Made by a program: the position numbers and the translations under genes | Part shown: piece after piece, positions 1-64,000 of the stretch | Numbering within the stretch: the first letter of the stretch is position 1 | How the letters are laid out: each line of letters starts with the position of its first letter | The notes under the pieces: model-generated | What the model was told of the DNA's origin: nothing | Seen by the model: the letters and a program-made list of their open reading frames with translations, nothing else | Database searches by the model: none | NCBI GenBank assembly: GCA_965230295.1 | Contig: OZ246001.1 | Location: 1,152,001 to 1,216,000 of the forward strand | Origin: Marinicella sp. | GTDB taxonomy: Bacteria > Pseudomonadota > Gammaproteobacteria > Xanthomonadales > Marinicellaceae | Length of the DNA: 64,000 nt | Direction: 5' to 3'

Positions 1-1
1 G

Positions 2-181
2 GCCTTTTCAACCACACTGGCCTGCCTGACCAACCTGGGCCCTGCTTTGGGTGATGCCGGCGCCAATTATGCCAACATCTCTGACGGTGGTAAATCCATA
101 TTAACTGTAGCCATGATATTTGGTCGTTTGGAGCTCTTCACCTTGTTTATCTTGTTGATACCTGCGTATTGGGAATATTGA
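2..181 (+). CDS. trkH: 3' end of TrkH potassium uptake membrane protein (partial)
   Basis: Frame 2 translates AFSTTLACLTNLGPALG...MIFGRLELFTLFILLIPAYWEY*, the conserved TrkH C-terminus (NLGP, GRLE motifs); absent from the ORF track. Confidence 0.9.
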   Translation, partial: AFSTTLACLTNLGPALGDAGANYANISDGGKSILTVAMIFGRLELFTLFILLIPAYWEY

Positions 182-183
182 TT

Positions 184-834
184 CTAGATTCCAGCTGAAC
201 GGGCAAACACCACAGCAATCACTTCTTCAACACCAGCCCTTTTTAAACAGCTGGCCACTGAACGCATGGTTTGACCCGTGGTCATCACATCATCCAACAC
301 CATCACCACAGGTGCGTCAATCGGTTGATTAACTTTAAAAGCCGCCCTGACATTGGCGCTGCGTTGCTTTTCATGCAACTCAGCTTGCATGGCTGTGTGT
401 TTGGTTCTGATCAAATGACGGTCTAAAATTCGTCGGCCTTGGTTTGCGGCCATGATTTTTGCCACTTCATAGGCTTGGTTGTATCCACGCGAGAGCAATC
501 GCTTTTTGTGTAGCGGAACAGGTAAGATGGGTACCGAAGGCTCGATCCCATTCAAGTGATTGCACAAAGCTTCTGCCATGATTCTGGCACGATCCAACCG
601 ACCACCAAATTTAAGTTGCTGGACCCAGACACTGACAGGTGGTTGGTATATGGCAGCACAAATGGTTTGACTGAAAGCCGGTTCATCATTGCGACATTCT
701 CCGCAAACATGGTCCGTTTGAAGGAGTGGTTTGGCACAAATTTGGCAGGGGTTCTCAGGGACTTGAACCAGTGTCTGACAACCTTCACACAAACTGTTTT
801 TTGTATGTACTTGGCACAGGGCACACCGTTGCAT
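184..834 (-). CDS. comF: ComF family protein (double zinc ribbon + PRTase domain)
   Basis: CxxC pairs at the N-terminus, VPLH..R...RGYNQA, LDDVMTTGQT. Confidence 0.92.
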   Translation of the reverse strand: MQRCALCQVHTKNSLCEGCQTLVQVPENPCQICAKPLLQTDHVCGECRNDEPAFSQTICAAIYQPPVSVWVQQLKFGGRLDRARIMAEALCNHLNGIEPSVPILPVPLHKKRLLSRGYNQAYEVAKIMAANQGRRILDRHLIRTKHTAMQAELHEKQRSANVRAAFKVNQPIDAPVVMVLDDVMTTGQTMRSVASCLKRAGVEEVIAVVFARSAGI

Positions 835-846
835 TTTGTGTGATGC

Positions 847-3800
847 TTACTCGTTGGCCATCTGAGCTGCTTCAGCCAGATCCACACTCACCAACCGGGA
901 TACCCCGGGCTCTCGCATGGTGACCCCCATCAACTGATGGGCAATTTCCATCGTCACTTTGTTGTGCGACACGAATAAGAACTGAACTTTCTCAGACATT
1001 TCCGCCACCATCTTGGAAAACCGACCCACATTGGCATCATCCAGAGGTGCATCTACTTCGTCCAACATACAAAATGGAGCTGGGTTCAAATTAAAGATGG
1101 CAAACACCAATGACACCGCTGTTAACGCTTTTTCACCGCCAGAGAGTAGTTGAATGCTGGACACACGTTTACCTGGTGGTCTGGCCATGATGGAAACGCC
1201 AGTGGTCAACAAATCATTACCGGTTAATTCTAAATAGGCATGGCCACCACCAAATAACCGTGGGAACAGTTGTTTGATGTTGGTGTTCACTGCTTCAAAG
1301 GTTTCCTTGAACAAGGTTCTGGTGTCCTTGTCGATGCGGGCGATGGCTTGCTCTAAAGTCTCTAGCGCCTGTTCCAGATCGTCATTTTGCTCATCCAGAT
1401 ACTGCTTGCGTTTAGACTCTTCTTCAAACTCCTCAATGGCAGCCAGGTTAACCGGCTCCAAACGAACAATGCTGCGATGCAAACGTTCAGTTTGATCTTC
1501 TTTGCGGTCAATCAAGTCAGGCAAGGTTTGTTCACTCAAATCACCCAAAGTGGCCAAAAGCTGTTCTGCATCATGCCCTTGATCAGTCAGTTGCTCAGCA
1601 AATCCATTGGCCCTTAACTCATTTGACTGGAAAGCCAATTTAGCGGATTCCAAAGCATTTCTGGCTTCATCAATTTGTTGTTGGTGCTGGTGCCTCAAAC
1701 GTTCCAACTCATCCAATTTTGATTGCGAACTGCTGACTTCCTGGCGCATGGCATCACGCTGTTTCTCTGTTTCCAGGCGTTGGCTGATCAAATCATTCAA
1801 AGCCTGTTTGTGTCCTTCGATGGGATCCAGGTCTACACTCAACTGTTGCAACAATTCATCTTTTCTGGCGACCAGTATCTGGACTGCTTCTTGCGTTCTC
1901 TCGATGTTGTTCTGTAGAGACTCAATTTTATTCATGGTCCCAGACAGGCCCATTTTGTGCTGATAAAACTGATTGGAAATGTCGTTAAGCTGGGCTTTGG
2001 TTTGGTGGTATTGTTGCTGAAATGATTGTTGTTGGTCCATCAACTCAATTTTCTTCTGCTCAAATTTTGCCAGTTCATTCATGGCCGTTTCAAGAGCAGC
2101 ACGCGACGTCTTGATTTGAGTTTCATCGTCTGCCATTTGTGCCCTGATCTGCTCAGTCTCTACCGCTTTTTCCTGACTTTGTTGTTGTTCTCTGTCGATC
2201 AGCTGTTGTTTGTTCATGGTCAGGCCATTCAACTCAGACAACTTACGATGTGACATGTTGACATCTAACTGCAACTGTTCTACACCTGTATTCAAGGTCA
2301 ACCGCGCTGCTTTAGTCTCTTCCAGTTCTGTTTGTAAAGTCTCCAGCTTGGTTTCATCAACTTCGATATGTTGTTCCAGAGATTTAAGTTCTTTTTGGCG
2401 CAACAAAAATCCTTCAGTTTGTTCGCCTCGGTTGATGTGCACCCAGTTTTGTCCAAACCATTCACCACTTTGGGTCACCACGGATTCACCACCTGCCAAA
2501 TTTCTCGCCACATTTTTCGCTGCAGCCACATCTGCACAAACCTTGATTTGGTTGAACCACTCAATGACCGCATCCGGACCTTTGACACATTCTGCCAACG
2601 TACCGGCTTGGGCTTTGATGCCTCCTTGGTTGGCATGTACCGTGGTCATGCCACCGAAAGTCCAACCTTCTGTGACACTGTATAAGTCTTGGTTATTGGA
2701 TACCCAGGCTTGAAGGCGTTCTTGTAACACGGTTTCAACCGCTTGCTCCCAACCTGCTTCAACTTCTAACATTTCTGCCAGACGTTGTTGATTGAGTTGA
2801 CTGTTGTTACTGATCCACTTTTTCAACTCAGCTTTGTCTTTTGATTGGGCAGCTTGTTGTAACGCCAATAAGGAACCACGTCGGCCTTTGGCTTGATGCA
2901 GTTGTTGTTGAACCTGATCAATTTGGTGGCGCAATTGCTGACTGCGTTCGGCATTGATGTTGACCTGTTCTTTTTGCCCAGCCAATGATTGCTCGAAAGT
3001 TTCATGTTTGGTTTGCTGGGTTTCAACCTGTTTTTGCAAACCAAGCAACTCCTCCTGGAGCTTGTTAACCAATTCATTGTTATCACTGGGCTCAACAGAT
3101 TTCAACCGCTCTGCTTGACGCATCATGTGCGATTCAAGTGAGGTGATCCGGGTTTTTTCCACATCGACTGTGCGCATGTGGTCAGCAATACTGTGGTTAT
3201 TGTCATCCCACTGGCTGCGCCATTTTTCTTGCTGTTCTTCGCTGTGCTGATTCAGTTCCTGCGCTTGTTCTAACTGTAAAGCCAATTCTTCTTCTTTGGG
3301 CTTCCCTTGTTTATAGAGGTTTTGTTGTTCAGTCAGTTGCTGTTCATCACTGGTTAGCCGAGCTTGTGAATTTTTCAGGTTTTCTTCGGTGTTGGCCAGG
3401 TCTTTCTGATGACGTTCTGAGAGTGATTTTGAATGGGCAATGGCTTGTTCGATTTTACCGATTTCAGCATTGACCTTATACAATTGCTCCTGCAATTTGT
3501 TGTTCTCATCCGTCAAGGTTTGGTGTGCCACCCTATGCTGTTCAATGTTCTTTTCACCATCAGTCTGACCAGACTTGGCTTTTTCTACAGCGGTTTTTAG
3601 TTGTGTGACCTGACCTTTACCTTGCTCAGCCTGGCTGTGCCATTGCTGCCAACGCAGCGCCAACACTTCGGCTTTGATCAGTTTAAACTGGTCCTTCAAC
3701 TGGGTGTATTTTTCTGCATTCTTGGCTTGCCTTTGCAGGTGCTGGATGTGTTTACCCACCTCAGTTCGCAAATCATCCAAGCGTTCCAGGTTTTCTTTGG

Positions 3801-4359
3801 TGCGTTTGATGCGGCGCTCAGTTTCACGACGACGTTCACGGTATTTTGATACCCCGGCTGCTTCTTCAATATAGCCTCGAAGGTCTTCAGGTTTGGACTC
3901 CACAATGTTAGAAATCATGCCCTGTTCAATGATTGAGTAACTCCGGGGACCCAATCCGGTACCCAAAAACAAATCCACTATGTCTTTCTTGCGGCATTTA
4001 CTGCCATTCAAGAAGTACATCGACTGGGCATCTCGATTGACTTGACGTTTGACAGAAATTTCATTGTAGCTGGCATATTCACCTTTGAGCAATCCGTCGG
4101 AATTGTCGAATATCAATTCAACCGTAGCTAAGCTCACTGGCTTTCGGGTAGATGAACCGGAAAAAATCACATCAGTCATGGAAGCACCACGCAGCATTTT
4201 CGCTGACGTTTCACCCATCACCCAACGCACCGCATCGATGATGTTTGATTTACCACAGCCGTTGGGTCCAACCACACCGATCAGATTACTGGGCATCAGC
4301 ACTTCAGTTGGATCCACAAATGACTTGAATCCAGCAATTTTTATCTTCGATAACTTCAT
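847..4359 (-). CDS. smc: Chromosome segregation protein SMC
   Basis: GFKSF, Walker A GPNGCGKSN, long coiled coils, hinge, LSGGEK signature, LDEVDAPLD. Confidence 0.98.
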   Translation of the reverse strand: MKLSKIKIAGFKSFVDPTEVLMPSNLIGVVGPNGCGKSNIIDAVRWVMGETSAKMLRGASMTDVIFSGSSTRKPVSLATVELIFDNSDGLLKGEYASYNEISVKRQVNRDAQSMYFLNGSKCRKKDIVDLFLGTGLGPRSYSIIEQGMISNIVESKPEDLRGYIEEAAGVSKYRERRRETERRIKRTKENLERLDDLRTEVGKHIQHLQRQAKNAEKYTQLKDQFKLIKAEVLALRWQQWHSQAEQGKGQVTQLKTAVEKAKSGQTDGEKNIEQHRVAHQTLTDENNKLQEQLYKVNAEIGKIEQAIAHSKSLSERHQKDLANTEENLKNSQARLTSDEQQLTEQQNLYKQGKPKEEELALQLEQAQELNQHSEEQQEKWRSQWDDNNHSIADHMRTVDVEKTRITSLESHMMRQAERLKSVEPSDNNELVNKLQEELLGLQKQVETQQTKHETFEQSLAGQKEQVNINAERSQQLRHQIDQVQQQLHQAKGRRGSLLALQQAAQSKDKAELKKWISNNSQLNQQRLAEMLEVEAGWEQAVETVLQERLQAWVSNNQDLYSVTEGWTFGGMTTVHANQGGIKAQAGTLAECVKGPDAVIEWFNQIKVCADVAAAKNVARNLAGGESVVTQSGEWFGQNWVHINRGEQTEGFLLRQKELKSLEQHIEVDETKLETLQTELEETKAARLTLNTGVEQLQLDVNMSHRKLSELNGLTMNKQQLIDREQQQSQEKAVETEQIRAQMADDETQIKTSRAALETAMNELAKFEQKKIELMDQQQSFQQQYHQTKAQLNDISNQFYQHKMGLSGTMNKIESLQNNIERTQEAVQILVARKDELLQQLSVDLDPIEGHKQALNDLISQRLETEKQRDAMRQEVSSSQSKLDELERLRHQHQQQIDEARNALESAKLAFQSNELRANGFAEQLTDQGHDAEQLLATLGDLSEQTLPDLIDRKEDQTERLHRSIVRLEPVNLAAIEEFEEESKRKQYLDEQNDDLEQALETLEQAIARIDKDTRTLFKETFEAVNTNIKQLFPRLFGGGHAYLELTGNDLLTTGVSIMARPPGKRVSSIQLLSGGEKALTAVSLVFAIFNLNPAPFCMLDEVDAPLDDANVGRFSKMVAEMSEKVQFLFVSHNKVTMEIAHQLMGVTMREPGVSRLVSVDLAEAAQMANE

Positions 4360-4434
4360 CTATAGTGTATTTTGCTTGATAAATATCCCTTTTTTGGGTA
4401 TTGTTCCGCCCCAGATAATTACAGAGAATATAAC

Positions 4435-4788
4435 ATGTCTACTCACCCTACAAAAGAGCTCGAAACATTTGTTAACCCCAATCAGGAACGGGATTATACC
4501 ATCATTATCGACATTCCTGAATTCACTTGTTTGTGCCCAAAAACAGGACAACCAGATTTTGCCACCATCAAGCTGGAATACCAACCTGATGAAAAGTGTG
4601 TAGAGCTGAAAGCATTGAAACTTTATATGTGGACTTTCCGCGAACGCGGCGCCTTCCATGAAGCCGTCACCAATGAAATTTTGGATGATTTGGTGGCTGC
4701 TGTTGATCCCAAATGGATGAAAATCACCATGAAGTTTAATGTCCGTGGTGGCATCTATACCGATGTGGTGATTGAGCACAAGAAGTAA
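4435..4788 (+). CDS. queF: preQ0 reductase QueF (short type)
   Basis: [33 protein letters not shown]; ATG at 4435 preferred over the TTG start in the track. Confidence 0.95.
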
Positions 4789-4805
4789 TTGCAGATTCAG
4801 AATCA

Positions 4806-4838
4806 CAAAAAAAAGGCTCCTGATGGAGCCTTTTTTTG
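4806..4838. terminator. Bidirectional intrinsic terminator between queF and bfd
   Basis: A-tract, GGCTCC-TGAT-GGAGCC, T-tract between convergent genes. Confidence 0.9.
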
Positions 4839-4858
4839 AGCAATTCAAAATTCAATTC

Positions 4859-5083
4859 TTATGCTGGAACTTGACAATCAACCGATGGTTGTAAAATTTT
4901 CAAAAAATCAGGGGTTACTTTTTGATTTTGGGCTTGTAACACCTCTAATGCTGAATCAGCACAGGTACCACAACCCGTGGCACAACCCGTCATTTGCTTG
5001 ATGTCTTGCATACTACTGGCGCCTGCTTTGGCGGCTTTTTGAATGTCTTTTTCAGTCACACCGTGACAAATACAAACGTACAT
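4859..5083 (-). CDS. bfd: Bacterioferritin-associated ferredoxin
   Basis: MYVCICHGVT...GCATGCGTC [2Fe-2S] motif. Confidence 0.93.
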   Translation of the reverse strand: MYVCICHGVTEKDIQKAAKAGASSMQDIKQMTGCATGCGTCADSALEVLQAQNQKVTPDFLKILQPSVDCQVPA

Positions 5084-5110
5084 AATAGATTTTTCTCATT
5101 GCTTGGCTCA

Positions 5111-5140
5111 ATTATAATTGCTAATGAGAATGATTGTCAA
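5111..5140 (-). promoter_or_regulatory. Sigma70 promoter of bfd with overlapping Fur box
   Basis: Minus strand TTGACA-N18-TATAAT; 5120-5138 GCTAATGAGAATGATTGTC matches the Fur consensus GATAATGATAATCATTATC at 15/19. Confidence 0.85.
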
Positions 5141-5201
5141 TACCGTTATTGTTGTTATTCTAAAAAATCCTGCCATTCCCAAAATTCATCAAGGAACTGT
5201 C

Positions 5202-7949
5202 CTACTGTGTTTTCAACTGTGAAATTTCCTCGGCCAAGGCAATCTCTGACTGGTATCGGTTTTTCAATTCCGGTACATCCAAAATGTCCAACACATCAGC
5301 AGCTTGTTGAGTAGCCACCAATGAATTTCCTGTTGCGGCATTCAACTGTGCCCAGCGCAGTTTAGCCACTGCAGTACGCTTTGAGCCCAGCCCATAGGTA
5401 TCAACCATCAACTGATGTGCTTTTGCAATGATTGACTCAGCTTCATCATATTCACCCACTTCGATCAACAAAGGTACATACATGATTTGGAATCGAGCAA
5501 ACATAGGATGGTTTACACCCATTTCATGCTTTATACCATCCAGGGCCATTTCAAAGAACCTTTTGGATGCTTCATATTTTTTCAATGCCAACAATGATCG
5601 GGCCATTCCCACATCTGTAGATGCTTCATAAAACGGAATTCTTGGCTCCAAAGCAGGCCATAAACTTTGCGCCTTTTTAAAGTTCTCGATGGCTTTTTCA
5701 TGTTCGTTCAAAGCACGGTAAGACATGCCCATGTTCAAATAAGCTGCTGGCATTTGATGCCCTTTGATTTCTGTACCATATAGGTTGTCAATGATTTGTT
5801 GGTTGATCCTGATCCCTTCTCTCATGTCTCCCAATGAAGCCACTGATACAGCCAAACGACCTAAGTTGTCGATAGTCTCAGGATGGTTCTTACCAAATTT
5901 TTCACTGAAATAAGCAACCAACTCCCGATCAATTTCAATCGCTTTCAGTGCTTCCCCACTGTTGAAGAATGCATCGGATTCTATCCCTAAAATTTGAGGG
6001 TATAACAGGGGTTCATCAGTCACTTGTAGGGCATGTGATTTCGCCACAGCTATGTCATCCAATGCTTGCTTGAAATCAGGTTCAACCAAGGCCAGTTTGC
6101 CTTTCAAAGCATAGAGTGACGCCAGCAACGAATGGGCAGAAAACAACTTGGCTATGTCAGGTTCATATGAGCTTAAAGTGAGCATGATTTGTGCAGCCTC
6201 TGCTGTTTGATTCAAACGAATTAAGCTGTTCATAAGAGACATGGCTGCCCTCGCTGATTGTTCGTTAACATCATCTGTCAATGGTGCCAATTCCATCGCC
6301 TGCCTGAAATGATGAACAGCCCCTTCCAAATTATCCTGTGCTTCCATGTTATTACCCGCATGGATGTGAGCAGCTGCTAATCTATGTGTCTCTTTGGGTT
6401 GTTGATTCAATAATTTTATTTGTTCATTGGTGAGTTGTTCGGCAGACTTCACTTGACCTAAACGATACTGGATTTGGCTTAACAGCCCCAATGTTTCGGT
6501 TTTTAATAACACATCACCCTTTTCTGCCAAAATCTTCTCAGCTGCCAACCCAGTTAATTCATTGACACTGATGGGTTGTTGCTGATTCTTAACCGGATCT
6601 GCCGCTGTGAAAATACTGAGTAAAAATTGATTCGACCAATTGGCTTTTTCGGCCTCTTGCTCAGCAATGGCCGCTTGGTTAAAAGCAAACACCGCAGAGG
6701 CAACTATGCCAAACACAGCTGCAGATGAAATGGTGATTGGTATTTTATTTTTTTGCCATGTTTTACTGAATCTGTACCAAAAATGATTGGCGTGATTGGG
6801 AACCGCCGAACCTGCTAAGAACAGCTGTAAATCATTATTCAATTCAGTGGTATTTTTATACCGGGCACTGACATCCACTTGTAAACCTTTATCGATGATG
6901 GTGCCCAACTCTTTTGACAAAGCCCTGTCTATAACTTTCGGATCCAGGCCATTCATCAGAGCTATGCCATGACCACTTTTGCATTGTGCTTTGAAACGCT
7001 GATAGACTTTTTCAATTGGATTGTTCAGTTGTTGGTGATAATCAACCAAAGTGGTTATTGATTCACTTTTCCTGGGCACAGATCCTGTACACAGCTCATA
7101 CAAAACAGCACACAATCCAAATACATCACTGGCTGTGCTGAGCAAATCACCTTTGGTTTGCTCCGGAGATGAATAGCCAGGAGTGAACTGCGGTAAATAA
7201 ATGTCAGCAGAACTGACATGTAAGGGGCGGGCTACACCAAAATCCACCAATTTAATCTGTCCCGCTTCATTGACCAAGATATTGGCAGGTTTGATGTCTC
7301 CATGAATAACCAAATTCTGGTGGGCATACCCAACTGCATTGATGGTTTGTTGCACAAGTTTGATGCGTTCATGCAATGACAATTTATGTTTTTCAGCATA
7401 GGTACAAATTGGGCTTCCAGCCACCAACTCCATAACAAAGTATGAAATGTCATCATCATTGGTTCCACCATCAATCAAACGAGCAATGTTGGGGTGCTCG
7501 AATTGAGCCAAAGTTCGCATTTCTTCTGTGAACTTTTGTTTGCTGAGTTCTGAAAACTGGCCAGACTTGATGATCTTTAACGCCACTTCCTTTTCATATT
7601 CACCATCAGCCCTGCGCGCGATAAACACTTGCCCCATGCCGCCACTTGCCAAGGGTTTGGTCACTTTCCATGCCCCGAATTTTCGACCAACTATGTCACT
7701 CGGATTGCTGTGATTCAGCACCTGTTCTCCCAACAGTGACTCCACCAATGGATCGATCGAAGTATTCAAAATGTTGGTGCCAGATTCGTTTGCCAACATT
7801 TTTTGTAAGACCAACCGAGCTTCATCTGACAAATCTGCCTCTGCCATCTGCGTTTCTTGTGCCTCCTGCGGTAAATCACACAAAACATCAAATAGATTCA
7901 GAACCTGGGTCCACACCACTGGAGATAATTTTTTTAACAACTCATTCAT
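5202..7949 (-). CDS. Membrane Ser/Thr protein kinase with extracytoplasmic TPR region
   Basis: GGMGQVF, VALK, HGDIKPAN, DFG, one TM segment, then helical TPR-like repeats. Confidence 0.92.
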   Translation of the reverse strand: MNELLKKLSPVVWTQVLNLFDVLCDLPQEAQETQMAEADLSDEARLVLQKMLANESGTNILNTSIDPLVESLLGEQVLNHSNPSDIVGRKFGAWKVTKPLASGGMGQVFIARRADGEYEKEVALKIIKSGQFSELSKQKFTEEMRTLAQFEHPNIARLIDGGTNDDDISYFVMELVAGSPICTYAEKHKLSLHERIKLVQQTINAVGYAHQNLVIHGDIKPANILVNEAGQIKLVDFGVARPLHVSSADIYLPQFTPGYSSPEQTKGDLLSTASDVFGLCAVLYELCTGSVPRKSESITTLVDYHQQLNNPIEKVYQRFKAQCKSGHGIALMNGLDPKVIDRALSKELGTIIDKGLQVDVSARYKNTTELNNDLQLFLAGSAVPNHANHFWYRFSKTWQKNKIPITISSAAVFGIVASAVFAFNQAAIAEQEAEKANWSNQFLLSIFTAADPVKNQQQPISVNELTGLAAEKILAEKGDVLLKTETLGLLSQIQYRLGQVKSAEQLTNEQIKLLNQQPKETHRLAAAHIHAGNNMEAQDNLEGAVHHFRQAMELAPLTDDVNEQSARAAMSLMNSLIRLNQTAEAAQIMLTLSSYEPDIAKLFSAHSLLASLYALKGKLALVEPDFKQALDDIAVAKSHALQVTDEPLLYPQILGIESDAFFNSGEALKAIEIDRELVAYFSEKFGKNHPETIDNLGRLAVSVASLGDMREGIRINQQIIDNLYGTEIKGHQMPAAYLNMGMSYRALNEHEKAIENFKKAQSLWPALEPRIPFYEASTDVGMARSLLALKKYEASKRFFEMALDGIKHEMGVNHPMFARFQIMYVPLLIEVGEYDEAESIIAKAHQLMVDTYGLGSKRTAVAKLRWAQLNAATGNSLVATQQAADVLDILDVPELKNRYQSEIALAEEISQLKTQ

Positions 7950-8526
7950 CGATCAACGCCGCCAATATGGCTTTGGCTTTTTGCCATGTTCGATCAAGTG
8001 TCCTTTTTGAGACCCCCAAAATTTCTGCGGTCTCACTGACTGTCATCCCCACAAAATACCGCAAATGCACCACTTCGACCAAATTAGGATCCACATCTTT
8101 CAGTTGTTCCAAAGCTTCGTTCAAGGCCACCACTTGAAAACAATCCTGGGCTGTTTTTGTGGATTGTTCCTCATAAGTTACCTGTTGGTTTGCTGCCCCC
8201 CTCTTGTCAGACATTTGGCGCCTGGCCATATCAACCAATATGTGCCGCATTGACAAAGCTGCCGTTGAATAAAAGTGCCTGCGGTTACTCCATTTTTTTT
8301 CGTCCGAATTGACACTGAGTTTAAGGTAAGCTTCGTGCACCAAAGATGTGGTATCCAGGTCTTTGTTATTGACATGCTTTCTGAGTTTGGCATGGGCAAT
8401 GATTTTGAGTTCCTGATACAACAAGGCCTGCAACTTTTTATCTTGTAATGCGGCTTGTAAAGATTCATTGTTCAATACATTGGTGACAGAACCCATCATC
8501 AATCTCAGGGGTTGGTGTTCAATCAT
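7942..8526 (-). CDS. ECF sigma factor, kinase-associated (ECF43/TIGR02999-like)
   Basis: LYQEL..IA, LDTTSLVHEAYLKL, HFY..AA..MRHILVD.ARR...KRG, sigma4 HTH; overlaps the kinase start; start codon uncertain (8583/8526/8499). Confidence 0.9.
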   Translation of the reverse strand: MIEHQPLRLMMGSVTNVLNNESLQAALQDKKLQALLYQELKIIAHAKLRKHVNNKDLDTTSLVHEAYLKLSVNSDEKKWSNRRHFYSTAALSMRHILVDMARRQMSDKRGAANQQVTYEEQSTKTAQDCFQVVALNEALEQLKDVDPNLVEVVHLRYFVGMTVSETAEILGVSKRTLDRTWQKAKAILAALIDE

Positions 8527-8598
8527 ATTACCACAGCCCTTGAGTTGCTCACAATGCCGATTAATTTTTAATCCAACCATCATTCTGAGATCTGTTGA

Positions 8599-10554
8599 TT
8601 ACTCAAAATCATCACTAAAAATGAGGTCATCTGACTCGAAAACCGCTCTTATCGTGTGGCTTGATTGCACATTGGTTAAACATTCATCGTCCTGGTTCAC
8701 CAAGGGACAGTTCAACCAACCGATGAAATCACTGCCTGACAATGGCGTGGCAATTAAGGTCACGATGGTGCCATTGAAATACACTTCTGAGCAGTCAACT
8801 CCACATGAGATACCACCCGGAATACTGACCACTGCCCCTTCACCAGAGCCTTCTTTTTGTATGGTCAATAAAAACTCATCTTCACCAATGCTGTCATACA
8901 CTTCGTCAAAACCAGCATCATACAAACCACCAGGATCACCAGGTAAGCCTTGTGGATTGGTGTTCTCATTGACCGGTGCATCTTGATTTTCAATATCGAC
9001 TTCAGTTGTCCAACTGAATGAATCTTGCAAACACATATCCACGCCAGGAGAACTGGCCAGTTGTCTGGCATCTCCAGCAGCTGGGTTGATCAGTTGAGGC
9101 GTGCCCATGTCGTAAATCCCGGTAGGCCAAGCATGGCTGTTGTCAATCAGGTTACATTGGCCGGTGATGATGGCCGAACCGCCAGATCGGTCATCAAAAC
9201 CCGATGAATCAGTGAGCACTGAGTTTTGAATGTCTATGAACCCCGTCAGCAAGACCGATACGTAAGAACCGGTATTTGAATCTGGTATGTGGTTATCAGC
9301 CATGGTCATGTGACTGACTTCAAATTCATCGTTGTTGTTATCAGAGCGCAACATCGCATTGGCGCTGTTTCTGATCATTCCAACCCGATTCATTCTGACC
9401 CTGGATCCACCGTTACTGGTGATCATGCCAACAGCCACTGGGGTGGGAGCGATGTATTCGCTTTGTTCAATGACAGTTCTGTTTAATTGAACCATCGAAT
9501 CATTCACATTAACCACGGAACGTTCATAACGCGCACCCTGAACCTCTGAACAACGGAACAGCAAATTGCAATCGTTGGTTTGGTCCATGATTAATTGGGG
9601 CGTTGCCGTGCCGCCTCCATTGGCGTAAATGGCTGCACCCTGATCGGCTTGTGGCGCATTGATGTGGGTGTTTTGTAACAGTACAAAACCGCTACCATTG
9701 ATGTAAATGGCGCCACCATTTTCTGCCACGTTGCCATCAAAAATGACCCGGTTGGCTCGGCCATCTGCGAACACTTCGCCGCCATTATCAACATATAAAC
9801 CGGCGCCTTCTTCTGCATCCATACCTGACAAGGTGCCCCGGCCTTCTATCCTGACTCCATCTTTAATTTCTAAGTAACAACCACTTCTGATGTGCAAATT
9901 ACCTCCCTTTAATCCCTGATTGCGATGTAATCTTCCACGTAAAATCACGGTCGAATTATTCCCGGTGCAATAAATGCCTCCACCCAGGATATTGTTGGTG
10001 TTGCCATTGAACTGAATCAATGAATTGGATAAGACATCCAAGTAGCTGCCACCTGAAACCACTATGCCTGATTGGTTGCTGCTCACTAAAACATTGTCCA
10101 AGGTGACCACAGCACCACCATTCAATACCAAGGCACGGGTGGCACTGGTCAAGGACATTTGAATGTTCCTGAAAGTCACCACAGAACTGCTTTCGTTCAA
10201 AGTATTGACCTCAAAAATTTCATTGTTGGTGTCACCGATGGTTGTTCTGCCGCTGACCGCTCCAAAACAATCCGGATAACCACCGACCAAGGTCAATTCA
10301 CCAGCACCTGATGAAGACCAGTCCTGCAGCACGTAACTGCCATTGCTGTTGCCTGTATAATTGACGGTGTTGGTCAATCGAATCTCATCTTGCGAATCAC
10401 CGTTCAAGGCCGCCACAAGCAGTGCTTGGTCTAATGTGCCAAAGACATTGCCCCCGTTGCAGTTGACTGAATTGCCAACCCAATAAAGACCTGACCAAGC
10501 TGAAGTGCTGAAAATAACCGTCAATGATAAAATAAATATTTTAGTTGTTTTCAT
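8599..10554 (-). CDS. Secreted beta-helix/adhesin-like protein with InlB B-repeat-like domain and C-terminal DLIFSDDFE motif
   Basis: Signal peptide MKTTKIFIL..SAWS; GG(A/G)IY-like repeats; LTIQKEGSGEG..VTLIATP..FIGW domain; RBS GAGGG before ATG 10554. Confidence 0.75.
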   Translation of the reverse strand: MKTTKIFILSLTVIFSTSAWSGLYWVGNSVNCNGGNVFGTLDQALLVAALNGDSQDEIRLTNTVNYTGNSNGSYVLQDWSSSGAGELTLVGGYPDCFGAVSGRTTIGDTNNEIFEVNTLNESSSVVTFRNIQMSLTSATRALVLNGGAVVTLDNVLVSSNQSGIVVSGGSYLDVLSNSLIQFNGNTNNILGGGIYCTGNNSTVILRGRLHRNQGLKGGNLHIRSGCYLEIKDGVRIEGRGTLSGMDAEEGAGLYVDNGGEVFADGRANRVIFDGNVAENGGAIYINGSGFVLLQNTHINAPQADQGAAIYANGGGTATPQLIMDQTNDCNLLFRCSEVQGARYERSVVNVNDSMVQLNRTVIEQSEYIAPTPVAVGMITSNGGSRVRMNRVGMIRNSANAMLRSDNNNDEFEVSHMTMADNHIPDSNTGSYVSVLLTGFIDIQNSVLTDSSGFDDRSGGSAIITGQCNLIDNSHAWPTGIYDMGTPQLINPAAGDARQLASSPGVDMCLQDSFSWTTEVDIENQDAPVNENTNPQGLPGDPGGLYDAGFDEVYDSIGEDEFLLTIQKEGSGEGAVVSIPGGISCGVDCSEVYFNGTIVTLIATPLSGSDFIGWLNCPLVNQDDECLTNVQSSHTIRAVFESDDLIFSDDFE

Positions 10555-10640
10555 GGGTATACCCTCAATATTAATTACTGGGGCATACGCAGAAACAATG
10601 GACATTGCGCCAAATGAATTTGATTTTTTATTTTGGACAT

Positions 10641-10665
10641 AAAAAAAGGCTCCTTGGGAGCCTTT
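10641..10665 (-). terminator. Intrinsic terminator after the symporter gene
   Basis: AAAGGCTCC-CAA-GGAGCCTTT followed by a T-tract on the minus strand. Confidence 0.8.
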
Positions 10666-10688
10666 CAATTCATTTAAATCATACAGAC

Positions 10689-11948
10689 CTATTCCTTGAT
10701 CACCCCTGCTTTAGGATCATCAAAAACGGTTTGGTCTAGTTGGCCCTGGGATTTGGCCACAATACAAGTCACTGCAGAATCGCCTGTGATATTCACTGCA
10801 GTGCGGGTCATGTCTAATAAGCGATCGATACCTAATATGATGCCGATACCCTCAATGGGTAAGCCCACCTGTAACAACACGCCTTGTAACATCACCAAGC
10901 CAGCAGAAGGTACGCCTGCAGAACCAATTGAAGCCATGGTGGCCATCAACACCACCATCATGATTTGCGTGGTGGTGAGGTCTACACCATAAGCATTGGC
11001 AATGAATACGGTGGCCACACCTTGCATGATGGCGGTGCCATCCATGTTGATGGTGGCACCAAATGGGATGGTGAATGACGCCACTGATTTATCAACACCC
11101 AACCGTTCCGTGTTGGTTCTGAGTGTGACTGGAATGGTGGCATTGGAACTGGAAGTACCAAAGGCAAATGACACAGCCCCTTCCATTTTTTTCAAGAACG
11201 TCAGTGGATTCAAGCCAGACAACAGTTTTAGCAAGACTGGATAAATCACCAAGGCATGGAAGATCAATAAACCCAGTACGGTAAAGAAATAACCAGACAA
11301 GGTTTTGATCGCATCCAATCCAAGTTCGGCGAAGACTTTGGCCAAAATGGCAAACACGGCATAAGGTGCGAAATGCATGATCAACATCACCAGCTTCATG
11401 ATCACTTCATTGAACGCCTTGAAGAAATCAATCACTTGTTCACCGGCTTTGCCAGCCATAGTCGCGCTTAAGCCAAGTAAGATGGCAAACACAATGACGG
11501 CCAACAGATTACCTTCTGCCATGGCTTTGATGGGGTTATCAATGATGCTTAAGATGACTTGTATGAATGTTTTACTTTCCTTCGGAACATAATTGATGTC
11601 TGTGGGAATCTCTGCCCCACTGCCTACCCCTATCAACAAGGCAAAACCCAAAGCAATGCCCAATGCAATGGCAGTGGTCAATAAATAGAAGGCCAGCGTC
11701 CGACCACCTATTGAACCCAGCATGGCCGGATCGCGTAATGCTGTGGTGCCACAGAACAAGGACACAAACACCAAGGGCACCACCATCATCTTCAAGGACA
11801 AGATGAATAACTGGCCAATGGTATAAAACAATCCATTGATGAGGTATTTATCTATCGCCGCATGGGCACTTAAATCTGAGAGGTTGAGGACCAGGCCCAA
11901 AATGGCACCGGCCACCATAAAGATGATGATTTTTTTGGTTAAAGTCAT
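10689..11948 (-). CDS. Dicarboxylate/amino acid:cation symporter (DAACS, GltP-like)
   Basis: AFGTSSSNAT, GATINMDGTA, IDRLLDMTRTAVN. Confidence 0.95.
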   Translation of the reverse strand: MTLTKKIIIFMVAGAILGLVLNLSDLSAHAAIDKYLINGLFYTIGQLFILSLKMMVVPLVFVSLFCGTTALRDPAMLGSIGGRTLAFYLLTTAIALGIALGFALLIGVGSGAEIPTDINYVPKESKTFIQVILSIIDNPIKAMAEGNLLAVIVFAILLGLSATMAGKAGEQVIDFFKAFNEVIMKLVMLIMHFAPYAVFAILAKVFAELGLDAIKTLSGYFFTVLGLLIFHALVIYPVLLKLLSGLNPLTFLKKMEGAVSFAFGTSSSNATIPVTLRTNTERLGVDKSVASFTIPFGATINMDGTAIMQGVATVFIANAYGVDLTTTQIMMVVLMATMASIGSAGVPSAGLVMLQGVLLQVGLPIEGIGIILGIDRLLDMTRTAVNITGDSAVTCIVAKSQGQLDQTVFDDPKAGVIKE

Positions 11949-12028
11949 GTTGTTCTGAAATTTTTGATGCCATGAATGATAGCTCATTCATGGCAAGATT
12001 GCACCTGTGGTTATTCAGCGGCTCTCAG

Positions 12029-13612
12029 TCACCATTGATCAGCTTCAGCCATCTGCCAATCTGCCGACCAAGAATCTGGCCTGTTTGAGTCATCCAACAA
12101 AGCCCCTTTGGCAATGGTCGGGAACATCTCTTCATACGATTTGATGATGGTCCCTTGTAAGCGATGCATGATGTGAGCCGGCTTTAATTCGCCTATTGAT
12201 TTGGCACCCGCCGCACCCAGTAACTCGGCCAAATTTTTCATCATTTGTCCATGATACCTGGCGACTCTTTGGCTTTTATCGCTGACCACCAAACCCACCA
12301 CCCTGGCAGGATCCTGGGTGGCAATGCCAGTCGGACAATGATCGGTGTTACAGGCACGGGACTGGATACAACCCAAGGCAAACATCATGCCACGAGCTGA
12401 ATTGACCGTATCAGCTCCCAAAGCCAAAGCCTTGATCAAATGGAAAGCTGAAAAGATTTTACCCGCAGCAATGACCCTGATTTCATCACGCAAGCCCACT
12501 CCAATGAGCGCATTGTTAACGGTGATCAATGCATCTTTAAGCGGTGTCCCCACTGAATTGGTGAATTCGATGGGTGCCGCACCAGTGCCGCCTTCACTGC
12601 CATCAATGGTGATGAAGTCAGGTTTGATACCGGTTTCCACCATGGCTTTACAAATGGCCAGAAACTCGCTGCGTTTACCCAAACACATTTTAAAACCAAT
12701 CGGTTTACCATCTGACAATTCACGCAATTGTTTAACAAATTGCATCAACCCGACCGGTGAATCAAAGGCCGAATGGTTGGGCGGTGAAAGCACGTCTTTG
12801 CCCATCGAAACATGCCTGATTTCAGCAATTTCTTCAGTCAATTTGACCGCAGGCAAGATGCCACCATGACCGGGCTTGGCACCTTGTGACAACTTAATTT
12901 CAATCATTTTGACTTGTTCCAAAGCGGCTTTTTCTTTGAACAAGTCCGGATCAAAGTTGCCATCTTTATCACGGCAGCCGAAATAACCAGTCCCGAATTG
13001 AAAGATCAGGTCACCGCCATGTTTCTTGTGATAAGGGCTGATACCACCTTCACCGGTGTTGTGAGCGAAACCACCTTTCTTGGCACCCAAATTCAAGGCT
13101 TCGATGGCATTTTTGCTTAAGGAACCATAACTCATGGCAGAGATGTTCATGGGCTTGGCCATATAGGGTTGTTGACATTCCGAGCCACCAAATTTCACAT
13201 GTAAATCATGTGCTTCAATGTGGGTGGGTGAGACGGAATGGTTGATCCATTCATAACCGTCTTGGTTGACATCCATGATGGTACCAAATGGACGCGTGTC
13301 TTTTTGCCCTTTGGCCCGTTGGTATACCAAGGATCGAAATTCCCTGGGTACCGGCGTACCATTCAAATCTGATTCGATGAAATACTGTTGAATTTCAACC
13401 CGAAACGATTCCAACAAATAACGAAAGTGTCCCAATATGGGATATAAGCGTAAAATGGCTCTTTTGGTCTGAAACATGTCATACAATCCCAATACAGCCA
13501 AAGGTCCAATCAACACGAAAAACCACCATGCCATGGGCCAATACTGGGCCCACAACACCACCAAAGCTGGCACCACAATCAATGCCAACACAAACTTTTG
13601 TCTCACTGTCAT
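12029..13612 (-). CDS. FMN-binding glutamate synthase family protein with N-terminal TM helices
   Basis: SAMSYGSLS, NTGEGG, EIKLSQGAKPGHGG, CIQSRACNTDHCPTGIATQ. Confidence 0.92.
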   Translation of the reverse strand: MTVRQKFVLALIVVPALVVLWAQYWPMAWWFFVLIGPLAVLGLYDMFQTKRAILRLYPILGHFRYLLESFRVEIQQYFIESDLNGTPVPREFRSLVYQRAKGQKDTRPFGTIMDVNQDGYEWINHSVSPTHIEAHDLHVKFGGSECQQPYMAKPMNISAMSYGSLSKNAIEALNLGAKKGGFAHNTGEGGISPYHKKHGGDLIFQFGTGYFGCRDKDGNFDPDLFKEKAALEQVKMIEIKLSQGAKPGHGGILPAVKLTEEIAEIRHVSMGKDVLSPPNHSAFDSPVGLMQFVKQLRELSDGKPIGFKMCLGKRSEFLAICKAMVETGIKPDFITIDGSEGGTGAAPIEFTNSVGTPLKDALITVNNALIGVGLRDEIRVIAAGKIFSAFHLIKALALGADTVNSARGMMFALGCIQSRACNTDHCPTGIATQDPARVVGLVVSDKSQRVARYHGQMMKNLAELLGAAGAKSIGELKPAHIMHRLQGTIIKSYEEMFPTIAKGALLDDSNRPDSWSADWQMAEADQW

Positions 13613-13617
13613 TTAAT

Positions 13618-13968
13618 TCAAAACTCCTTCAATACCCAACGCACTGGTTTCACACCTGAGTTGATCAAATCTTTACCTGAGCCTTTCAACTTATCGCGTT
13701 CTAATGGATCGATAAAATAAGGCACACCGTCATTAGGAATGACTTTGACCAAAACCAATTCGCCACGCTGGCGGTATTCTTCAATGGTTTGTTTTTTCTG
13801 CACAATGACTTTCACGCTGGTGGCATCTGCCGCAGGCTGGGTCAATTCGGCCAAAGTTTCAGCATCAGCGCCTGGCGGTGAATCATCATCTTGATTGACC
13901 GTTTCAGTTTGTGACCAAGAAACACCACAAAATACCAGTCCCAGGGCCATCCAAATACATCTTCTCAT
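13618..13968 (-). CDS. Periplasmic DUF2782-like protein
   Basis: Signal peptide; IEEYR..G....VKV.P..G.PYF and W.L..F C-terminus; RBS GAGGAG. Confidence 0.7.
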   Translation of the reverse strand: MRRCIWMALGLVFCGVSWSQTETVNQDDDSPPGADAETLAELTQPAADATSVKVIVQKKQTIEEYRQRGELVLVKVIPNDGVPYFIDPLERDKLKGSGKDLINSGVKPVRWVLKEF

Positions 13969-14126
13969 CTGCCTCTCCTCTTTGAGTTGAACCAAAACCC
14001 TTTCCGAGCCTTTGGCTTTAAATACTGACCCCTACAAACTGTAAATTATGACAAATAAATGCCAGCACACTTTGTACCCTCTCTTACATGATATAATGAA
14101 TACCCACATTTTGAAATCTGTTTTTA

Positions 14127-14621
14127 ATGTTAAACACCATGCCAAAACCTCAAAGTTTAATTGCCTTCTTGATGCTTACATCGCTGCTTATCGGCTGTTC
14201 TAACGAACCACAGTTAGACAAAAAAACCAAGTTGATGAACACCCTCACTGCCATGGAAACGGCCATTGAAGCCAAAGGTGTTGATGAATTTTTCACTCAT
14301 GTCAGTGATGACTTTGTCAGTCAGAAACGCGGCTGGGGTAAAAAAGATGCCGAACGTATATTGCGCATCAGATTGATGAAGAACAAAACAGTGCATGTAC
14401 ACCAAATGGTCAAGCGAGTTGAATGGCTGAACAACGGCGACCAGCAAGCCGAAGTTGAAGTGGTGGCGGCCATGGCTGGCACCGACATCAGCTTAAACGA
14501 CTTGCCTTCTTTCCGTGGTGACATGGTTAAATTCATCGTGACCTTTGAATTGATTAACGACGATTACATCATCACCCAAACCGAATGGCAACGAGCCAAC
14601 CCGGCAGATTTTGTGTTTTGA
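14127..14621 (+). CDS. Lipoprotein, probable NTF2-like fold
   Basis: Lipobox LLIGC; helix then HVSDDF and a beta-strand pattern. Confidence 0.65.
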   Translation: MLNTMPKPQSLIAFLMLTSLLIGCSNEPQLDKKTKLMNTLTAMETAIEAKGVDEFFTHVSDDFVSQKRGWGKKDAERILRIRLMKNKTVHVHQMVKRVEWLNNGDQQAEVEVVAAMAGTDISLNDLPSFRGDMVKFIVTFELINDDYIITQTEWQRANPADFVF

Positions 14622-14675
14622 TGAGCAGTTGTTAAAAAGAACAACTTAACCAATGTAACCAGAAATAACCAACCA

Positions 14676-14710
14676 CCGAATTCCCGGCGAAGGCCGGGAT
14701 CCAGTGTCTT
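14676..14710 (+). repeat. REP-like palindrome (copy 1)
   Basis: CCGAATTCCCGGC-GAAG-GCCGGGATCCAGTGTCTT; related to the copy at 24761-24795. Confidence 0.7.
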
Positions 14711-14785
14711 TCTGAATCATCATTCAGCCATCATGATATTTGATTCTCGGAGGTAGAAGCAAATCATGAGGTGGCAACAGCAATT

Positions 14786-15505
14786 TTAAACGGATTCAAC
14801 TGCCTCACACATGGCCCCATCACTGGGGTTTGCGGCCACATGGATGTCGGTAAAGCCCAGCTCTTGGGCTGCTTCCTTGATTCGATCAGACGCTACCACC
14901 AATGGCAAATCCAAAATTTGGGCCGCATTTAGAGTGTCTATTTGACCCATAAAATGCTGCAAAATGCCAACACTGGTGGCAGTCAAAACCACAGCATCCA
15001 TGTTTTTTAACAAGGCATTCAGTGCTGAATTCTCCAGGGACAAAGGTACCCGTTCATAAGTATTGATTTGGCTGTAACTGATGCGCTGTTGCATGCAATA
15101 CTTTTTGATCAAATCCCGTCCACTGCTGGCAGTTAAAATCTTGATTGAATCAGGCTTTAACTGTTGTATCAACTCAATCACCCCTTCTGAATTCATTTGA
15201 GGGTGTGAAGCAATGGGGTGGTTAAAATGTTGTTGCCAGGCTTTTACTACGGCCGGTCCGACTGCAATCACTGGTGTGTTTGTTTCAGGCTGCCAATCTG
15301 GGGCTATCAACAACGCATGTTCGAGGGCATTCACACTGAGAATCACCCACACATCAGCGTGGCTTTGAAGCCATTTACCTTGCACCGATGGATTGGTTTG
15401 AATGGCAAAACATGGCGCCAAAAACACATCAAACCCTGCTTGTTGGTATACCGCAGCGGTTTGTTCAAGGCTGGTTTGGGGGCGTGTGAGGATGACTGTG
15501 GTCAT
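14786..15505 (-). CDS. hemD: Uroporphyrinogen-III synthase
   Basis: VILTRP, SVNA, AVGP, YERV, TATS; follows hemC. Confidence 0.9.
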   Translation of the reverse strand: MTTVILTRPQTSLEQTAAVYQQAGFDVFLAPCFAIQTNPSVQGKWLQSHADVWVILSVNALEHALLIAPDWQPETNTPVIAVGPAVVKAWQQHFNHPIASHPQMNSEGVIELIQQLKPDSIKILTASSGRDLIKKYCMQQRISYSQINTYERVPLSLENSALNALLKNMDAVVLTATSVGILQHFMGQIDTLNAAQILDLPLVVASDRIKEAAQELGFTDIHVAANPSDGAMCEAVESV

Positions 15506-15511
15506 CTGGGC

Positions 15512-16426
15512 TCACTCTGCCAAAGCCAATATTTCTGCGGCCCCTTGGCTCAACAGTTCATCGGCCACATAATCACCCAGCTTTTGTGGATCATAGCCTT
15601 GTTGTTTGGCGGTCACAGCCTGGCTTCCATCGGGTGAAAAAACAGCAGCCTTCAGAGCTATGGTGTCATCAAGGTGGTAGGTGGCCAGTGCGCCTATGGC
15701 TACCGAACATGAACCATTCAGCTTTGAATTCAAAGCCCTTTCTGCCTGGACACATTGCCATGTTTGCTGGTCTGATAAAGCAGCCAGCACTTGTGCCAAT
15801 TCAGTGTTATTCGCCAGACACTCAATGCCCACCGCGCCTTGTGAAACCGCTGGCAACCAATCAGGTGCCGTCAATCGACTTTTGATGCGATCATCAAAAC
15901 CCAATCTGATTAAACCAGCTGAGGCCAAAATGATGGCATCGTATTGTCCATCATCCAATTTTTGCAGCCGGCTGTTTACATTGCCACGCAACGGTTGAAT
16001 GTCCAGATCAGGCCTTATTGACAACAACTGGGATTGGCGACGCAAACTTGAAGTGCCTACCACAGCACCAGATGGCAAGTCAGCCAGCTGTTGGTAATGG
16101 TTGGAAACAAAGGCATCACTTTCATCAGCCCTGGGAAACACCGCACATATCTGAAATTCTGCAGGCAGATCAGCGGGTACATCCTTCATGGAATGTACCG
16201 CAATGTCGGCTTGACCTGCCAACATGGCCTGTTCAAGTTCCTTTAAAAACAGGCCTTTGCCACCGATTTTATTTAAAGTCACTTCCAAACGTTGATCACC
16301 TTCTGTTGTCATCGGTAACAATTGGGTCTTGAACGGGGTTTTGGCTTCGATGATGGCAGCCACATATTTACTTTGCCACAAGGCCAAGGCCGATTCACGG
16401 GTAGCGATGGTGATGGTTTTTTTCAT
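15512..16426 (-). CDS. hemC: Hydroxymethylbilane synthase
   Basis: IATRES.LALWQ, GGKGLF, AVHSMKDVP, GTSSLRR. Confidence 0.98.
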   Translation of the reverse strand: MKKTITIATRESALALWQSKYVAAIIEAKTPFKTQLLPMTTEGDQRLEVTLNKIGGKGLFLKELEQAMLAGQADIAVHSMKDVPADLPAEFQICAVFPRADESDAFVSNHYQQLADLPSGAVVGTSSLRRQSQLLSIRPDLDIQPLRGNVNSRLQKLDDGQYDAIILASAGLIRLGFDDRIKSRLTAPDWLPAVSQGAVGIECLANNTELAQVLAALSDQQTWQCVQAERALNSKLNGSCSVAIGALATYHLDDTIALKAAVFSPDGSQAVTAKQQGYDPQKLGDYVADELLSQGAAEILALAE

Positions 16427-17106
16427 AATTCCTTGAGTAACTTCTTAACTGTGGGTAACTGCCGTCGGCTGATGACCGGTTGAATGCTGACATTTTCCAG
16501 CAATGCCATCGGTGACTGCCCAGAACTGAGGTGAATACCCTTCAAGTATTGGGTGTTGATCAAGGCATTGCGATGAATCCTAAGAAACATGGGATGTGAA
16601 TTTTCAATCTCTGCCAAACTCTGATCCAATAAAATGGTTTGGTCACTTAAATGAGCTGTCACGTATTTATCTTCAGCCATCAAACAAATGATGTCATTGA
16701 TACTCACCATGATCACATCGTTGCCACGTTTGACCCGTATTTTATCATGAGTACAACTGAAGCCAACTTTTTCTATCGCCTGTTTCAACCGATCCAATGA
16801 CAACGGTTTCAACAAATAATCGGCAGCGGACAGATCAAAGGCTTTCAAGGCAAATTCATCATGGGCTGTTGAAAACACGATTGGGATACTCGGGTGTTGT
16901 TGCTTGATGATGGCCGCGGCTTCAATGCCATCCAATTCCGGCATTTCAATGTCCATAAACACCAGGTCCGGCAAATGTTTACTGACCATGGCCACCCCTT
17001 CGGCCCCATGACTGGCCTCAATCACTTGATCAAACTCAAGGTGGTTGAGCATTGATTTTAAGCGCATCCTGGCCAATGGTTCATCATCGACTATCAATAT
17101 ATTCAT
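16423..17106 (-). CDS. algR: LytTR family response regulator (AlgR-like)
   Basis: VDDEPLAR, DIEMP, DYLLKP, AEDKYV, RIHRN; upstream of hemC. Confidence 0.85.
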   Translation of the reverse strand: MNILIVDDEPLARMRLKSMLNHLEFDQVIEASHGAEGVAMVSKHLPDLVFMDIEMPELDGIEAAAIIKQQHPSIPIVFSTAHDEFALKAFDLSAADYLLKPLSLDRLKQAIEKVGFSCTHDKIRVKRGNDVIMVSINDIICLMAEDKYVTAHLSDQTILLDQSLAEIENSHPMFLRIHRNALINTQYLKGIHLSSGQSPMALLENVSIQPVISRRQLPTVKKLLKEL

Positions 17107-18134
17107 AGTTTTACCTCCCACTGGGCAGTGAACACATCTTCTGCCTTGACCTGCATGTTTGCTTTGTCACCATAAGTCAAAGCCAATCGTTGACGGATGC
17201 TGTCCAAACCTGTTTGTGATCCAGACTGAACGCGTTCCTCACGATAAGGATTGGTGACGGTTACTCGAAAACCTGGCTTGGTTTTTTCCACCTTCAAGTG
17301 AATCAATCCACCTTGTGTTAAATGCTGAATGCCATGAATCACAGCATTTTCAACCAGCGGTTGGATCGATAATAAGGGAACCTTTTGTTCAATCAAACCC
17401 TCTTCAACTTCAATTTCATAATCCAAACGATCCATCAACCGCAATTGTTCGATCGCCAAGTACTCACGGATCCACTCTAACTCCTTCTCAAGTGTGGTCA
17501 TGCTCTGATCTGGATTTGAGAAGGCTTTTCTGAACAGCCCGGATAAGTTCAGCACGGCTTTCTCAGCAGCGTGGTGATCAATGGGAATCAATGAAGCAAT
17601 TGAGTTCAGTGAATTGTATAAAAAGTGCGGCTTGATTCTGGCTTGCAGTGCATTCATCTGTGCTTTGGCCAAGGCTTCAACCTGACCTGACCATTGATCC
17701 TGCACATAAAAATAACGCAACAAGGCCAGCAAGGTCATACCGGTGGCCACGCTGATTTTTAAAGTTGTCAGTTTGTTGTTATCAATCAGATCAAATTGCA
17801 ATGCCTGATCAATCCAGCTCAACAACATAGTATAAGTTGCTGCCAGTAACAAGGTCATCAGTAACAATAAAATGACGCCTGGAAGCACTTTGAGCCGATT
17901 AAAAAACTGCCCCAATGCGGTTAACAGGATAATGACACTGATGGCGATCAACTGGGCCAACAAACTCAAAACAGCCAACCTATTGAGGTAATCAAACTCA
18001 AAGGTGAGGAAACTCAAAGAGTAAACAAGCACCATCATTTCAGCCACCACGATGATGGTAAAAATACGCATCGGATCGGAAAAGTCAGCCAGCCAGGGTC
18101 TGAAATTATGGTTATTTTGTGGATTCATGTGCAA
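17103..18134 (-). CDS. algZ: LytS-type sensor histidine kinase (AlgZ/FimS-like)
   Basis: TM helices, ALQARIKPHFLYNSLN, QPLVENAVIHG. Confidence 0.85.
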   Translation of the reverse strand: MHMNPQNNHNFRPWLADFSDPMRIFTIIVVAEMMVLVYSLSFLTFEFDYLNRLAVLSLLAQLIAISVIILLTALGQFFNRLKVLPGVILLLLMTLLLAATYTMLLSWIDQALQFDLIDNNKLTTLKISVATGMTLLALLRYFYVQDQWSGQVEALAKAQMNALQARIKPHFLYNSLNSIASLIPIDHHAAEKAVLNLSGLFRKAFSNPDQSMTTLEKELEWIREYLAIEQLRLMDRLDYEIEVEEGLIEQKVPLLSIQPLVENAVIHGIQHLTQGGLIHLKVEKTKPGFRVTVTNPYREERVQSGSQTGLDSIRQRLALTYGDKANMQVKAEDVFTAQWEVKL

Positions 18135-18236
18135 ATAATGCCTTGTTATTGGTTAATTATTCATCGTTTTAGTTGATTTATTGACCATTTTATAGAAAAA
18201 TCCTAAAAGTTCAGTACCCTATTTTATTAATTAATC

Positions 18237-18578
18237 ATGAAAGTTGGAATTTTCACAATCCTTTTGCTGTTATTAGGCGGCTTTGCCCAAGCTGGCGATG
18301 TTTCGTGCCAAGTTGATTTACTGAAGCCAAAAATCAATGCGGTTGTGATTGAAGAAGAAATCAACAAACCAGCGACCATGACCGTTGCCGAAGCCAGACT
18401 CAGGCTTCAAAACAGCCGAAATACCGAACAACCTGATGAGCAGCAAGAAGAAGGCGGTGAAGAAAATGACGAACCTGTTCAAACTGAAGACACTGAAGTG
18501 ACCGCAAAAAAAGAATCTCGCATGGGCGGCATTTTTGACATCCTGCTACCATCAAAACTCAGGAATCCTGTTAAGTAA
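18237..18578 (+). CDS. Secreted hypothetical protein with acidic linker
   Basis: Signal peptide ending AQA, E-rich centre. Confidence 0.65.
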   Translation: MKVGIFTILLLLLGGFAQAGDVSCQVDLLKPKINAVVIEEEINKPATMTVAEARLRLQNSRNTEQPDEQQEEGGEENDEPVQTEDTEVTAKKESRMGGIFDILLPSKLRNPVK

Positions 18579-18635
18579 ATCTGACTTTACTTGAACAACA
18601 TACCAATTACACCCAAATTTTTGGACTCCATTCAC

Positions 18636-19088
18636 ATGTCGCAGCTGCAACAATTCCAGGCATTTTTATATGCAAATATTCCCTTGGTCAGCCACATGCA
18701 AATGCAATTGCTTGATTTGGACAGTGACAGAATCCTGGCATCAGCACCCCTGTCACCCAACATCAATGACAAAGCCACTGTTTTTGGTGGCAGCAGCGCA
18801 GCCCTGATGACCATTTGTGGTTGGTCGTTGATCAAGATGAACCTGGAAGGCGTCCAGGTATCCAATGATGTGGTCATACACCATTCGAAATTGAATTGGC
18901 ACCAGGCACAAAGAGATGACATGAAAATCAAGGCCAGCCTCAGCGAGCCACTGGACTGGCTGGAAATCGCTGAAAACATTCAAAGTAAAAACCGTGCCAC
19001 CAAAATCAAGGTACACAGCCAGATCATGAATCAAGCCGGAGAACGATGCAGTGACATGCATGCCAGTTACGTCATCTTGAAACAATAA
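18636..19088 (+). CDS. YiiD C-terminal (hot-dog thioesterase) domain protein
   Basis: IPLV..M, APL.PNINDK.T.FGGS..ALMT..GW. Confidence 0.85.
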   Translation: MSQLQQFQAFLYANIPLVSHMQMQLLDLDSDRILASAPLSPNINDKATVFGGSSAALMTICGWSLIKMNLEGVQVSNDVVIHHSKLNWHQAQRDDMKIKASLSEPLDWLEIAENIQSKNRATKIKVHSQIMNQAGERCSDMHASYVILKQ

Positions 19089-19184
19089 CAGCTAAAAGAC
19101 CATAGCTTGATTATTTTAATTTTTTTTTAATGCCCGATATGTCATACTCTTAGTACCATTGTTTTCGTCAAATAGGATAGCAGC

Positions 19185-19592
19185 ATGAAAAAAATCACCA
19201 TCATCATTTTAGTCTGTGTCTTGTTGTCAGCTTGTGGCGGCAAGATGAGTAAAAAACAATCACTAGACCACACCTTATACCAATATGCCAAAGTGATGAG
19301 ATGGGCAGATTTTAATACGGCGATGACCTTCTTCAGCCCTGATATGGAAACAGCGAACAAACCTTCTAACACCGACATTGAACGGTTGAAACAATTTGGA
19401 GTCAGTTCCTATGTGGCCTCCCCCATCCTACCTGGCGATCATGAGAACCGCATCAATCAGGACGTACAGATTAAACTTTACAATGTACACACCAAAAGGG
19501 AAAAAGTGGTGATCGATCGACAAACCTGGGAATATGACGATGAAACCAAGCGTTGGTTGTTACTCAGCGGCTTACCCAAAATAGTCAACTGA
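19185..19592 (+). CDS. Lipoprotein, hypothetical
   Basis: Lipobox LLSAC; L..Y...MRW..F and W.YD....RW.L motifs. Confidence 0.7.
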   Translation: MKKITIIILVCVLLSACGGKMSKKQSLDHTLYQYAKVMRWADFNTAMTFFSPDMETANKPSNTDIERLKQFGVSSYVASPILPGDHENRINQDVQIKLYNVHTKREKVVIDRQTWEYDDETKRWLLLSGLPKIVN

Positions 19593-19613
19593 CTCTCTGA
19601 GTCAACCACTCAC

Positions 19614-19970
19614 ATGCCAGACAAAATACTCATCAGGCAATTGCATGTGGATGCCATCATTGGCATCCATGATTGGGAAAAGGCTCAAAAGCAGCCGTTG
19701 TTTATTGACCTGGACTTGAAATATGATTGCTTGCTGGCATCAAAAACCGATGACATCAAAGACGCACTGGATTATTTCAAAGTCTGCGCAGAAGTCACTG
19801 AGTTTATCAGCAACAGTCGCTTTGAACTGATCGAAACTTTGGCCGAACAAATCACCCAATTGCTGTTTCAGAAGTTTCCGGTTAAAAAGGTGAAACTGAA
19901 TTTGTACAAACCCAATGCCGTGGAAAATGCCCAGACTGTAGGTCTGAGCATCACCAGAAAGCACCCTTAA
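19614..19970 (+). CDS. folB: Dihydroneopterin aldolase
   Basis: IIGIHDWE, ALDY, FELIETLAE, KP.A. Confidence 0.95.
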   Translation: MPDKILIRQLHVDAIIGIHDWEKAQKQPLFIDLDLKYDCLLASKTDDIKDALDYFKVCAEVTEFISNSRFELIETLAEQITQLLFQKFPVKKVKLNLYKPNAVENAQTVGLSITRKHP

Positions 19971-19984
19971 AGCCGTTTAATCAA

Positions 19985-20145
19985 GGAATGTTCTTGGGGC
20001 TTCATTCACTTCGTCAAACCACCATGATTCCATTCACGCGCTACAGCATTCTAGGTAGGCTTCTTCATCTTCGATAAAACCGCCAACCTTTCATCACCTG
20101 CGCTGCCTAATCGGCTCGGCGGGTCAAGCTGCTCAGCAGCTTTCC
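19985..20145. repeat. Bipartite hairpin repeat element, full copy A
   Basis: Starts GGAATGTTCTTGGGGCTTCATTCACTT, ends GGTCAAGCTGC-TCA-GCAGCTTTCC; ends shared with 58868-59018, 43501, 47634 and 62935. Confidence 0.7.
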
Positions 20146-20146
20146 T

Positions 20147-21754
20147 TTAAGGGTTGTAGTATGTGGCTGCACCCGGTCCAACAGGGAATCCAAGGACAAA
20201 CACCCACAGGTAGAACAACAAGGTCCAACCGACAAAGAAAATCATACTGTAGGGCAACATCGTGGCAATCAAGGTTCCTATGCCCAAGTTCCTTTTATAT
20301 TGTGTGGCCACCGCCAGAATCAAACCAAAATAACTCATCATCGGCGTGATGACATTGGTCACAGAATCACCAATGCGGTAAGCGGCCTGAATGGTTTCTG
20401 GTGCATAACCAATCAGCATCAACATCGGTACAAAAATCGGTGCAGTCACCGCCCACTGAGCTGAGGCACTGCCCAGGGACAAGTTCACCATGCCACAAAC
20501 CATGATGAAGAACACAAATATCATCGGACCATCCAAACCCATCATTTGAAGCATGGCTGCGCCTTTAACCGCCATCACAGTACCCAGATTGGTCCATTTG
20601 AAGAAGGCGACAAACTGAGAAGCAAAAAACACCAGCACAATATACATGCCCATACTGCTCATGCCTTTACTCATGGCATCAATCACATCGCGATCGTTTT
20701 TCATGGTGCCAGCCACCTTGCCATACACAAAACCCGGGATGGCAAAGGTGATAAAAATATAGACCACGATACCTTTGAGGAATGGTGAGTTCTTCACTGC
20801 ACCGGTTTCAGGATGGCGCAGTACACCCCATTCTGGCACCACAGTCAAAGCCAAAATCCCACAAATAATTAGGAACGTCAGGCCGGCCATACGCAAACCT
20901 TTCTTTTCAGCGGCAGTGACTTCATCAACCGACTGTTTGCCCAGTTCGATACTGGCCTCATCACTGTTGTAGGGACCCAGTCTGGGTTCAACGATCTTCT
21001 CGGTCACAAAAGCACCCATGATCACAATCAGAAATGTACTGACCATCATGAAATACCAATTAACCTCAGCACCCACCAGATAACTGGGATCCAGCATTTG
21101 TGCCGCTTCTTGGGTGATGCCCGACAACAACGGGTCAACTGTGCCAATCAATAAATTGGCACTGTAACCGGCAGACACACCCGCAAAGGCCGCAGCCAAA
21201 CCTGCCAATGGATGCCGACCCAAAGAGTGAAATATCAACGCAGCCATTGGGATCAGTACCACATAACCGAGTTCCGATGCAGTGTTTGATACCACACCAG
21301 CAAACACAATCATGACTGTCACCATGCGTTTCGATGCACCGATGACCAGCGAACGCATCAAGGCTGATAACATGCCAGAATGTTCTGCAACAGAAACACC
21401 GAGCAGCGCCACCAGCACTGTGCCCAACGGTGTGAAACCAGTGAAATTGGTAACCAGGTTTTGTACGATCCACCGCAAACCCTCGGCCGACATCAACGAA
21501 TTGACCTCAATCAGGCCATCAAGCTCACGCTTGGATGAACCTTCCGGACGTGGGTCCGGCACACTCATGCCCAACCATTCAGCAAAGCCACTGAATAACA
21601 CAATGAACAAACAAAACAAAGCAAACAATGTGATGGGATGCGGCAATAAATTGCCTAACCACTCTACGGTGGCAAGGAACTTGGCAAACCAGCCACTGGG
21701 TTGTTCTGATGATTGATTGGGGTTTTGCTTGGGAGGTTGGGCAGCTGTGGTCAA
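20147..21754 (-). CDS. abgT: AbgT family transporter
   Basis: GN.LPHP, GRHPLAG, SAGYSANL, GSASAQW, YRIGDSVTN.ITPMM.YF. Confidence 0.95.
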   Translation of the reverse strand: MTTAAQPPKQNPNQSSEQPSGWFAKFLATVEWLGNLLPHPITLFALFCLFIVLFSGFAEWLGMSVPDPRPEGSSKRELDGLIEVNSLMSAEGLRWIVQNLVTNFTGFTPLGTVLVALLGVSVAEHSGMLSALMRSLVIGASKRMVTVMIVFAGVVSNTASELGYVVLIPMAALIFHSLGRHPLAGLAAAFAGVSAGYSANLLIGTVDPLLSGITQEAAQMLDPSYLVGAEVNWYFMMVSTFLIVIMGAFVTEKIVEPRLGPYNSDEASIELGKQSVDEVTAAEKKGLRMAGLTFLIICGILALTVVPEWGVLRHPETGAVKNSPFLKGIVVYIFITFAIPGFVYGKVAGTMKNDRDVIDAMSKGMSSMGMYIVLVFFASQFVAFFKWTNLGTVMAVKGAAMLQMMGLDGPMIFVFFIMVCGMVNLSLGSASAQWAVTAPIFVPMLMLIGYAPETIQAAYRIGDSVTNVITPMMSYFGLILAVATQYKRNLGIGTLIATMLPYSMIFFVGWTLLFYLWVFVLGFPVGPGAATYYNP

Positions 21755-21876
21755 AATATTCTCCTATTAAGGATCACAAAAAACCCAACATTTTCACTCA
21801 AATGCGAACCATTTACAACTCACCACGGGATGTTCTTGGCTTTATGCGACCAAAATTAAAAAAATGAAATCAATTT

Positions 21877-21903
21877 GAACATATTTATATGTATAGAGTC
21901 TGA
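21877..21903 (+). promoter_or_regulatory. Putative RpoE (sigma E) promoter of dsbC
   Basis: GAACAT-N16-TCTGA versus consensus GAACTT-N16-TCTGA, 70 nt upstream of dsbC. Confidence 0.65.
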
Positions 21904-21972
21904 ATCAAAAACCAGCATCGAAATAGAAATCATAAGTCGATGCCAATTAGCTGAAACAAAAAGAGAGGTCAC

Positions 21973-22743
21973 ATGATAAACAACAAAAAACTATGGCTCA
22001 GTACCATTTTGGTTTTGGGCACCACCCAGTCCATTGCCGCACAAAGCGACAACATTCAGAACAAAGCTGAACTGGAAAAATATGGGGCTGCCATCCAACA
22101 ATTGTCCAACCAAAAAATCAGTGTAAAAAGCGTTTCTGACAGTCCATTTAAAGACATCAAAGAGGTGGTGATCACGACGGGTTCACAACAACAGATTGTT
22201 TACTTGAGTGAAGATGGCCAATTCTTGTTTGAAGGCAACTTAATGGACATCAAAAACAAACAGAACCTGACTGAATTGACACGTTCCAGTTTGCGTCAAG
22301 AATTGATGAGCGAATTCAAAAAAAACCACACAAGCATTGATTTTTTGCCTGAACAAATGACTGATCAAATCACAGTTTTTACTGACATTGATTGTGGCGT
22401 ATGCAGAAAATTCCATGAAAATGTCAGCGCCTTCAATGACGCTGGAATCGGCGTGTCTTATTTGTTTTTCCCCAGAGCAGGCATTGGCTCAGCTTCACAC
22501 CAGAAAGCCGTTAATGTGTGGTGTGCAGATGACCAACAACAAGCCATAAGCCTGGCCAAAAGCGGCGTTGAGTTAAAACCGCTGATGTGCCCGAACCCTA
22601 TTGAAACCCAATACAAATTGGCACTGAGCGCGGGTGTCAATGGCACACCTTATATCGTGCTGGATGACGGCACATTGATCCGCGGATACCAAACCCCCAA
22701 TCAATTGAAACAGCGCCTTGAGCAGAACAAAAACAAACAATGA
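21973..22743 (+). CDS. dsbC: Thiol:disulfide isomerase DsbC
   Basis: Signal peptide, dimerisation domain, FTDIDCGVC, YLFFPRAG, VWCA, GVNGTP. Confidence 0.92.
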   Translation: MINNKKLWLSTILVLGTTQSIAAQSDNIQNKAELEKYGAAIQQLSNQKISVKSVSDSPFKDIKEVVITTGSQQQIVYLSEDGQFLFEGNLMDIKNKQNLTELTRSSLRQELMSEFKKNHTSIDFLPEQMTDQITVFTDIDCGVCRKFHENVSAFNDAGIGVSYLFFPRAGIGSASHQKAVNVWCADDQQQAISLAKSGVELKPLMCPNPIETQYKLALSAGVNGTPYIVLDDGTLIRGYQTPNQLKQRLEQNKNKQ

Positions 22744-22963
22744 CATACCTGAGGCGTTTGTGAGGCAATAGACAAACTGCCATGAAAATACAGCGACTTT
22801 GATTAACGCATTTCCCGGTCGCTGTGTTTGGCATTTTGCACCCATGATCTCATCTGAGGCGATGCTGTTTCAGCATGGCATGTCCAAATAAAAACCACAA
22901 TTTTGCAGATTTTCATTACAGATTCGGCTACTATACGGCCCTTTAGATTTTTGACGATACAAT

Positions 22964-23149
22964 ATGTCAGCGGCCAACATGCAAGTAACAGAAGACCCCA
23001 ACATCAAATTTTTACAACAAACCATTGATGACATGGAGCATGAATTGTCTGAAGCCTCATTTGGTGGTGACCGCAGAAAAATCCCTACCCTGATGAAACA
23101 ACTCAAAGAAGCCCGCAAGATTTTGGCCAAGATGACTGGGGAGTATTGA
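22964..23149 (+). CDS. Small hypothetical helical protein
   Basis: 61 aa amphipathic ORF filling an intergenic gap, convergent with the next gene. Confidence 0.55.
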   Translation: MSAANMQVTEDPNIKFLQQTIDDMEHELSEASFGGDRRKIPTLMKQLKEARKILAKMTGEY

Positions 23150-23156
23150 TTAATTT

Positions 23157-24383
23157 TTATTTGACCCCGATCTCAATGACATAGGCAGCACCCGACTCTT
23201 TTCCTTGCTCGTCATGACGGACAGCCCCGACCAGCATCGTGTGTTTATCCATCGCGACACTCCAACCAAACACATCTCCTGTCGCTCCGTCTGCTGCGGT
23301 TAATTTAGCCTGTTCATCCCAGGTTTCACCTTCATGAGTGTAAACATAGACAGCACCAGAATTTGGACCCATGTCATCCTGATGCATGGCACTGATCACT
23401 GCTTTGTCACCCCAAATAGCCACTCCACGACCAAACCGGTCATCTGTCGCACCATCCTTGGCAGTCAGCTTTGCTTGTTGTTTCCATTGAGTACCAAGAC
23501 GAGTAAAAATGTAAGCAGAGCCTGAATCCACTCCCATGCTGTCATCATCATCACGGCGAGCGGATATCAATGCCCAATCACCTGATAAAGCAACCCTTAC
23601 ACCAAAGATATCTGTTTCAGCCCCATCATCTGCCATGAGCTTGGCTTGCAGCTGCCATGCATTTCCATCACGGACAAAGACATAAGCAGCCCCTGCATCA
23701 GTCGCTTTTTCATCATGCAAATCTGCGCCAATCAAAAGGGTATCATCATCAAGTGCCACACTGATACCAAACACGTCACCTTGGGCACCATCCGGTGCCA
23801 CCAGTTTACTTTGCTGAACCCAAGAATGATCCGTCCGTTTAAAAATATATACGGCACCCGAGCTTGTTCCATGATCATCATCGTGAGGAGCCCCAATGGC
23901 TATGGTGTCGCCTGAAATTGCAATGCTTTGTCCAAAAGCGTCACCTGCACTGCCATCTTCAGCCATTAATTTGGCTTGTTCGTCCCACTTTAAACCTGAA
24001 CGCTTGAACACATAGACTGCGCCAGAATCCTCACCTTTTGCATCATGACCGATGGCTCCAATAACAGCCCTGTTTCCATGTATAGCTACTTTTCCACCAA
24101 AAGTATCGTCGGCCACACCATCACTGGCCATGAGTTTGGCTTGCTGGGCCCAACCTTGATTGGTGTGAGTAAAAACATAGGCTGAGCCCACATCTTTTCC
24201 AGCCTGGTGATCTGATTTAAATGAACCCACCAGAGCCGTGCCTTCATATAAAGCCACATCAAAACCGAAATAATCGCCTGCAGCACCACCTTCGGGTAAC
24301 AACTTACTTTGAACATATTGGGATTCAGCATAGCCGTTTACTATGGATACGATCACCAAGAAAGCTGCAAATAGTCGTTTCAT
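23157..24383 (-). CDS. Secreted FG-GAP repeat beta-propeller protein
   Basis: Signal peptide; seven ~57-aa repeats KL.A.DG...D.FG..VA......GA......G..SG.AYVF. Confidence 0.9.
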   Translation of the reverse strand: MKRLFAAFLVIVSIVNGYAESQYVQSKLLPEGGAAGDYFGFDVALYEGTALVGSFKSDHQAGKDVGSAYVFTHTNQGWAQQAKLMASDGVADDTFGGKVAIHGNRAVIGAIGHDAKGEDSGAVYVFKRSGLKWDEQAKLMAEDGSAGDAFGQSIAISGDTIAIGAPHDDDHGTSSGAVYIFKRTDHSWVQQSKLVAPDGAQGDVFGISVALDDDTLLIGADLHDEKATDAGAAYVFVRDGNAWQLQAKLMADDGAETDIFGVRVALSGDWALISARRDDDDSMGVDSGSAYIFTRLGTQWKQQAKLTAKDGATDDRFGRGVAIWGDKAVISAMHQDDMGPNSGAVYVYTHEGETWDEQAKLTAADGATGDVFGWSVAMDKHTMLVGAVRHDEQGKESGAAYVIEIGVK

Positions 24384-24613
24384 GAATTTCAAATTTTGGC
24401 TGTATTGATAAACTTACCTTATAAAACAACAGCAATATCTGGTCAAGCACAGTCAGATAGAATGGCCATTGATCACGACGAACAGAAAGCCAGCTTCTGA
24501 AATAAGTGCCTCTGGATTAGAAGTTAGTCATCAGCCAGGTTTCATGGTTGGCCCATGGTTGGACATTGTCTGAAATCAACGCTCCAAATGTTAATACCCA
24601 ACTTAATAAACTT

Positions 24614-24733
24614 TTGGGTGGTCGACTTCAGTCGACCCTTTTTCACACATCATTTTTAAAGGCTGCACATCAATCACATCGTTGACACAATAACTACAAT
24701 TCATACATACGTTGGCTGAAGTCAATGACCCAA
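24614..24733. repeat. Inverted pair of REP-like palindromes (REPIN-like)
   Basis: TTGGGTGGTCGACTTCAGTCGAC (24614-24636) and an inverted degenerate copy at 24711-24733 (18/23 identical). Confidence 0.6.
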
Positions 24734-24760
24734 TGCATTTTGATCTTTAAGCACGTCACG

Positions 24761-24795
24761 AAGACACTGGATACCGGCCTGCGCCGGTATGACGG
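24761..24795 (-). repeat. REP-like palindrome (copy 2)
   Basis: Minus strand CCGTCATACCGGC-GCAG-GCCGGTATCCAGTGTCTT, same family as 14676-14710. Confidence 0.7.
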
Positions 24796-24857
24796 ATATT
24801 GATTGATAGGCAATGCATCATGTTAATTTTCTTCATTCCTTTTGGCGATCCTATGCA

Positions 24858-26132
24858 TCACAACAACATCGAAAACAGTTCAGGTTGGTTGTTGAGGTAG
24901 TCATTGTAAAAGCCTCCGGATTTCATGCGGTTGAGTAAAGGATCGAAATCTTCGTTGCGTTTCAATTCGATGCCCACCACGGCCGGGCCGTGTTCGCGAT
25001 TGTGTTTCTTTTGGTATTGAAAATAAGTGATGTCATCGGCCGGACCCAGTACATCAGCAACAAACTCCTTAAGCGCGCCTGCCCGTTGTGGAAAGCACAC
25101 CAAGAAATAATGTTTTAGACCATTGAACAGCAATGCCCGCTCTCTGATTTCTTCGATCCGGGTGATGTCGTTGTTGCTGCCACTGAGTACACAAACCACC
25201 CGTTTGCCTCGAATTTTTTCTTGATAACTGTGCAAACCGGCCAATGACAGGGCACCAGCTGGTTCCACCACAATGGCGTCTTTGTTGTACAGATTCAGAA
25301 TGGTTTGACAGATCAAGCCATCAGGCACACTGATCACATCATCCAGCAAATCACGACAAATCTCAAAGGTGTGCTGACCCACTTGTTGTACCGCAGCGCC
25401 ATCAACAAAACGATCGATGTGGGTTAACTTGGTGTTATGGCCCACTTTCATGGCCGCAGCCATGGATGCTGCACCCGCTGGTTCAACGCCAATAACACGG
25501 GTGTCGGGAGACTGCTGTTTGAACACTGTCAACAAACCTGAGGCCAATCCACCACCACCAATCGGTACAAACACATAGTCAATAGGCGCCTCCGATTGTT
25601 CAATGATTTCACTGCCTATGGTGGCTTGACCGGCAATGATTTCAGGGTCATCAAAAGGGTGAATGAATGGGTAGTTTTGTTGCTCACTGAATGCATAAGC
25701 CTGTTGTTGGGCTTCATCAAATGTATCACCCACCAGTACCAAGTCAACCTGTTGCCCACCAAACATCTTGACTTGTTCAATTTTCTGCTGTGGTGTGGTC
25801 ACCGGCATATAAACCGCTGCTTTAACCCCCAGCTGGCGACAGGTGTAAGCCACCCCTTGGGCATGGTTTCCCGCACTGGCACAAACCACATGATTCAAAC
25901 CGGGGCGCTGTTCCAACAAAGCTGCTATCTTGTTGTAAGCACCCCGGATTTTATAGGACCTGACGGCCTGCAAGTCTTCGCGTTTCAACAGCACTTCAGC
26001 ACCCATAGACTGACTGTAAGTGAGGTTGGGCAGCAAGGGGGTTTGATTCACCACACCTTGGAGGCGATGTAAGGCCGCTGCCACATCTACTGGTGGTAAG
26101 TCTTCAAAGTTTTTTGCAGCAGCAGTCATCAT
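24858..26132 (-). CDS. ilvA: Threonine ammonia-lyase, short form with a single regulatory domain
   Basis: KREDLQ.VRSYKIRGAYN, CASAGNHAQG, PIGGGGL, FPQRAGAL. Confidence 0.96.
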   Translation of the reverse strand: MMTAAAKNFEDLPPVDVAAALHRLQGVVNQTPLLPNLTYSQSMGAEVLLKREDLQAVRSYKIRGAYNKIAALLEQRPGLNHVVCASAGNHAQGVAYTCRQLGVKAAVYMPVTTPQQKIEQVKMFGGQQVDLVLVGDTFDEAQQQAYAFSEQQNYPFIHPFDDPEIIAGQATIGSEIIEQSEAPIDYVFVPIGGGGLASGLLTVFKQQSPDTRVIGVEPAGAASMAAAMKVGHNTKLTHIDRFVDGAAVQQVGQHTFEICRDLLDDVISVPDGLICQTILNLYNKDAIVVEPAGALSLAGLHSYQEKIRGKRVVCVLSGSNNDITRIEEIRERALLFNGLKHYFLVCFPQRAGALKEFVADVLGPADDITYFQYQKKHNREHGPAVVGIELKRNEDFDPLLNRMKSGGFYNDYLNNQPELFSMLL

Positions 26133-26144
26133 CTATCCTAAAAT

Positions 26145-27191
26145 TCAACCATTCTCTGGTCTGAGTTTTCTGACTTGCTGGCCAGTTTGCCACAATTCAG
26201 AATTGCGCAAAGCTTCCAACTCCAGATCCAGTTTTTCCCGGTAATCGGCCTTTTGGTTGGCCTCGATCACCACCCTGGCTTCTTCCCCGCTGGAAACACT
26301 GTTGTACAGTTCTTCAAACAAGGGCGTATTGGCATCACGGAACTTGTGGCGCCAATCCAAAGCACCCCGTTGTGCCGTGGTCGAAGTGTTGGCATACATC
26401 CAATCCATGCCATTATCAGCCACCAAAGGCATCAAAGATTGGGTCAACTCTTCCACCGTCTCATTGAAGGCTTCAGACGGTGAATGACCGTGTTTTCTCA
26501 GCACGTTGTACTGCGCTTCAAATAACCCTGCAATGGCACCCATCAAGATTCCACGTTCACCGGTGAGGTCTGAGTACACTTCTTTTTTGAAATCGGTTTC
26601 AAACAGGTAGCCGGATCCCACGCCTATGCCCAGTGCCGTGGCCGTTTCTTTGGCCTGGCCGGTCACATCCTGGAAAATGGCATAACTTGAATTCAAACCT
26701 TTGCCTTGTTGGAACAAGGTGCGCAAAGAACGGCCAGAACCTTTTGGAGCAACCAGCACCACATCCACATCATCAGGAGGCACAATGCCGGTTTGTTCAT
26801 TGAAGGTGACACCGAAGCCATGAGAAAAGTACAAAGTGTCACCGGCATTGAGGTTGTCTTTGACCGATGGCCAGGCGGCAATCTGTCCCGCGTCTGACAA
26901 CAGGTACATCACCACGTCAGCTTGTTGGGTGGCAGCATCCAGTTCGAACAGATTCTCGCCTTCAACCCAACCGTCGGCCAATGCTTTGTCCCATGAGCCT
27001 GAACCTTTGCGCTGACCCACAATGACGTTGAAACCATTGTCACGCAGATTCAAGGCCTGGCCCGGCCCTTGGACACCATACCCGAGAACCGCAATGGTTT
27101 TGTCTTGTAAATAAGATTGTGCCTGTTCCAATGGATACTCATCACGAGTCACCACTTCTTCCCAGGTTCCACCAAAATTTAATTTAGCCAT
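26145..27191 (-). CDS. ilvC: Ketol-acid reductoisomerase
   Basis: GYGVQG.GQ.LNLRD, FSHGF, APKGSG, SDLTGERG.LMG, STTAQRGALDW. Confidence 0.97.
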   Translation of the reverse strand: MAKLNFGGTWEEVVTRDEYPLEQAQSYLQDKTIAVLGYGVQGPGQALNLRDNGFNVIVGQRKGSGSWDKALADGWVEGENLFELDAATQQADVVMYLLSDAGQIAAWPSVKDNLNAGDTLYFSHGFGVTFNEQTGIVPPDDVDVVLVAPKGSGRSLRTLFQQGKGLNSSYAIFQDVTGQAKETATALGIGVGSGYLFETDFKKEVYSDLTGERGILMGAIAGLFEAQYNVLRKHGHSPSEAFNETVEELTQSLMPLVADNGMDWMYANTSTTAQRGALDWRHKFRDANTPLFEELYNSVSSGEEARVVIEANQKADYREKLDLELEALRNSELWQTGQQVRKLRPENG

Positions 27192-27221
27192 AATATTTCC
27201 TCTTAGTTTTCGTTTTTTAAA

Positions 27222-27797
27222 TTAATCATTGAGTGACACCTGTGTGCCGCTTTCGGCGTCACAAGTGGCGTGTTGTTTAAAGACTGACATGTCAGCTGCT
27301 GCTGCGCTGGCCGTCATGGGTTTGCTGATGCTGACCGGACCTGAACGGACAAATTCCAAAATCCCAACCACCGATAAATCATCAAACAAGGCTTGACTCT
27401 CGGGGCGACTGCCGGTTTTTTCTATCACGGTGTATTCGCTGTTCATGCTCAATACCCGAGCATGGTGACGGTGAATGATCTGCTCAGTCAGGGTTTGTTC
27501 CAGCATGGATTTTGAAGCGATCTTGTACAAAGCCACTTCTTGTTGAATCATGTCATCCTCAGGGCGGTACTCAGCCCTGACCACTTCAATCTGTCGTTCC
27601 AACTGCTTGCTCAAACGGGCGGCTGTCTTGTGATCGCAGCGCACCTGTACACTGTGTCTGAAGATGCCCGGTTCTGCTGATTCACAAACTGACAAGGCAT
27701 CGATGTTGAGGTTGACTCTGGAGAACACCGCTGTGATGCGGTTCAATATCCCTGCCTGATCGTTGGAATAGATGGCAAAGTCATAGGTTTTAATCAT
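27222..27797 (-). CDS. ilvN: Acetolactate synthase small subunit
   Basis: ACT domain GILNRITAVFSR..LNI..LSV, EFVRSG; ATG at 27797 overlaps the ilvB stop. Confidence 0.9.
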   Translation of the reverse strand: MIKTYDFAIYSNDQAGILNRITAVFSRVNLNIDALSVCESAEPGIFRHSVQVRCDHKTAARLSKQLERQIEVVRAEYRPEDDMIQQEVALYKIASKSMLEQTLTEQIIHRHHARVLSMNSEYTVIEKTGSRPESQALFDDLSVVGILEFVRSGPVSISKPMTASAAAADMSVFKQHATCDAESGTQVSLND

Positions 27798-29580
27798 CCG
27801 CCGGCCCTCCTGTCGTTTCAGATTGATCCTCGCCCAAACACATGTCTGCCACTGATGCGCCAGGGGTGATGATGGGAAACACATTGTCTTGTTGAGCCAC
27901 CCGCACCTCTAAGACATAGGCACCCGGATGCGCCATCATGGTTTTGATGGCTGCAGGTAATTCGCCGCGCGCCGTCACACATTGGTTGGCTATGCCATAA
28001 CCATCGGCCAACACCCCAAAATCAGGGTTGGCCAGTTCTGTCGAAGCATAGCGTTTGTCAAAATACAATTCCTGCCACTGCCTGACCATGCCCAAAAATT
28101 GATTGTTGAGGATGATCACTTTCACTGGCAATTGATGTTGCATCATCACGCCCAATTCCTGGATGGTCATTTGCACACCGCCATCACCCACAATACCCAC
28201 CACTTGGCGTTCAGGACAAGCGAACTTGGCACCTATGGCAGCCGGCAAACAAAAGCCCATAGTACCCAAGCCACCTGAAGTGATCAGGCTGCGGGTCTGC
28301 TTGAAGTTGGTATATCGACAGGCCACCATCTGGTGTTGGCCGACATCAGTAACGATGATGGGATCTTCTGTTTGTTGGTTCAAACAGTCAACCACTTCAG
28401 CCATGTTGATTTCTTCACCCGCGGGCTGCAAATCTTTATCAATAATCAAACGTTGTTCAACTTGATGCAATTTGCTGAATTCGGCCAGCCAGGCACTGTG
28501 CTGGTTGTGTTGCAAATGTTTCATCAAAGCTGGCAATGTTTGTTTCACATCACCCAACACCGCCACGCTGGCAGGTACGTTTTTATTGATTTCACTGGGA
28601 TCGATTTCAAAATGGACCACTTGCGCCTGTTTGGCATAATGCTCCAGATTGCTGGTGACCCGGTCATCAAAACGCATACCTACAGCAATCAACACATCGC
28701 ATTCATTGGTTAATTTGTTGGCGGCATAATTACCATGCATACCCAACATGCCCACGTATTGAGGATGGTCTGATGGGATGGCTGACAAACCAAGCACAGT
28801 CGATGCCAAAGGCGCGCCACTTCGTTCAGCAAAGGCCAAGAACTCCTGTTCAGCCTGACCCAGAATCACCCCTTGACCAAACAAAACCAACGGTTTCTTG
28901 GCTCCATTGATCAAACTGGCAGCCTGAGCCAAAGCCAGCTGGTTAGGTGTTGGATTCGGGTCATAGCTGCTCAGCTGTTCACAGGCCTGATAAATGAAAT
29001 CCAAAGAATCTACCTGGGCATTTTTGGTGATGTCGATCAGCACCGGTCCGGGTCGGCCACTGCGGGCCACATAAAAAGCTTTGGCCAAAGCAACTGGTAT
29101 TTCAGCAGCTTCAGTCACTTTGTAATTCCATTTGGTCACGGGCATGGAGATGTCCAGGATGTCGATCTCTTGAAATGCATCGGTTCCCAATAAATGCGCA
29201 AATACCTGTCCGGTGATACACACCAAAGGTGTTGAGTCCAAATAAGCGTCAGCTATCCCGGTGATCAAGTTGGTGGCACCCGGTCCTGAGGTGGCGATAC
29301 AAACGCCCACATCACCTGAAGCTCGGGCATAACCCTGAGCGGCGTGCACCGCACCTTGTTCGTGTCGCACCAGAATATGTTCCAACCGGGTTTCAAAATC
29401 CATCAAAGCATCATAAGTGGGCATGATGGCACCACCCGGATAACCAAACACTTTACTCACGCCCTCAGCCAGTAAACTCATGATGATGGCTTCTGAGCCA
29501 GTGACCCTTTGGCTGTTCGATGCAGCAGTCGGTTGTTGATCAACGGTCAAAGTTTCTGAAATCATTGAGGCGGTTTTCAT
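27790..29580 (-). CDS. ilvB: Acetolactate synthase large subunit
   Basis: [35 protein letters not shown]. Confidence 0.97.
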
Positions 29581-31379
29581 GAAGTCGCTCCTTTGGCTTG
29601 AAAATTGGCAGCCACATCTTCCGCAATCAGGTTCATTTCAATGCGATTGACTGGTTGTTCTGCTGTGTGATTTAAGCGGGATCCTGTCTCCGATCTTTCT
29701 GGCGGCAGATCAGTCAAACAGCCGGTAGAAGCGGATGAAACTGTGCGGGCATATTTACCCAAAGTGCCCCTACTGTGCTTGAGTGCTGGTGCTTGCCATT
29801 GCACCCTTCTGGCAGTCAGGTCAGCTTCACTGACATGTAATTTCATCAGGTTATTTTGGGCATCAATGGTGATCAAGTCACCATCCTTAACCAATGCCAA
29901 ATTACCACCCACCTGGGCTTCCGGAGTGACATGTCCAACCACAAAACCATGGGTGCCACCAGAAAACCGGCCATCGGTGATCAAGGCCACCGAATTACCC
30001 AAACCGGCACCAATGATGGCAGAGGTGGGCTTCAGCATTTCTGGCATTCCCGGACCCCCTTTGGGGCCCACATAGCGGATCACCACCACATCACCTGCTT
30101 TCACTTGACCTTGAGCAATGCCTTCGTTGACCGCTTGTTCACTGTCGAAAGTAACCGCAGGCCCTTGAAAATACTCACCTTCTTTGCCGGTGATCTTAGC
30201 CACTGAACCTTGCTCCGCCAGATTCCCCTTGAGAATTTGGATGTGTCCTGTGGTTTTGATCGGCTGGTCTTGCATGCGCAGCACATCTTGACTGGCATCC
30301 AAGGCTTTGATGTTTTCCAAATTTTCCGACAGGGTTTTTCCAGTGACTGTCATGCAGCTGCCATCCAACCAGCCCAGCTCCAGCATGTATTTCATCACCG
30401 CCGGAACCCCTCCGACGCGATGCAAATCTTCCATCAGGTATCGGCCACTTGGCTTGAGGTCAGCCAAAAAGGGGGTGGCATCGCTGATGGACTGAAAATC
30501 ATCCAAGCCCATATCGATACCGGCGGCATCGGCTATGGCCAGAAAATGCAGCACCGCATTGGTCGAACCACCCAATACAGTAACCAGCTTGAATGCATTG
30601 CTCAGTGATGATTTGGTGACGATGTCTCGGGGCTTCAGGTCATTTTGGATCAAACCATGCATGGCTTCAGCCACTTGCGCCATTTCATCCAATTTGTCTT
30701 GGCTGATGGCGGGATTGGAAGAAGAATATGGCAAACTCATGCCCATGGCTTCAATGGCCGATGCCATGGTGTTGGCCGTGTACATGCCGCCACAGGCGCC
30801 GGCCCCCGGACAGGCTTTTTGAATCACCTGCTGATAATCATCTTCTTCAATCTGACCGCTGACTTTTTCTCCCCAGGCTTCAAAAGCAGACACCACATCA
30901 AGTTTTTTACCGGCATGACAACCGGCTGCAATGGTGCCACCATAAACCAACAGTGCCGGCCGATTCAGCCGCAACATCGCCATCATGGCACCGGGCATGT
31001 TCTTATCACACCCCACCACAGTCACCACAGCATCGTAGTGCATACCGGCAACCACAGTTTCCATGGAGTCAGCGATCAAATCACGGGATGGCAAAGAATA
31101 ATGCATGCCACTGGTACCCATGGAGATGCCATCGGAGATACCAATGGTATTGAAAATCAAGCCATTCAACGGATAGGCACTGATGGCCTGTTTGATGTTC
31201 TTGGCCAAATCATTGAGGTGCATGTTACAAGGGTTGCCCTCATAACCCGTTGAAGCTATTCCCACGAAGGGCTGATTCAATTGCTCAGCAGTCAGACCAA
31301 TGGCATGCAACATGGCTTTGGCAGCCGGTTGTGAATCATCCTGGGTCACTGCTTTTGAATAGGGGTTCAATGCTTTCAT
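29577..31379 (-). CDS. ilvD: Dihydroxy-acid dehydratase
   Basis: [41 protein letters not shown]. Confidence 0.97.
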
Positions 31380-32275
31380 CAGGCTGCCTTTACTTTTTTG
31401 AAATTAACTTTTTGCGCTCGTACTTTTTGGTGGAACTGTTGTTGCAACAGGGCACCGAAGGTGTCTTCCCAAGGCAAGCTGAATGATTGTTTGTTGACCG
31501 AACCAATGGCTTGCACTTCAACGGCTGTACCTGTCAGGAAGGCCCCTTCTGCACCGAAAATGGCATCCGGTTTGAACAGTTTTTCCTGGACTTCGATGCC
31601 ATTGGCTGCAGCCAATTCCATCACGATTGAGCGGGTGATGCCTGGCAAAATGTTGCCTTTGGGCGGCGTGAATAACACACCATCCTTTTGCAGAAAGAAA
31701 TTGGCACCACTGGCTTCAGCCACAAATCCGTGCTGATCCAACAACAAACCATCGTCATATCCATGCAACTGGGCATCTTTCATGGCCAAGATTGAATTCA
31801 CATAATGTCCAGAAACCTTGGCATCCACATGACAGGATCTGGGATCTGGTCGACAATATGGCGAAACCTTCATGTTTAATTGACCGGCGGCAAAGTACTG
31901 ACTCCAGTCCCAAGCACACAAGAACACATTCGACCGGCTTTCAGCCTGTAAACCCAGTTTCTCATCGGTGTAAATCAGTGGCCTGATGTAGGCATCTTGC
32001 AAACCATTTTTCTCCAACAACTGGTAACTCAATTCGATCAACTCATCGACACTCAAGCCCACATCGATGTGCATGGTGCGGGCTGAATACAGCAAGCGCT
32101 CATAGTGTTCATGGGCCCGCAGAATTTTGGTACCCTGGTCAGTGGCGTAAGCACGAATGCCTTCGAACACGCCATTGCCATAATGAAATGATTGTTGGTA
32201 TAAGCCAGTTCTGGTGTCCTTGGCCAATTGCCATTGCCCATTCAAGTAAATGATTGTGTTGTTATCGTAGTACAT
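31379..32275 (-). CDS. ilvE: Branched-chain amino acid aminotransferase
   Basis: [40 protein letters not shown]; ATG 32275 likely. Confidence 0.95.
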
Positions 32276-32325
32276 GGTTTCGCTCTTTTTCAATTGTCGT
32301 TTTTTTGCTTAATAAAAATTAAAGT

Positions 32326-32361
32326 AAAAAAAAAGCCCTTCTTGGTGAGAAGGGCTTTTTT
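32326..32361 (-). terminator. Attenuator terminator of the ilv operon leader
   Basis: AAAAAAGCCCTTC-TCACCAA-GAAGGGC followed by T9 on the minus strand, 24 nt after the leader peptide stop. Confidence 0.9.
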
Positions 32362-32385
32362 GGGGTTACCAATTGTTTGCCGAAC

Positions 32386-32463
32386 TCACCACACACGTGG
32401 GCCGATAATCACGAGAATGACTACGACGACGTTGATGAGGTTGATGTTGGCAATTAAATTCAT
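32386..32463 (-). CDS. ilvL: ilv operon leader peptide (25 aa)
   Basis: MNLIANINLINVVVVILVIIGPRVW*, Ile/Val/Leu run, followed by a terminator before ilvE. Confidence 0.88.
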   Translation of the reverse strand: MNLIANINLINVVVVILVIIGPRVW

Positions 32464-32700
32464 GTTTGGATTTTTCAGTTTTATGTTTTTAAAATTGGTA
32501 AAAGTTTGTTCGTTTCGGCGTATGTTGGTACAAGAAAAATTGAATGTCAACGATTAATTTAAGAAATTTTCTTATGCATTTTTGATCTATAAAAAAAGCT
32601 TTTCATTTTTCACAACTCTGTGTTAGCTTAGAAAAAGGCGTTGGTTTTTATGCACAGCCAACAATATTTTTATGCTTAATTTAACACCCAGGAGCTTGCC

Positions 32701-32823
32701 ATGAAACGGCCAGATAACAGCACCAAGTACCATCGAACTTCTGTTCGCACATTCCCTGTCACCACCCAATCAAGTACCGCCCTCATTGCCCTCCTCAGCC
32801 TCCTCATTCTGATTAGAATCTAA
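32701..32823 (+). CDS. leu operon leader peptide (40 aa)
   Basis: RBS AGGAG, then MKRPDNSTKYHRTSVRTFPVTTQSSTALIALLSLLILIRI*; five CTC plus one CTG Leu codons at the 3' end; upstream of leuA. Confidence 0.78.
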   Translation: MKRPDNSTKYHRTSVRTFPVTTQSSTALIALLSLLILIRI

Positions 32824-32978
32824 TTTCGAATCAATCACTTAGGCCCGTTCTGATCATCAGAACAAATACCAAAAAATAATTTATTAAACTGACGTGAAGC
32901 ATTCGAAGTTTACACTTTGGATACAGCCTTTTTGTATCTGCGTTTTGTGTCACTGCAGTCAACCAAGAGTAAAGAATA

Positions 32979-34595
32979 ATGAAACAAGTTAAAATTTTTG
33001 ATACCACATTGAGAGATGGGCAGCAATGCCCAGGCGCTGGTATGAGTTACACCAAAAACATTGAATACGCCCAATTAGCCAGCCGCATCAATGTCGATAT
33101 TTTAGAAGCAGGGTTTCCCAGCGCCAGTGCTGAAGACTTTAAAATTGTCAATCAGATTGCCAAGATGTATGCCCAACAAGCACACAGTCCAAAAGTGGCG
33201 GCTTTGAGCCAATTGAGAGAAGACCAGGTCAAACAAACCATCAAAGCATTGGACCCGCTGATTCCATCAGGACGCGCCATCTTGCATGTCTATTTGCCCG
33301 TGGCCCCGGCCTTGATGCAAGCCTCCTTAGGCAGCTATGCACAAGACCAGCAACAAATTTTAAAAGATGTACAGCGCATGGTTCAAATGGGCATTAAAGC
33401 CGGCCTGGAAGTTGAATTCAGCCCTGAAGCCTACTCACAAATGGCAGAAAACTTTGATTTCACCACCGAGTTGATCAGTGCTGCCATAGCCGCAGGTGCT
33501 TCGACCATCAATTGCCCTGACACCATCGGTCGGGCCTGTTATTTACAGGGTGATGATTACTTTGTGAATCACATGAACCAGCATGCTGAAATCATGAAAG
33601 CCCGATTCCCCAGCCGAGAAATCACTTGGTCGGTGCATTGTCACAATGACTTTGGCTTGGCTTTGGACAACAGCATGCGGGCCGTGTTTGAAGGCCCGGC
33701 CACACAAGTAGAAGGCTGTTTCAACGGCATTGGTGAACGGGCTGGTAATGCGGCTTTGGAACAATGCATCATGTACATTAAAACCTTCGGCGAAAGCCGT
33801 TCTGGCGAAAGCTACCGCACCCAGTGTCGCAGTCAACAAATCAGAAAAATTTCTGATTTCGTTGGCCAACACATGTTGTCCAGACAAGCCCATTGGCCCA
33901 TCAGTGGCGACAACGCCGCCAAACATTCTTCCGGCGGGCACACCAATGCCATTTTGAAAAATGCACACATCTATCAGCCCTTTAAACCCAGTGAAGTGGG
34001 ACAAAGTCTGTCATTTGTGTTTGGGCCATTAAGCGGCAGCAACCATGCCCAGTCGATCATTCGCAAGCATGGATACGTGTGCGAAGATCGAGAACGACAG
34101 AAAATCATGCAGCACATCAAAGACTTCCATCGCAACCGCCGCAAAGGGTTGACTGATGCCGAATTCATGATGGCTTATTTTGATTATCGAGCACCCATCA
34201 AAGTTGAAAACATCAGCTTTGAAAGTCGTGAGGATGGCAAACATTTTTCCATGCAGGCCCAAGTTTATGAGGAACCTGAAACCATTGACTTTGTGTGTAA
34301 GGACAGTGACACAGCCACCACCGCTTTACACCGGTTTTTAACAGAACGATTTGCGCCGTTCAAGATACAATCGTATCGCAGTGAATCCAAAGAACCTGGC
34401 CGTCATGCTGAAGCCCACGCCACCATCAGCATTGAAGTCGGCGGTGAATATTACCAGGGTAAAGCCCATGATCACGACATCGAATCGGCGGCATTGAAAG
34501 CGTTGGTGGATGCTTACAATCAATCCTTGATTGAACAACACCATGCCAGCGAACAGGAAGAAGAGGCTTATGTGGCTGTCGGTATGAGGGATTGA
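32979..34595 (+). CDS. leuA: 2-isopropylmalate synthase
   Basis: IFDTTLRDGQQ.PG, EFSPE, HCHNDFGLA, NGIGERAGN, regulatory domain. Confidence 0.95.
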   Translation: MKQVKIFDTTLRDGQQCPGAGMSYTKNIEYAQLASRINVDILEAGFPSASAEDFKIVNQIAKMYAQQAHSPKVAALSQLREDQVKQTIKALDPLIPSGRAILHVYLPVAPALMQASLGSYAQDQQQILKDVQRMVQMGIKAGLEVEFSPEAYSQMAENFDFTTELISAAIAAGASTINCPDTIGRACYLQGDDYFVNHMNQHAEIMKARFPSREITWSVHCHNDFGLALDNSMRAVFEGPATQVEGCFNGIGERAGNAALEQCIMYIKTFGESRSGESYRTQCRSQQIRKISDFVGQHMLSRQAHWPISGDNAAKHSSGGHTNAILKNAHIYQPFKPSEVGQSLSFVFGPLSGSNHAQSIIRKHGYVCEDRERQKIMQHIKDFHRNRRKGLTDAEFMMAYFDYRAPIKVENISFESREDGKHFSMQAQVYEEPETIDFVCKDSDTATTALHRFLTERFAPFKIQSYRSESKEPGRHAEAHATISIEVGGEYYQGKAHDHDIESAALKALVDAYNQSLIEQHHASEQEEEAYVAVGMRD

Positions 34596-34596
34596 C

Positions 34597-36006
34597 ATGA
34601 AACCCAAGATGAAAAACAATTTGGTAGAAAAAATTTGGCACCAGCATGTGGTGCATCAACAACCAGGTTTTCCTGATGTGCTGGCCATCGACTTTGCCCT
34701 GCTGCATGAAGTGACTTCTGCTCAAGCATTTGCAATGATTGAACAACAAGGGTTGTCAGTACACAACCCCAAACAATTCTTAGCCACCATTGATCACAGC
34801 ATACCTACGCGCCACAACCGCCATGAAGTGTTTGATGAAACCGCCAAAGAACAAATGCAACTGTTGCGTGATAACTGTCGGAAACACCTCATTCCCATTT
34901 GTGATTTAGACAGTCAACACCAAGGCATTGTGCATGTCATTGGACCTGAATTGGGCATCACCCAACCTGGCATGACTCTGGTTTGTGGCGATTCACATAC
35001 CGCCACTCACGGTGCCTTTGGGGCACTGGCCTTTGGTATTGGCACCTCCACTTTGGCACATGTTTTTGCCGCCGGTGCCGTTTTGATGAAAAAACCCAAA
35101 GTGATGCAAGTTCATTTCAATGGACAGCGACCTGCAGGTACCTATGCCAAAGACATGATCATGTATTTAATTGCAAAAATTGGCATTGGTGGTGCCACAG
35201 GTCATGTGATTGAATACACCGGCGAAGCCATAAAAGCACTGTCCATGGAACAACGCATGACTTTGTGTAACATGAGTATTGAATGCGGCGCCATAGCAGG
35301 TTTGATTGAGCCTGATGAAACCACCTTCGAGTACATCAAAGGCCGACCTTATGCACCCAAAGGTGCTGCCTGGTCTGAGGCAGTTGCTCACTGGCAAAGC
35401 CTGAAGAGCGATGTTGAATGCACTTATGATCAAGTCATTGAAATAGACATCAGCCATTTGAAACCGATGGTCAGCTGGGGTACCAATCCAGAACAAAGCA
35501 TTCACATCGATCAGCAAACCCCTAAAACTGATGCCAATAATCAAGATGCTTTTTCATACGTCAAACTCCAGGGTCAACAGCCCTTATTGGGCACACCCGT
35601 CGATTGGGCATTTGTAGGTTCCTGCACCAATGGTCGCATTGAAGACTTGCGAGTGGTTGCCGACATCCTGACAGGCCACCAAGTCGCTGAACATGTGACC
35701 ATGTATGTGGTACCAGGCTCTGAACAAGTGATGCAACAAGCCATCAAAGAAGGCTTGGATCAGGTATTTAATGACGCCGGCGCAGAATTTCGCATGCCTG
35801 GCTGTTCCATGTGTTTGGGCATGAATGATGACAAAGTACCAGCCGGTGCACGCTGTATCAGTTCCACCAATCGCAATTTTATCGGCCGTCAGGGTACTGG
35901 CAGCATCACCCATTTGGCATCACCTGCCACAGTGGCCTACAGTGCCATAGCCGGTTTCATCACCAGTGAATACCACCAACCCGTTAAACAACAGGAGGCC
36001 TCATGA
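34597..36006 (+). CDS. leuC: 3-isopropylmalate dehydratase large subunit
   Basis: HEVTS, CGDSHT.THGAFG, GSCTNGR, PGCSMC, NRNF.GRQG. Confidence 0.97.
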   Translation: MKPKMKNNLVEKIWHQHVVHQQPGFPDVLAIDFALLHEVTSAQAFAMIEQQGLSVHNPKQFLATIDHSIPTRHNRHEVFDETAKEQMQLLRDNCRKHLIPICDLDSQHQGIVHVIGPELGITQPGMTLVCGDSHTATHGAFGALAFGIGTSTLAHVFAAGAVLMKKPKVMQVHFNGQRPAGTYAKDMIMYLIAKIGIGGATGHVIEYTGEAIKALSMEQRMTLCNMSIECGAIAGLIEPDETTFEYIKGRPYAPKGAAWSEAVAHWQSLKSDVECTYDQVIEIDISHLKPMVSWGTNPEQSIHIDQQTPKTDANNQDAFSYVKLQGQQPLLGTPVDWAFVGSCTNGRIEDLRVVADILTGHQVAEHVTMYVVPGSEQVMQQAIKEGLDQVFNDAGAEFRMPGCSMCLGMNDDKVPAGARCISSTNRNFIGRQGTGSITHLASPATVAYSAIAGFITSEYHQPVKQQEAS

Positions 36007-36638
36007 GCCATCAGCAAAATCAAGGCATCAAAACCATTCAAGGATTGTGTGCACCGATGATGATCAACGACATCGATACCGACATCATCATTCCGGCACA
36101 GCATTTAACCCAAACTTCTAAAAGTGGCTATGGTCAGCATGCTTTCGCTCGATTGAAACAAGCCGATCCCGACTTTGTCCTCAATCAAGACAAGTATCAA
36201 CAGGCCAAAGTGCTGGTCACTGGTGATAATTTTGGTTGTGGGTCTTCCCGTGAACATGCGGTATGGGCCATACAAGAACTGGGATTTGCGGCCATCATTG
36301 CACCTTCATTTGCAGATATATTCAGTAACAATGCCCGCAAAAACGGCCTGGTGTTGATCACTCAGAACATGGATCGATGCCTTGAATTGGCTGCGGCCTG
36401 TCAATCCACTGACCTACATGTTTCCATTGATTTGGTAGATACCAAAGTCAGTGCAGAACAGTTGAGTTTCAACTTTGAGATGAATCCTTTTTTTCAACAT
36501 TGCATCACCCAGGGACACAGTGAGTTGGATTACCTGATGGGTCACAAGACAGCCATACATACACGCCACCAACAAGCCGTTAACAACAAGCTTTTCATTG
36601 ACTTGAATGGTTATGAACATCGGAGCATACCCTCATGA
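36003..36638 (+). CDS. leuD: 3-isopropylmalate dehydratase small subunit
   Basis: DIDTDIIIPA, NFGCGSSREHA, SFADIF. Confidence 0.97.
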   Translation: MSHQQNQGIKTIQGLCAPMMINDIDTDIIIPAQHLTQTSKSGYGQHAFARLKQADPDFVLNQDKYQQAKVLVTGDNFGCGSSREHAVWAIQELGFAAIIAPSFADIFSNNARKNGLVLITQNMDRCLELAAACQSTDLHVSIDLVDTKVSAEQLSFNFEMNPFFQHCITQGHSELDYLMGHKTAIHTRHQQAVNNKLFIDLNGYEHRSIPS

Positions 36639-37702
36639 GCAGTTACCACATAGCCGTACTGCCCGGGGATGGCATTGGTCCGGAGGTGATGGAACAAACA
36701 TTGCGGGTGTTACATCAAGTGGCTCCACAAATCAGCGTTGAAACTGGCCTGATCGGAGGTGCCGCATATCTGAAACATGAAAACCACTTTCCAGATGTAA
36801 CCAAGTCATTGATTGATCGCAGTGAGGCGGTGTTATTTGGCTCAGTCGGTGGGCCCATAGATCAGGCCGAGGAACCTCAATGGAAAAACTGCGAGGTGAA
36901 TTCAATCCTGGCACTGCGCAACCACTTGCAACTGTCTGCCAATTACCGGCCTGCCAAATTTTATCCGGCCCTCAGGGACATCTCTCCCCTGAAAAATGAG
37001 CGGCTCGAAAACTGTGATGAAATACTGATCATCCGGGAACTGTTGGGTGATATTTATTTTGGTGCAAAACGCACGTTCAGCCACAATGGCTTTCAAGTGG
37101 CTGAAGACACCGCCACTTACGGTGAGCCATTAATCACCAAACTGGCTCATCAGGCCTTTCAAACAGCAGGTAAACGCAAAGGACAACTGGTGTCGGTCGA
37201 TAAAGCCAATGTGTTGGACACCTCAAAACTGTGGCGCCATGTCTTTAATCAGGTAGCTACTGAATACCCTGAAGTGCGTTTGACTCACATGTTGGTGGAT
37301 AACTGTGCCATGCAACTGATCATCAAACCGGGACAGTTCGATTTGATTGCCACCAGCAACCTGTTCGGTGACATTTTGTCAGATGCCGCCAGCGCACTGC
37401 CTGGCTCTTTGGGCATGATGCCATCAGCCAGCTTCAATGACCAAGGGTTCGGGTTGTATGAGCCTTCAGGTGGTTCTGCACCTGAATTAACGGGTCAAGA
37501 TGTGGCCAATCCCATGGCCCAATTGCTGTCAGCAGCGATGATGCTCAGACATTCATTTGGCCTAATCCATGAAGCCACAGCAATCGAACGAGCCATTGAT
37601 GCCACATTAGCTGCCGGATTCAGAACCGCTGACATCATGCAAACGGGGTGCCAGCAAGTTGGAACCACAGCGTTCACTGATCAAGTTCTATTTATGTTGT
37701 AA
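36635..37702 (+). CDS. leuB: 3-isopropylmalate dehydrogenase
   Basis: LPGDGIGPEV, VDKANVL, NLFGDILSD, GGSAP. Confidence 0.97.
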   Translation: MSSYHIAVLPGDGIGPEVMEQTLRVLHQVAPQISVETGLIGGAAYLKHENHFPDVTKSLIDRSEAVLFGSVGGPIDQAEEPQWKNCEVNSILALRNHLQLSANYRPAKFYPALRDISPLKNERLENCDEILIIRELLGDIYFGAKRTFSHNGFQVAEDTATYGEPLITKLAHQAFQTAGKRKGQLVSVDKANVLDTSKLWRHVFNQVATEYPEVRLTHMLVDNCAMQLIIKPGQFDLIATSNLFGDILSDAASALPGSLGMMPSASFNDQGFGLYEPSGGSAPELTGQDVANPMAQLLSAAMMLRHSFGLIHEATAIERAIDATLAAGFRTADIMQTGCQQVGTTAFTDQVLFML

Positions 37703-37735
37703 ATGAGGATTGATTTTCAGCGATCAGATGCCTGT

Positions 37736-38161
37736 TCAGTGGCTAGGTTCAGGCATCTTGTTATATTTTCGTAAACGAAAGGTCAGTAAGATTAAAGTAG
37801 ATAAGATCAATGAAAGGTAACATTTTGGCCAACCATTTGAAGTTTTTGGGCACACATCGTGGCCGAACAGTGTAGCCAATGAGCCTGCCAGAGCCAGTAT
37901 GAAAATCGGTAACCACCCTGAATAAAACAACCCATTACTTCTGGTGATTACTGAAACCATCATCAACCCATAAGCCAGAGCTACCAGATAACATAATGGC
38001 AGCACCCAAAATTCAGGACATGCATTGCCTTCTTGTACATGCTGAAAAGTCAGTTGAATTGCGCTGATAAAGCCTAAACTTGATAACAACATCAACACAA
38101 TGTGATATCTTGTGAGTGGTTTTTTTCTGAATGATTCATGCATCTGTGGATTTATGCTCAC
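37736..38161 (-). CDS. 4-TM membrane protein with two Cys pairs
   Basis: Hydrophobic helices; ACPEFWVLPLCY and VCPKTSNGWPKCY loops. Confidence 0.65.
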   Translation of the reverse strand: MSINPQMHESFRKKPLTRYHIVLMLLSSLGFISAIQLTFQHVQEGNACPEFWVLPLCYLVALAYGLMMVSVITRSNGLFYSGWLPIFILALAGSLATLFGHDVCPKTSNGWPKCYLSLILSTLILLTFRLRKYNKMPEPSH

Positions 38162-38429
38162 TGCCTTCTGGACGTGTTTTCTTCAGGGCATCACCCATTA
38201 TTTGAACGCGTTTTCCTACTTTGCTTTCAATCCAAAAAACAACTCGATTGAACCAACTCAGCCTACTTCTCATGTACTGAATACAAAATTGAGCCTTTGG
38301 ACTGGTACAGATTAAAGTGGTTAAACCACCAGCAATCATCACCGTCCCACCAGGAACTGGCGTCAACAAAGAAACCACGCCCAATAGCAGCATCAAGGAA
38401 GCCAAAATAGATAGCAGTAAATTCAACAC
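38136..38429 (-). CDS. Small membrane protein
   Basis: Two hydrophobic segments around TPVPGG; within an operon. Confidence 0.6.
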   Translation of the reverse strand: MLNLLLSILASLMLLLGVVSLLTPVPGGTVMIAGGLTTLICTSPKAQFCIQYMRSRLSWFNRVVFWIESKVGKRVQIMGDALKKTRPEGSEHKSTDA

Positions 38430-38452
38430 AACTGATACCGGTACAATTTAAA

Positions 38453-40147
38453 TCAGCCAGATACTGCTTGATCGTCTTTGAATACCGACTCATTTTCAGG
38501 TTCATCGGTTGACTTCAACTCTTCGATCACCGGAGTTTGGAATACCAATGTTTCATTCTGGAAAGGGCCATTCATTGAATCACTCATACCATTGATGTAT
38601 TGCACCGTAACTTCAGCCGCCTGAGACTGACCCAAACCAAATATCAAGGTGTGAGATTGGTCTGAACATAAGCCTTCACCCGATAAAAATGTCTGGTTCA
38701 CAGTGGTACCATCTGTTCTCTGCACCGAAACATTCGCTGCGATTGAACCAATGTTGTTTGGCAATTTCACTTTTAAGTAATTGGCATCACCTCCTCTGGA
38801 AATGAATGCTTTTGATTTGCCTGCCAGATTGATGTGGACCAAATCCGGGTAACCATCTTGATTAAAATCTGCAGTCACTGGTGCGATGCTGTATTGTTTA
38901 TTCTCAATACCAGCTTCTGCGCCAACAGCGGCAAACTCACCACCAGCAGTTTGTACCAAAAAGCGACCTGGTAAGCGTAAAAAAGGTATTTTATGAGGTG
39001 GCAGACCAATGTAGTTTTCAGAAACCACCAGATCATCACGACCATCCAGGTTAAAATCCTCAAACACTGCGCCCCAGGAGAATTCATAATCAGCCAACTT
39101 GTATTTATCTGCTACATCTTCAAAATCAAAACCTCCTTTGTTTTCAAACAGAATCCAATCAAAATTAGGCGTTTGGTCATCTCGTAAATCACCTTTGACC
39201 ATGAATCGAGGTGGTGTAGAACCCACATTTGAAAAGAACATGTCCAAATCACCATCATTGCCAAGATCACTGACTGCTATCCCCATCGGATAGGAGTAGA
39301 CTTGAGAGTTTGGATTGGGCATGTCTTTGAATTGATTGTTACCTAAATTTTTCCAGGTTTTTACATGGCCCGTGTCATGCGCTACAGTTAAATCTTCCAA
39401 CCCATCATTGTCCAAATCAGCAAAAACACCCATAAAAGTGTTGTGGACATAATAAAGCCCTGATGACCGAGTAATGTCAGTAAAGGTATTGTCACCATTG
39501 TTCAGCAGCATCAAACTGGTCCCACCATAACCTTCTTTGTTGAAGATGTTTTGACCCTCGACCAATTCCTTTTTGATGTAACCAGCCACATACATATCAA
39601 AGTGCCCATCTCGATTGATGTCAGCAATGGCCACGGACATAGGGCTGGTTTTGTCATTCAAAGGAATGTCTAATTGGGTCGATGAAAATTGCCCGCTACT
39701 GTTTTTATACAGCCATATTCCATTGGTTCTTGAAACGATCAAATCCGCATAGCCATTGTTATCCACATCAATGACTGAGGCCGCGAACGTCGCATCATTC
39801 AAAGGCGGTTTGATATACTTTGCTGATTTTGTGATGTTAACGAATTCGCCACCCCTATAAGCCATAATGGCATCATTTTGTCCAGGTCCACCCCCAATAA
39901 ACAGCTCTTCCACACCGTCATTATCGACATCTATCACCGCTCCTGCGGTGAATGGCAAAGAGGTACTGTCATCCAATGTGTTTTCAAAATCTATGATCTC
40001 TTCATTGAATGTTGGGATCTCGGTGCCTCCCAAAGCCACATCATAGTCTATACCTCTGTCATTAATCATTTTTACAGAAACCATCACCACCATCAAAATG
40101 ATCAAGATTGGAATCGCTTTCAACATAAACTTTAAAATCTTTTTCAT
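38453..40147 (-). CDS. CRTAC1 family protein (FG-GAP/VCBS repeats + ASPIC/UnbV domain)
   Basis: Repeated D.DNDG..DL motifs; C-terminal GEG..SDQ...LIFGLG. Confidence 0.88.
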   Translation of the reverse strand: MKKILKFMLKAIPILIILMVVMVSVKMINDRGIDYDVALGGTEIPTFNEEIIDFENTLDDSTSLPFTAGAVIDVDNDGVEELFIGGGPGQNDAIMAYRGGEFVNITKSAKYIKPPLNDATFAASVIDVDNNGYADLIVSRTNGIWLYKNSSGQFSSTQLDIPLNDKTSPMSVAIADINRDGHFDMYVAGYIKKELVEGQNIFNKEGYGGTSLMLLNNGDNTFTDITRSSGLYYVHNTFMGVFADLDNDGLEDLTVAHDTGHVKTWKNLGNNQFKDMPNPNSQVYSYPMGIAVSDLGNDGDLDMFFSNVGSTPPRFMVKGDLRDDQTPNFDWILFENKGGFDFEDVADKYKLADYEFSWGAVFEDFNLDGRDDLVVSENYIGLPPHKIPFLRLPGRFLVQTAGGEFAAVGAEAGIENKQYSIAPVTADFNQDGYPDLVHINLAGKSKAFISRGGDANYLKVKLPNNIGSIAANVSVQRTDGTTVNQTFLSGEGLCSDQSHTLIFGLGQSQAAEVTVQYINGMSDSMNGPFQNETLVFQTPVIEELKSTDEPENESVFKDDQAVSG

Positions 40148-40824
40148 TCAGTCCTCTCCTCTCTTACTTTGATTTGTTTTACATGCCACATTGACATAAC
40201 AAAAAACACTAAAAATGCCACATTTAAGGCTATGGGCATTAAGTACTTTCCTACAGAAGGGATCACTAGAAATATCAAAAAGCACAGAATGATCCACAAG
40301 ATAGGGTTAAACAAACCCGCCCATTTCCGGTAATATGATCGACCAGTTAATACCAAATGCAAAAAAGACAATGACAACAGCAGTGTGGTGATGCGAGTGA
40401 TGGTCAGTAAATTTTCATAACGCATTTCATACAATGGAATTAAAGTCTCGACATCTACGCCCGAAACCAATAAGTGGTAAATGCTGCCTATTTGAGCCCG
40501 TGATCCTATCCACACCCCTCCAATCACAAAACCATAGGCACCGACCAACAGAGTGATCAGAGCTATTCTATGATTGGCCGGTTTCAGCATTAAATAAATG
40601 TGCCAGCAGCCCAACAAATACAATGGCAAACCTAATACGGCCAAAAAGTGTCCTTGGCTTAACCGATCTTCTGACACGTCTATCATGAACGAATAACCCA
40701 GGTCAGGTGAATACCTGGCCAAGGCATCAAAGTGCAAAAGAAACTCGCCCATACCAACCAAAACTGCACCCATCAAGCCTGCCACTCCGGTCAGAATCAG
40801 AATCTGATGCTGGTCTTTTTTCAT
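40144..40824 (-). CDS. Polytopic membrane protein (DUF6796-like)
   Basis: About 6 TM helices; overlaps the CRTAC1 start; RBS AGAGGA. Confidence 0.65.
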   Translation of the reverse strand: MKKDQHQILILTGVAGLMGAVLVGMGEFLLHFDALARYSPDLGYSFMIDVSEDRLSQGHFLAVLGLPLYLLGCWHIYLMLKPANHRIALITLLVGAYGFVIGGVWIGSRAQIGSIYHLLVSGVDVETLIPLYEMRYENLLTITRITTLLLSLSFLHLVLTGRSYYRKWAGLFNPILWIILCFLIFLVIPSVGKYLMPIALNVAFLVFFVMSMWHVKQIKVREERTE

Positions 40825-40990
40825 GTCATTCAATCCTCTGCTTTTCTTTTGATCGTACACTTCAGTTTTTATTCTGGCTGAATAGTGTGGTTATAATGAT
40901 TTGGAATTTTATCGAAATGAAACGATACAAAAGACTCCAATTAACTTTAAGTCTTGTCCAGTCTGCTCATTTCAGAAACAAAGAGGAAAC

Positions 40991-41917
40991 ATGGATATTT
41001 TGAGTGATTTACTACAGCAAAGCCAATTAACCGGCGGGGTGTATTATTGCCATGCCTTTGATGACCGTTGGGGCCTGGATATTGATGCTTCAATCCATGG
41101 CACTTTTCATATTTTAATCAGGGGTGCTGCACAATTGTCCTATCAAAACAAAATCATCAAAATGAAGGCTGGCGACATCATCGCCTTGCCGAATGGTCAC
41201 GCCCATTGGATTGGTTTAGATAAAAACTGTAGACGAGTTTCAATGTCAGACATCATCACTCTGTATCAAAAACCGATGATGGCCATGCCTGATATGGATT
41301 CTGTGGTATCGATCCTCTTGTCTGGCCACTTCAGCTTCAATAACCCAACACAATTTCCATTATTTAACGGCCTGCCTGATTGTATCCAAGTGGCATCCGC
41401 ATCGAATAAACACCTTGAATGGCTTCGAGCGCTGGTTATCAAAATGAATATGGAAGCCATTGAAAAGTCCATGGGTTCTGAACTGTTTCTAAATCGACAA
41501 GTTGAATTGTTATTTATCGAGCTGATGAGGCATTGGCTTCGAAAGAATAAAAGAAACAATGTCTTGTTAAAAGCCGCCAAGAATAAATTTGTATTCCAGG
41601 CTTTGACTCGTTTTCATGAATCCCCTGAGCAAGACCATAGATTAGAAGAGTTGGCTATAGAAGTAGGCACCAGCAGGGCCAACCTGACTAAAAAGTTCAC
41701 CAAAATTGTGGGTGTTGCTCCCATGACTTACCTGAACCGGTGGCGTATCCATAAAGCTTGTCATTTGTTAATCACGACCGACCTAAATGTTATGGAAGTG
41801 GCTTACAAAGTCGGTTACCAATCTGACTCTGCTCTGGCTAAAGTGTTCCGCAACGAACTTGGTATGTCACCTGGAACCTACCGGAAAAACAGTAAAAATA
41901 CAGTTCATTTGATTTAA
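40991..41917 (+). CDS. AraC family regulator with cupin_6 sensor domain
   Basis: MDILSDLL start after GAGGA; FH.L.RG, LPNG.AH; double HTH at the C-terminus. Confidence 0.92.
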   Translation: MDILSDLLQQSQLTGGVYYCHAFDDRWGLDIDASIHGTFHILIRGAAQLSYQNKIIKMKAGDIIALPNGHAHWIGLDKNCRRVSMSDIITLYQKPMMAMPDMDSVVSILLSGHFSFNNPTQFPLFNGLPDCIQVASASNKHLEWLRALVIKMNMEAIEKSMGSELFLNRQVELLFIELMRHWLRKNKRNNVLLKAAKNKFVFQALTRFHESPEQDHRLEELAIEVGTSRANLTKKFTKIVGVAPMTYLNRWRIHKACHLLITTDLNVMEVAYKVGYQSDSALAKVFRNELGMSPGTYRKNSKNTVHLI

Positions 41918-41948
41918 AAAAGGTGAGCAGCACCATGCTGCACACCTT
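41916..41948 (-). terminator. Intrinsic terminator
   Basis: AAGGTG.GCAGCA-loop-TGCTGC.CACCTT followed by a T-run on the minus strand. Confidence 0.7.
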
Positions 41949-41974
41949 CGTTTGGAGTGACCTGATAAGTCTTT

Positions 41975-42250
41975 TTACATGGCTTTTTTGGCGCAAGCTT
42001 CAGCGACTTTTAAAGCGTCTTGTTGCACTTTTTCAGAGTCACCAGATTTTTGAGCGGCCAATACAGCTGCATAATCGGTATTGTTAACATTACACTCACA
42101 GACTTTCTTGGTCTTTTCTCGCATGTTTTCAGGCACGCTGTCAACTTGTGAGGCACAAGCTTTCAATGCGGCTTCTTTCAATTGACTGGCATCCATAGAG
42201 AATCCCACTGTGGTCATCATCAGCATGATTATGATGGTCGTTTTCTTCAT
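41975..42250 (-). CDS. Small secreted Cys-containing protein
   Basis: Signal peptide; C...CEC...C pattern. Confidence 0.7.
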   Translation of the reverse strand: MKKTTIIIMLMMTTVGFSMDASQLKEAALKACASQVDSVPENMREKTKKVCECNVNNTDYAAVLAAQKSGDSEKVQQDALKVAEACAKKAM

Positions 42251-42429
42251 ATTTAATTTCCTAGATTAAAGGGATGCCCAAGGTAGCATGCGCTGATGAA
42301 GGAATTTTATGACAGCCATCACAGAACGGTTTTTTGGCCCTGTTTTTAACGGCTAAATGACTGAATATTAACGATAATATAATGAATAAATCGATTATTT
42401 TTTATTGTGCTTTGGTGCTGACATCTGTA

Positions 42430-42876
42430 TCAACTGGCTGTTTTTAAATGTTCCACATGGCAAGCATTCAAATACTCATTCTTAACGATTTCAACCGCTT
42501 CATCAAACTTTTCATCCAAATAATGCATGATCTTGTCTGACAACAAAGTATCAGGGTCATGGTGACCACTCCATTTAATCAGTTGTAACACAGAGGGGAT
42601 TAAATCCAATCCTTTTTCAGTCAAGTGGTACAGTTTCTGGCGGCCGTTTTCTGGGTCTTTGCATTGTGTGATCAAACCATGCTGGGTCAGTTTTTTCAGG
42701 CGGTTGGCCAGAATGTTGGTGGCCACACCTTCTTCGCTTTCAATGAATTGTTTATAGCGACAACAGCCTTTGAATAGCATGTCTCTGATGACCAGGAAAC
42801 TCCATTTGTCACCAAATATTTCTAACACATAGGTCATTGGGCAAACAGTCATTTTATAAGTCTTGTTTTTCGTCAT
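42430..42876 (-). CDS. HxlR family winged-helix regulator
   Basis: CP....LEIFGDKWS.LVIRD, NILANRLK.L, Y.LTEKGLDL. Confidence 0.92.
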   Translation of the reverse strand: MTKNKTYKMTVCPMTYVLEIFGDKWSFLVIRDMLFKGCCRYKQFIESEEGVATNILANRLKKLTQHGLITQCKDPENGRQKLYHLTEKGLDLIPSVLQLIKWSGHHDPDTLLSDKIMHYLDEKFDEAVEIVKNEYLNACHVEHLKTAS

Positions 42877-42897
42877 GCACAAATTCTAAACAAAAAG

Positions 42898-42951
42898 CTT
42901 GCATTTTGCAAGTATTTAAGTAAACTGGAATTACTTTCATATTGCAAGTAA
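42898..42951. promoter_or_regulatory. Two palindromic operators between hxlR-like gene and its divergent target
   Basis: CTTGCA-TTT-TGCAAG (42898-42912) and TTACTTTCA-TAT-TGCAAGTAA (42931-42951). Confidence 0.7.
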
Positions 42952-42963
42952 TAGAGAATCGCC

Positions 42964-43416
42964 ATGAAAAAGTACTATATATATTCAACTTTGTCATTTG
43001 TTATGGTTTCCTTGTTGGTAGAAATCATGATGTCTTCGCAAGCAGGTTTCACCACATTTGCTGGCTTCAATTGGTTCATCAGCACTGAATTGATTTCAAT
43101 GAACAACTTACTGAGTTGGTCACTGGAAGGTTTTGCCCTGAGTTTTGCTGCCTTCTTATACATCAAGCAAAAATCAGCCTTATCAGATGGTTTCCGTTTC
43201 GGCCTGATCACTGGATTGTTGTTCACTTTGATTGTCTTATTCAACATGATGTGGCAAATAGACCACAGTTTCTATCCATTTTTGGCAGACTCATTGTTGG
43301 CATTAACTGGCATACAACTGTTGGGCTTTGCTGTCAGCGGCTGGGTATTTGGGCTGTTGTATGAAATCTATTCACCTGAATTACCCACCAACAAAAGCCT
43401 TTGGTCATTGGCTTGA
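42964..43416 (+). CDS. 4-TM membrane protein
   Basis: Hydrophobic helices, GFRFGLITG; divergent from the regulator. Confidence 0.7.
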   Translation: MKKYYIYSTLSFVMVSLLVEIMMSSQAGFTTFAGFNWFISTELISMNNLLSWSLEGFALSFAAFLYIKQKSALSDGFRFGLITGLLFTLIVLFNMMWQIDHSFYPFLADSLLALTGIQLLGFAVSGWVFGLLYEIYSPELPTNKSLWSLA

Positions 43417-43500
43417 TCCAAGACCACTTACTTCACCTTGCAGACCACCCAGGTCAGTCCCCCCAAAATTAAACAACTCCTGGGCCTGCAAGGTGGGTTT

Positions 43501-43524
43501 AAGGAATGTTCTTGGGGCTTCATT
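43501..43524 (+). repeat. Isolated left end of the bipartite hairpin repeat
   Basis: AAGGAATGTTCTTGGGGCTTCATT identical to 19983-20006. Confidence 0.75.
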
Positions 43525-43808
43525 TCATCGGTTTTTGTATCGGCAACCAAGCCACCGCAGAAGTACAGGTTTTGGCGTTACGGCCTGAGCACGAAGGCCA
43601 GGGAATTGCAGCTCGGTTGATGAACCAATTGCAATCCGCTTTGTTCGAGTATGGACACCCAAAGCTTTGGTTACTGACGACCCCAGATACAAAATTAAGG
43701 GCTTATGGTTTTTATCAACATATGGGTTGGCAAGCCACCGGTGAAATGATCAATGGTGAAGAAAAGTTTATGCTAACAGATCAGTCCAATCACCAGAAAG
43801 ACTGGTGA
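43506..43808 (+). pseudogene. 5'-truncated GNAT N-acetyltransferase
   Basis: IGFC...EVQVLALRPEHEGQGIA..L, RAYGFYQHMGW; N-terminal half missing, in-frame TAA at 43500, ATG supplied by the repeat end. Confidence 0.65.
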
Positions 43809-44257
43809 ATCGCCAGGCCTTCTGCCTCTAGTAACGGCCCGATCACAGTCACGGCCCGGTGTCCTTTTTGCAACACATCTCGACAAGGGATGACCAGGCT
43901 TCCACCAGTCAGTTGGCCCAATCCAACAGCAGAACAACCGTAAATCACCTCAGCAACCCCACTCCAATAAATGGCTCCAGCACACATCGCACAGGGTTCG
44001 GTGGATGTATATAAAGTGGCTCTATTTAAATCTTCTTGTGTCAACACTTTGGCAGCAGAGCGAAGCAACTCAAGTTCAGCATGTCGGGTGTTATCACCAG
44101 AGCTGACCACTTGGTTTTGGCTCTGCAAAACCGCCTGACCATCAACCACCAAAATGGCTCCAAAAGGGTGGTTACCTACATTGACTGCATCCTTGGCCAA
44201 TTGGTAACAGCGGTGGATGAAAGATGCATGATCTTTCGAAGATAGTTCATTGCCCAT
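43790..44257 (-). CDS. Nucleoside/guanine deaminase (CDA fold)
   Basis: PFGA, HAE, TSTEPCAMC.GAIYW. Confidence 0.92.
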   Translation of the reverse strand: MGNELSSKDHASFIHRCYQLAKDAVNVGNHPFGAILVVDGQAVLQSQNQVVSSGDNTRHAELELLRSAAKVLTQEDLNRATLYTSTEPCAMCAGAIYWSGVAEVIYGCSAVGLGQLTGGSLVIPCRDVLQKGHRAVTVIGPLLEAEGLAIHQSFW

Positions 44258-44410
44258 AACTTTATGATCTCAACCAATAATTCTCTTTATATCATTTAAA
44301 CGACCTTTAGATGCTGGAAAAATACCAAACTTGAAATCAGCTGATAACTGACAAATATCAGCCTATAGAGTTCTTTTGATCAGCTGAGAAACTTTCAAAA
44401 CTGCTTTTTT

Positions 44411-44426
44411 TGTGAAAAGCGTCACA
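44411..44426. promoter_or_regulatory. CRP/Clp-type binding site
   Basis: TGTGA-AAAGCG-TCACA, perfect consensus, followed by TTT, about 165 nt upstream of 44590. Confidence 0.7.
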
Positions 44427-44589
44427 TTTTGTGACATTATTTTACAGTTTTTTGCAAATTTGCATTGCCATTTTAAATGACCGGACTTTTTGTTAATTAA
44501 GTATACCCAAAAAGCAACTAATTATATCTGTTAACAGTTTCATCCATTACAATCAATCAGACTAGTTAAAAAGAAAAGAGGTGTAAATT

Positions 44590-45405
44590 ATGAAAAAAAG
44601 GACAATCTTGATCATGGGCATTGCCATGAATGTCAGTGCTGTTGCTGATTCAGGCGATGCAAACTTACTGGGTGGACCAACACTCATGACGGAAGATCTG
44701 GTGATTGGAACAGGTGGTTTTGGCGGTGGTGTTGCCAATGATACTTTCATTGTAGAATCACAAACTGGCACCAATGTTTCGCTGTTGACAGGCGTGCCAT
44801 TTTGGGGATCCACGTATGACCCTGCGGGAAACAGGGTTCTTTATACCACCAGTGGTGGCACCACGGATGGTGCGGATTTGTTGGCCATAGATGTAGATAC
44901 CGGGGCGACCAGTTCATTAGGGACGATCACAGCCAATACATTCGAACTAAGGATTGATGGTCTTGCTATTTCAAGAGGCGTTTTATACGGTGTTCATCAA
45001 TTTGATGACGACAATGTTTCTGGTTTATACAGCATTGATCTTGGTACCTTTGAAGCCACGTTTATTGCCTCCATACCTTCTGGTAATGTGAGCGGTATTG
45101 ATGCAGACCCATCTACAGGAATCATCTATGCAGTCGATGACACTGCAGCACAAGTACAACAAATTGATCTGGATGGCACCATCACCAACTTGGTAGCCTA
45201 CCCAGCAGGTTATACAGATGTTGATGGCTTGGCTCTAGGTTATGGTGTGGCGTATTTAATTGCTGATGAGGCTCAAGATATAGTGCCTCTTGACCTCAGT
45301 ACTCTTACCTATGGAACCCCCATCACCACACCCTTTACCGTGGCAGATACATTTTCTGGCGGCGCGTTTGTGCATGATGTTATTTTTGCGAATGGATTTC
45401 AATAA
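44590..45405 (+). CDS. Secreted beta-propeller-like protein with C-terminal DVIFANGFQ motif
   Basis: Signal peptide; repeats LYSIDL.T / IDADPSTG.IYAV / DGLA. Confidence 0.75.
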   Translation: MKKRTILIMGIAMNVSAVADSGDANLLGGPTLMTEDLVIGTGGFGGGVANDTFIVESQTGTNVSLLTGVPFWGSTYDPAGNRVLYTTSGGTTDGADLLAIDVDTGATSSLGTITANTFELRIDGLAISRGVLYGVHQFDDDNVSGLYSIDLGTFEATFIASIPSGNVSGIDADPSTGIIYAVDDTAAQVQQIDLDGTITNLVAYPAGYTDVDGLALGYGVAYLIADEAQDIVPLDLSTLTYGTPITTPFTVADTFSGGAFVHDVIFANGFQ

Positions 45406-45447
45406 TTGATAGATGACTCATCCAATAGGTTGAGTTATTCCTGATTT

Positions 45448-45494
45448 AACAGGCTGTTCCGGTGTGACTGACATCAATCGGGGCAGCCTGTTTT
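45448..45494 (+). terminator. Probable terminator hairpin
   Basis: AACAGGCTGTTCC...GGGCAGCCTGTT followed by TT. Confidence 0.6.
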
Positions 45495-45594
45495 CATTGT
45501 GATAAGCAACCTTGTTGGCCACAAAAAAACTTCCATCAATCAAGTGACCCCTTCGACCATTAAAGGTTTTTAACCCGGTTGAAGAGACAATGAC

Positions 45595-46158
45595 TCAGTG
45601 ACCATACAAAACCGTTAGAGAACTAAGCGCCATCTGCGCTTCTCTACATTTTTTATCCAACTGTTGTTGATTGGCGACTTGGTGCTCTTGATCCAATTCT
45701 TCAGTCATTGTTAACAAGCCGGCAGTCAAATCTGCTCCGGACTGACTGAAATCCTGGTCACCTAATTGGGCTTCAATTCCATGCTGGTAATAATAGCGCC
45801 CCAAGGCAATGATGTTACTGGCACGGGATTCATAAGTTGATAATGCGGCAGCCACTTCTGGGCCACAATATTGAGCTGATACCCCATAAACTTGTGTGAA
45901 GGCATAACTTTTAGCGGCATCTGTTTTCGCCAACACCTGCATGGCTTTGAGTTTATCAGGGTCACTGATGCCTTGGGATTTATCTTTAAAAATTTGGTCC
46001 AGGGTGGCTTGCATGGCGGCTGTAAATTCAGCTTCATGTAACTGTTCAAAGGCCTTCAGATCTTCACTTTGGCAACCTTCGCAAGACTCAATGGGCCCTT
46101 GATTTGTGGCACAAGCCATGAGCATCAAAAAAAGTCCACAGACGATCAGTTTCATCAT
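45595..46158 (-). CDS. Lipoprotein, hypothetical
   Basis: Lipobox LMAC; start overlaps the dioxygenase stop. Confidence 0.7.
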   Translation of the reverse strand: MMKLIVCGLFLMLMACATNQGPIESCEGCQSEDLKAFEQLHEAEFTAAMQATLDQIFKDKSQGISDPDKLKAMQVLAKTDAAKSYAFTQVYGVSAQYCGPEVAAALSTYESRASNIIALGRYYYQHGIEAQLGDQDFSQSGADLTAGLLTMTEELDQEHQVANQQQLDKKCREAQMALSSLTVLYGH

Positions 46159-46808
46159 TACACTGCCTGCATAACGATGTTATACAGTAAGTTGGACTTA
46201 TCACCTTTGACTGATTGGGCCACCATCATCTTTTGTTCATCTTTGGTTTTACTCTGTAACAGACGATCCACTTGGTTCAATTCATGATCCGGAAAATACA
46301 TTTGGGTGGTCACTTCATCATAGCCTGATTTGCTGACTTTAAAGTGGATGTGTGGTGGGCGGGTCCAGGAATCTGAGACAGGGTATGGTCCGGGAATGAT
46401 GGTTTTGAACTTAAATCCACCTTGTTCACCACTTTGCACGATGGCCCAGCCTTGAAAGTTTGCGTCTAAGGGTGCCGGGTTGGCGTCGTGCGGGTGACGG
46501 TAACGCCCAGCTGCATTGGCTTGCCAAATGTCCACAGTGGCACCTTCCACTGGATTGCCGTCTATGTCGAGAACTTGACCTTGGATGGTCACCACTTCGC
46601 CTAAAGCCTTTTCGTCTTTACCTGTTACTTGAGTTAAATCAAAATCCTGGTCTTTTTGCGGGGTTATCGGGTAAAACGGGCCTTCAATTTCATCCGGGGT
46701 GATGGCATTGGCAGCCAAAACATTGGGCGTGATGGCAGTAATGGCACCGCCCGCCAATCCCATGCGAACAAACGAACGTCGATCTTGGTTGGGTTTATCT
46801 GTAGACAT
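46158..46808 (-). CDS. Tat-exported intradiol ring-cleavage dioxygenase-like protein
   Basis: DRRSFV twin-Arg signal; EGPFYP, WQANAAGRY.H, PGPY, RPPHIHF, TTQMYF. Confidence 0.88.
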   Translation of the reverse strand: MSTDKPNQDRRSFVRMGLAGGAITAITPNVLAANAITPDEIEGPFYPITPQKDQDFDLTQVTGKDEKALGEVVTIQGQVLDIDGNPVEGATVDIWQANAAGRYRHPHDANPAPLDANFQGWAIVQSGEQGGFKFKTIIPGPYPVSDSWTRPPHIHFKVSKSGYDEVTTQMYFPDHELNQVDRLLQSKTKDEQKMMVAQSVKGDKSNLLYNIVMQAV

Positions 46809-46817
46809 ATATGTACC

Positions 46818-47543
46818 TCATTTTTCAGGGGGTTGCTCAAACCCATCAACAAAAATAAAATCTCCATTGGCGGTGTTAACAATCAGTTGATCAAATGCCA
46901 TGAATTCATTGTCATCGGTGTGGTTGTTGTTGGATATCACAACGATTTGTTCTACCGTTTGACCAAAAGGCACACCGCCCAGAGCAGAATAAATCAACTG
47001 ACCATTGATGAAATAATCGATTTCATTGGTTTGGGTCCTGGTTGCCACATACAGGGTGATATATTCACCGGTGGGATAATCGAAACCAGTGTCATAAAAA
47101 CCATTGACACCACCTGGTGAATCAAATACCAACAAATCACCGGTATTGGTGAATCGCAGGCGCCAAGTGATCAGGTTCTGAACCACCGATTGAGCCAACA
47201 AATCATAGGCTGCCCCATTCAAATCGCTGAAATACAGATCAACATATACCGAAGGAGACAGGTCAGATACTGCTGTATTGAATGTAGGACTGAATGCACC
47301 ACTTTGTGTTCCTGGTACCACTTGGCTGTCTCGACTGATGCGAGCATGTTGTGACCCAGAAGATGGCTGATTGGTATCCACCGTGGGTTGTTCTGGAATG
47401 TTGGGGAAATTGGACCAACCATTTTGGTCGACCAAGGGACCGGTTACAAAACCCTCTTCTGACTCAAAATCGATGAAATAAACGTCAGCTGATAATGCTG
47501 TCACGACAGTGAGCAAAACCAACAACGTGAATATTTTTAGCAT
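46818..47543 (-). CDS. Secreted beta-sandwich protein with C-terminal DFIFVDGFE motif
   Basis: Signal peptide; IDFES, QNGWS, YFINGQL (ConA-like strands). Confidence 0.7.
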   Translation of the reverse strand: MLKIFTLLVLLTVVTALSADVYFIDFESEEGFVTGPLVDQNGWSNFPNIPEQPTVDTNQPSSGSQHARISRDSQVVPGTQSGAFSPTFNTAVSDLSPSVYVDLYFSDLNGAAYDLLAQSVVQNLITWRLRFTNTGDLLVFDSPGGVNGFYDTGFDYPTGEYITLYVATRTQTNEIDYFINGQLIYSALGGVPFGQTVEQIVVISNNNHTDDNEFMAFDQLIVNTANGDFIFVDGFEQPPEK

Positions 47544-47633
47544 GATCAATCCTTATTTTGTGTTCACAGGCTTGGAATTGTACTGCAAAAAGCGTTATTT
47601 AACTGTTACCTGATTCACTGTTGTTACGATTTC

Positions 47634-47660
47634 TAGGAAAGCTGCTGAGCAGCTTTCCTA
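47634..47660. repeat. Palindrome of the repeat right end at the rlmB stop
   Basis: TAGGAAAGCTGC-TGA-GCAGCTTTCCTA; same stem as the end of 19985-20145. Confidence 0.7.
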
Positions 47661-48407
47661 TGAATTAGCTGACCTTTGACGCAACACTTCGAATAAAGTG
47701 ATGCCTGTTGCCACAGAAACATTCAGGCTTTGCACCTCACCGGCCATAGGTAGGTGGATCAAGTGATCGCAGGATTGTTTAACCAGGTGACGCAAACCTT
47801 TACCCTCGTTACCCATCACGATGGCCACAGCACCAGTCAGATCGGTTTGGTAAATGTCTTGGCTGTCTGCATCCAATGCTGTGCCGTAAACCCAAACACC
47901 AGCTGCTTTGATCGCCTCAATTGCACGCACCAAATTGGTCACCTGAAACAGCGCCAAGTGTTCCACTGCACCGGCGGCTGTTTTGTGGGTGATGGGAGTG
48001 ATGGATGCTGACTTGTCTTTACTGAACACCACGGCAGTCACTCCGGCGGCATCTGCGCTGCGCAAACAAGCGCCTAAGTTCCTCGGGTCCTCGATACAAT
48101 CCAACACCAATATCAATGGGTTTTGCCATTCTGCCAATGCCTGCTTCAATTCTTTTTCTGATTTCAGCTTTGCGGCATGAATACTGGCCACAACGCCTTG
48201 GTGACGGTCACCACACATGCGATCAAGCTCTTGTAGGCTGACCCGTTGCATGGGCAGGCGGTTTTTTTCTATTGCACCTTGTAACTTCAGCAGTCGCTTG
48301 TTTTGGGCGTCTTTTTGTAACCACACAGTCTTGACTTGGTCTCCGGCTTTGAGCGCCATTTCCACTGCATGGATACCAAAAATCAAGTTGTCTTGTGGGT
48401 CATTCAT
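47658..48407 (-). CDS. rlmB: 23S rRNA (Gm2251) methyltransferase
   Basis: FGIHAV, HQGVVA, LD.IEDPRNLGACLRSADAAG, GNEGKGLR, SLNVSVA. Confidence 0.97.
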   Translation of the reverse strand: MNDPQDNLIFGIHAVEMALKAGDQVKTVWLQKDAQNKRLLKLQGAIEKNRLPMQRVSLQELDRMCGDRHQGVVASIHAAKLKSEKELKQALAEWQNPLILVLDCIEDPRNLGACLRSADAAGVTAVVFSKDKSASITPITHKTAAGAVEHLALFQVTNLVRAIEAIKAAGVWVYGTALDADSQDIYQTDLTGAVAIVMGNEGKGLRHLVKQSCDHLIHLPMAGEVQSLNVSVATGITLFEVLRQRSANS

Positions 48408-50698
48408 TTTTTACCCTTGCGGCGCCTTTTACTTTTACCAGACTTATTGCGCTGTTTTGATTTTTTCCCTTTTTGTTCAGCATGTACCTGCTCGGATGAT
48501 ACTGCCCTTTTCAGCTCACCTTTGGCATTGATTTTTCCTACATAATCAAAATCAATGCGGCGGTCATCTAAATCAACGGCCGCAATTTTAACCATCAATT
48601 GATCGGTTAAACGAAAACGGTTACCGCCACGCTCTCCGGTTAATTGGTGTTTGATGCCATCATGGTGGTAGTAATCATTAGGCAATGAAGTGACATGGAT
48701 CAAACCATCAACCTGGTATTGCTCCAATTGCACAAATAAACCGAAACGGGTAACGCCTGAAACGGTACCAACCATCTCATCACCAATAAACTGTTGCATG
48801 AACAAACATTTCAACCGGGCATCCACTTCACGTGACGCTGTTTCTGCCCGCCGTTCAGTCATTGAACATTGTTTGTTCATTTCTTCAGCTTGCCCATCGG
48901 TATAACGGTATGGCTTACCTTTGTGGTAAACAATGTGATCAATGGCTCGATGCACCATCAAATCAGGATAACGCCTGATGGGTGAAGTGAAATGTGCGTA
49001 ATGTGTTAACGCCAAACCAAAATGTCCGGCATTACCAGCTTCATAGCTGGCCAAAGATTGAGAACGCAGTACCACCTGCTCAATCAGGCTCTTGTCTTCC
49101 CGATGTTGAATTTGGCTCAACAATTTGGCCAAATCTTTGGGTGTCGGGTTGTCCATGAATGTGGGTGTCACACCCAAGCCTTTCAAAAAAGTGGTTAAGT
49201 CCCTGACCTTACTTTCTGGTGGCGGATTATGGCACCTGAAAGAAGCCGGCACCCCATGTTTCTCAATGAATTTAGCCGCACACACATTGGCTGAGATCAT
49301 GAAATTTTCGATCAACTTATGTGCATCATTGCGGCTGTATGGTTGGATGTCATCCACCATGCCATCTTCGCCAATGTGGATAAAGACATCTGTTGAATTG
49401 AATTCGATACCACCTCTGACGTGTTTTTCTTGCTGCAATATTTTGAATAAGTGGTATTGGTGATCCAACGATTCCCGCACAGGTGATGGCCACTCTTTGG
49501 CATTTTGGCCACCCGAAAGATAGGCCCAAGCCTCATCATAGGTGATGCGTGCATGAGAATGCATCAACCCCCGGTAAAATTCATAGGACTGGATTTCACC
49601 GGTACCATTGATGTGCATTTCGCACACCATACTCAGTCGGTCGACATTGGGATTCAGTGAACAAATACCGTTTGACAATTCTAACGGCAACATGGGTATC
49701 ACCCTACCAGGGAAATAAACCGATGTACCACGGTTATAGGCCTCTTTATCCAGTGGGTTATCCGGTTTGACGTACGTTGACACATCAGCAATGGCCACCA
49801 ACAATTTATACCCGGTGGCTGTGGGTTCGGCATAAACCGCATCATCAAAATCCCTGGCGTCGGCACCATCAATGGTTACCAAGGGTAAATGCCGGATGTC
49901 TTTATGCGGACCCAAATTGGCTTCATCAACCGTTTTGGGAATCTGTGCCCGGTGTTCTTCCACGGCTTCTGGCCACTCATGTGGCAGCCCTTCTGAAACG
50001 ATGGTTAATTGCATGGACAGTTCATGATTTAACTGCTGGCCCAAAATGGCAATCACTTCACCAAAAGCCGGTCGGTGTTTATCAGGGTATTTCTTAATGC
50101 TGACGGTGACATAGTCATTGTGCTTGGCACTGCCCATGGCCTCTTTTGGAATCATGATGTCACTGATTCTGGAATTGTCGGCTTTCACATAAGCCAATCC
50201 TTCTTCGTCAACCAAACGACCGGCCACTGTGGCGTGCGCCCTTTGTAAGACTTCAACGATGAAAGCATCGTGTTTGCCATTGCCTTTGTGGGCAGGTTGG
50301 ACATCTGCCAAAACCACATCACCATCCATCACCATGCGCATTTGTTTCGGTGTGATGAAGGCATCTTCTTCCAACTCATCTGATATCAGAAAACCAAAAC
50401 CATCACTGTGGGCACTGATGCGACCTTGGGTCAGTTCTAATTTTTTTCTGACCCCATAACCGCCTCGGCGATTTACCAAGAGCTGACCATCACGAACCAT
50501 AGAACGCAAACGAATGCGCAGACCTTCAAATTGTTCATCATTCTGAATACCGATTTTTATGGCGATACTTTCTAATTTGAGTAACTTTTTTTCTTGTTCT
50601 AGAAATTGAATCAGGGCTGTTCTTGAGGGGATGGGGTTTTTATATTGTTTTACTTGATCCGCAAATTCCGGATCAGGGATATTAAAAGGGTTTTTCAT
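48404..50698 (-). CDS. rnr: Ribonuclease R
   Basis: CSD domains, TIDG.DARDFDDA, HFTSPIRRYPDL, S1, basic tail. Confidence 0.97.
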   Translation of the reverse strand: MKNPFNIPDPEFADQVKQYKNPIPSRTALIQFLEQEKKLLKLESIAIKIGIQNDEQFEGLRIRLRSMVRDGQLLVNRRGGYGVRKKLELTQGRISAHSDGFGFLISDELEEDAFITPKQMRMVMDGDVVLADVQPAHKGNGKHDAFIVEVLQRAHATVAGRLVDEEGLAYVKADNSRISDIMIPKEAMGSAKHNDYVTVSIKKYPDKHRPAFGEVIAILGQQLNHELSMQLTIVSEGLPHEWPEAVEEHRAQIPKTVDEANLGPHKDIRHLPLVTIDGADARDFDDAVYAEPTATGYKLLVAIADVSTYVKPDNPLDKEAYNRGTSVYFPGRVIPMLPLELSNGICSLNPNVDRLSMVCEMHINGTGEIQSYEFYRGLMHSHARITYDEAWAYLSGGQNAKEWPSPVRESLDHQYHLFKILQQEKHVRGGIEFNSTDVFIHIGEDGMVDDIQPYSRNDAHKLIENFMISANVCAAKFIEKHGVPASFRCHNPPPESKVRDLTTFLKGLGVTPTFMDNPTPKDLAKLLSQIQHREDKSLIEQVVLRSQSLASYEAGNAGHFGLALTHYAHFTSPIRRYPDLMVHRAIDHIVYHKGKPYRYTDGQAEEMNKQCSMTERRAETASREVDARLKCLFMQQFIGDEMVGTVSGVTRFGLFVQLEQYQVDGLIHVTSLPNDYYHHDGIKHQLTGERGGNRFRLTDQLMVKIAAVDLDDRRIDFDYVGKINAKGELKRAVSSEQVHAEQKGKKSKQRNKSGKSKRRRKGKK

Positions 50699-50785
50699 GC
50701 TGCGTATTATACCTGTTTTAACTGGTGTGTTTTTTATAACTGCTGATTGATGTTAAAATAAAGCAAACCACAAGATGAACCCCCC

Positions 50786-51022
50786 ATGATCAAAGCAGAA
50801 GTTGTTGAAGACATTGTTAATAAAGTTGAGCAATTCATCCCTGAAGACCTCAAAACCATGCGCCAGGATTTCACCCGAAACATGAGATCCATCCTGACAG
50901 CAACTTTACAAAAAGCCGACTTGGTCACCCGTGAAGAATTTGAAGTACAAAAGGCTGTTCTGGCCAAAACCAGGGCCAAGCTTGAAGCCCTGGAAAAACA
51001 GTTGGATCAAATCAACCCCTAA
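50786..51022 (+). CDS. ubiK: Ubiquinone biosynthesis accessory factor UbiK
   Basis: DLVTREEFEVQKAVL.KTRAKLEALE. Confidence 0.92.
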   Translation: MIKAEVVEDIVNKVEQFIPEDLKTMRQDFTRNMRSILTATLQKADLVTREEFEVQKAVLAKTRAKLEALEKQLDQINP

Positions 51023-51042
51023 CCCACCCTGAGATCTTTACC

Positions 51043-53436
51043 ATGAAAAAATCAGTTTTACTGACCGTGTTGCTGTCACTCATGTGTGCCCCAAGCCTAT
51101 GGGCCATCGACACCAAACCATTGAGCAGTATAGATAAACTACAGTATCCAGTCATCCTGAGGATCTATTTTGATGAAACCAGTCAACTACAAACGTTGTC
51201 TGACAACAGCGATGTGTGGACCATCAACCCAAGCCAAAAATTTGCTGTGGTTTATGTCACTGACTCAACCAGCATGCAAGCCATCAACCAATTGGGCATG
51301 CCGATGCGCCCAGACCTACAGTTGATGAAGCAATACGAAGCCGATTTACGCCAAATTAACCAAGCCAAACAAGGTGGTGGCATACCAGGCTTTTCATGCT
51401 ATGGAACGGTGGCTGAAACTTTTCAACGCATGGATCAAATGGTTCTTGACCACCCTGATCTGGCTGAAATTGTTGACATTGGCGACAGCTGGGAAAAAAT
51501 TCAAAACGGTGCCCAAGGCGATGATTTAAAGATCATCAAAATAACCAATCAAAACACCAACGGTGATAAACCGGTGCTTTTCATGGCCTCCTCTATTCAT
51601 GCCAGAGAATACACCACAGCGGAATTGAACACACGATTCGCCGAATACCTGTTGGATAATTACGGTACTGATGCTGATGTCACATGGATCATTGATAACC
51701 ATGAAATTCATTTGTCTTTGATCACCAACCCGGATGGTCGTCACCGGGCTCAAACTGGCATCCTGTGGCGGAAAAACGCCAACAATAATTTTTGTGCAAA
51801 CTCCAATGATCGGGGTGTAGACTTGAACCGAAACTATCCATATGAATGGGGCATTGGTGGTTCTACTTCTGCATGCAGTGAAGTATTCATCGGACCCAGC
51901 AGTGGCTCTGAACCAGAAATCATGGCCCAAATGGATTACCTCAGAACCATATTTGATGACAACCGAGGGCCTGGTGCCAATGACCCTGCACCAGCAGACA
52001 CACCCGGCATATTCGTTGACATCCACAGTTTCAGTCAGCTGGTATTGTGGCCTTGGGGTTATACCAACAACAACACCCCCAATGACAATCAGCTACAAGC
52101 ACTCGGCAAGCGCACAGCGTTCTTCAACAATTACCGCCCTCAACCGGTGAATGACCTGGTTCTGACCGGTGGCGGGTCTATTGATGCCACTTATGGAGAG
52201 TTAGGCATGGCTTCATTGGCATTCGAACTGGGCACTGCATTCTTTCAGGATTGTGCCACATTTGAAGATCGCATCTTTCCAGATAACTTACAAGCCCTGC
52301 TGTATTTAGCCAGAGTGACCCAGGCACCTTATACACAGTCACTAGGACCTGACGTTGAAGACTTGTTGGTCATACCCAATGTCATCACATCAGACACCAG
52401 CATTCAAGTCACTGGTGTGGCTGATGATGACCGTTACAACCAGACCAACGGCGCCCAGTCTACCGACTCCATACAAAGTGTTACTGCCTACATCAATGAA
52501 TTACCCATCCATGCAGTCAGCGGCCAGTCCTTGAGTCCGGTTGATGGGGCTTTTAATGAAAGCCGCGAAGCATTCAGCGGCCTGATCAACACCAACGGCT
52601 TAGCACCAGGCAAAAACCTGCTCTATGTGCAAGCCAGTGACAACGCCCAAGGCGGTGGCACATTTGCCCAGTTTATCGATGTGGTTGAACCCCAAGATGT
52701 GGCTCAACTGTCCGGTACTGTACGCAATGCACTCACAGGAGAAACCATCGAGAATGCCTTATTAACCATCAACCAATCCCAAGCTTTGTCCAGTGCCAAC
52801 GGCAGCTATGTACAGTTTGTCCAACCCGGGACAGCGGACTTGTTGGTTTCAGCCGATGAATTCGCTGACTTTACTTTGTCAGGATTGAATCTGGCTGCCA
52901 ATACACAAACCACTCAAGACATCAGCCTACAACCGTTTTGCGATCTACTGAATGACGATGTCGAGTCAGGCAACACAGGCTGGCAAGCAGAAAGTCCATG
53001 GGCCATCAGTACCGATCAAAGCACCAGCCCCACACATGCCTGGACTGACAGTCCCGGTGGCGAATACAGCAACAACATCAACATCAGCCTGACCTCACCG
53101 GTCATCGAAATATCTGATGCCGATGCTGTGGAAGTCAGCTACATGAGCCTGTGTGACACCGAAGCCACTTTTGACTTTGGCTATTTAGAAGCCCAATTTG
53201 ACAATGGCACTTGGCAAGAAATCAACCGATGTGACAACCAACCTAACTGGCAACAAGCAACACATCAGCTGGCCTTACCTGGAGGTACCCAAAATCTCAG
53301 AATCCGTTTCCGCTTAGAATCCGATGGTTTTGTTACCCAAGATGGTTGGCATGTAGATGACATCGCCATCAAGGCCTCAGGTGCTGCTTGTGGTGATGTG
53401 TTGGATGACGTGATTTTTGAAGATGATTTCGAATAA
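51043..53436 (+). CDS. Secreted M14 zinc carboxypeptidase with accessory beta domains and C-terminal DVIFEDDFE motif
   Basis: Signal peptide; HARE, NPDG, WRKN, GVDLNRN, DIHS, AFELG; CarboxypepD_reg-like and ConA-like domains. Confidence 0.92.
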   Translation: MKKSVLLTVLLSLMCAPSLWAIDTKPLSSIDKLQYPVILRIYFDETSQLQTLSDNSDVWTINPSQKFAVVYVTDSTSMQAINQLGMPMRPDLQLMKQYEADLRQINQAKQGGGIPGFSCYGTVAETFQRMDQMVLDHPDLAEIVDIGDSWEKIQNGAQGDDLKIIKITNQNTNGDKPVLFMASSIHAREYTTAELNTRFAEYLLDNYGTDADVTWIIDNHEIHLSLITNPDGRHRAQTGILWRKNANNNFCANSNDRGVDLNRNYPYEWGIGGSTSACSEVFIGPSSGSEPEIMAQMDYLRTIFDDNRGPGANDPAPADTPGIFVDIHSFSQLVLWPWGYTNNNTPNDNQLQALGKRTAFFNNYRPQPVNDLVLTGGGSIDATYGELGMASLAFELGTAFFQDCATFEDRIFPDNLQALLYLARVTQAPYTQSLGPDVEDLLVIPNVITSDTSIQVTGVADDDRYNQTNGAQSTDSIQSVTAYINELPIHAVSGQSLSPVDGAFNESREAFSGLINTNGLAPGKNLLYVQASDNAQGGGTFAQFIDVVEPQDVAQLSGTVRNALTGETIENALLTINQSQALSSANGSYVQFVQPGTADLLVSADEFADFTLSGLNLAANTQTTQDISLQPFCDLLNDDVESGNTGWQAESPWAISTDQSTSPTHAWTDSPGGEYSNNINISLTSPVIEISDADAVEVSYMSLCDTEATFDFGYLEAQFDNGTWQEINRCDNQPNWQQATHQLALPGGTQNLRIRFRLESDGFVTQDGWHVDDIAIKASGAACGDVLDDVIFEDDFE

Positions 53437-53498
53437 AGCACTGATTTTGACAATATAATGCAGATAATGGGTGGTTTATCTCTCTGACTTCGGGTAAA

Positions 53499-53552
53499 GT
53501 ACGCGTCCCGCTGATGCAGCGGATGATTTAGGGTCTTATACCCACAGCGTGC
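53499..53552 (+). ncRNA. Candidate structured 5' leader (three-way junction) of the DEAD-box helicase
   Basis: GTACGC/GCGTGC enclosing CCGCTG/CAGCGG and GGGT/ACCC hairpins; GC-rich patch in the 5' UTR. Confidence 0.4.
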
Positions 53553-53682
53553 GCGAAACAGCAATCCAATGAAGTTTTCCTGATATTTGTCGCACAACAT
53601 AAAAAAACGTGCAGACATGGCCAAAGAAAAGCCTTGTCTTTTGGGGCTTTAAAACCAGCCCCAAACAAAATCAGAGAATACC

Positions 53683-55374
53683 ATGAAATTCACCGAACTC
53701 GGTTTGTCCAAGTCGCTGCAACAAGCTGTGGCTGACCAGGGCTATGACACCCCTTCACCCATTCAGGCACAAGCCATTCCCGCAGTTTTATCTGGCAAGG
53801 ACGTGATGGCAGCCGCCCAAACCGGCACGGGTAAAACTGCTGGCTTCACTCTACCCATCCTGGAAAACCTGAGCAAAGGCAGAAGCGCAAAATTCAACAG
53901 TGCCCGTGCTTTGATCCTGACACCCACTCGTGAACTGGCCGCTCAAGTAGAAGCCAGTGTTAAAACTTACGGCAAACACATGAATTTACGTTCAGCGGTG
54001 GTTTTTGGTGGCGTTAAAATCAATCCACAAATGCAAAAATTACGCCGCGGCGTCGATGTCTTGGTGGCCACTCCAGGTCGGTTGTTGGACTTATACAATC
54101 AAAATGCGGTGCGCTTTGATGACCTGGAAGTGTTGGTACTTGACGAAGCAGACCGCATGCTAGACATGGGCTTCATTCACGACATCAAACGCATCATTCA
54201 CTTGTTACCCAACAAACGACAAAACCTGATGTTTTCAGCCACTTTCTCAACAGAGATCCGACAACTGGCAAAAACCATCACCAAGCACCCGGTGGAAATT
54301 TCAGTTTCTCCGAAACAAACCACTGCTGAAAAAGTGGCACAAAAAATGCACCCGGTTGACAAAAAACGCAAAAAGGAATTGCTGTTACATTTGGTGGCTG
54401 ATGGCCAATGGCAACAAGTATTGGTATTTTGTCGCACCAAACATGGCTCCAACAAACTGTCAGATTATCTGAATAAATTTGGCGTCACATCTTTGGCCAT
54501 CCATGGCAACAAAAGTCAAGGTGCCAGAACCCGTGCCTTGGCCGAATTCAAACAAGGCAAAGTGCGTGTGTTGGTGGCAACCGACATAGCTGCTCGCGGC
54601 ATTGACATTGACTTATTGCCACATGTGGTGAATTTTGATTTACCGAATGTACCGGAAGATTATGTGCATCGCATCGGCCGCACTGGCCGTGCTGGTGCTG
54701 AAGGTGAAGCCGTTTCGTTGGTCAGCGCCGATGAGTTTGTTCAATTATTCGATATTGAAAAATTATTGGGCCACCCTTTGAAACGTGAATTTGTTGATGA
54801 CTTTGAACCCATTCATGATGTACCTGAGTCCAAACAAGCCATGCGTGGTCAATATGCCAGCAAACCCAAAAGACCCAAGGCATACAAACCTGCCGCCAAG
54901 GCTAAAAACCGCAGATCCCCCAATCATGGCCACAATGGCAACCACAATGCATCTCTAGAACCACAAGGGCTGCGCAAGAAAAAACCCAAAAAGCCCAAAA
55001 CAAGACCATTTGTTAAAGCATCTGTCAAAGCAAAGTGGGCCAACCGTTCAGAAGAAGAAAATCAAGCGGCTTTTGCAAGGAGCCAAATGGCCAAAGAAGG
55101 CCAAGGCAAAAAAGCCCACAACCCATGGCAAAAAGATGAAGAAGATCGTGGCAACAAAAAATCATCGGCCAAAGGCAAAAATAACCACAAGAAGCGATTC
55201 AAGAAACGCAACGGCTCTGGCAAACCAGCGACTGAAGAACGCCATTCAAGAAGTGGGTACCAAGGAAAGAAAAATAACAAAAAACACGGCAGACCCAGTG
55301 GCCAGGGTTCAGGCAACAGCAGGTCAGCTCAATCACGATCTGCCCGTAACCGAACAGGCGGCCACAGAAAATAA
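53683..55374 (+). CDS. rhlE: DEAD-box RNA helicase (RhlE-like) with long basic C-terminal tail
   Basis: [31 protein letters not shown]; ~190 aa K/R/G/N/S-rich tail. Confidence 0.9.
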
Positions 55375-55850
55375 TGAAGATCGGTGTTTTTGTTGATGTG
55401 CAAAACATCTATTACACCACCCGTGATGTTTATGGTCGGGCTTTCAACTACCGAGCCTTTTGGCAGCACTTGTCCCAACAAGGTGACATCACCACAGCCA
55501 ATGCCTATGCCATCAATCGGAACATGGATGATCAGAAAAAATTCCAAAGTGCCCTCAGGCACATTGGCTTTGAAGTCAAACTCAAGCCTTACATACAACG
55601 CAGTGATGGTTCAGCAAAAGGAGATTGGGATGTCGGCATCACCATTGACATCATGGAAGCAGCAGCCAGCTTGGATCAAATAGTGTTGTTATCAGGCGAT
55701 GGTGATTTTGCCATCTTGTTAAAACATGTGATGAAAAAATTTACGGTAAAAACCCACGTCATTGGAGTGCCCCAATTAACCGCAGATGCCTTGATCAATG
55801 CAGCCACTGAATTCACACCCATCAGAACAGCCTGGTTGCTGTACCACTGA
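55374..55850 (+). CDS. NYN domain protein (LabA/DUF88, PIN-like)
   Basis: VFVDVQNIYY, KGDWDVGITID, LLSGDGDF. Confidence 0.92.
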   Translation: MKIGVFVDVQNIYYTTRDVYGRAFNYRAFWQHLSQQGDITTANAYAINRNMDDQKKFQSALRHIGFEVKLKPYIQRSDGSAKGDWDVGITIDIMEAAASLDQIVLLSGDGDFAILLKHVMKKFTVKTHVIGVPQLTADALINAATEFTPIRTAWLLYH

Positions 55851-56267
55851 TTAAACACCCCTCACTCCTCCATCAGCAGCCAGTTGGCTTCAATGCCTCT
55901 GCTGGCACACAATAAATACATAACTGAACATTTGAATCAGGAAATAAATGGCGAAATTATTTTTTCGGGAAACTTTTTGAAAATATTTTTTAAAAAGTTT
56001 CCAAAAAGTGTAGCTTTAACCAAATAATGTGCTATATTTGCTTACCAAGAAAAAACAACAACCAAATTCACATGTTTATTTGCTAAAGTATTGATATATA
56101 TACTTTTCATTGATTAAAAAATATCTCATGCGTGCAACCAATACCGGATAAACCATTGAGATAAAATAAATTTTCAATAAAGCTGATATTTATTTTTTTG
56201 ACAATCGAAATAAACATTTTCTTTGTTGTTTCATATTTTTTAGCATCACGGTCATCGGGGACAACAC

Positions 56268-58808
56268 ATGCAAGCAACACAAATATCAGGTATTGGTCAA
56301 GTATTCACCCAAGATGAAGCCTACCAAACGGCTTTGGAATACTTCAAAGGGGATGACTTAGCTGCCAGGGTCTGGGTCAATAAATATGCGCTTAAAGATT
56401 CAGAGGGTCATGTCTATGAACAAACACCTGATGACATGCACCAACGATTGGCAGCAGAAATTGCGCGGATAGAAAAAAAATACCCCAACCCACTGTCTCA
56501 AGCAGATGTTTTTGCACTGATTCAAAACTTTAAATATTTGGTTCCACAAGGCGGACCCATGACCGGTATTGGCAATCCTCATCAAATTGCCTCGCTGTCG
56601 AATTGTTTTGTGATAGGTAATGAAGGCGCTTCAGACTCCTATGGTGGCATCATGAAGATTGACCAAGAGCAGGTTCAACTGATGAAACGCCGAGGCGGTG
56701 TTGGCCATGATTTATCTCATGTCCGTCCTCGAGGATCAGCGGTAAAGAATTCGGCATTGACGTCCACCGGAATCGTACCTTTTATGGAACGCTATTCCAA
56801 CTCGACCAGAGAGGTGGCGCAAGACGGTCGACGGGGTGCTTTGATGCTGTCAGTATCAATCAACCACCCGGATGCGGAAGACTTCATTGATGCCAAAATG
56901 GAACAAGGTAAAGTCACTGGAGCCAATGTTTCGGTTCGCATCGACGATGCATTCATGCAAGCTGTGACCAACAACAAAGAATACGTACAGAAATACCCTA
57001 TTTTCAGTGACAACCCGCAATTCACCCAGAGTATCAAAGCCAAAAAACTGTGGAAGAAAATCATTCACAATGCGTGGCAATCAGCTGAACCAGGCATTTT
57101 ATTCTGGGACACCATCAGCAGAGAATCGGTTCCGGATTGTTATGCGGATTTGGGCTATAAAACAGTTTCTACCAACCCATGTGGTGAAATCCCACTGTGC
57201 CCTTATGATTCTTGCCGTTTATTGGCGATCAATTTATTTTCCTATGTAGACAAACCCTTTACTGAAGATGCAGCTTTCAACCATACATTGTTCAAAGATC
57301 ATGTGGCCAAAGCCCAGCGCTTGATGGATGACATCATCGATCTCGAACTGGAGAAAATAGACCAAATTCTGGCCAAAATCGATGCCGATCCAGAAGGTGA
57401 TGAAGTCAAACGCACCGAGAAAAACTTGTGGCTCAACATCCGCAAAAAAGCCGAAGAAGGTCGACGAACCGGCATTGGCATCACCGCTGAAGGTGACATG
57501 CTTGCCGCACTGGGCATTCGTTATGGCAGTCAGGTAGGCAATGAGTTTTCGGAAGAGATTCATAAAATCATTGCCGTTGAAACATACCGCGCTTCGGTAG
57601 AAATGGCCAAAGAACGAGGCCCCTTCAGTATCTATGACAGTGCACGCGAACAAGACAACCCATTCATTCAACGACTGAAAGAAGCAGATGCCAGCTTGTA
57701 TGAAGCCATGGTCAAACATGGTCGACGCAACATTGCCTTATTGACCATTGCGCCCACTGGCACCACCAGTTTGATGACCCAAACCACTTCAGGAATTGAA
57801 CCGGTATTCTTACCGGTATACAAAAGACGCCGGAAAGTGAACCCCAACGACAAAGGTGCACGGGTTGATTTTGTCGATGAAGTGGGCGATTCATGGGAAG
57901 AATACACTGTTTTTCATCACCGCTTTAAACAGTGGATGGAAACCAACAACCATGACACTGAAAAGAATTACAGTGAAAAAGAACTCAAGGCATTGATAAA
58001 AAAATCACCTTACCACAAAGCCACTTCCAATGATGTGGATTGGCTGAGCAAGGTGCGCATGCAAGGTGCGGTGCAAAAGTGGGTGGATCACAGCATCAGT
58101 GTCACCATCAACTTACCTGAAGATGTCACTGAAAATCTGGTCGGCAGGCTTTATTTAGAGGCCTGGCGAGTCGGCTGCAAAGGCGTCACGGTTTATCGCG
58201 ATGGCTCACGATCGGGGGTCTTGGTTTCAAATGAAGAGAAATCTGAAGAACTGGTCGACTTTCCCACCATCAGACCCGAAGTACTGGATGCCGAGGTGGT
58301 GAGGTTTCACAACAACAAAGAAAAATGGATTGCCTTTGTCGGCACCATCAATGGCAAACCGTATGAAATTTTCACCGGTTTGGCCGACGATGAAGACGGC
58401 ATCTTTCTACCTCGTTCAGTACAGACAGGCTTGATCATCAAGAGTTTTATGGAAGATGGTTCTTCGCGCTATGACTTTCAATTCACCAATAAGCGTGGTT
58501 ACAAAACCACCATCGAAGGGCTGTCACACAAATTCAATCCTGAATACTGGAATTATGCCAAGCTGATTTCCAGTACCCTCAGACATGGCATGCCCATTGA
58601 AAAAGTGGTGGAGTTGATCAACAGCTTACAATTAGACAGTGAGTCGATCAATACCTGGAAGAATGGTGTTACCCGGGCTTTGAAAAAGTACATTGAAGAT
58701 GGCACCAAAGTCGGCAAAGGCACCTGTGATAATTGTCAATCCACTGACCTGGTTTACCAAGAAGGCTGTTTGACTTGCAACAGTTGCGGCTCTTCCAAGT
58801 GTGGATAA
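56268..58808 (+). CDS. nrdJ: Adenosylcobalamin-dependent class II ribonucleotide reductase
   Basis: SNCFV, GRRGALM, TNPCGEIPL, IAPTGT, KG.TVYRDGSR, C-terminal Zn ribbon CGSSKCG. Confidence 0.95.
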   Translation: MQATQISGIGQVFTQDEAYQTALEYFKGDDLAARVWVNKYALKDSEGHVYEQTPDDMHQRLAAEIARIEKKYPNPLSQADVFALIQNFKYLVPQGGPMTGIGNPHQIASLSNCFVIGNEGASDSYGGIMKIDQEQVQLMKRRGGVGHDLSHVRPRGSAVKNSALTSTGIVPFMERYSNSTREVAQDGRRGALMLSVSINHPDAEDFIDAKMEQGKVTGANVSVRIDDAFMQAVTNNKEYVQKYPIFSDNPQFTQSIKAKKLWKKIIHNAWQSAEPGILFWDTISRESVPDCYADLGYKTVSTNPCGEIPLCPYDSCRLLAINLFSYVDKPFTEDAAFNHTLFKDHVAKAQRLMDDIIDLELEKIDQILAKIDADPEGDEVKRTEKNLWLNIRKKAEEGRRTGIGITAEGDMLAALGIRYGSQVGNEFSEEIHKIIAVETYRASVEMAKERGPFSIYDSAREQDNPFIQRLKEADASLYEAMVKHGRRNIALLTIAPTGTTSLMTQTTSGIEPVFLPVYKRRRKVNPNDKGARVDFVDEVGDSWEEYTVFHHRFKQWMETNNHDTEKNYSEKELKALIKKSPYHKATSNDVDWLSKVRMQGAVQKWVDHSISVTINLPEDVTENLVGRLYLEAWRVGCKGVTVYRDGSRSGVLVSNEEKSEELVDFPTIRPEVLDAEVVRFHNNKEKWIAFVGTINGKPYEIFTGLADDEDGIFLPRSVQTGLIIKSFMEDGSSRYDFQFTNKRGYKTTIEGLSHKFNPEYWNYAKLISSTLRHGMPIEKVVELINSLQLDSESINTWKNGVTRALKKYIEDGTKVGKGTCDNCQSTDLVYQEGCLTCNSCGSSKCG

Positions 58809-58824
58809 TCAAAACCAACAATCG

Positions 58825-58858
58825 ATAAAAAAAGCACCGGTAAAGGTGCTTTTTTTAT
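58825..58858. terminator. Bidirectional intrinsic terminator after nrdJ
   Basis: ATAAAAAAAGCACC-GGTAAA-GGTGCTTTTTTTAT. Confidence 0.9.
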
Positions 58859-58867
58859 GGTCAAAAT

Positions 58868-59018
58868 AGTGAATGTCCTTGGGACTTCATTCACTTTTGT
58901 TCCTGACAAAAGCGAAAGCGGCCTCGGCGGACATGGCTTACTACTTCGGGCCTGCACTCTCTGACTCAGGAGGGCTTCGCCAACCGAGTGCGCCGGTCGA
59001 ACTGTCCGACAGCTCTCC
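58868..59018. repeat. Bipartite hairpin repeat element, full copy B
   Basis: Starts AGTGAATGTCCTTGGGACTTCATTCACTT, ends GGTCGAACTGT-CCG-ACAGCTCTCC; GC-rich. Confidence 0.7.
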
Positions 59019-59022
59019 GATT

Positions 59023-59442
59023 TCAACTGAAATGAATCAGATACAAAGCCACCGAAAAACACATGAATGAAATGATTGCACCAATGAGCGGTAATGAAAA
59101 CCAGTATTTTTTAGCGAGGATGGCATAACACAGTGCCATGAAGGGCAGCAGTGCCACCAACCAAATGTTCAACTGTAACACCTCGAAATGGCCAATGATC
59201 AATGGCACGTAAATAAAAGGCACCCAAATCACCCCCAAGGCATGACTGTAGTTGAAACCGATCCATGCTTTCCACAAGTTGGTGTTTTTGCTGATTTGAG
59301 GCACAGCATTTTGCATTGACTTAACCACTTCTTTGTCGATGGCATCAAATTTATGGGTGGCAAAAACATAAATAAAGTGCCACGCAGCAATGACGCCAAA
59401 GATGGCACAGCCAATAATCAGCAACATTTGTGCCAACGTCAT
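59023..59442 (-). CDS. Membrane protein, paralog 2 (LIC_13387-like)
   Basis: HFIY...KF, W.AW.GFNYSH..G, YWF..PL; paralogous to 59579-59992. Confidence 0.8.
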   Translation of the reverse strand: MTLAQMLLIIGCAIFGVIAAWHFIYVFATHKFDAIDKEVVKSMQNAVPQISKNTNLWKAWIGFNYSHALGVIWVPFIYVPLIIGHFEVLQLNIWLVALLPFMALCYAILAKKYWFSLPLIGAIISFMCFSVALYLIHFS

Positions 59443-59578
59443 TTGGCACCTATTTGAACAGCTTGCATGATATTCTACTCAAGTCAACAAGTTGACATCC
59501 AATTTAGGCCAGCCCAATTGGATGGTTTACTTAAACAAATATCATAACATGATCACCGAACTCTGCAAATTGCCTTGA

Positions 59579-59992
59579 TCACATGTGCATTTGGTAAAAG
59601 GCCACTACAAAACACAGCAGTGATACCAAAGAACCCAGCAATGGGATTTTAAACCAATACAATTTGGCCAAAACGGCATAAGCCAAGGCCATCATTGGTA
59701 ACAACAATGCCAAGAACATGCTATTTTGTAACACCGATATGTGATTGATGGCCAATGGTATGAAAATCAGTGGTATCCACAACACCCCGATTGAATGGCT
59801 GTAATTAAACCCCACCCAGGCTCTCCACATGGTGGTCTCTTTGGTTAAGACAGGTGTGGTTTGTTGCATGGCTGTGGTGACTTTACCGTCGTAAGCATTG
59901 AACTTGTTGGTGGATATAACATAGATGAAATGAACCAAACCCAAAACTCCGATCACCACAGATCCAATGATGATTAACAGTTGTGCTGACAT
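59579..59992 (-). CDS. Membrane protein, paralog 1 (LIC_13387-like)
   Basis: Same motifs as 59023-59442. Confidence 0.8.
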   Translation of the reverse strand: MSAQLLIIIGSVVIGVLGLVHFIYVISTNKFNAYDGKVTTAMQQTTPVLTKETTMWRAWVGFNYSHSIGVLWIPLIFIPLAINHISVLQNSMFLALLLPMMALAYAVLAKLYWFKIPLLGSLVSLLCFVVAFYQMHM

Positions 59993-60016
59993 GAAAATAC
60001 CCCTAATTGATGTTTA

Positions 60017-60502
60017 TTATTTAAACTGTTGACCAGTCATCTGACCGATGTAAACCGGCTTATAATCAACGATTTCAAATTCTCGAATGTTGGCCATATC
60101 ACGCCACATCATGGCATGCCCCTTGGTGTACTTAAAAACACTGACTCGACGTTTAAATTTCAGTGCTTCTGCTTCAGAAGCTTCTCTTAACTGTCCCAAC
60201 TTCACCACCAGGCGCATAGCTGGTGGTGATATAAATTGCCCCCTAAGCAAAGCTTTCAGCCAAAACCACCTACCTGCATCAACCGCCATAATAGTTGCAT
60301 ATTCACAGTGGTCAGCATTGGCAGGAATTTGCTTGGTGAATTTCTGAAAAAACCACCCTGAATTTTTATCTTTTAAAACAACACTGCCGATTGGCGACAC
60401 ATGAGGCTGGCCTGCGGCATTGACTGTAGACACAGAACAGAACATGGCTTGTGAGAACAAAGGCCTGATTTTTTCATTAAACAAGCGATCATCAATTTGC
60501 AT
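60017..60502 (-). CDS. Pyridoxamine 5'-phosphate oxidase-like (split barrel) protein
   Basis: SVSTVN..GQPHVSPIGS. Confidence 0.8.
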   Translation of the reverse strand: MQIDDRLFNEKIRPLFSQAMFCSVSTVNAAGQPHVSPIGSVVLKDKNSGWFFQKFTKQIPANADHCEYATIMAVDAGRWFWLKALLRGQFISPPAMRLVVKLGQLREASEAEALKFKRRVSVFKYTKGHAMMWRDMANIREFEIVDYKPVYIGQMTGQQFK

Positions 60503-60522
60503 TACTTTCTCCTGATTAAAAA

Positions 60523-60575
60523 AACATACCTTGTGGTATGTTGGACTGATAATGTAACATACCTTGAGGTATGCT
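60523..60575. promoter_or_regulatory. Tandem palindromic TetR operators
   Basis: AACATACC-TTGT-GGTATGTT (60523-60542) and AACATACC-TTGA-GGTATGCT (60556-60575) in the divergent intergenic region. Confidence 0.8.
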
Positions 60576-60646
60576 GCAAGGTATTTTGATCAGAATCACT
60601 GCAAAGAAAAACAGCGAATTGAAACCAATAACAGGACCAGAGAATC

Positions 60647-61183
60647 ATGACAAACGACAACAACAGCCAGCTGGCCTGGCTAAAAATGGGCATCCAAACA
60701 TTGGATACAGTGGGCTGGCGTGCGCTGAAAATCAATGAGCTGTGCCAACAGTTGAAGGTCACCAAAGGCAGTTTCTATCACTGGTTTACATCCAAACGAG
60801 ATTATGAAATGCAGGTTTTAAACTATTGGAAACTCAGATTCACACAAGGGTTTATTGAGCAAGCAGAATCTGGCAAAACCAGTCAGGAAAAGCTTTCATT
60901 GCTGGGTCGCCAAATCATTCAAGGTTGCATCGATGGCAACCGTTTGGAAATTGAAATCAATGCCTGGTCCACCCAAGATGATGAGGTCAAGACTTTTGTC
61001 ACTTCGGTCTATGAACAGCGATACGAGTACTTGATCAAGTTACTCAGTGATATTTATGATGACCCTGTTGAAGTTAAAAAGCATGGCCTCATCTTATACT
61101 CCCTGGTGGTCGGCATAGATTTCTTCTACCGCCAATTAGACCCACATGAACTGGAACTGGTTTTTTCTGATTACCTACAATAA
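60647..61183 (+). CDS. TetR/AcrR family regulator
   Basis: W...G...L...G...LKI..L...L.VTKGSFYHWF. Confidence 0.93.
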   Translation: MTNDNNSQLAWLKMGIQTLDTVGWRALKINELCQQLKVTKGSFYHWFTSKRDYEMQVLNYWKLRFTQGFIEQAESGKTSQEKLSLLGRQIIQGCIDGNRLEIEINAWSTQDDEVKTFVTSVYEQRYEYLIKLLSDIYDDPVEVKKHGLILYSLVVGIDFFYRQLDPHELELVFSDYLQ

Positions 61184-61193
61184 ATTGTGTCTA

Positions 61194-61931
61194 TCACCCT
61201 TTCTTAGATTTCTTTTTCTTCACGGCTCGGACCAAGCCTTGTTTTATGAAATCAAACCGATCTTTATGTATGGCTCGGCCCAGCGCTCTTAACATTGACT
61301 TCCTGGATCTGAGTTTACTGCCTCGGTGGGCATCCATATCCAATGAAACAAAGTGTTTGGCCCAATGTTGAGCAGTGGCATTGAGCTCTTCTTTGGCCAC
61401 CACCTGATCCAAGAAACCTGCTTCAACAGCCGTATTTGGGTCACATAATTCAGAAAGCAAAACAGCCCTATCATGATGTGATGTATTCAACCTTTGGCGA
61501 CAGATCTCAATGGCAGAATGTGGCATGGTTAAACCCAACTGAACCTCGTTGGCCACAATCTTGAATTCGCCTTCAACCCCAATGCGATAATCACCGGACA
61601 GCAACAAGAATGACCCCATGGCGATTGCATGACCATTGTTGGCAATGATGACAGGGGTAGGAAATGACAACAAGCGCTTTGATAAAGTGAAACCACCAAT
61701 CAACATGTCTAGGGTGTTTTTGGCACCAGTTTTCAATATATTTAAATCAAATCCGGCACTGAACACTTCGGCACGGCCAGTCAGTACAACCACAGCACCA
61801 GCCTCTTCAGCCTGATCCAAAGCCTGATTCAAATGGGCAATCATTTTCGGTGAAATCAGGTTGTTCTTGCCGTCATCCATCATGATCCAGGCAATGTTAT
61901 TTTCAATTTGATGTTTAACCAGTTTTTCCAT
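61194..61931 (-). CDS. Crotonase/enoyl-CoA hydratase family protein
   Basis: MDDGK.N, FSAGFDL, GHAIAMG.FLLLSGDYRIG, ANEV. Confidence 0.92.
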   Translation of the reverse strand: MEKLVKHQIENNIAWIMMDDGKNNLISPKMIAHLNQALDQAEEAGAVVVLTGRAEVFSAGFDLNILKTGAKNTLDMLIGGFTLSKRLLSFPTPVIIANNGHAIAMGSFLLLSGDYRIGVEGEFKIVANEVQLGLTMPHSAIEICRQRLNTSHHDRAVLLSELCDPNTAVEAGFLDQVVAKEELNATAQHWAKHFVSLDMDAHRGSKLRSRKSMLRALGRAIHKDRFDFIKQGLVRAVKKKKSKKG

Positions 61932-62015
61932 CTAAACTCCTAAGTGTTAAGCAACATGCCACTGAAATAGTATCAACAGCTTAGCATATGCTTGGTTAAG
62001 TCCTCATAAATATCA

Positions 62016-62882
62016 TCAATCAAAACCAGTCGCAAAAATCACATCGGAGCCATAATAAATTTGATGGTTATTGGGTTCTGAAACAGTGATCAACTGGTTA
62101 AAATCAGCATTGAAAGTGAAACCCTCCACCTGATTCTGCGGCAAAATCAATTGCGCATACTGCTGCCCGGAAAGGTCCACATCAATGATCCTGTGTGCCA
62201 AATGAGACATCAACAACAATCGACCAGTCCCCTCATCGAAATAACAACTGGACAAATCAGCACCGGCGCCCAAAAGACCGCTGAGCTGATTGAAAGACAA
62301 AGTTTCCGAGACCACCAAAGAGCCATCAGCAAAGGTCACATCTTCGCTGTTCGCTGGCCTGTTGAATTGCAACACCTGCATTTGCGGGTCTTCGATACAA
62401 ACATAAAAGACCTGATTGAAAGGATCATAGGCCACCCCTTCTCCCGAGTCACCGCCTGCCGTGTTGGCGTATGTCAGGGTTTGGGTGTCGACTTGATCCA
62501 AACGGATGTTGTGTGTATTCATCGGCGATTGCACAATAATCACTGAACCTTCAGCCCCTCCTTCTTCAACCAACGCATATTCATAGAAGTTACCATTGGC
62601 TCCTATGAATGTAATGCCTTCACAGTCTCCACAGGCCAATGAGCCGCAAAACTGCTCAGTCAATTGGCTGTCATAGCGGCAATATTGGTTTTGATGCACA
62701 GTTATGTATTGATCAGCTATCCAGTTGTAAGTGATGCCTGATAAATTGGCCACTGATGACAAGGAAGCTGCGGATGTGGGGTTTTGATAATGACTTAATG
62801 GCAGGGGTGATACGTTAATACCACCAGCTTGCGACATTAAAACCACAAACATAACTGCAAAAAGGCAGGCGTTTTTTTCCAT
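62016..62882 (-). CDS. Secreted SdiA-regulated-like beta-propeller with C-terminal DVIFATGFD motif
   Basis: Signal peptide; NLSGITY, DCEGIT, EGVAYDP, DLS, LLLMSH, QVEG.TF, VSEPN. Confidence 0.8.
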   Translation of the reverse strand: MEKNACLFAVMFVVLMSQAGGINVSPLPLSHYQNPTSAASLSSVANLSGITYNWIADQYITVHQNQYCRYDSQLTEQFCGSLACGDCEGITFIGANGNFYEYALVEEGGAEGSVIIVQSPMNTHNIRLDQVDTQTLTYANTAGGDSGEGVAYDPFNQVFYVCIEDPQMQVLQFNRPANSEDVTFADGSLVVSETLSFNQLSGLLGAGADLSSCYFDEGTGRLLLMSHLAHRIIDVDLSGQQYAQLILPQNQVEGFTFNADFNQLITVSEPNNHQIYYGSDVIFATGFD

Positions 62883-62934
62883 AATGGCTTAATCCGGTTG
62901 CTGGTATTGTTCCAGCGTCATGCCGTATTGCTTT

Positions 62935-62955
62935 GGAGAACTGTCAGACAGTTCG
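62935..62955 (+). repeat. Isolated hairpin end of the bipartite repeat
   Basis: GGAGAACTGT-CAG-ACAGTTCG, 19/21 identical to the reverse complement of the end of 58868-59018. Confidence 0.65.
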
Positions 62956-63180
62956 GCTGTTTGAAAATATTCATTGACACACCATGCTAAAAACCATGTT
63001 CCATTGTAATGTTGCACCCAGACGTCAACAGAGAACTTAATCACAAAACACATGCACGGTAACTTGAAACAACAAGATTTCCTCAGAAAAATGTTAGCCA
63101 GTGCTCAAAATTTGACATAATCTGGTTCTTCAAGCCCACATCACTCGTAATCTGCAGCCATTGGTATTAAATTAAATGTC

Positions 63181-64000
63181 ATGGAAGAGCTAAACAAACA
63201 AATGTTTGCACATATCGGGTTGTTTATTTTGACGCTGCTGCTCAGTTCTCCAACGGTTATTGCATCTACCGGAAACCCGACACCATTCTCGGACGAATTT
63301 GATGGTGCTGTTGACTTACTCAACAACAACACCAGTGGTTGGTCGGTTTTGGGCAGCAGCGTGATGGATGAACGAGCCACAACTGTCGAAATCAATGGTG
63401 GATTGTTAACCGTGATTCCTGAAGTGTTTGCCATGAATGCCTGGTTTGAGGATGAATACGGGCCATTGGTGTATCAGTTGGTCACCGGCAATTTTGCTGC
63501 TGTCATCAATTTGAGGGTCACACAAACCAACAACATCGACATGCCACCTGATTTGGGTTTCAATGCCGGTGGCTTTGTGATCAGAGACGCCAGCGGTACG
63601 CACAACAACGATGAAAACTGGTTGATGTATAACATGGGCGGGCAAGGCGCTGATGGCGTGACCTATGCCCGTGAAATGAAAAAAACCGTCAGCTCAGTTT
63701 CGAACCTTTACTTGACCGAACAAGTGGGATTGGAAGAGTATCTTCTGGCCTGTCGGGTGGGGGATGATTTTTATTTCTATTATTGGGCCGACGCCATCAA
63801 TGCATGGCGACAAGAAACTTATTACAACCAATTCGATGTCGATGGTACCGAAACAACCACATGGCGCAACTCAGGATCAGTGACCCCAGAAATCACACCG
63901 GCAGGCATTGGCCAAGCCAACCCCATGCATTTCAACCACCCGGCCATGCCTGCTGAGGTTCAGGTTGGTATCATGGGCCACACTTGGAGTAACGGAAATA
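63181..64000 (+). CDS. Secreted ConA-like/DUF1349-like protein (runs off the window end)
   Basis: Open frame without a stop to the end; signal peptide, PFSDEFDG, GPLVYQLVTGNF, AGGFVIR, VQVGIM; not in the ORF track. Confidence 0.8.
   Translation, partial: MEELNKQMFAHIGLFILTLLLSSPTVIASTGNPTPFSDEFDGAVDLLNNNTSGWSVLGSSVMDERATTVEINGGLLTVIPEVFAMNAWFEDEYGPLVYQLVTGNFAAVINLRVTQTNNIDMPPDLGFNAGGFVIRDASGTHNNDENWLMYNMGGQGADGVTYAREMKKTVSSVSNLYLTEQVGLEEYLLACRVGDDFYFYYWADAINAWRQETYYNQFDVDGTETTTWRNSGSVTPEITPAGIGQANPMHFNHPAMPAEVQVGIMGHTWSNGN

Follow-up and report, generated by a model that had tools for sequence, protein, structure and literature searches.

In this marine bacterium, a Marinicella species, roughly one protein in 25 carries the same short C-terminal tag, a nonapeptide with the consensus D-[LV]-I-F-x-[DNS]-[GD]-F-[ED]-COOH, and the carriers are exported proteins that are otherwise unrelated. 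We consider it probable (about 0.6) that the tag is a portable address label acting in trans on exported proteins. The tag looks undescribed: no Pfam model, NCBIfam model or paper covering it was found. Five short tails and eight long tails had no Pfam or NCBIfam match at E ≤ 10, and searches with exact tag strings and with words, supplementary files excluded, found no literature on such a tag. The original prediction, made from a window of 64,000 nucleotides (the whole stretch of DNA analysed here), proposed a sorting or anchoring system from five proteins. Its interpretation is supported, and the observation behind it is confirmed as real and understated.

All five C-termini match D-x-I-F-x-x-[GD]-F-[EDQ], as the prediction had it. 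On the minus strand, a secreted beta-helix-like protein (8599-10668; 27.5 bits against a genome-wide position matrix) with an InlB B-repeat (PF18998, residues 623-680) ends in DLIFSDDFE (8602-8628, stop at 8599-8601); its true start is likely an internal MKTTKIF... signal peptide. A secreted propeller-like protein of 271 aa, matched weakly by DUF4394 (44590-45405, plus strand, 24.3 bits), carries DVIFANGFQ at 45376-45402. The 243-aa secreted protein at 46818-47549 (minus strand, 24.0 bits), which has no Pfam match, terminates in DFIFVDGFEQPPEK, where the tag DFIFVDGFE (46836-46862) is followed by QPPEK. A 797-aa secreted M14 carboxypeptidase (51043-53436, plus strand, 29.1 bits; PF00246, PF13620) has a MAM-like C-terminal domain and the tag DVIFEDDFE at 53407-53433, and a 288-aa secreted propeller of the SdiA-regulated type (62016-62882, minus strand, 26.9 bits; PF06977 at residues 31-271) has DVIFATGFD at 62019-62045. 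A sixth secreted protein, cut by the window end (63181-64000, plus strand, 30.8 bits), had been predicted as possibly tagged as well; the complete gene, of 313 codons, closes with DLIFADDFE and a stop at window-equivalent position 64122, so the prediction holds. These six tails score 24.0-30.8 bits, against at most -1.9 bits for the other 55 gene models of the window; no cytoplasmic protein or lipoprotein there has the motif. Directly downstream of the gene at 8599-10668, an ECF sigma factor (PF07638, 7942-8583) and a Ser/Thr kinase with TPR repeats (5202-7949) occupy 5202-8583 of the minus strand. This pair is a recurrent neighbour of tagged genes and possibly regulates them; it is not part of the tag.

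Across the genome (G000), the 12-column matrix was run against 3,345 crude gene models, which, like the signal-peptide test used below, come from crude custom scripts rather than curated annotation. It found 142 sites in 141 models, of which 130 lie no more than 15 residues from the C-terminus, giving 130/3,345 tagged proteins (3.9%), far more than the original prediction had extrapolated. The tag is the exact C-terminal end in 68 of these 130, and at most 12 residues follow the motif in tagged proteins. Reversing the same protein sequences left one matrix site, which is not terminal. A literal regular expression matched 68 times among 9,247 frames that run from stop to stop over 80 codons or more; 44 matches abut the stop, 63 lie no more than 11 residues from it, and 5 are internal. 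A chance origin of the motif is excluded. Conservation spans 9-10 residues, and the residues upstream are unrelated between carriers. The I, F and F positions are near-invariant (91-94%) across more than a dozen unrelated folds, and the last tag residue is E in 53% and D in 35%, acidic in 88% of tags. The picture of a strictly terminal motif has to be qualified by the 12 of 142 sites that are non-terminal: three stand just past a signal peptide, three in linkers and three before a shared domain of ~90 aa, while the remainder look like false matches. Recognition thus cannot depend strictly on a free carboxylate.

The cargo is defined by export rather than by fold. Sequences resembling signal peptides occur in 112 of 130 tagged and 1,205 of 3,215 untagged proteins (odds ratio 10, p = 4e-29, by the crude script), and most of the 18 tagged proteins that fail the test look signal-peptide-bearing by eye. 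Some carriers, such as a DUF1501 protein, have Tat-type RRxFL signals, and lipobox-like signals were seen in two or three tagged proteins genome-wide, by the signal test and by eye. None of the 130 has a hydrophobic 19-mer after residue 50, which agrees with the predicted lack of a transmembrane helix. The six window proteins and 20 evenly spaced others together span more than a dozen unrelated Pfam families, as expected of a portable motif. They include M14, M12B and S8 peptidases, FG-GAP, cadherin/Big_9, DUF285, CotH with LTD, Spondin_N, arylsulfotransferase and SdiA-regulated propeller proteins, and the cargo is mostly non-enzymatic and adhesin-like. The tag sits directly past the last domain and outside known domain ends. 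In the SdiA-type propeller, PF06977 ends ~10 residues upstream of it; among the close homologues listed, which share 55-100% identity and include the protein of the window, 27/27 have a terminal tag or near variant, and in 4/4 distant homologues the protein finishes with the domain and has no tag. For the M14 protein, the tag is kept in 25/25 Marinicella-type sequences, again counting the window's own.

The phyletic pattern of the tag is typical of sorting systems. It is found in 24/24 genomes of the family and in most families of the order, as the original prediction had it for related Xanthomonadales-like bacteria, and 400 genomes of other Gammaproteobacteria gave only two single matches. 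Boundaries can be sharp: in family f2, 18 of 19 genomes have 0 tags and one (G537) has 17. In genus g8 the canonical form is absent or almost so, and a variant, F.DRF[EQ], occurs in 9/9 genomes at 17-97 sites, compared with 0-4 in the control. Such lineage-specific variants suggest co-evolution with a reader.

The short tag is also akin to a longer one in other phyla. The nonapeptide corresponds to the first half of a ~20-residue tag, [ILV]F.DGFESGDTS.WS..VP-COOH, which is common in metagenomes and some Acidobacteriota and is carried by one protein of the Marinicella genome. Among complete metagenome cases, 74 of 122 have a fixed-distance ending of 15 residues, the stop falling 12 residues past GFE. 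Of the Acidobacteriota, G569 and G691 have long tags, and G679 has 25 (51 F.DGFE sites). A homologue search with a long-tag tail brought up only 13 proteins and told little more. Like the short motif, the segment F.DGFESGDTS.W is similar to the opening strand of jelly-roll (CBM/MAM-like) domains, a further qualification to the original prediction.

Several known systems share features with this tag. GlyGly-CTERM is a short portable C-terminal tag on Sec-exported hydrolases that use the type II system and are retained at the surface, is co-distributed with its processing enzyme and marks six proteins in Vibrio (PMC13393428). The likeness to the GlyGly-CTERM/rhombosortase system of Vibrio and Shewanella lies in a short, portable C-terminal tag on exported proteins. 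That system has a Gly-Gly motif, a transmembrane helix, a basic tail and cleavage by an intramembrane protease, whereas the present tag consists of nine acidic-aromatic residues with no helix and marks ~130 proteins in this genome rather than the six of Vibrio. PEP-CTERM/exosortase, MYXO-CTERM/myxosortase and LPXTG/sortase likewise have dozens of unrelated secreted carriers per genome and a patchy phyletic spread. Their signals are tripartite, with a signature, a hydrophobic helix and a basic tail; here the helix is absent from all 130, an E or D ending takes the place of the basic K/R tail, as predicted, and no curated CTERM model in NCBIfam or Pfam matches. Four or five separate proteins of the same genome have transmembrane-type tails (..PVPVP.., a helix and K/R) with weak matches to an exosortase-linked model.

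The C-terminal domain (CTD) of T9SS substrates is a parallel in being a C-terminal signal on Sec-exported soluble proteins. It has no membrane helix, occurs on tens to hundreds of proteins, and takes its carriers across the outer membrane to be attached to a special LPS glycan. A Wzm/Wzt glycan exporter also adjoins the gene block that goes with the present tag. However, the CTD is a folded unit of ~70-100 residues with its own machinery, compared with nine residues (~20 in the long form) here; no CTD model in NCBIfam or Pfam matches the tag, and to our knowledge T9SS is confined to another phylum, the Bacteroidota. Type I secretion signals act in one-step export and lack an N-terminal signal peptide, in contrast to the 112 of 130 carriers that pass our test. 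Short aromatic C-terminal peptides are recognised after export in the outer-membrane beta-signal/BamD, the DegS-activating YxF motif and pilin C-termini with PapD-type chaperones, by beta-strand addition or in PDZ pockets. There the final residue is aromatic and the carriers are barrels or pilin subunits, whereas this tag is mostly E/D-ended and its cargo is soluble and diverse; peptidases, propellers, FG-GAP and cadherin-like proteins are not outer-membrane beta-signal cargo. Type II substrates are linked to the tag by genomic association only, as an Xps-type T2SS is present in tagged genomes and also in 4/4 tag-free genomes tested.

Other explanations are less convincing. The recurrence of the motif immediately upstream of stop codons is what a translated DNA-level element (a repeat, a recombination site or a terminator remnant) or an ORF-calling artefact would produce, and codon usage refutes this. 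Every synonymous codon occurs at each conserved position of the tag, which indicates selection on the protein. TGA, TAA and TAG follow the tag in genome-like proportions, order genomes with G/C-ending codons at matched sites encode the same peptide by different codons, and a reversed-pattern DNA control gave 0 in 41/41 genomes. A role as a processing or turnover signal, in which the tail is a C-terminal degron or a maturation site for a periplasmic or extracellular protease or peptidase and controls when exoproteins are activated or removed, not where they go, is very unlikely. PDZ-bearing proteases, among them Prc/Tsp, DegS and CtpA, recognise short motifs at the C-terminus, the tagged set includes an M14 carboxypeptidase and several proteases, and trimming just past GFE could turn the long form into the short one. 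Nevertheless, proteins that end exactly at the motif have nothing left to remove, the cargo is largely without enzymatic activity, and the neighbourhoods examined show no protease gene that goes with the tag.

It is unlikely, if less so, that the tag is a structural cap acting in cis without dedicated machinery. Such a cap might be what is left of the first beta-strand of a jelly-roll (CBM/MAM/LamG-like) domain, a mini hairpin (IF, an xDG turn, then FE), perhaps cation-binding, that stabilises the C-terminus of extracellular proteins or guards it against carboxypeptidases and tail-specific proteases, and that spreads as a harmless, useful ending. The resemblance to a jelly-roll strand (N[PG]GFE.G..GW) leaves room for an origin that is purely structural. 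Many N-terminal jelly-roll domains begin like the long form (N[PG]GFETGDTTGW...), and 16 of the 122 complete long-form sites are either starts of this kind or internal in some other way. The motif is tolerated internally and after signal peptides, its predominantly acidic last residue is of the kind that tail-specific proteases disfavour, and neither the neighbourhoods nor the distribution of the candidate g734 beyond the order revealed a receptor. Yet a jelly-roll continues for a beta-sandwich of ~130-200 residues after the GFE strand, while the stop here comes within 0-12 residues at 130 of 142 sites. The all-or-none boundary in family f2, the genus-wide switch of a core residue from G to R in g8, the constancy of I, F and F on unrelated folds and the fixed ending of the long form also argue against a cap.

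If the tag is an address label, soluble cargo would cross the inner membrane by Sec or, in few cases, Tat, with the tag following its last folded domain directly. A dedicated periplasmic or outer-membrane receptor would then read the tag and either pass the folded protein to an outer-membrane secretion step, for which the Xps-type type II system would be the obvious route, or keep it at the cell surface. Both the reading in trans and its outcome are what we infer from these patterns. Within this reading, a secretion or hand-over signal is our leading choice, surface retention or docking on a scaffold or glycan a close second, and some other trans-read role a minor possibility. A more specific version can be proposed only tentatively: the GFE tail would be the linear targeting signal of an unrecognised sorting route, in which a T2SS-associated module (a lipoprotein, g734, g733 and a PpiC isomerase) binds the tag of folded periplasmic proteins and delivers them to the secretin or to a dedicated surface glycan or lattice. 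The ~20-residue form of Acidobacteriota and many environmental bacteria would then be the ancestral state of this system.

This module is the best lead for the tag reader, although its involvement is rather doubtful. Directly after the secretin gene xpsD lie genes for a small lipoprotein, g734, a secreted protein of 420 aa and a PpiC-type isomerase, and the Wzm/Wzt exporter comes next. g734 (G000 855496-856917) encodes a secreted protein of 473 aa that belongs to no known family; by sequence, g734, g733 and g735 had no match in the PDB. At least two canonical tags are present in 94/120 genomes with g734 and 1/31 without, an association that is overstated because related genomes are not independent. 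Within family f2, G537 has two g734 copies besides its tags and the other 18 genomes have neither, and family f12 contains an independent contrast of this kind. Tag-free genomes lack the block after xpsD. Four of the eight g734 loci in the Marinicella genome adjoin a tagged gene (p = 0.0016), and one g734 paralogue is itself tagged.

The block thus co-occurs with the tag inside the order but not beyond it, where g734 as a universal partner is not supported. The family occurs in 12/399 other Gammaproteobacteria, and 5/5 tested have no tags above control. Its N-terminal domain is found in 16/151 Acidobacteriota, including the long-tag genomes G569 and G691; four others with the domain that were tested had only background F.DGFE counts, and the long-tag genome G679 has no detectable homologue. 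One 260-contig assembly in our set (G529) has 24 tags without g734, g734 copy number is unrelated to tag number inside the genus, and foreign tagged loci totalling 1.6 Mb contained no g734 member.

It is a long-standing question how folded periplasmic proteins are selected for exit by the type II system, and by diderm bacteria generally, and we know of no linear signal for substrate choice by this system. A portable tag with natural variants and tag-free relatives makes that question directly testable. With a profile of both tag forms, thousands of exoproteins now labelled 'hypothetical' in Xanthomonadales-like bacteria, Acidobacteriota and metagenomes would gain a new annotation, and a true export or display tag would offer a compact handle for secretion or surface display.

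Other candidate machinery was considered. An all-against-all comparison of genes no more than two genes from tagged genes in the Marinicella genome, and of ORFs from 119 + 119 foreign loci, returned only paralogous cargo, Ser/Thr kinases with ECF sigma factors, and the g734 family. Secretin number (three here, 1-4 in relatives) bears no relation to tags. The PDZ domain of the classical GspC is a candidate reader; tag-free G025 and G036 also have a secretin ORF of the same length class (~630 aa), which is weak evidence from ORF length only. An XpsN-like protein is present in 38/41 relatives and Xps-type protein M in all four tag-free genomes tested (G513, G549, G500 and G476), so T2SS presence alone does not explain the tag.

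In Marinicella sp., unrelated exported proteins end in a common nonapeptide tag, D-x-I-F-x-x-[GD]-F-[EDQ]. The window corresponds to G000:C1:1152001-1216000 of the source genome (G000, a single contig of 4,008,074 bp with 44% G+C), and two window-encoded proteins have named close homologues from Marinicella species. Translation and ORF listing returned the five window C-termini of the original prediction exactly, and the gene cut by the window end (start 63181), which had been expected to carry the tag too, comprises 313 codons in the whole genome and terminates in DLIFADDFE. A genome-wide search of 9,247 stop-to-stop frames, each 80 codons or longer, with the regular expression D.IF..[GD]F[EDQ] gave 68 matches, with 44 directly at the stop, 63 no more than 11 residues from it and 5 internal. 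An iterated 12-column tag matrix, cut off at 14 bits, was applied to 3,345 gene models, which are crude and derived from ORFs scored by codon usage. It found 142 sites in 141 proteins, 130 of them no more than 15 residues from the C-terminus and 68 exactly at it; the same 3,345 proteins, when reversed, gave one site, which is non-terminal. From first to last column, the residue frequencies are D 87%, L 40% or V 20%, I 91%, F 92%, x, D 54%, N 22% or S 15%, G 58% or D 22%, F 94%, and E 53% or D 35%. Within the window the class is sharply bimodal by matrix score, with six tagged tails at 24.0-30.8 bits and the remaining 55 models at or below -1.9.

The tag is tied to signal peptides, as expected. 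By our own crude signal-peptide test on our own crude gene models, 112 of 130 tagged proteins were positive versus 1,205 of 3,215 untagged ones (odds ratio 10.4, p = 4e-29), and most of the 18 tagged proteins missed by this test appear by eye to have signal peptides. As previously claimed, the tag lacks a transmembrane helix, with a hydrophobic 19-mer past residue 50 in 0 of 130 tagged proteins, and its carriers have different folds. Pfam searches of the six window proteins and 20 evenly spaced tagged proteins from across the genome returned many families: peptidases (M14, M12B, S8+PA+P-domain), arylsulfotransferase, Spondin_N, ThuA, DUF1028, DUF1501, DUF6923/DUF4394, CBM96, cadherin/Big_9, FG-GAP and DUF285 (two proteins each), CotH+LTD, an SdiA-regulated propeller and InlB B-repeat. 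No Pfam family was found for five of the 20 evenly spaced proteins.

A few tag carriers have Tat-type RRxFL signals. Two proteins, at G000:C1:3398354-3399637 and 1044597-1045925, combine Tat-type twin-arginine signals with GFE-type tails; one of them, a DUF1501 protein, is picked up by the tag matrix, and the other, with the tail DPIFASGLD, by the loose regular expression only. If these Tat-signal carriers are real, the tag would be read after export by either inner-membrane route. Between two tagged genes of the window (45595-46808, minus strand) sit a dioxygenase (PF00775), whose signal is of a Tat-like RRSF type, and an ORF that resembles a lipoprotein and matches nothing in Pfam.

The tag starts directly after known domain ends. 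PF18998 ends at residue 680 and the tag begins at 681, while in a tagged propeller PF06977 ends at 271 of 288 residues. All 27 close propeller homologues listed (55-100% identity, including the window's own) carry the tag or a close variant of it at the C-terminus, in some cases followed by 2-14 additional residues, and four of four distant homologues terminate at the domain end without it. The tag is likewise retained in 25 of 25 Marinicella-type M14 sequences. It is conserved at the protein level, not the DNA level: its conserved positions use every synonymous codon in roughly genomic proportions, the stops that follow it (TGA 63, TAA 50, TAG 17) are in genomic proportions, and other genomes of the order encode the identical peptide with different, mostly G/C-ending codons.

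The distribution of the tag is lineage-bound. The strict DNA pattern (tag plus stop) occurs in 35 of 41 relatives and its reversal in none of the 41; among 400 other genomes spread across the class, two have a single match each. The earlier statement that such tails occur in related Xanthomonadales-like bacteria was borne out: all 24 other Marinicellaceae genomes, which are among the 35 matching relatives, carry 2-31 sites. In a one-genome-per-species scan, the 80 of 119 stretches listed belong almost only to Marinicella/Marinicellaceae, Dokdonella, Rudaea, Tahibacter, Rhodanobacteraceae and Lysobacterales, and also to Aquimonas, Ahniella, Pseudolysobacter and some 'Alcanivoracaceae' MAGs; isolated matches elsewhere among those listed are near the estimated chance level (about 200 in 596 Gb). 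We also scanned 151 genomes of the order, each with completeness of at least 90%, for the looser pattern F..GFE followed by a stop. This pattern occurs in every genome of families f1 (19/19), f3 (7/7), f4 (19/19), f5 (2/2), f6 (2/2), f9 (10/10) and f11 (16/16), and in part of f8 (15/19), f12 (11/18), f7 (10/19) and f2 (1/19). Of 30 loci read in other families, 24 again have the motif 0-3 residues before the stop. Apparent negatives bear variants: their M14 homologues end in DDVFFLGNFD (G033) or PQIFDDRFEEPAG (G030), and F.D[RS]F[EQ] occurs 17-97 times in nine of nine genomes of genus g8 (control 0-4) and only 0-5 times in f2. Because variant tags exist, 'tag-free' calls are provisional.

A longer form of the tag extends beyond the order. 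Distant M14 homologues from other phyla, one labelled Thermoanaerobaculia, have the tail [IV]F.DGFESG[DN]TS.W[SA]..VP at the stop. A metagenome scan for GFE[ST]GDT[ST].W found at least 119 loci and at least 126 sites. Among the 122 complete cases in the matches listed, the stop falls exactly 15 residues past the G of GFE in 74 (as in GFESGDTSAWSATVP), within 10-22 residues in 25 and within 23-70 in 7, and the sequence upstream is diverse. In Acidobacteriota (151 genomes) the long pattern is patchy, with 48 sites in G569, 25 in G679, 3 in G691, one in each of two genomes and none in the others. The source genome has a sole long-form protein (3860455-3861678, minus strand), which ends in VFSDGFESGDTSAWSASCP and joins the short and long tag families in one organism. 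Since the long form occurs in other phyla and once in this genome, the nonapeptide of the order corresponds to the front half of a broader tag family.

Such tails have been seen before, but to our knowledge no mechanism has been described for them. Pfam-A and NCBIfam gave nothing at E <= 10 for five short and eight long tails, whole-protein scans returned no CTERM model, and string and word searches of the literature, which did not cover supplementary files, returned nothing relevant on such a tag. The tag differs from every described class known to us. In contrast to sortase, exosortase and rhombosortase signals it has neither helix nor basic tail; unlike the T9SS CTD it is not a folded domain; its carriers, unlike T1SS substrates, have an N-terminal signal peptide; and, unlike the beta-signal, it has an acidic last residue.

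What is seen fits a tag for sorting or recognition that would be read after export: a short terminal motif is added after the fold of many unrelated exported soluble proteins, is selected at the protein level, and is all-or-none between lineages with lineage-specific core variants. Such a tag might hand its carriers over to the Xps secretin, or might keep them on a lattice or glycan that neighbouring genes make. Its main rival as an explanation is a structural cap that acts in cis, without dedicated machinery, and derives from the first strand of a jelly-roll. Of the 122 complete long-form cases listed, 16 are internal or N-terminal, and many of these are N[PG]GFETGDTTGW starts of jelly-roll domains past a signal peptide; the sharp phyletic switches of the tag, however, argue against a cap.

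If the tag is read after export, a candidate reader is encoded beside a secretin gene. The source genome encodes PilQ, a full Xps-type T2SS and a classical GspC(PDZ)-D-E-F cluster, and the number of secretins does not follow the tag. Directly after xpsD lie a lipoprotein (g735), g734 (473 aa, secreted; neither a family nor a PDB relative was found), g733 (420 aa, secreted) and g732, an isomerase of the PpiC type. Next come Wzm, Wzt (which has a Wzt_C domain), a methyltransferase and GT2 glycosyltransferases. This conserved block (G000:C1:845001-866189, outside the window; loci L154 and L309) keeps its order from xpsD-g735-g734 through the Wzm/Wzt genes in the tag-bearing genomes G537, G035, G028 and G030, with g733- and g732-like ORFs detected in only some of them. 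The provisionally tag-free G513, G549 and G476 have xpsD without the block after it, and Xps-type protein M is present in these and in tag-free G500.

A g734 profile matched 120 of the 151 genomes of the order. At least two canonical tags occur in 94 of 120 genomes with g734 versus 1 of 31 without it (103 of 120 versus 1 of 31 when the nine g8 variant genomes are added), and Fisher values overstate these associations because related genomes are not independent. Within-family contrasts support the association. In f2, G537 alone has tags (17) and alone has g734, which was absent from four other f2 genomes checked separately; in f12, g734 is present in five of five genomes with at least two tags, and the 11 genomes without it have at most one. 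The source genome has 11 g734 family members at 8 loci, 4 of which adjoin a tagged gene (p = 0.0016), and one of the 11 carries the tag.

Several findings count against this lead. In G529, 24 tags occur without g734, although this is a 260-contig assembly with g734-bearing congeners. Conversely, g734 occurs in 12 of 399 other Gammaproteobacteria, and five of five tested lack tags above control. In the tag-rich G569, a g734-homologous N-terminal domain (hhalign 93%, E = 3e-7) lies beside a Wzm-like gene; the distant g734-like protein with such a neighbour in an Acidobacteriota genome is at L311:11911-13263. This domain occurs in 16 of 151 Acidobacteriota, a tally that includes G587 (flagged unpublished); yet F.DGFE counts are only at background in domain-bearing G603, G704, G643 and G631, and G679 has 51 such sites without the domain. 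Copy number of g734 does not follow tag number. The block after xpsD is thus a necessary-looking companion of the tag inside the order, but not a sufficient one.

Neighbouring genes also include possible regulators of tagged genes. The tagged gene at 8599-10668 is directly followed downstream by genes for an ECF sigma factor (PF07638) and a TPR-repeat Ser/Thr kinase (window 5202-8583, minus strand). Among paralogues in the source genome, 9 of 21 for the kinase (p = 0.008) and 5 of 9 for the ECF factor (p = 0.014) lie no more than three genes from a tagged one. By eye, a Ser/Thr-kinase-like neighbour family appears at 11 of 119 Xanthomonadales-type loci with tagged genes, and a similar family at 6 of 119 such metagenome loci.

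Some motif sites are not terminal. Three large secreted proteins (G000:C1:1421560-1424421, 1502239-1506363 and 3172793-3178705) share a C-terminal domain of about 90 residues after the motif; it finishes in DGDG..N..D..P[FL]G and occurs in this genome only in these three. Two others (1551084-1558106, minus strand, and 3210889-3213927) have the motif directly past the signal peptide; one is 2,340 aa and by eye SpvB/Rhs-like. A separate small set (3056-3868, 820214-821107, 982792-983415, 2778439-2783760 and 2285626-2286402) has [AP]VPVP tails with a hydrophobic helix and K/R, a classical exosortase-type architecture. Four to five of these gave weak NCBIfam matches to the exosortase-linked model 'midcut-by-XrtH', a rough positive control, and one has a choice-of-anchor J domain.
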